DNA from: an uncultured Deinococcales bacterium
Lineage (GTDB): Bacteria > Deinococcota > Deinococci > Deinococcales > JAAFIG01
NCBI GenBank assembly: GCA_964247135.1
Contig: CAXTTL010000062.1
Location: 1-21,354, forward strand
Direction: 5' to 3'
DNA length: 21,354 nt
The position numbers and the translations under genes were made by a program. Shown one piece after another: positions 1 to 21,354 of this stretch (the stretch's first letter is position 1; each line of letters opens with the position of its first letter). The notes under the pieces are model-generated. The model saw only the letters and a list, made by a program, of their open reading frames with translations, did not search any database and had not been told where the DNA came from.

Positions 1-853
1 GCGCATGAACAAAACGACCCTCGAGTTGCTCGAGAAGATCGGCTCGAATGCTGGGGTTCGTGAATTGCTCGTGCCTGCGGCGTCCGAAGTCAGTGAAACG
101 CAATTGCTTTCCCGCGATGGGCGCGAGTTGCCTGGCGGTGTGTTCAGTTTGCGCTTTCACAGCCTCGAAGCCGCTCGAGCCGCGTTGGAAAGCCTTAAAG
201 TCTTCGAGCGTTCCGAATTTGTTGGTGATGGACTCTCGAATGTCTGCCAGCCATCAAGTTCGAGTCATCGTGCTTTGGAGGCACACGGCTTAGAACCCGA
301 CCCGCGCATTTTACGGTTTGCGGTCGGTTTGGAAGATACCAGGGATTTGTGGCGCGACCTCGAGCGGATGCTTGAGGCAGTTGCCCCGTTCACGCCTGAC
401 CCCGAACCAGAACCTGAAATCATCGAACCTGACGAACCCGAAGGTCAAGCCAAAACCTTTGATCCGGCGCTCGAGTCTCTGGTGAAGGGCATGAATGCCG
501 AAGAGGTGAAGTTGTTTGCGCGTTTGCGCGACTGGCGCAACCTGGCAGCCGAAAAGCTCGAGTTGAGCGGTTTTATGATTGCCTCCAACGCGATTCTTGC
601 CAACATTGCCAAAGCCAACCCGAGCACGCTCGAGGCACTGGCGGAGGTCAAAGGCATCGGACCAGAGCGGTTAAAACGTTACGGCGCGACCATGCTCGAG
701 GTGCTGGGCGACCCCGATGTGCTTGAGCGTTTGTTCCCAGAAACGCCCGAAGTTGAAGCCGAAACCGAATCGAAATCGGTAACTGAAACCTCGAGTCAAG
801 CCAAGACGTTTGACCGTCGCAAACGCCGTCGTAAGCGTCCAAAGGGTGTCTGA
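1..853 (+). CDS. Cys/Met-metabolism PLP-enzyme-like (cystathionine gamma-lyase/synthase C-terminal) domain fused to an HRDC domain; probably 5'-truncated by the window edge
   Basis: GGVFSL...RILRFAVGLEDTRDLWRDLERML matches the C-terminus of trans-sulfuration enzymes (canonical LIRLSVGLEDxxDLxxDL). An acidic Pro/Glu linker follows, then the HRDC signature LFARLRDWRNLAAEKLELSGFMIASNAILANIAKANPSTLEALAEVKGIGPERLKRYG and a basic tail RRKRRRKRPK. The frame is open to the window start and the N-terminal PLP domain is absent, so the true start is probably upstream of the window. Confidence 0.8.
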   Translation, partial: RMNKTTLELLEKIGSNAGVRELLVPAASEVSETQLLSRDGRELPGGVFSLRFHSLEAARAALESLKVFERSEFVGDGLSNVCQPSSSSHRALEAHGLEPDPRILRFAVGLEDTRDLWRDLERMLEAVAPFTPDPEPEPEIIEPDEPEGQAKTFDPALESLVKGMNAEEVKLFARLRDWRNLAAEKLELSGFMIASNAILANIAKANPSTLEALAEVKGIGPERLKRYGATMLEVLGDPDVLERLFPETPEVEAETESKSVTETSSQAKTFDRRKRRRKRPKGV

Positions 854-857
854 ATCC

Positions 858-885
858 GTAGGGGCGCTCCTTGCTGTGCCCTCTA
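858..885. repeat. GTAG-type REP-like palindrome (degenerate)
   Basis: GTAGGGGCGC-tccttgct-GTGCCCTCTA lies 4 nt after the stop codon. It shares the GTAGGGGCGC start with the copy at 7337. Confidence 0.6.
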
Positions 886-907
886 TCTCGTCTCGAGCAG
901 GAGTGCC

Positions 908-1882
908 ATGAAAGTTGTGTTATCTGGGTATTACGGTTTTGCCAACACGGGCGACGAAGCGATTTTGCTTGCCATCACCCGTGAACTGAAACGACTTGGA
1001 CACACGCCAATCGTTTTGTCTCAAACGCCCAGCGACACCGCCCAAAAGTACGGCGTCACCTCTAAAGCCAGAATGCAGCCGCTCGAGCTTTTAGACGCAC
1101 TGTGGAGCGCGGATGCCCTGCTTTCTGGAGGCGGTGGGTTGCTGCAAGACAAAACCAGCGCCCGAACGTTAACCTACTACCTGACCATCATCCGAATTGC
1201 CAGGTTGTTCGGCAAGAAAGTCGCCATTTTCAACCAAAGCATCGGACCACTCTCGAGGAACGGCGAAAAAAGTGTTGCCAGCGCTTTAAAAGGCATCAAC
1301 GCCATCGTGCGCGAAAAGACCTCGCAAGCCTACCTCGAGCGGCTCGGCATTCCGACCAAACTTGGTGGCGACCCCGCGTTGTTGCTCGAAGCCAAAGCAG
1401 TTTCTCGAGATGCCAATACGGTGGTGCTTGCGCCGCGTGGTGGACAACCAGGTGCAACCGCAAAACTCGCCGAACTGGCTCGAGTTTTGATTCAAAACGG
1501 CAAGCGCGTGATCGCGCTGTCGTTCCAACCAGGGGTGGACACCAGCGAACTCGAGGCATTTAAGACCATAACGGGCGTGCAACTCGAGGAAACTGCAGAC
1601 CCAGACCGTGCGCTCGAGATTATTGCTGGGGCTGGCGCGGTGGTCGGTGTCCGACTTCATGCTGTGATCTTGGGTGCGGCGGCAGGGACAACGTTTTATG
1701 GGATCAGTTACGACCCGAAAGTCGCGGCGTTCTGCCAAGATGCTGGCGCGTTGTCGCTTGGTACAGATTTTGATGTCTCTGTGCTCTTAAATGCGATTCT
1801 CGAGCGGCGACAACCCGATTGGAATGCAGTTAACGCCATGCGTGACCGTGCTCGAGCCAGTTTTTTGCTGGCGTTAAACTGA
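908..1882 (+). CDS. csaB: Polysaccharide pyruvyl transferase CsaB
   Basis: N-terminal SGYYGFANTGDEAIL, SGGGGLLQDKTS, QSIGPL, GVRLHAVI and ISYDPKV are CsaB family motifs. AGGAG SD precedes the ATG. Confidence 0.92.
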   Translation: MKVVLSGYYGFANTGDEAILLAITRELKRLGHTPIVLSQTPSDTAQKYGVTSKARMQPLELLDALWSADALLSGGGGLLQDKTSARTLTYYLTIIRIARLFGKKVAIFNQSIGPLSRNGEKSVASALKGINAIVREKTSQAYLERLGIPTKLGGDPALLLEAKAVSRDANTVVLAPRGGQPGATAKLAELARVLIQNGKRVIALSFQPGVDTSELEAFKTITGVQLEETADPDRALEIIAGAGAVVGVRLHAVILGAAAGTTFYGISYDPKVAAFCQDAGALSLGTDFDVSVLLNAILERRQPDWNAVNAMRDRARASFLLALN

Positions 1883-1883
1883 T

Positions 1884-2633
1884 TTAAAGCTCAAGCACCA
1901 AACTTGGGTTGAAGCTGGGCACGCGTTCGTCAGGGTACCCGCGTTGATTGCTGATGATTCGCGTCGAACCGTGTGTAAAATCGGCGTTGTGATGCGTATG
2001 ACCGTAAATCCAGAGATCAATTTTAAAACCTTCGATCAATGGCTCGAGGTTGGTGGCAAAAGCCGCCGAAAGCAAATCGCCCTGGTATTTGGGATTAAAC
2101 GCTTTTGCGGTTGGTGCATGGTGCGTGACGACTACCGTGCGACCTGAAAACGGAATCTCGAGTTGCTGTTCTAACCACTTTAAGCTTGCGGAATGAAGCG
2201 TGGCGGTGTCCATTGGGCGCAAACGACTGAACTTTGGACTGTGCCGAATCAAACGGTAATCCGCCATTTTCTGTTGCGCGTCCCACATTGTTAAAGCACG
2301 ATTCTCGAGTCCTAAAATTTCAAAATCCGTCCAGAGTGTACAACCCAAAAACCGCACGTTCTGCAAAACAAAAGCGTCATTCTCGAGAACATGCACCTGC
2401 GAACCTCGAGCCAAATCTTGAAGCTCGGTGGTGAGTTTTGGAATGGCTGCGCCGTAATACTCGTGGTTGCCTGCCACGTACACCACAGGAATTTCAGAGG
2501 TTTTTAAAGCCTGTTCGAGTCCAGATAATTTTGTGCCAATGTCCCCAGCCAGCACCAGCACATCCGCATCCGTTTTTGGAATGGTGAATGCTGCAAATTC
2601 GGTGTGCAAATCGCTAAGGACATGAAGTTTCAT
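1884..2633 (-). CDS. Calcineurin-like metallophosphoesterase
   Basis: All five metal-binding motifs are present: SDLH, AGDI, GNHE, THH and GHTH. Confidence 0.9.
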   Translation of the reverse strand: MKLHVLSDLHTEFAAFTIPKTDADVLVLAGDIGTKLSGLEQALKTSEIPVVYVAGNHEYYGAAIPKLTTELQDLARGSQVHVLENDAFVLQNVRFLGCTLWTDFEILGLENRALTMWDAQQKMADYRLIRHSPKFSRLRPMDTATLHSASLKWLEQQLEIPFSGRTVVVTHHAPTAKAFNPKYQGDLLSAAFATNLEPLIEGFKIDLWIYGHTHHNADFTHGSTRIISNQRGYPDERVPSFNPSLVLEL

Positions 2634-2685
2634 GCCCAGTCATACACTATTCTGGCTTGAAAATCATGTTTGAACCTGATGAATA

Positions 2686-3078
2686 TTAATTTGCATTCAG
2701 ACGGCGTTGAGCTACTAACGCCCGAATATTTTGCATTGGAGGAATAATCCACAAATACGTCAGTCCTAACCATCCAGTCATGATGGTTGCATATATTAAT
2801 GAACGCATTGAGTCAGGCGATAAACCGATAACGCAAAACACTGAGCAAAAATAATACATAACTGTGATGATGGCTAATGCTGCCGATCCATAATATTCAA
2901 TACCAAGGAAAAGCAATGATTTAAATTTTTGAGCTGGTGTATTGCCACGCAACTGATGTTTCGCATATTCTCGCCATGCGTCAACAAAAAATCGCCACAC
3001 AGTTGGTAAAAATGGAATAATACGATCAACAATCGCCGCTAAAATCACTAGCAGAATCCCCTCTATCATGCTAGACAT
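2686..3078 (-). CDS. AT-rich hypothetical membrane protein (start may be the ATG at 3069)
   Basis: 130-aa ORF with about 3 hydrophobic segments. It is visibly AT-richer than its neighbours and fills an otherwise empty gap. No family recognised. Confidence 0.5.
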   Translation of the reverse strand: MSSMIEGILLVILAAIVDRIIPFLPTVWRFFVDAWREYAKHQLRGNTPAQKFKSLLFLGIEYYGSAALAIITVMYYFCSVFCVIGLSPDSMRSLIYATIMTGWLGLTYLWIIPPMQNIRALVAQRRLNAN

Positions 3079-3145
3079 AATAGCATAAGTTTTTTAGATT
3101 TTAACAAAACAACATATTTTGTTGATACGCTTGATATTTCGAGCT

Positions 3146-5227
3146 TTACATTTTCACCTGACGGATTTTTAAGACCACACTGCGAAAATTTTGGAGTTGC
3201 ACATCAAGCCCAACGTGCATCAATGCCGCGCCAGACCGTGCGCCCGTAAACCCTTCAACTTCGTACAAGCTTTGCGGCTCGAGTCCAGCCAATTTGATGT
3301 TGGGCAGGGTCACGGGTTCGGGCAGGTGCGTGCGGAAGGCGAACAGTACGGCTTCGGATTGGTCTTTGGTGACATACATGAGGCTCGAGAATGCGTTTGT
3401 GAAGGCGCTCCGCAAACGGTATTGATGCCCGAATTGAACGATGTGGCGAATGTCTTTGTACTGGGCAATCAGTTTTGTGGCGGTTTGACGTTGTGTGGTG
3501 TCCCAGTGCAGCAGATTCGCGCCCACCCCGAGCGTGCCAGCCATTGCCACGTGAAACGCGAACTCGAGCGGCAAGTGCTTGGGGTCTGAATCCGTGACCC
3601 AAGCTTCCATCGTGATGGCTGGAAAAACTTGCGAGAAGCCTTCTTGAATGTTGAGCCTCGAGAGTGACATGGTGTTGTCGCTGATCCAGATTTGATCGGC
3701 AAATTTCAAAATGCCCAGGTCGGCGCGTCCGCCACCGCCAGAGCAGCTTTGCCAGACGACCTTCGGGTGACGTTCGCGCAATGTTCCCCAAAGACGGTAA
3801 AGCCCTTGGACGTAACGCACCCAGATGGCTCGAGCTTCCAAGCCTTCCAAGCCGCCTGGTTCGGAGACGTTGCGGTTCATGTCCCATTTGATGAACGCGA
3901 TGTTGTGGTCGGTCAGCAGCTTGTCAATCAGGGCAATCAGGTAATCTTGCACCTCGGTTAACGCCAAATTGAGGATCAGTTGATCGCGCATCAGGGTGCG
4001 TTCGCGGGTCGGGAAGTGAATTACCTAGTCAGGATGCGCACGGTACAAATCCGAATTGGGGCTGACCATTTCAGGCTCGAGCCACAACCCAAATTCCATG
4101 CCGAGCGCGTTGACTTTCTCAATTAAAGGTGTGATGCCGTTGGGGAATTTTGTTTCGTCCGCCCACCAGTCCCCCAGGGCGGCGTTGTCGCTGCCCCGAC
4201 CATGAAACCAACCGTCGTCCATAACGAACAATTCCACGCCCAGACCGGCGGCAATTTGTGCCAGCTCAGCCTGCGATTTTTCGTCCACGTTGAAATACGT
4301 GGCTTCCCAAGAGTTGTACAAGACCTTGTGCAGCACCTCGCCGTGCGGCAAAACACTTTCGTGCACGAACGAATGCAGCGCCCGAGCTGCGCCACCAAAC
4401 CCCGCGCTCGAGAATCCGGCGATGCTGGAGGGCGTGGTGAAACTCGAGTTGGCATAAAGGGGCAGCATAAAATCCCAGTCGTTGATGCCGAAATTGATGC
4501 GCGTCGAACCAAATTCGGTGACTTCGGCGTTCAGTTTCCAATTGCCGCTCCAAGCCAGCACACCAAACCAAACCTCGCCAGCGGTTTCGCTCGAGTTGCC
4601 AGTTTCAATCGCAAACCAGGGGTTGAACTGATGGCTGGTGGTCAAACGCCGTGACTCGAGGGTTTTGATGCCAGTTTGCAACCAGCCACGTTGAAGTTGG
4701 GTTTCATTGTACCAATGCCCTGAAAGTTGAGACAGACGGTAATTCTCGTAACGTGGGAAATGCCATTGTGCCGAAAAAATTCGCTCGAGTTGGATCAAAT
4801 CGTTGCCCGTATTTTGTACGGTGACAAGACGCTCGAGCAAATCAAAGCTTTCATGAATTCGGTAATGCAAGGTTACACGGAGCGGATAATGCTTGTCTCG
4901 CAAATGAATTTTTAACTCAGACTCGAGCACTTCGCTGCCCTCAAACTCGAGCACCGTATCGCGCACACCGTCGGAAAAACTCAGTTTGAGGCAGGGGTCA
5001 ACATAGCTCGCGCCAGCATAAGCGGGGTACTCGTAGGGCACAGTTTGTCCCGAACCACTAAACGAAGAAAACCCCTCAGAATCCATTGCGGGTGGGTAAT
5101 CCTCGAGCCGTGGCAATTTCGCGCCCCAGTACCTGTGCGTGAGCATTCCAGCCGCGTTCAAACCCAGGGCGTAAGCGGTGTTTTGCGTCTCGAGAATCCA
5201 AGATGTTTCGGTGGCATAAATCGGCAT
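3146..5227 (-). pseudogene. GH36 alpha-galactosidase interrupted by one in-frame TAG at 4025-4027
   Basis: ORFs 4025..5227 and 3146..3991 are in the same frame and read ...YRAHPD*VIHFPTRERTLMRDQLILNL..., about 693 codons in total. GH36 motifs YNSWEA, MDDGWF and GLWLEPEM are in the first part. KWDMNR, CSGGGGR and WISDNT are in the second part. The stop lies at the conserved HPDW Trp (TGG>TAG). Confidence 0.85.
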
Positions 5228-5260
5228 GACCTGATTCTAACCATTCAAGCTCGAGCTTGA
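5228..5260 (-). promoter_or_regulatory. Candidate leaderless promoter of the GH36 gene with an adjacent perfect 16-bp palindrome
   Basis: The minus strand reads TCAAGCTCGAGCTTGA-atggt-TAGAAT-caggtc-ATG. A TANNNT hexamer sits 6 nt before the ATG and there is no SD. Confidence 0.55.
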
Positions 5261-5261
5261 T

Positions 5262-6128
5262 TTACAGACCGTCGTCGTCGCGCCAATGGTTTTGCCAACG
5301 GGCATCAATCGGGTCGAGCTTGCGCTGATAGCGAATGTCCGTTGAAAGCCGCATTCGCCCGTCGGGATCGGTGTTGTTCAAACTCGCATGAACCAAATAC
5401 GGCGAATGCACCACCATGTCACCCGCCTGGTAATCCGCGATCAACCAGCGCGTCTCGAGTTGATTTGCCAGCGCGGGCAGGTCATAGGTGATGTGCTCGG
5501 CTCTGAGCGTGCCACCCTCGAGTTTGTCCCGCGCCTCGAAGTGCTTGTGGCTGCGCTCGAGGTAGGTCAAACCGCCACGGTTGACGGGGCAATCGCCCAG
5601 TGGAATCCAAGCCGAAAGCAAGTTCTCTGTGCCTTCGCGCAGGTACACCAGGTCGTAATGCGCGGGTGTGACCCAGGTGTCGTTCGGTTTGGCGTGACGA
5701 ATCAATTTGCGTTGGTGCAAATGCACCTCGCCGTCGAACAACCAGGCAAAAAATCCTTTGACCGCGCTCGAGCTGCAAAAATCCAGGTAGGTTTCACCAG
5801 GCACAATCTCGTCGAACAACACGCGGCGCACCTCAGCCAGATTGACAGTACCGCTCGAAGCGATGCCATCTTCGGGTTTGGAATTGGCTTCGAGCAAACC
5901 AGAACCGTACAATTTCTCAAAATAAAACCGTCTGAACTCGAGCGACATTTCTTGCCCCAACGCGCCCTTTAAAAACAGATAACCTTCATGCTCGAGCCTC
6001 GCCCAAAGTGCTTTGCGGTCATAACGTTCAATTTCGGGCACAGGCTCGAGCCAACCCAAACGACCAGGTTTATTCTCGAGCACGTAATCTCGGCAGGCAA
6101 GATTGGTGAATTCGGCGTTCATGGTCAT
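5262..6128 (-). CDS. Phytanoyl-CoA dioxygenase (PhyH) family Fe(II)/2-oxoglutarate dioxygenase
   Basis: HxD motif (TPAHYD), AWIPLGD, GGLTYL, AGDMVVH, distal His (HASLNN) and the 2OG-binding Arg (RLSTDIRY). Confidence 0.88.
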   Translation of the reverse strand: MTMNAEFTNLACRDYVLENKPGRLGWLEPVPEIERYDRKALWARLEHEGYLFLKGALGQEMSLEFRRFYFEKLYGSGLLEANSKPEDGIASSGTVNLAEVRRVLFDEIVPGETYLDFCSSSAVKGFFAWLFDGEVHLHQRKLIRHAKPNDTWVTPAHYDLVYLREGTENLLSAWIPLGDCPVNRGGLTYLERSHKHFEARDKLEGGTLRAEHITYDLPALANQLETRWLIADYQAGDMVVHSPYLVHASLNNTDPDGRMRLSTDIRYQRKLDPIDARWQNHWRDDDGL

Positions 6129-6141
6129 TCCAGTTTAACGT

Positions 6142-7293
6142 CTAACCTCGGGTGTCCACCACCAAACCGCCCTCGAGTTTGTCCACAACCCGCATTTCGT
6201 TCATACCAATGCCGAGCGCTTGCCTGAACATCGGCTCGAGTGTTGAGGTGTCCGCGCTGGCTTCGCCGAGCAAATGCAGATTGAGGTGATCTGTGCCAGA
6301 CTGGGTTCTCGAGATGATGAGCTGAAATTGTTTGGCGTCCAAACCAGGCACGCTTGCCAGAATCGGTCCGAGTTCTCGAGGATAAAGCTTCACGCCTTTA
6401 ACCTTGACCATCTCGTCGGTGCGTCCAATCATGCCTCGAGGAAAACGAATTCGACCGTCCGTCAGTCGCTCGACCACGGTCAAATCGCCCGTGCGAAAAC
6501 GAACGAGCGGCATGATCTCCCTCGCCAGGGTTGTAATCACCAACTCGCCCTTTTCACCGCTCGGTGTCGGCTCGAGTGTGATTGGGTCAACCACCTCGAG
6601 AATTGCCATGTTCTCGAGCGGTTCAAGTCCGTTTTGAGCCAGGGTTTCGCTTGCCACCAAACCCGTTTCGCTCATGCCGAACACGTCAAACGCCTTGCCG
6701 CCAATCGCCGTCTCGACGCGTTCGCGGTAGCCTGGAACGCTGGTGAACGCCTCGCCAGCCGCAATCAAAAATTTGAACCGTGCGCCAGCCTCAGCAACCC
6801 GCAAAGCAAACGTCGGGTTTGAAATCAAAACGTCATACTCGTGGTCGTTGGCAATCTGCGCCAAGCGATCCGCCTCGCCGGGACCGTGCGGCAGCACCGT
6901 CGCGCCGACCTGCAAGAGCGCCTCGTGAAACAACCAACCGCCCGCAAAGACATGATACCCAAATGCCACAATCACCCTCGAGCCGCGCCCGATGCCGAGC
7001 CGCGAGAACAACTCAGCGGTCGCATTGGCTTGCCATGCCAAATCGTTCTTGGAAAGGTACTCGGGCATCCAACCGCCAGGGGCGGGCGTCAAATGCACCA
7101 ACGCCGCATCAGTCAGGTCAAAACCGCCGTGTTTGTGCTTGCCAAACGCCTCTGCCAGATCGCCCCGCGTCGTGAATTCCAACTTCGAGAGGTCAGACAC
7201 CGAAGCACTTTCAAAATGCTCGAGTTTATGCTGGTACAACCCCAGGGTTCGCGCACGCTCGAGCACGTGTTGCAATTGTTGATTTCGGTTCAC
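6142..7293 (-). CDS. Phenylacetate-CoA ligase (PaaK)-family adenylate-forming protein with a divergent P-loop
   Basis: Motifs FGYHVFAGG, AGE, FGMSETG, GEKGELVITTL, PLVRFRTGDL and GRTDEMVKVKGVKLYP. The GTG at 7293 is preceded by GGAG; the ORF track starts at the TTG at 7305. Confidence 0.82.
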   Translation of the reverse strand: MNRNQQLQHVLERARTLGLYQHKLEHFESASVSDLSKLEFTTRGDLAEAFGKHKHGGFDLTDAALVHLTPAPGGWMPEYLSKNDLAWQANATAELFSRLGIGRGSRVIVAFGYHVFAGGWLFHEALLQVGATVLPHGPGEADRLAQIANDHEYDVLISNPTFALRVAEAGARFKFLIAAGEAFTSVPGYRERVETAIGGKAFDVFGMSETGLVASETLAQNGLEPLENMAILEVVDPITLEPTPSGEKGELVITTLAREIMPLVRFRTGDLTVVERLTDGRIRFPRGMIGRTDEMVKVKGVKLYPRELGPILASVPGLDAKQFQLIISRTQSGTDHLNLHLLGEASADTSTLEPMFRQALGIGMNEMRVVDKLEGGLVVDTRG

Positions 7294-7336
7294 GGTGATC
7301 TCCAAGATTGATATGGCTCGAGGGTTGCGCAGTTCT

Positions 7337-7364
7337 GTAGGGGCGCATCGCCATGCGCCCCTAC
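7337..7364. repeat. GTAG-type REP palindrome
   Basis: Perfect 12-bp inverted repeat GTAGGGGCGCAT-cgcc-ATGCGCCCCTAC, intergenic. Confidence 0.8.
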
Positions 7365-7463
7365 GCGGGAACGTGTTTGTATGGCAAGTGATTTTGGATT
7401 TTGTCTTTCAAAAATAAATTCTCAAATTTATGATTCTGCTCGAGCTTCAAGCATCTTGAGTGT

Positions 7464-8300
7464 TTACATCCAACGCTTGCGGCGTTTGTACGATTTCACA
7501 TCGCGGTACGACTTGCGCCCGCCGCCCTCGGTCACGCCCAAATAAAATTCTTTGACATCAGGGTTGTCTTTTAATTCCGCCGCCGTTCCCTCGAGTACGA
7601 TCCGTCCAGATTCCATGATGTAACCGTAATCGGCATGGGCGAGCGCGACGTTGGCGTTTTGCTCGACGACCATCACGGTCACGCCCATTTCGACGTTGAT
7701 GCGTTTGACCAGTTCAAAAATTTCTTTGACCAGTAACGGCGCGATTCCGAGGCTGGGTTCATCCAACAACAGCATTTGCGGGTGTGCCATTAAAGCGCGT
7801 CCAATCGCCAGCATTTGTTGCTCGCCTCCCGAGCAATACCCAGCCTGACGGTTTCGCAGTTGCTCGAGGCGCGGAAAGTACGAGTACATCCGCTCGAGGT
7901 CAACTTTTGCATTCCCTTTGCCCGTGATCGAACCGACCCGCAAATTCTCTTCGACCGTCAAATGCTTGAACACGCGCCTGCCTTCGGGCACTTGCACAAT
8001 GCCTTTGCGCACAATCCCCTCAGCGGAAAGCATGTCGATGCGGTTTCCCTCGAGCGACACCTGCCCGTCGCGGATGCTGCCATTTTCGGGTTTTAACAAG
8101 CCCGAGATGGCTTTTAAAGTCGTGGTTTTCCCCGCGCCGTTCGTGCCCAAAAGTGCCACAATCTTACCCTTTGGAACCTCGAGACTGACGCCGCGCAACA
8201 CCTGCACAATATCGTGGTAAACAACTTCAATGTTGTTGACACTCAGTTGAATTGCGCCCAAGTCTTTTGGGTGCGTGGGTTGCAGCGCGGCTTGGGTCAT
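7464..8300 (-). CDS. livF: HAAT/branched-chain amino acid-type ABC transporter ATP-binding protein (LivF-like)
   Basis: Walker A GTNGAGKTT, VPEGRRVF, signature CSGGEQQM, Walker B LLLDEPS and VEQN. The real start is the ATG at 8300 after GGAG. The upstream extension in the ORF track runs through repeats. Confidence 0.9.
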   Translation of the reverse strand: MTQAALQPTHPKDLGAIQLSVNNIEVVYHDIVQVLRGVSLEVPKGKIVALLGTNGAGKTTTLKAISGLLKPENGSIRDGQVSLEGNRIDMLSAEGIVRKGIVQVPEGRRVFKHLTVEENLRVGSITGKGNAKVDLERMYSYFPRLEQLRNRQAGYCSGGEQQMLAIGRALMAHPQMLLLDEPSLGIAPLLVKEIFELVKRINVEMGVTVMVVEQNANVALAHADYGYIMESGRIVLEGTAAELKDNPDVKEFYLGVTEGGGRKSYRDVKSYKRRKRWM

Positions 8301-8311
8301 GGTTGTTCTCC

Positions 8312-8350
8312 GTGGTTTGAATGTGTGGTTTGAATGTGTGGTTTGAATGT
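8312..8350. repeat. Tandem repeat 3 x 13 bp (GTGGTTTGAATGT)
   Basis: Three perfect copies at 8312-8324, 8325-8337 and 8338-8350, abutting the livF SD. Confidence 0.95.
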
Positions 8351-8370
8351 TTTTGTTTGTCTGGGTGTTC

Positions 8371-8412
8371 GTAGGGGATGGTCTGAGACCATCCCCTACA
8401 CCATCCCCTACA
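8371..8412. repeat. GTAG-type REP palindrome with a tandem duplication of its right arm
   Basis: GTAGGGGATGGTC-tga-GACCATCCCCTAC at 8371-8399. CCATCCCCTACA is repeated at 8389-8400 and 8401-8412. Confidence 0.8.
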
Positions 8413-8418
8413 AGATTT

Positions 8419-9618
8419 TTAGCGTCCTGGGTGAATGGTTTTGAAGGTCTTGGACACCACACCAGCGTTCAGCACAACCCACTTGCCTTTTTTGGCTTTG
8501 AAAATACGCAAGCTTTGGCTGCCCGTATGGTCGTCTTTGTCGTAGGTGACTTTGGCGAGCGTGAATGGGCAAGCGTAAGAATTGGCTTTGTTCATGCCCA
8601 AGAGTTGTTGATAGATCGTGGTTTTGTTGACATCGCCCTTCAACGCGGCGCGGCGTGCGGCTTCGACCATGATGCTGGCGGCGGCGGCTCCGGCGGTGTA
8701 ATGGATGCTCGAGGCTTCGGAGTCGGCGCGTTTGCCCAAAACTGCCATGTTGCGAATGATTTGCATTCCGTTCTGGCTCGATTCGTCGTAAAGGTAATAA
8801 CCGGTCGTCCACAAGAAATTCTCGCTGGCATCGCCCGCCAAACGAATCAGGTCGTCACCGCCGGCGTAATGTGCGCCGAGTTGTTCGATTTTCTTGTCCA
8901 GACCCAAACGCTTGGCGTCCTTGAGGATGTTGGCAACAGGTCCGTAGGTGTTCTGATGCAAAATATGGGTCACGCCCAAGCTTTCGTAGCGTTTTAACAG
9001 TGCGGTGTTGTCCAAGTTGTTCGCGCCGACCTCGTCGGTGGCGACCACGGTCAAACCGAGCAATTCGGCGGCGCGTTTGGCGTCAAACGCGGGAAGGCGA
9101 CCGAACGGGCTTGGGTTCACGACAAACGCAATTTTGGCGTTCTTGTTCTCTTTGGCGATGTACTCGACCAAGCTCACCAGTTGCTCGGAATAACTCGAGA
9201 TCGGCAAGAAGACATAATCACCGTCCGCACCATCGAGCAAACCAACATGGTAGGTGCCCATGACGGCAGGAATTTGAAGCTCGCGCAACAAACCGCGAAT
9301 CTGTAACGAACCACCGGTTGAATAGCCCAAGTAACCATCAAGCTTATCGCCCTGCGCCCAATCCTCGAGGTTGCGCTGGGTTTTGGAATTGTCGTAATTG
9401 TCGTCTCGCGTTTCGCATTTGACCGTGTAACCAGGAATCAAGTTCTTATCGGCGGTGTACTTGCAGTAATCCGCCACGCCCAACGCGTACTTGCTGCCCG
9501 CGTCCGAGGTTGGACCCGTGATCGCGCCCGACCAACCCAAATTGAGGGTTTTTTGCGCCCCAGCGCTCGAGATCAAACCGAATAGGGCAACTGCGCCGAC
9601 CAACAATGATTTTTTCAT
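8419..9618 (-). CDS. ABC transporter substrate-binding protein (LivK/PBP1 type)
   Basis: AAGGAGG SD precedes the ATG at 9618. Signal peptide MKKSLLVGAVALFGLISSAGA, then GWSGAITGPTSDAG, DDNYD and GYSTG typical of type-1 periplasmic binding proteins. Operon context agrees. Confidence 0.88.
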   Translation of the reverse strand: MKKSLLVGAVALFGLISSAGAQKTLNLGWSGAITGPTSDAGSKYALGVADYCKYTADKNLIPGYTVKCETRDDNYDNSKTQRNLEDWAQGDKLDGYLGYSTGGSLQIRGLLRELQIPAVMGTYHVGLLDGADGDYVFLPISSYSEQLVSLVEYIAKENKNAKIAFVVNPSPFGRLPAFDAKRAAELLGLTVVATDEVGANNLDNTALLKRYESLGVTHILHQNTYGPVANILKDAKRLGLDKKIEQLGAHYAGGDDLIRLAGDASENFLWTTGYYLYDESSQNGMQIIRNMAVLGKRADSEASSIHYTAGAAAASIMVEAARRAALKGDVNKTTIYQQLLGMNKANSYACPFTLAKVTYDKDDHTGSQSLRIFKAKKGKWVVLNAGVVSKTFKTIHPGR

Positions 9619-9742
9619 ACTTCCTCCTTGGGGCAAAAAGCCATGAGCACGAACTTCACAACGAAATTGAACCGATTTTTTCAATAAGAACCTCGAGTGT
9701 TGGATTTGTCGTTTAGGAATCTCGAGCGCGAAGGGTTTTTTG

Positions 9743-9841
9743 GTAGGGTGCGCTTCTTGACCCTTACTACAGCACCTGGCGGGCTTGGATCGCCGTGCGC
9801 ACCGCCTTTCACGTGCTTTCGGTGCGCGAGGCGCACCCTAC
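9743..9841. repeat. REPIN-like element (inverted REP doublet)
   Basis: Terminal inverted repeats GTAGGGTGCGC (9743-9753) and GCGCACCCTAC (9831-9841). Inner inverted repeat GCGCACCG...CGGTGCGC at 9797-9827. Confidence 0.75.
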
Positions 9842-9893
9842 AAATTTAATGTTCTTAAATGATGATTGTGGTTTCTCGAGTTGGACGACGTGC

Positions 9894-10967
9894 TCAGTAC
9901 TTAAACGGAAAGGTCTTAAAATAACTTCGGATCAACCGCCAGAAATTCGCCAAGCCCCTGGGTTCAAAAATCAGGAACAAAATAATCACCAAACCAAAGG
10001 TCAGCGGGCGCATGGCGGTGCCAATGTCCACGCCTTGAATTTGGGGCAGGATGCCCGACATCCACGAACCGAGGCTGGTCGCGCCGTCGTCCAAGAGTTG
10101 CAAGAATGCCGCGCCGAAGAATGCACCGGGCAAACTGCCCAGACCGCCGACGATTGCCATGGCAAGAAATTTGATGCTGACCGCAAGGGTGTAATCTTCG
10201 ACCTGAGCGCCGCGATAGAGGTAAGCGAACAACGCGCCCGCGATGCCAGCGTAAAAGCTGCCCAGAATAAACGCGGTGACTTTGGTCGTGCCTGGGTTGA
10301 TGCCCATCGCGTCGGCGGCGCGGTCATTGTCGCGCACGGCAACCAAGGAGCGCCCAAATTTTGAGCGCATGAGATTGCGCCAGATCAATGCCAGCACAAT
10401 CAGAAAAAACAATGCCACGTAGTACCAGAATTTGTTGTGCAGCAAGTAACCAATTTCGGTGCCAAAAATCACTGGGGCGGGCATGTTGATCGACTGTCCT
10501 TGTTGCAGCAAATCCGAGTGTCCGACGCCCCAACGAAAAATTTGTTGAAAAGCAATCGTGGCAATCGCCAGGTACAAATGCTTCAAGCGCATACTGGGTA
10601 AGCCGACAATACCGCCCGCAATCGCGCTGACCACACCACCGAGCGGAATGCAGAGGTAAAACGGCAAGCCGAATTTGGTGGCAAAAATCGCAGCCGTGTA
10701 CGCGCCGACGCCCAAGAACGCGGCTTGTCCAACGTTAATCAGTCCCGTGTAACCCGTTGTGATGTTCAAACCCAAAACCGCAATCGCATAGACCAAAATC
10801 GTGTCCAGGGTTTTGAGGTTCGATGATGGAACCAAAAACGGCACAATCAGCAGCACCAACAGCAGCACGCCGAGCGAAACGAATTCCGAACTGGTCGCAA
10901 ACACGCTCGAGTCTTCTGGGTAGGTCGTCTTGTAATTCCCAGTTTGGGTGAATCTCGAGGCGGGCAT
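9894..10967 (-). CDS. livM: HAAT ABC transporter permease (LivM-like)
   Basis: GLNITTGYTGLINVGQAAFLGVGAY, RLKHLYLAIATIAF, GRSLVAVRDNDRAADAMGIN and VGGLGS motifs; polytopic membrane protein. Confidence 0.9.
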   Translation of the reverse strand: MPASRFTQTGNYKTTYPEDSSVFATSSEFVSLGVLLLVLLIVPFLVPSSNLKTLDTILVYAIAVLGLNITTGYTGLINVGQAAFLGVGAYTAAIFATKFGLPFYLCIPLGGVVSAIAGGIVGLPSMRLKHLYLAIATIAFQQIFRWGVGHSDLLQQGQSINMPAPVIFGTEIGYLLHNKFWYYVALFFLIVLALIWRNLMRSKFGRSLVAVRDNDRAADAMGINPGTTKVTAFILGSFYAGIAGALFAYLYRGAQVEDYTLAVSIKFLAMAIVGGLGSLPGAFFGAAFLQLLDDGATSLGSWMSGILPQIQGVDIGTAMRPLTFGLVIILFLIFEPRGLANFWRLIRSYFKTFPFKY

Positions 10968-10997
10968 CAGATGTTCCTCGAGTCTGGCGTTTTGAAG

Positions 10998-11933
10998 TTA
11001 AACACGTTCGATCTCCTTGGTTCCAAACAAGCCGTAAGGTTTGACCATTAAAACGGCAATCAGCATCACGAACGGGATGACTTCGCTCGTGCCGCCACCT
11101 GGCACATAACCGTCCAAAAAACCTGCCGCCAGATTCTCGAGCAAGCCAACGATGATGCCGCCGACAATCGCGCCCTCAATGCTGTCCAGACCGCCCAAAA
11201 TCACGGCGGGCAGCACTTTTAAGCCAATGCCCTCAAAGTTGTCGATGGTCAGACCGCTGATGGCACCGACCGTAAAACCGGCGGCGGCGGTCGTCAGTCC
11301 TGCGGCAGCCCAGGCAACCGCAAAGACTTTCTCGACGCTGACGCCGACCGATTGGCTGGCGAGTTGATCGTCTGCCACAGCTCGCATGGCAATGCCCAGG
11401 GTGCTGCGGCGAAAGAAGTAGGTGAAGCCGACCAAGAAGACTATCGCAATCACCACGCCGAGCAACTGATTTGGCGAGATGCTGATGCTGCCAACTTGAA
11501 TGGCGTTGCTCGAGAACAGTGGTGGGTCAAAACTGAAATTGCCCGAACCGAACGGCGTTAAGTGCAATAAACCATCAAGCAAACTTCCCAGACCTATCGT
11601 AATCATGATGACGGAAATGATTGGTTCGCCGACCATCGGGCGCAGAAAAATGCGTTCGATCAACAAACCCGCGTAATACGAAATAATAAGACCACCAATC
11701 GCGGCGGGAATAAAGCTCAAAAATGGTGAACTCGAGGGTCCAAACCAGCCGTGAAACAGGTTGTACAGGGCGTAAACGCTGAAACCGCCGACCGCGATCA
11801 GGTAGCCGTGCGCCAAATTAATCACGCGGCTGGATTTGTAAATCAAAACAAACCCCAGCGCCGCCACCGCATACACGCAACCCGTAATCACACCCTGCAC
11901 GAACAACTGCAAAAACACGTCAAAGCTCATCAT
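10998..11933 (-). CDS. livH: HAAT ABC transporter permease (LivH-like)
   Basis: YAVAALGFVLIYKSSRVINLAHG, GIAMRAVADD, ILGGLDS and KPYGLFG motifs. ATGA overlap with the upstream ligase gene. Confidence 0.9.
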   Translation of the reverse strand: MMSFDVFLQLFVQGVITGCVYAVAALGFVLIYKSSRVINLAHGYLIAVGGFSVYALYNLFHGWFGPSSSPFLSFIPAAIGGLIISYYAGLLIERIFLRPMVGEPIISVIMITIGLGSLLDGLLHLTPFGSGNFSFDPPLFSSNAIQVGSISISPNQLLGVVIAIVFLVGFTYFFRRSTLGIAMRAVADDQLASQSVGVSVEKVFAVAWAAAGLTTAAAGFTVGAISGLTIDNFEGIGLKVLPAVILGGLDSIEGAIVGGIIVGLLENLAAGFLDGYVPGGGTSEVIPFVMLIAVLMVKPYGLFGTKEIERV

Positions 11934-13867
11934 GCCACCGCCAATACTTTGGTTTTGGTCTCGAGGGTCACGACTGGCACATCGGTTTCGACGCGTGCCA
12001 CCTGTCCGTCCTGGTATTTGAATTCGGCTTGAACGCGGGTGCTCGAGACGTTGCTGTAGAGTGCCTCGACCAGTTTGGCGTAACGTTCCTGCACCAGTCC
12101 GCGCCGAACCTTGCCCGTGCGGGTCAGTTCTTCATCGTCGGCGTCGAGCATTTTGTAAAGGCAGACGAAACGCCGTATGCGTTGGTTCTCGGGCAGGTTG
12201 GCGTTGAGGTTTTCCACCTCGAGTTTGATGAGTGCAATCACTTCGGGTTTGCTCGACAAGTCCATGTAGGTCGTGTACGCCAGCCCTTTGGTTTCCGCCC
12301 AGTTGCCGACCGTGGCGGCGTCAATGTTGACGAACGCCGCCACGTAATCCTGCTGGTCGCCGTAACAGACCGCTTCCTTAATGTAGGGCGAGAATTTCAG
12401 TTTGTTCTCGAGAAATTGCGGGCTGAACAACTCGCCCGCTTTGGTGTGCATGACATCGCTCACGCGGTCGATCACCACCAAATGCCCTTCCTTGGTCAAA
12501 TATCCTGCGTCCCCTGAATGCAGCCAGCCTCCCTCGAGCAATGCGGCGGTGTCTTCGGGGCGTTTGTAATAACCTTTGCAGACCGCCTCGGACTTGGAGA
12601 GAATCTCGCCGTTGTCGGCAATTTTCAGCTCCGTGCCAGGAATCGGTTTGCCCACCGTGTCAAAGCGCACGTCGCCGTCGCGGTGAACGTAAGCGATGCC
12701 GATGATCTCGGTCTGTCCGTAAATTTGTTTTAAGTTAATGCCCATCGCGTGATAGAACCGGAACACGTCCGGTCCAAGCGCCGCGCCGCCCGTGTAGGCA
12801 CGCCTGAGCCTCAAAAAACCGCGCTGGTCCTTGATTTGCTTGAACAAGAAATTCTCGCTCAGCCACGCTTTAAACTTGACGCCAGATGGCATGGTTTTGG
12901 ATTGCAGACGGTAATCGGCAGCCTCGAGACCCCACGCCAGCAGTTTCTTGTAAATAAAACGGTTGATCGGATAGGTCTCCTCAATTTTGACCCAAATGTC
13001 CGATTGAATGCCCTCCCAAACCCGAGGCGGCGAGAACATCACCCGAGGTCCTATCTCGCGCAAATCGTTCATGGCGGTTTCGATCTCTTCGGGGAAATTG
13101 ACCACGCAACCCGTAAGGAGCGCCATGCCGACCGACATCATCTGCTCGCCGATCCAAGCCAGAGGCAAGAACGAAATGTAATCGTCACCGAACTCGAGCG
13201 GGTCGATGCTCGACAACCCGACCGCCATCGCAATGTAATTTTTGTGCATCAGCATCACGGCTTTGGGTTTGCCCGTCGTGCCTGAGGTGCTCGAGAAATG
13301 ACAGACATCATCGGGTGCCCCCATCGCCAAAAGGTCTTCATACAAAGTCTTGTTCTCGCGCTCGAAATTCTTGCCTTTTTCCAGCACCGCCTCGAAATTC
13401 AGAAACCACGGGTCGCCCTGATACGGACGCATCCCCCTATCATCGTGGTAAATCACAAACTCAACCATTGGGATTTGCTCTCGAATCTCGAGCAACTTGT
13501 CCACCTGCTCCTGATTTTCGGCGACAATGATTTTGCAATCGGTGTACTCGAGCAAGTACGCCATTTCGGACGGCACACTCGACTGATAAATACCCACGGA
13601 TATTGCGCCCAAACTTTGTGTGCCCAATTCGGCGTACAACCATTCAGGAATGTTATCGGCGATCACCGCCAGCTTGTCGTCGCGCCGCAAGCCGAGCGCG
13701 TACAAGCCGAGCGCAAAATATTTCACGCGCTCAAAGTACGTGCCCCAGGTGGTCTCTTGCCAAATACCAAATTCTTTTAAACGCAACGCCACCGCATTTG
13801 GGTGCAACTCGGCGCGTTGCTTTAAAAGCTGCGGCATCGTAAATTGTGTGGCGTTCTCGAGTTTCAT
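11930..13867 (-). CDS. Long-chain acyl-CoA synthetase-like AMP-binding protein (FadD/FACL family)
   Basis: P-loop STSGTTGKPK, FLPLAW, YGQTE, GWLHSGDAG, IDR, SPQFLENKLKFSPYI and ELTRTGKVRR motifs. Confidence 0.9.
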   Translation of the reverse strand: MKLENATQFTMPQLLKQRAELHPNAVALRLKEFGIWQETTWGTYFERVKYFALGLYALGLRRDDKLAVIADNIPEWLYAELGTQSLGAISVGIYQSSVPSEMAYLLEYTDCKIIVAENQEQVDKLLEIREQIPMVEFVIYHDDRGMRPYQGDPWFLNFEAVLEKGKNFERENKTLYEDLLAMGAPDDVCHFSSTSGTTGKPKAVMLMHKNYIAMAVGLSSIDPLEFGDDYISFLPLAWIGEQMMSVGMALLTGCVVNFPEEIETAMNDLREIGPRVMFSPPRVWEGIQSDIWVKIEETYPINRFIYKKLLAWGLEAADYRLQSKTMPSGVKFKAWLSENFLFKQIKDQRGFLRLRRAYTGGAALGPDVFRFYHAMGINLKQIYGQTEIIGIAYVHRDGDVRFDTVGKPIPGTELKIADNGEILSKSEAVCKGYYKRPEDTAALLEGGWLHSGDAGYLTKEGHLVVIDRVSDVMHTKAGELFSPQFLENKLKFSPYIKEAVCYGDQQDYVAAFVNIDAATVGNWAETKGLAYTTYMDLSSKPEVIALIKLEVENLNANLPENQRIRRFVCLYKMLDADDEELTRTGKVRRGLVQERYAKLVEALYSNVSSTRVQAEFKYQDGQVARVETDVPVVTLETKTKVLAVA

Positions 13868-14631
13868 GCTGCCTCCACGCCGACGTAAGCCTCGATGACT
13901 TTGGGATGCGCCGCCACCTCGGGCGGTTCGCCGCCCGCCATCAAAATGCCAAAATCGAGCACGTACACCGTGTCGGAAATGTCCATCACCACGCCCAAAT
14001 CGTGCTCGATCAAGACCACCGAAATATGACGCTCTTGGACAATATCGAGCACAAAACGCACCATGTCCTCTTTCTCTGAAACGTTCATGCCCGCCATCGG
14101 TTCGTCCAGCAGCAACAACTTTGGTGCAAGCGTCAGCGCCCTCGCCACCTCCACCCGTTTTTGCACACCGTAAGAAAGCGTGCCCACCGAATGCTTGCGG
14201 TACTCCTCGAGTTCCATAAAATCAATGATTTCCTCGACGAACGCACGGTTTTCGGATTCCTGACGTTGCGCTTTGCCGTAATGAAACGCCGCCTCGAGCA
14301 GGTTGTAATTAAAATTCAAGTGCCGCGCCAGCATCAAATTCTCGACCACACTGAGACCCCTGAACAATTCGAGGTTCTGAAACGCCCTGGCAATCCCGAG
14401 CTTCGTGACTTGATGCGGACTCGTACCGCTGACGCGCTTGCCGCCAAAGGTGATCTCGCCCTTGGTCGGCTGGTAGAAACCCGAAATGCAGTTCAGTAAA
14501 CTGGTTTTGCCCGCCCCGTTCGGACCGATGATGCTGGTGATTCCGGCATCAGGCACGCGCAACGAAACATCCGTTAATGCGTTCAAACCGCCAAAAGTCA
14601 GTGTAACGTTGTTAACCAAAAGTTCCGACAC
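13864..14631 (-). CDS. livG: HAAT ABC transporter ATP-binding protein (LivG-like)
   Basis: FGGLNAL, Walker A GPNGAGKTS, LSYGVQKRVEVARAL, LLLLDEP, IEHD and C-terminal VIEAYVG. The GTG at 14631 follows a GAGGGG SD. Confidence 0.9.
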   Translation of the reverse strand: MSELLVNNVTLTFGGLNALTDVSLRVPDAGITSIIGPNGAGKTSLLNCISGFYQPTKGEITFGGKRVSGTSPHQVTKLGIARAFQNLELFRGLSVVENLMLARHLNFNYNLLEAAFHYGKAQRQESENRAFVEEIIDFMELEEYRKHSVGTLSYGVQKRVEVARALTLAPKLLLLDEPMAGMNVSEKEDMVRFVLDIVQERHISVVLIEHDLGVVMDISDTVYVLDFGILMAGGEPPEVAAHPKVIEAYVGVEAA

Positions 14632-14717
14632 GCGTTCACCCCTCGAGAAAGCCAGGAACAACAAAATCGGCGCAGAGAAATCTGCCACACCGACAGGTCG
14701 AATTGAAATATGACGGC

Positions 14718-14747
14718 ATTGTGTAAGCAAGACGCCGCAACTGTCAA
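14718..14747 (-). promoter_or_regulatory. Candidate sigma70-type promoter of the ABC operon
   Basis: Perfect -35 TTGACA (14747-14742) and CACAAT after an 18-nt spacer, about 90 nt upstream of livG. Confidence 0.45.
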
Positions 14748-14838
14748 GAAAAATCGAACTTTGCGAGAATCAACAAAATTCGGAATTTTCTGCACACTTT
14801 TTTAAACTCGAGTTTGAAAATGTGAAACCCGAGCGAAA

Positions 14839-14966
14839 AGACCCTCTCCCGCCCGTGGGAAAGGGTGAGGGTCTGGATGCAATTTTCATTGGATTTTGAG
14901 CCTCTCGAGAAATTTTTTAGCCAGCCCACCAAGCAACAAAATGCCCTCTCTCCTCGGAGAGAAGGC
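14839..14966. repeat. Two CCCTCTC...GAGAGGG-type GC-rich hairpins downstream of the regulator gene
   Basis: ACCCTCTCCC-gcccgt-GGGAAAGGGT (14841-14866, followed by GAGGGTCT) and GCCCTCTCTCC-tc-GGAGAGAAGGC (14943-14966). Confidence 0.55.
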
Positions 14967-15044
14967 GACCTTGCTTCCAAGGTACAAGTTTAGGATCAAG
15001 AAAGTTGGAAATGAGGGTAGCGTGACCAATTGCTGGTTTTTGAG

Positions 15045-17522
15045 TTAAGCTCGAGCGCCCTGGGCAACCGAAGCCTGATGCGGCGCATTGAAATCGTAAA
15101 TCCCATGCTCGAGCGCCCATTGGGTGGCTTGCGCCCGGGATCGAACCTCGAGTTTGCTGTAAACCGTGCTGAGGTGGCGTCCGACGGTGGCGGGGCTGAT
15201 GGATAACGTTTTCGCAATGGTCTTGTCGCTCAAACCTTGCGACACCAGGCGCAAGACCTCGAGTTCGCGGGCGGTCAGTCCGACGGGTGGATCAAGTTCT
15301 GGGCTGTGTTGTGTTGCTGGCTCTGGCATGGCAAGAATGGCTTCGGGCGTCATGGTGCGACCCGCCGCCACGGTTGCCGCCCAGGTGACCGCACCGAGCG
15401 CTGAAGCCGCCCCAGCCAAGTGGCGCTCGAGGTCAGAGGTTTCTTGTTCGGTTCGGGGCAAGCTCGAGCGTTCCCGCAGGGCGTTGGCACTGCCGTGCAG
15501 TCGGGCGGCACGCATGGTTTGTTGGCAGGTGGCGGCGGTCACCGCCAAGCCCTCGAGCGCCCCCGCAATCCCCTCAATATCGGCAATCTGGCTCGAGACT
15601 TCCAGGCATTCTTCAAACCAGGTGTTGGCAGCGTTGGTGTCTTGAAGCTCGAGCGCCACCGTACCCAAATTGCCAAGGGCAATGCCGGCGCTGCGTTTGT
15701 CGCCAAGTTCACGGGTGATGGCGAGCGATTGGCTGTACAGCTCGAGGGCGCGGTGCTGGTTGCCCAAACTTTGCACGATCAGTCCGAGGTTGCCGAGCGT
15801 CGCGCCGATGCCGACCTGATCGCCCAGCTCGCGGCGCAAGCCTAAACTTTGATTGTAATAATCTTCGGCTGTCTCGAGGTGGTTTTGAGTGTAATGCAGC
15901 GCCCCAAGGTTGTTCAGCACTGCCGCGACAAACCAGGGGTGCTCAATGCCGCGTCCAAGTTCGAGCGCCTGCAAGAGTCGCTCTCGGGCGAGGTCATATT
16001 GTTTTCTACGTCTGGCGATCAAACCCAAATTATTGAAAATCGAGGCGATGGCTTTGGGATTCTCGACCTCGTGCCATAAAGCATTTGCCAGCACATAAAC
16101 CTGTTCTGCCTGATCGAGCGCACCTTGCTGCAACAGACAACCGCCGTAACCCGCCAAGGCTTTGGCTCGAGCGGCGGCTGACCCCTCGAGTTCGAGGCTG
16201 CGCTTCAGCCAGCCTGCGCCCTCGGTCAGATGTCCGTGGGTTTGCCAGAATGTTGCCAGTGTGCCGCTGAGATGCAGGGCGCGTTCGGCATCTCGGGCTT
16301 CCAAACTCCAAGCCAGGGCAGCCCGCAGGTTGGCATGTTCGGACTCGAGGGTTGCAAGCCAGTGCGCCTGCTCAGCGCCCAACAGTTCGTTTTCCGCACG
16401 TTCTGAGAGTTCCAAAAAATAATCGCTGTGTTTGGTCTTGACGCTTTTGCATTCTGCGCTTTGCTCGAGCATTTCCGTGGCGTACTCGCGGAGGGTTTCG
16501 AGCATCAAAAACCGTGAAGAGTTGCCAAAGTGTTGCACGCCAATCAAACTCTGATCGGTCAGGGCTGCCAGACCATCCAGCGCCTCGAGCTTGAGGTCAT
16601 GGCTGCAAATTGCCTGAACGGCGCTGAAATCCGCCCCGCCCGCAAAGACCGATAACCTGGCAAACAAGTTTTTTTCAGCCTCTGAAAGCAGCGAGACGCT
16701 CCAGGCAATCGCCTCGCGCAAACTGCGTTGACGTTCGGGCAGGTCACGCACACCACCCGTCAAGACCGACAAACGATGCTCGAGCCGATCCAGCAAAGCC
16801 TGCGGCGGCAAGAGTTTGATTCTTGCCGCCGCCAACTCGAGCGCCAAGGGCAGACCGTCCAAGCGCTGGCAAATGCTCGAGATGATCGCGGCGTTTTCGG
16901 GGGTCAATTCAAAATCGGTTTTGGCGGCGCTGGCGCGTTGGACAAACAAATTGATGGCATCGTTGCGGCTTAAAGTTTCAAAATCTTCACCCTGTTTTGG
17001 CAACTCGAGCGGCGCGACCACAAATTCGTGCTCGCCAGACAAGTGCAGCAAACTGCGGCTGGTGACCAGCACCTTCAGACCAGGGCAAGCCGCCAGCAAC
17101 TCGAGCAGCAAGGTTGCCGCCTCGGGCAGATGCTCAAAATTGTCGAGCACCAGAAGTTGCTGCGCCTGCGCGAGCTGGGTTTTGAGCCGCTCGAGCGCGT
17201 CATCGGCGGTTTGCCGGTTGGTGGCTCGTAAAATGGCTTGCGGCACAAGCGCCGCATCCTGGACTGCCGCCAGCGAGACAAACACCGCGCCGTCCGCCAA
17301 ATCGTCTCTCAGCTCGAGCGCCACCCGCAACGCCAGACGGGTTTTGCCAACCCCGCCAGGTCCGGTCAGGGTCAACAACCGAACATCGGCACGGCGCAGC
17401 AAATCCCGAACCAGCACGATTTCTTGAGTACGTCCAACCAACGGCGTGCTGATTGCAAACCAGTGCCGCACGTCATGGATGGCGACAAAAGGCTCGAGTC
17501 GATTGCTTGTGACCTGGTTCAT
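15045..17522 (-). CDS. STAND-class (NB-ARC-like) ATPase-TPR-LuxR HTH transcriptional regulator
   Basis: LVGR, Walker [12 protein letters not shown], Walker [38 protein letters not shown], multiple TPRs (NNLG...A...Y.QSL) and a C-terminal LuxR HTH ([45 protein letters not shown]). GGAGG SD. Confidence 0.9.
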
Positions 17523-17637
17523 CTCCGACCTCCAGCGTCTTTTGAAAAGTGTAACCCAGAATGCTGTTCAAAAGTGATACGCCGTTAAAAGAATTTTGGA
17601 TGTTGAACCGAGTCCAGCCCTGGCTTCCCGAGAAATA

Positions 17638-17675
17638 AAAAGCTCGAGAGGCAGATTATGGCTTCTCGAGCTTTT
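17638..17675 (-). terminator. Rho-independent terminator after icd (potentially bidirectional)
   Basis: AAAAGCTCGAGAGGC-agattatg-GCTTCTCGAGCTTTT hairpin with A/T tracts on both sides, 14 nt after the icd stop. Confidence 0.75.
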
Positions 17676-17689
17676 GCTGGACTGATCGC

Positions 17690-18985
17690 CTACATGTTTT
17701 CGATCAACGCATCACCAAACTCGCTACACTTTAACAGCGTTGCACCGTCCATCAAACGGTGGAAGTCGTAGGTCACACGTTTTTGCCCAATCGTCTTTGA
17801 CAGGCTCGAGAGAATCAAATCCGCCGCCTCGTTCCAACCAAAGAACCTGAACATCATCTCACCGCTCAAAATCACGCTCGAGGGATTGACCTTGTCCTGT
17901 CCAGCGTACTTGGGCGCTGTGCCGTGGGTCGCCTCAAAAACCGCATGACCCGAAATGTAATTGATGTTCGCGCCTGGGGCAATGCCAATGCCGCCGACCT
18001 GGGCTGCCAGCGCGTCAGAAAGGTAATCGCCGTTCAAATTCAAGGTGGCGATCACGTCGTACTCGCTTGGGCGCAGCAAAATTTGTTGCAAGAAGGCATC
18101 GGCAATCGCGTCCTTGACCAGCAACTTGCCGGACTTCAGGGCGGCATCCTGCTCGGCGTTGGCGGCTGGTTCGCCCTGCGCCTCCTTGGTGCGCTCCCAC
18201 TGCGCCCAGGTGTACACCTGATCGCCAACTTCGCGCTCCGCCAGCGCATAACCCCAGTTTTTAAAGCTACCCTCGGTGAACTTCATGATGTTGCCCTTGT
18301 GCACCAAGGTCAAATTTCGGCGTTTGTTCTCGAGCGCGTACTTCAGGGCAGCCCGCACCAGGCGTTCTGTGCCCTCAATCGAAACGGGTTTGATGCCGAT
18401 GCTCGAGGTGTCAGGGAAACGAATTTTGGTGACTTTCAGTTCCTCTTGCAAGAATTTGATGAGCTTGATGGCGTCAGGGGTTTGCGCCTGGTATTCGATG
18501 CCCGCGTAAATGTCTTCGGTGTTCTCGCGGAAGATCACCATGTCCACCAACTCGGGTTGTTTGACTGGGCTTGGCACGCCCGTGAAATACTGCACCGGAC
18601 GGATGCAGGCGTACAAATCCAGAATTTGGCGCAACGCCACGTTGATGCTGCGAATGCCACCGCCGACGGGTGTGGTCAGCGGTCCTTTGATGCCGACCAA
18701 ATACTCGCGGATCGCATCGTTGGTTTCCTCGGGCAGCCAGACGGTCTCGTTGTAGACTTCGTTGGCTTTTTCGCCCGCGTAAACTTCCACCCAGGCAATT
18801 TTTTTCTTGCCGCCATATGCCTTTTCGACGGCGGCATCCATCACGCGCACGCTGGCACGCCAGATGTCCGCACCCGTGCCGTCACCTTCGATAAATGGCA
18901 CGATGGGGTTGTTTGGAACGTTCAAAACGCCGTTCTGCATGGTGATTTTCTCGCCAGCAGGGATCACAATTTTCTGGTAACTCAT
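17690..18985 (-). CDS. icd: NADP-dependent isocitrate dehydrogenase (E. coli-type homodimeric)
   Basis: [63 protein letters not shown] and [18 protein letters not shown] motifs. GGAGG SD. Confidence 0.97.
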
Positions 18986-19078
18986 GTCGCCTCCGTTTGT
19001 AAATGCCTCAACAGGCTATCACGAGTCTCGAGGGAGCGGGATTTGAAGGCGTGACTGCTGGCGTAACACCTGGCAGCA

Positions 19079-19106
19079 CAAAACCCGCAGTTGGCTGCGG
19101 GTTTTG
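19079..19106 (-). terminator. Rho-independent terminator after the lipoprotein gene
   Basis: Perfect 12-bp stem CAAAACCCGCAG-ttgg-CTGCGGGTTTTG, 13 nt after the stop. Confidence 0.75.
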
Positions 19107-19119
19107 CTTGAAGGATCGC

Positions 19120-19638
19120 TTAACTTGCTGGTTGGGTGATTTTGACATCCAAGACAATCGGCAACGGCGAACCGTTATCGCCGGACACCAACATCAAGAC
19201 CGTGTAGTTGCCGACGGGGGTTGCGGGCGGAGCTTTCACCAACCAAGTTAGGCTCATGCTGTCAAGTAAGCGGTAGGTCGTCGATCCAACTTCGGTGATT
19301 CTACGCGAAGCCTCTTGTCCAACAAGTTCAACCCTCCAGCCTGTCGGTGTTTTGATGTCCTGAACTTTAAGCCAGTTGACGCTGCGGGATTTCACCGTGC
19401 CAACGCTGATGTCTGACTGAGAAGTAAACAATGGATCAAGCACCTCGTCCCGATTGCTCAGGCTGACCAGTCCAATGTAGCCAATGGTTTTGACAAACCA
19501 TTCCGGTCCTGCGGTGATGCTGGCAGAATCGCTGTCTCGAGCGTCAATTGGTGTGTATCTCGAGCTTCCTGGAACACTGGGGGCGCAGGCGCTGAAAAGA
19601 AAGCTGACGAAAACCAATAATCCCAAAAACTTCTTCAT
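19120..19638 (-). CDS. Hypothetical lipoprotein
   Basis: Signal peptide MKKFLGLLVFVSFLFSA-C with a lipobox, GAGGAG SD and its own terminator. The beta-rich C-terminus (APPATPVGNYTVLMLV) is reminiscent of Ig-like folds. Confidence 0.75.
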   Translation of the reverse strand: MKKFLGLLVFVSFLFSACAPSVPGSSRYTPIDARDSDSASITAGPEWFVKTIGYIGLVSLSNRDEVLDPLFTSQSDISVGTVKSRSVNWLKVQDIKTPTGWRVELVGQEASRRITEVGSTTYRLLDSMSLTWLVKAPPATPVGNYTVLMLVSGDNGSPLPIVLDVKITQPAS

Positions 19639-19724
19639 GAATGCTCCTCATCCTGACACCATTCTTCGGCGTCAGGCTACCATACCTTTACGGGCAAGTA
19701 TCGCTCAAAGTTCCAGCTCGAGCG

Positions 19725-20219
19725 TCAGGTTGCAAGATTTGATTGCAACCTGAATTTGGCAATCTTATAGATTTCCTCGAGTGCCGTAACAATCTCGAGT
19801 TCAACAGAATTCTCGAGCCGAATCACAAATTGCTCGAGAACACTTGCTCGGGTGTGATTGCGCACGGCGATGATGAACGGAAAGCCAAATTTTTCGCGGT
19901 ATGCACTGTTCAAACTCGAGAAGCGCTCGAATTCGGTTGGGCTGAGACGGTCAAGCCCAAGTCCTGCCTGTTCTGAAACGCTCTGCTCGCTCATCTTCAA
20001 TTTTGCGCCCAAATCTGGATGGGCGCGAATCAAGTTCAGTTGCGTCTCGAGTGGAGCCGTTTTGACCGCGTTCACCATTGCGGTGTGAAGATTTTCCAAA
20101 CTCGAGAATGGACGTCCTGAAATGACATGTTCAGCCACCCAAGGCGAGTGCTCAAAGATTGCGGCGAGGCTCGAGATAAATTCAGTTTCAGGCATGTGAT
20201 TGAGTTGATCCAAGGTCAT
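19725..20219 (-). CDS. uraD: OHCU (2-oxo-4-hydroxy-4-carboxy-5-ureidoimidazoline) decarboxylase
   Basis: IFEHSPWVAE, LIRAHPDLG, SVSEQAGLGL, LNSAYREKFGFPFIIAV and EIYKIAKFRL motifs. The ATG at 20219 is 2 nt after the upstream TGA. Confidence 0.92.
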   Translation of the reverse strand: MTLDQLNHMPETEFISSLAAIFEHSPWVAEHVISGRPFSSLENLHTAMVNAVKTAPLETQLNLIRAHPDLGAKLKMSEQSVSEQAGLGLDRLSPTEFERFSSLNSAYREKFGFPFIIAVRNHTRASVLEQFVIRLENSVELEIVTALEEIYKIAKFRLQSNLAT

Positions 20220-20221
20220 GC

Positions 20222-21205
20222 TCACCACAAATCATGCACCAAAGCTTTGAGTCTCGAGTCGTAAATCGCTTTGACTTTTTGCATGGTGTCACTCGAGAGG
20301 GCTGGCATGTTGGCGGCGTGGGCGTTGCTTTCAACTTGCACGGTGGTTTTCGCACCTGGAATCGCGCAACTTATTTCAGGAAACATCAGAATCCAACGCA
20401 GTGCCAGTTGCGCCAACGTGTAACCTTCGGGCACAAGCGCTTTCAATTCTTCGACCGCCTCGAGCGCCACGTCGTAATCGACGCCAGAAAAGGTTTCGCC
20501 TTTGTCAAAATGCTCACCGTGGCGGTTGAAAGCGCGGTGGTCGTCGGGCGCGAAGCTCGAGGTTTTGGAGAGTTTGCCGGTCAGCATTCCACTGGCGAGC
20601 GGAACCCTCGCCAAAATACCAACTTTTGCCTCTCGAGCGGCGGCAAAGAAGGTTGAAGTGGGTTTGAGCCTGAACATGTTGAAAATGATTTGCACAGTTT
20701 TGACGTTTTCGTGTTGAATGCCGCGCAGGGCTTCGGCAACGGTTTCGACGCTGATGCCGTAGTGCTTAATCATCCCAAGATTTACCATTTCGTCCAGAAT
20801 CGCAAACACGGCATCCGATTCGTAAACGTCAGGCGACGGGCAGTGGAGTTGCAGTAAATCCAAGCTCTCAACCTCGAGGTTTTTCAGGCTGCGAGCCACC
20901 CAGGCGTGAAGGTTTTCTTTGGTGTAACCCTCGAGCGTTTGTTTGGGCAGCCTGCGCCCCGCTTTGGTCGCCACAAAAAACGGTTCTGGTCGTTCGCGGC
21001 GCAATTGGGCGATTAAACGTTCGGAGCGTCCGTCGCCGTAGACGTCGGCGGTGTCAAAAAAGTTAATTCCAAGGTCGAGCGCCTTGTGCAAACTCGCCAT
21101 CGAGTCGCGGTCATCGACGGTGCCCCACGTGCCACCGATTGCCCAAGCGCCGTAACTGATGCTCGAGACTTTTAATCCTGTTTTTCCCAATTCGCGGTAT
21201 TCCAT
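20222..21205 (-). CDS. Aldo/keto reductase
   Basis: LGKTGLKVS, FFDTADVYGDGRSE, VATKAG, DLLQLH, RVPLASGML and AIPGAK motifs (catalytic D/Y/K/H tetrad). AGGAG SD. Confidence 0.93.
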   Translation of the reverse strand: MEYRELGKTGLKVSSISYGAWAIGGTWGTVDDRDSMASLHKALDLGINFFDTADVYGDGRSERLIAQLRRERPEPFFVATKAGRRLPKQTLEGYTKENLHAWVARSLKNLEVESLDLLQLHCPSPDVYESDAVFAILDEMVNLGMIKHYGISVETVAEALRGIQHENVKTVQIIFNMFRLKPTSTFFAAAREAKVGILARVPLASGMLTGKLSKTSSFAPDDHRAFNRHGEHFDKGETFSGVDYDVALEAVEELKALVPEGYTLAQLALRWILMFPEISCAIPGAKTTVQVESNAHAANMPALSSDTMQKVKAIYDSRLKALVHDLW

Positions 21206-21354
21206 GAGTTCTCCTGTAACGCTCGAGTTATCGTATCAGTGTTTGTTCAACTTGTTTTTTGCAAGCTAAAAACACTTGCGCCAAACGCAATCTGATCGCC
21301 GGCGTGAAGCATGATTTTGGTGTTGGTTTGAATTCGGTGCTTGTTGACGCTCGT

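Follow-up and report, generated by a model that had tools for sequence, protein, structure and literature searches.

Hyper-abundant CTCGAG palindromes in a family of Deinococcales point to a probable fixation bias acting on DNA

A contig of 21,354 nucleotides from an uncultured Deinococcales bacterium (CAXTTL010000062.1, assembly GCA_964247135.1), here called the window, raises the question of why a single palindromic hexamer, CTCGAG, recurs along its whole length. The original prediction had counted about 148 copies by eye, and a full coordinate listing gave exactly 148, running from 20-25 to 21222-21227. In 100 dinucleotide-preserving shuffles of the window, the mean count was 4.14 (standard deviation, 1.75; maximum, 8), and 148 was reached in 0 of 100. 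The sites occur, as had been noticed, in all codon phases and in intergenic DNA: phases 0, 1, and 2 hold 87, 12, and 34 sites, respectively, phase 0 encoding Leu-Glu, and the 1,898 bases of non-coding DNA hold 15 (7.9 per kb). Genes in the contig and in the genomes were called with our own crude gene caller. The arrangement in the window is as follows.

20..21227, no strand: array of 148 dispersed CTCGAG sites, one per about 144 bp on average, covering 18 predicted genes and the spacers between them
20..34, no strand: pair of CTCGAG sites 9 bp apart, near the minimum spacing observed
9881..10905, no strand: longest CTCGAG-free stretch (1,025 bp), within the gene for a branched-chain amino-acid permease (9894-10967, minus strand)
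2411..3277, no strand: second-longest CTCGAG-free stretch (867 bp), where the GC content of the window is lowest

The permease is a hydrophobic membrane protein, and the long gap fits the idea that protein constraint restricts site placement. The GC content is 0.482 at positions 2001-4000, and the 130-amino-acid open reading frame at 2686-3078, within the 867-bp gap, had no Pfam match.

The excess extends far beyond the window. The source assembly (G000; 5.09 Mb in 386 contigs averaging 13 kb, 84% complete) contains 33,925 copies of CTCGAG (6.66 per kb, or one in about 150 bases), 24.75 times the base-composition expectation, and all 1,448 five-kb windows hold at least 8. Density is 6.57 per kb in coding DNA and 7.16 per kb in non-coding DNA, where the ratio of observed to expected counts is 32.5, and 4,390 of the 4,557 predicted genes (96%) carry the word. 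Codon bias is insufficient, as had been proposed: 28,418 sites lie in genes, versus 3,996 ± 52 after protein-preserving shuffles of synonymous codons and 1,683 after shuffles of codon order (10 replicates each). A general preference for the tetramer TCGA also fails as the cause, since 33,925 of the 54,610 TCGA tetramers sit within CTCGAG and the 20,685 outside it are near the approximately 19,800 worked out from base frequencies. Thus, the TCGA bias is a consequence of the CTCGAG excess. The runner-up among palindromic hexamers has 3,272 copies. The rarest in the source family is GAGCTC, with 0 copies in the source assembly; the minimum distance between CTCGAG sites genome-wide is 7 bp, and a spacing of 6, which would create GAGCTC, never occurs.

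The bases flanking CTCGAG are nearly random in the source assembly, and all 18 words that differ from it at one position have between 96 and 2,216 copies. Summed by position, these one-off words number 9,573 at positions 1/6, 8,267 at 2/5, and 4,572 at 3/4, the low inner count being due in part to a general avoidance of CTAG. Observed/expected ratios are 1.5 to 2.3 for one-off transitions and 0.54 to 0.99 for CTAG-free transversions, a pattern that would follow if most near-sites had once been sites. The degenerate AvaI/BsoBI-type word CYCGRG was considered as the unit and rejected, because next to the 33,925 copies of CTCGAG there are 2,134 of CCCGAG and 2,216 of CTCGGG, and only 124 of CCCGGG.

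Three independent and concordant measures give the strength of the bias. (i) In non-coding DNA of the source assembly, the ratio of sites to one-off words is 27.6, with a natural logarithm of 3.3. (ii) Among Leu-Glu pairs, and relative to background codon use, CTCGAG is 31 times as frequent as CTCGAA and 20 times as frequent as CTTGAG by our arithmetic. (iii) Across six congeneric species, CTC changed in 6.4% of species pairs inside sites versus 42.7% outside, and GAG in 4.7% versus 30.7%; the same codons thus change about 6.5 times more slowly in CTCGAG than elsewhere, which is active maintenance, and this slow-down is what an S near 3 predicts. Together, they show a DNA-level bias of about e^3.3 toward the whole hexamer, and the excess in non-coding DNA matches that at synonymous positions.

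This bias is sufficient to alter proteins. Of the dipeptides said to be enriched through the word, LE clearly is (observed/expected ratio, 2.37, versus 1.04 in unrelated bacteria and 1.01 for the reverse pair EL), while the claim is weakly true of AR (1.19) and of SS (1.62, with a baseline of 1.43 in 79 unrelated bacterial loci). CTCGAG spells 77% of the 22,852 Leu-Glu pairs, versus 4.9% expected. Three sites in the isocitrate dehydrogenase gene of the window (17690-18985, minus strand) illustrate both kinds of effect.

18329..18334, minus strand: phase 0 CTCGAG encoding Leu-Glu (L-E-N)
18402..18407, minus strand: phase 2 CTCGAG in a conserved Thr/Ser-Ser-Ser, alignment column 586
17877..17882, minus strand: phase 2 CTCGAG in an invariant Pro-Ser-Ser, alignment column 762

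At the first site, all four aligned isocitrate dehydrogenases of genus g1 have L-E spelled CTCGAG, whereas the other 19 aligned sequences have I-A, I-D, I-E, I-K, V-E, or L-H, so that the site accompanies an amino-acid replacement in a conserved enzyme. At column 586, the word is present in 12 of 12 sequences of the source family and in G042 and absent from G024, G040, and G159; these three share the amino acids, and the effect there is purely synonymous. Column 762 reads P-S-S in 23 of 23 sequences, with CTCGAG in 9 of 12 from the source family, in G156, and in 0 of 10 others.

Across 364 Deinococcota genomes, the enrichment is patchy. All 19 genomes of the source family carry 4.3 to 6.8 CTCGAG per kb. 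More than 4 per kb is found in 21 of the 364, including two of the three genomes of one genus in another family, Deinococcaceae, and other genera show graded levels. The statement that palindromic sites are normally avoided holds for the phylum's largest genus, in which 111 of 111 genomes have at most 0.36 CTCGAG per kb. Our literature search found no published report of hyper-abundant CTCGAG in Deinococcota. Within genomes, CTCGAG density is uncorrelated with GC content (r = 0.03), and the site-poor windows contain conjugation and transposase genes; all resident DNA is marked by CTCGAG, mobile and accessory DNA less so.

These observations bear out the part of the original prediction that invoked a process creating or preserving CTCGAG in the lineage, one that works on DNA whether or not it is coding; the methylation-coupled version of the prediction found no support here. 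We consider it probable that CTCGAG is a lineage-wide highly iterated palindrome (HIP), kept in equilibrium by mutation and by a fixation bias on duplex DNA that reads the whole hexamer. The effective S would be about 3.3 per site; this means a fixation ratio near 27 to 1, on a par with strong codon bias. The patchy occurrence of the trait in the phylum suggests that the agent is a single sequence-specific protein function, open to both gain and loss. Our committed guess, a tentative one, is that this agent is a tag for self DNA that skews DNA exchange or recombinational repair; such a tag would build up by molecular drive, as uptake sequences do, and CTCGAG would have no site-by-site regulatory function. 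Deinococcus and Thermus are naturally transformable. Accessory DNA present in only one of the six species still has 3.9 to 5.9 CTCGAG per kb, and a drive by homologous exchange is expected to reach such DNA less well. It is possible, if doubtful, that the agent is a methyltransferase-independent, word-writing drive, a gain- and loss-prone function of Deinococcota by which mutations toward CTCGAG are fixed about 27 times more readily. This drive would have been switched on and off several times, being fully on in the source family and in part of the Deinococcaceae genus and partly on elsewhere. Palindromes built from CTC and GAG may have been chosen as the hexamer palindromes cheapest for proteins to absorb, as Leu-Glu or Glu-Leu.

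CTCGAG is the recognition site of XhoI and PaeR7I. The present case shares with targets of this type the word itself, a whole-hexamer specificity as a Type II enzyme pair would read it, and relatives (the phylum's largest genus) that avoid CTCGAG as if it were restricted; unlike such targets, the word is enriched here. Under Elhai's HIP model, each genome would methylate CTCGAG with an enzyme that is non-orthologous between genomes or of an unrecognised kind, and methyl-reading repair or selection would fix mutations that create the word and remove those that destroy it. We hold this explanation to be possible at best. In its favor, each alternate HIP of cyanobacteria is accompanied by a methylase for that word, according to the available text of Elhai 2015 (PMC4390886), and the available text of a 2026 preprint (10.64898/2026.06.24.734251) lists CTCGAG among the methylated motifs of hot-spring communities. 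Moreover, CTCGAG is a common target in the phylum, as its avoidance in the largest genus suggests, whole-hexamer specificity fits a Type II-like reader, and each genome of the source family that was examined has several methylases with specificities not readable from sequence, such as an orphan beta-class enzyme at C36 of the source assembly and a gamma-class enzyme with an unassigned partner in G009. However, a survey of six Pfam families in five high-quality genomes, plus the source assembly for three of these families (incomplete assemblies included), revealed no methyltransferase orthologue shared across the source family, so that the hallmark of cyanobacterial HIPs was not found. Orthologues of the C36 enzyme with at least 74% identity occur in just 2 of the 18 family relatives, with one further fragment; 3 of the 19 family genomes, including the single-contig G011, lack PF01555, and G008 lacks PF00145; the D12 enzymes belong to unrelated groups; and the gamma-class enzymes are 25 to 59% identical to each other, versus 84 to 98% for isocitrate dehydrogenase across the family. 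No Vsr was found in the source assembly, nor was an XhoI-family nuclease (PF04555), the latter being a weak result since the control matched in no genome. Losses by C-to-T change number 29 at the CpG cytosine (both strands) and 21 at the outer cytosine, a difference too small for a 5-methylcytosine hot spot. Thus, it appears that the agent is not a canonical DNA methyltransferase inherited across the family.

A weakly selected protein-binding site, for a nucleoid or architectural protein or as a palindromic Chi-like nuclease stop marking self DNA, would give each CTCGAG a tiny advantage. We regard this as unlikely. The equal strength in coding and non-coding DNA and the presence of the word in 96% of predicted genes agree with it, as does a spacing slightly more even than random (coefficient of variation, 0.96): gaps longer than 200 bp make up 23.3% versus 26.0% expected, and those longer than 400 bp make up 5.2% versus 6.7%. 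The gene-relative profile is flat except that density doubles, to 13 per kb, in the first 25 bp past stop codons, which also fits a binding site. However, the distribution is otherwise near-Poisson, which indicates that spacing itself is not strongly selected, and distances of up to 300 bp, as measured on 386 short contigs, show a 3-bp period only. No candidate protein was identified, and the trait toggles between related genomes, as a dispensable system could do more readily than chromosome architecture. A Chi-like role is usually tied to strand orientation, impossible for a palindrome, and this speaks against the Chi-like version.

A fixation bias that still operates differs from a relic, in which a past drive wrote sites that now only decay, in the turnover expected. 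Turnover was counted with the crude gene caller, blastn projections, and parsimony over about 80 kb, and because the six species are related, the counts carry no probability. Over 1,533 ancestral site-branches, 90 sites were lost, 64 of them by single transitions, and 51 sites are private to one species; CTCGAG had the lowest loss rate among the 18 hexamers with enough data. Sites therefore decay through ordinary point mutations, mostly transitions, and new sites keep arising. At conserved Leu-Glu positions, gain was 4/127 per branch (0.031) and loss 37/780, and by our arithmetic balance needs a gain of about 0.16 per branch, so that genus g1 may be slowly losing sites, or else sites cannot form at many of the positions that lack one. 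One-off words common to the other species became CTCGAG in 2 of 325 cases, not clearly above the pooled 0.0044 for other hexamers. The excess of terminal-branch losses over private sites and the gain below balance would suit a relic, but this reading is very improbable: it is largely refuted by the roughly 6.5-fold slower change of synonymous positions within sites, private sites do arise, and five genera with isocitrate dehydrogenases 84 to 88% identical all lie at 4.3 to 6.8 CTCGAG per kb. Explanations of the excess by base composition, by codon or TCGA bias, by a dispersed repeat, or by an assembly artefact are refuted and have next to no probability. In their favor, 27,444 of the 33,925 sites are predicted by a maximal-order Markov model, but only because its pentamer counts already contain CTCGAG, and high-GC relatives, such as those of one family, have 1.7 to 2.9 CTCGAG per kb alongside 0.7 to 0.9 GAGCTC, resembling Leu/Glu codon usage. 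They are contradicted by the window and protein-preserving shuffles, the non-coding excess, TCGA at expectation outside the word, the near-random flanks, and an identical signature in 19 separate assemblies with positions conserved between species.

Two known kinds of iterated word invite comparison with the fixation bias proposed here. DNA uptake sequences (DUS of Neisseriaceae, USS of Pasteurellaceae) are non-palindromic, 9 to 12 bases long, present at about 1 per kb, and often found as inverted pairs at terminators; DNA with such a word is taken up preferentially by means of a specific receptor. Like CTCGAG, they are over-represented in genes of all frames and in spacers, shape the encoded peptides, have decayed one-off forms, are common to related species, and can accumulate by drive without a benefit per site. 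Unlike them, CTCGAG is palindromic, has 6 bases, is about 6 to 8 times denser, also marks accessory DNA, and has no known receptor. The typical DUS/USS format was rejected for CTCGAG as a palindromic hexamer at 6.66 per kb with a mere 2-fold peak after stop codons.

The likeness to cyanobacterial HIP1 (GCGATCGC) and its alternates GGCGCC, GCsGC, and rCCGGy, drawn in the original prediction, is apt, for in both the word exceeds its expectation at least tenfold across the genome, in all frames and in non-coding DNA. In each case, a short GC-rich palindrome is enriched tens-fold, codon use is no explanation, the word is more conserved between genomes than control words, it runs through a clade in which some members lack or replace it, and its function is unexplained. 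The differences are the phylum and the word, a hexamer rather than the HIP1 octamer; the density, about 6.7 per kb versus roughly 1 per kb for HIP1 in the available text of PMC4390886; the clear effect of CTCGAG on amino-acid sequence; and the cognate or clade-wide methyltransferase, a central association for HIPs that was not found for CTCGAG. Cyanobacterial HIPs have their one-base deviations mostly at the outer positions, a sign of a methylated inner core. HIP1 also shows kilobase-scale periodic spacing (Xu et al. 2018, PMC5861425) and, according to the available text of PMC13756078, has been proposed to be a DNA uptake sequence. To these highly iterated palindromes of cyanobacteria, themselves unexplained, CTCGAG in this family of Deinococcales adds a second and denser example.

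An exact recount gave 148 CTCGAG sites in the window, the first at 20-25 and the last at 21222-21227, which is the number that the original prediction had reached by hand. In 100 dinucleotide-preserving shuffles of the window, the mean was 4.14 sites and the maximum was 8. According to a simple gene caller, 87, 12, and 34 sites lie in codon phases 0, 1, and 2, respectively, and 15 lie in the 1,898 bases of non-coding DNA, so that the word indeed occurs in all three phases and between genes. Because the window carries ordinary housekeeping genes (isocitrate dehydrogenase, a branched-chain amino-acid ABC transporter, AMP-binding enzymes, a LuxR/TPR regulator, and an aldo-keto reductase), the CTCGAG signal is not tied to a special locus. 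The closest named record is a Deinococcota MAG. Apart from the site, the following features were observed:

Window 3146-3991 and 4025-5227, minus strand: a GH36 alpha-galactosidase gene broken into two ORFs, of which the upstream one stops at position 141 of the Melibiase profile and the downstream one picks up at position 155.
Window 5-853, plus strand: a single ORF in which an HRDC domain is joined to the C-terminal portion (profile positions 266-380) of a Cys/Met-metabolism PLP enzyme.
Window ~7332-7373, 8365-8412, 9740-9845, and 17638-17675: short intergenic stretches with dozens of matches (75-100% identity) in each of five congeneric genomes.

An assembly error, a stop codon, or a frameshift may have split the GH36 gene; the ORF with the HRDC domain may represent a fusion, read-through of two genes, or a miscalled start; and the intergenic stretches are probably REP-like repeats.

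The enrichment extends to the whole genome of the organism (G000; 5,091,702 bases in 386 contigs, GC content of 52.7%, 84% complete), in which 33,925 copies of CTCGAG were found. This equals 6.66 per kb, or 24.75 times the base-composition expectation, in agreement with the approximately 25-fold enrichment claimed from the window. CTCGAG covers 4.0% of all bases and is present at least once in 4,390 of the 4,557 predicted genes, and the second-ranking palindromic hexamer, TTTAAA, has 3,272 copies. The signal is not confined to the window: each of the 1,448 five-kb windows of the genome has at least 8 sites (mean, 33.2; standard deviation, 7.95), and density does not correlate with GC content over these windows (r = 0.03). 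Since the flanks are near random (frequencies of 0.38 to 0.39 for G at -1 and C at +6 and of 0.37 for A at -3 and T at +8), the unit is the hexamer and not a longer repeat. Neither is it a degenerate CYCGRG, as the 18 words one base away from the site (one-off words) have only 96 to 2,216 copies each and CCCGGG has 124. A general TCGA bias is excluded as well, because 33,925 of the 54,610 TCGA tetramers lie within CTCGAG and the remainder is at the expectation calculated from base frequencies.

Codon bias does not explain the abundance of the site, as had been argued from the window. With the gene set of a simple in-house caller (4,557 genes, 85% coding), the density is 6.57 per kb in coding and 7.16 per kb in non-coding DNA, the latter having a lower GC content (47.5%) and an observed/expected ratio of 32.5. 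Shuffling synonymous codons within each gene, which preserves the proteins and the per-gene codon usage, left 3,996 ± 52 sites versus the 28,418 observed in genes, and shuffling the codon order left 1,683.

The predicted influence on protein sequence is also evident. Leu-Glu is the most over-represented dipeptide of the genome (22,852 observed; observed/expected ratio, 2.37), compared with ratios of 1.01 for Glu-Leu in the same genome and 1.04 for Leu-Glu in 79 unrelated bacterial loci. CTCGAG spells 77% of the Leu-Glu pairs, with 4.9% expected from CTC and GAG usage elsewhere, and tripeptides able to host the site are occupied in 43% (phase 1) and 48% (phase 2) of cases. Isocitrate dehydrogenase provides an example:

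Window 18329-18334: a site encoding L-E in isocitrate dehydrogenase, where sequences from outside the genus have I-A, I-D, or I-E.

In another column of this protein, L-E-Y is spelled with CTCGAG in seven members of the same family (f1; genera g2, g3, and g5) and in G157, a genome of a different family, while I-x-Y stands in the remaining eleven sequences from outside f1, except for F-L-Y in G156. At the invariant P-S-S and T-S-S positions, the CTCGAG spelling is found only in site-rich genomes. With just 2 to 6 sites per gene in this conserved enzyme, site density is limited by protein constraint.

Three independent measures of the strength of the bias were obtained. (i) In non-coding DNA, the enrichment of CTCGAG exceeds that of its one-off neighbors 27.6-fold (natural logarithm, 3.3). 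(ii) Relative to background codon use, Leu-Glu pairs arithmetically favor CTCGAG 31-fold over CTCGAA and 20-fold over CTTGAG. (iii) Four blocks of G000 (about 80 kb) were aligned to five other species of its genus (g1), whose pairwise divergence is 12 to 14.5% on a star-like tree (terminal branch length, about 0.075). At positions that keep their amino acid, 6.4% of ordered species pairs differ for a CTC inside a site versus 42.7% for a CTC elsewhere, and the corresponding values for GAG are 4.7% and 30.7%; this roughly 6.5-fold slow-down, which shrinks to 2.2- and 3.2-fold under a stricter filter that removes fast columns, would match a scaled bias of about 3 under standard fixation theory. 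The three measures are concordant and point to a scaled fixation bias per site (S) of about 3.3.

Gains and losses of sites in g1 were counted by parsimony from crude gene calls and blastn projections, and no probabilities are attached to the counts because the species are related. Over 1,533 ancestral site-branches, 90 losses were counted, of which 70 were single steps, including 64 transitions (to CTTGAG, 21; CTCGAA, 13; CCCGAG, 9; TTCGAG, 8; CTCAAG, 8; and CTCGGG, 5). No position was a hot spot among the g1 losses, and hence nothing indicates that 5-methylcytosine decays at the CpG. Across the genome, the observed/expected ratios are 1.5 to 2.3 for transition one-off words and 0.54 to 0.99 for transversion one-off words (0.20 to 0.22 for the two that contain CTAG), a pattern in keeping with near-sites being largely decayed sites that drain back. 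However, losses exceed the 51 sites private to one g1 species, and at conserved Leu-Glu positions the gain rate (4/127) is below the level that would balance the loss rate (37/780). As to directional change from one mismatch to CTCGAG, for which a check in aligned orthologues had been proposed, one-off words common to the other species became sites in 2 of 325 cases, which is not clearly above the pooled 0.0044 of other hexamers. Either g1 is slowly losing sites or the stable non-site positions are unable to take one. Creation of sites by multi-base "patches" was considered and requires no special mechanism, as private sites sit in fast-evolving stretches (flank divergence, 0.13 to 0.19); 38 of the 51 are at least 2 bases away from the word that prevails in the other species, and 3 strict three-step gains were seen against 0.2 to 3 expected from rough arithmetic.

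Gaps between sites in G000 are nearly geometric (mean, 148 bp; coefficient of variation, 0.96), with gaps shorter than 25 bp being depleted and those of 200 to 400 bp falling slightly below expectation, and the sole spacing period is 3 bp. Density around genes is flat at about 6.5 per kb, apart from a genome-wide doubling (13 per kb) within 25 bp downstream of stop codons and a value of 9.3 per kb at 25 to 50 bp before starts, which may reflect use of the site in terminator or repeat hairpins. Site density is 6.87 per kb in DNA that three or more congeners also have and 5.87 per kb in the unshared DNA of the same blocks. A 20-kb block without a match in the five other g1 species (G000:C1:5001-25000; loci L165 and L230), which contains two tectonin-domain genes, has 3.9 sites per kb and a GC content of 0.496. 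Genes for conjugative type IV secretion, a DDE transposase, a sugar-uptake operon, and tectonin-domain genes are found in the five-kb windows with the fewest sites. The conjugation region is as follows:

G000:C75:9500-18000 (L229): genes for a VirD4/TraG-type coupling protein and a TraC/VirB4-like ATPase, 10 to 15 sites per 5 kb.

Resident DNA carries the mark throughout, whereas DNA that has probably arrived from elsewhere carries it less densely. Site density is also a practical marker that can aid binning and flag recently acquired DNA in CTCGAG-rich genomes.

The survey covered 364 Deinococcota genomes of 60 genera and 6 families, a total that includes one unpublished genome (G327) on which no claim rests. 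More than 4 sites per kb were found in 21 genomes, namely, the 19 of f1 and two of genus g23 in family f3 (G156 and G157). All 18 other f1 genomes, from five genera, have 4.3 to 6.8 sites per kb. The ratio of CTCGAG to the one-off words CTCGAA/TTCGAG is 5.9 to 24.5 in f1 and 0.16 to 10.5 in 19 of the 22 genomes sampled from four other families; the remaining three, of genus g9, were excluded because they nearly lack CTCGAA itself. These three g9 genomes (family f5; 2.1 to 2.2 Mb) have 17 to 163 copies of CTCGAA/TTCGAG per strand versus about 1,050 to 1,390 of the reversed control word. Within g23, G156 and G157 have 8.6 and 7.0 sites per kb, whereas the third member, G158, has 0.3; on fetched DNA, the observed/expected ratios are 26 to 31 versus 1.3 to 1.6 at similar GC content. 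G157 and G158 can be aligned only in the isocitrate dehydrogenase gene (75% identity) and are too distant for a site-level comparison. Intermediate values were found in G042 of genus g19 (3.6 per kb at a GC content of 68%; observed/expected ratio, 10.7) and in g26, g27, and g13 of f5 and several f2 genera (2 to 3.5 per kb). The word is avoided in g7, where none of the 111 genomes exceeds 0.36 per kb. The trait is thus patchy and graded, which suggests that its agent can be gained, lost, or tuned. Viral contigs were scanned for three sites within 72 bp; among the 80 loci listed, none combined a mid-range GC content, absence of GAGCTC, and about 6 sites per kb.

GAGCTC, which has the same halves in the opposite order, is absent from the 5.09 Mb of G000 and has 3 to 568 copies in the other 18 f1 genomes; in g23, the site-rich G156 and G157 contain it 2 and 30 times, respectively, and the site-poor G158 contains it 384 times. 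A weak RE_SacI-like gene adjoins a D12 methylase in G000. However, SacI-like restriction was rejected as the cause, because RE_SacI-family genes are too rare (10 of 364 genomes; in f1, only g1 and G006, or 6 of 19) and the four genomes outside f1 with strong matches do not avoid GAGCTC; enzymes of this family do not account for its absence. G000 avoids palindromic hexamers broadly, with about 40 of 64 having fewer than 500 copies (GGGCCC, 1; CGGCCG, 3; AGGCCT, 4; CGTACG, 5; GGATCC, 7; CCGCGG, 11; CAGCTG, 15), and has only 380 copies of GGCC. This avoidance is partly matched by its restriction-modification pairs, which are NgoPII-, Eco29kI-, MvaI/BcnI-, and NotI-like and lie on contigs C14, C178, C189, and C207: the NgoPII-like nuclease with its C5 methylase fits the scarcity of GGCC, and the Eco29kI-like pair fits that of CCGCGG. 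The slot beside the Sua5 gene is variable, being occupied by the NgoPII-like nuclease and C5 methylase in G000 (G000:C14:36040-39157) and by an unknown 397-residue protein and a D12 methylase in G005 (contig C6; L149:4308-7441).

Candidate agents were sought among DNA-modifying enzymes. G000 has no Vsr, and no XhoI-family nuclease was detected in it, the latter being a weak result since the control matched in no genome. An orphan beta-class methylase on contig C36 was rejected as the driver, as it has orthologues in just 2 of the 18 f1 relatives, plus a fragment. BREX and type IIG systems have 6-mer targets that are methylated at the fifth base; they were rejected as a shared agent because the large gamma-class proteins of G000, G005, G008, G009, G011, and G012 are non-orthologous (best cross-genome identity, 25%). 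No D12, C5, beta-class, or gamma-class methylase common to f1 was found in a survey that included incomplete assemblies. PF01555 is absent from 3 of 19 f1 genomes, one of which (G011) is a single contig; 18 of 19 have PF02086, but in unrelated groups; PF00145 is absent from G008; and the approximately 500-residue gamma-class enzymes of five high-quality genomes share 25 to 59% identity, against a yardstick of 84 to 98% for isocitrate dehydrogenase across f1. Conceivably, each genome has a different CTCGAG methylase, or the enzyme belongs to an unrecognized family.

The bias acts at the DNA level on all resident DNA, is specific to the whole hexamer, and is currently active, and we infer that its cause is one dispensable sequence-specific function. 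Our committed guess is that the agent may be a self-DNA tag for exchange or repair. Such a tag would bias exchange or recombinational repair and would spread by molecular drive. The guess derives from the behavior of uptake sequences and from a role in transformation that was recently proposed for HIP1, a highly iterated palindrome (HIP) of cyanobacteria (PMC13756078; see also bioRxiv 10.1101/2024.09.10.611283). Two other explanations are serious rivals of the exchange tag: a binding site under weak selection, and a methylation-repair model. For the cyanobacterial HIPs, association with a methylase is defining (PMC4390886), whereas the f1 survey tends to speak against such an association here.

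We found no published record of CTCGAG abundance for any organism, supplementary oligomer tables lying outside the reach of the search. The text of two papers on cyanobacterial HIPs mentions neither "CTCGAG" nor "Deinococ" (PMC4390886 and PMC5861425), and that of one preprint has CTCGAG solely as a methylated motif (10.64898/2026.06.24.734251).

The CTCGAG system offers an independent test bed for the HIP question. HIP1 has gone unexplained for three decades, partly because it is confined to one phylum and always accompanied by its methylases. The present system is stronger (6.7 sites per kb, 4% of bases, and a measurable change in proteins), is quantifiable (S of about 3.3), and apparently lacks a shared methylase. 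It also provides natural on/off contrasts within one phylum, with 21 site-rich genomes versus site-poor relatives, including one member of g23, and a sister genus that avoids CTCGAG, so that gene content can be tested directly for association with the trait and simple experiments at the bench are feasible.
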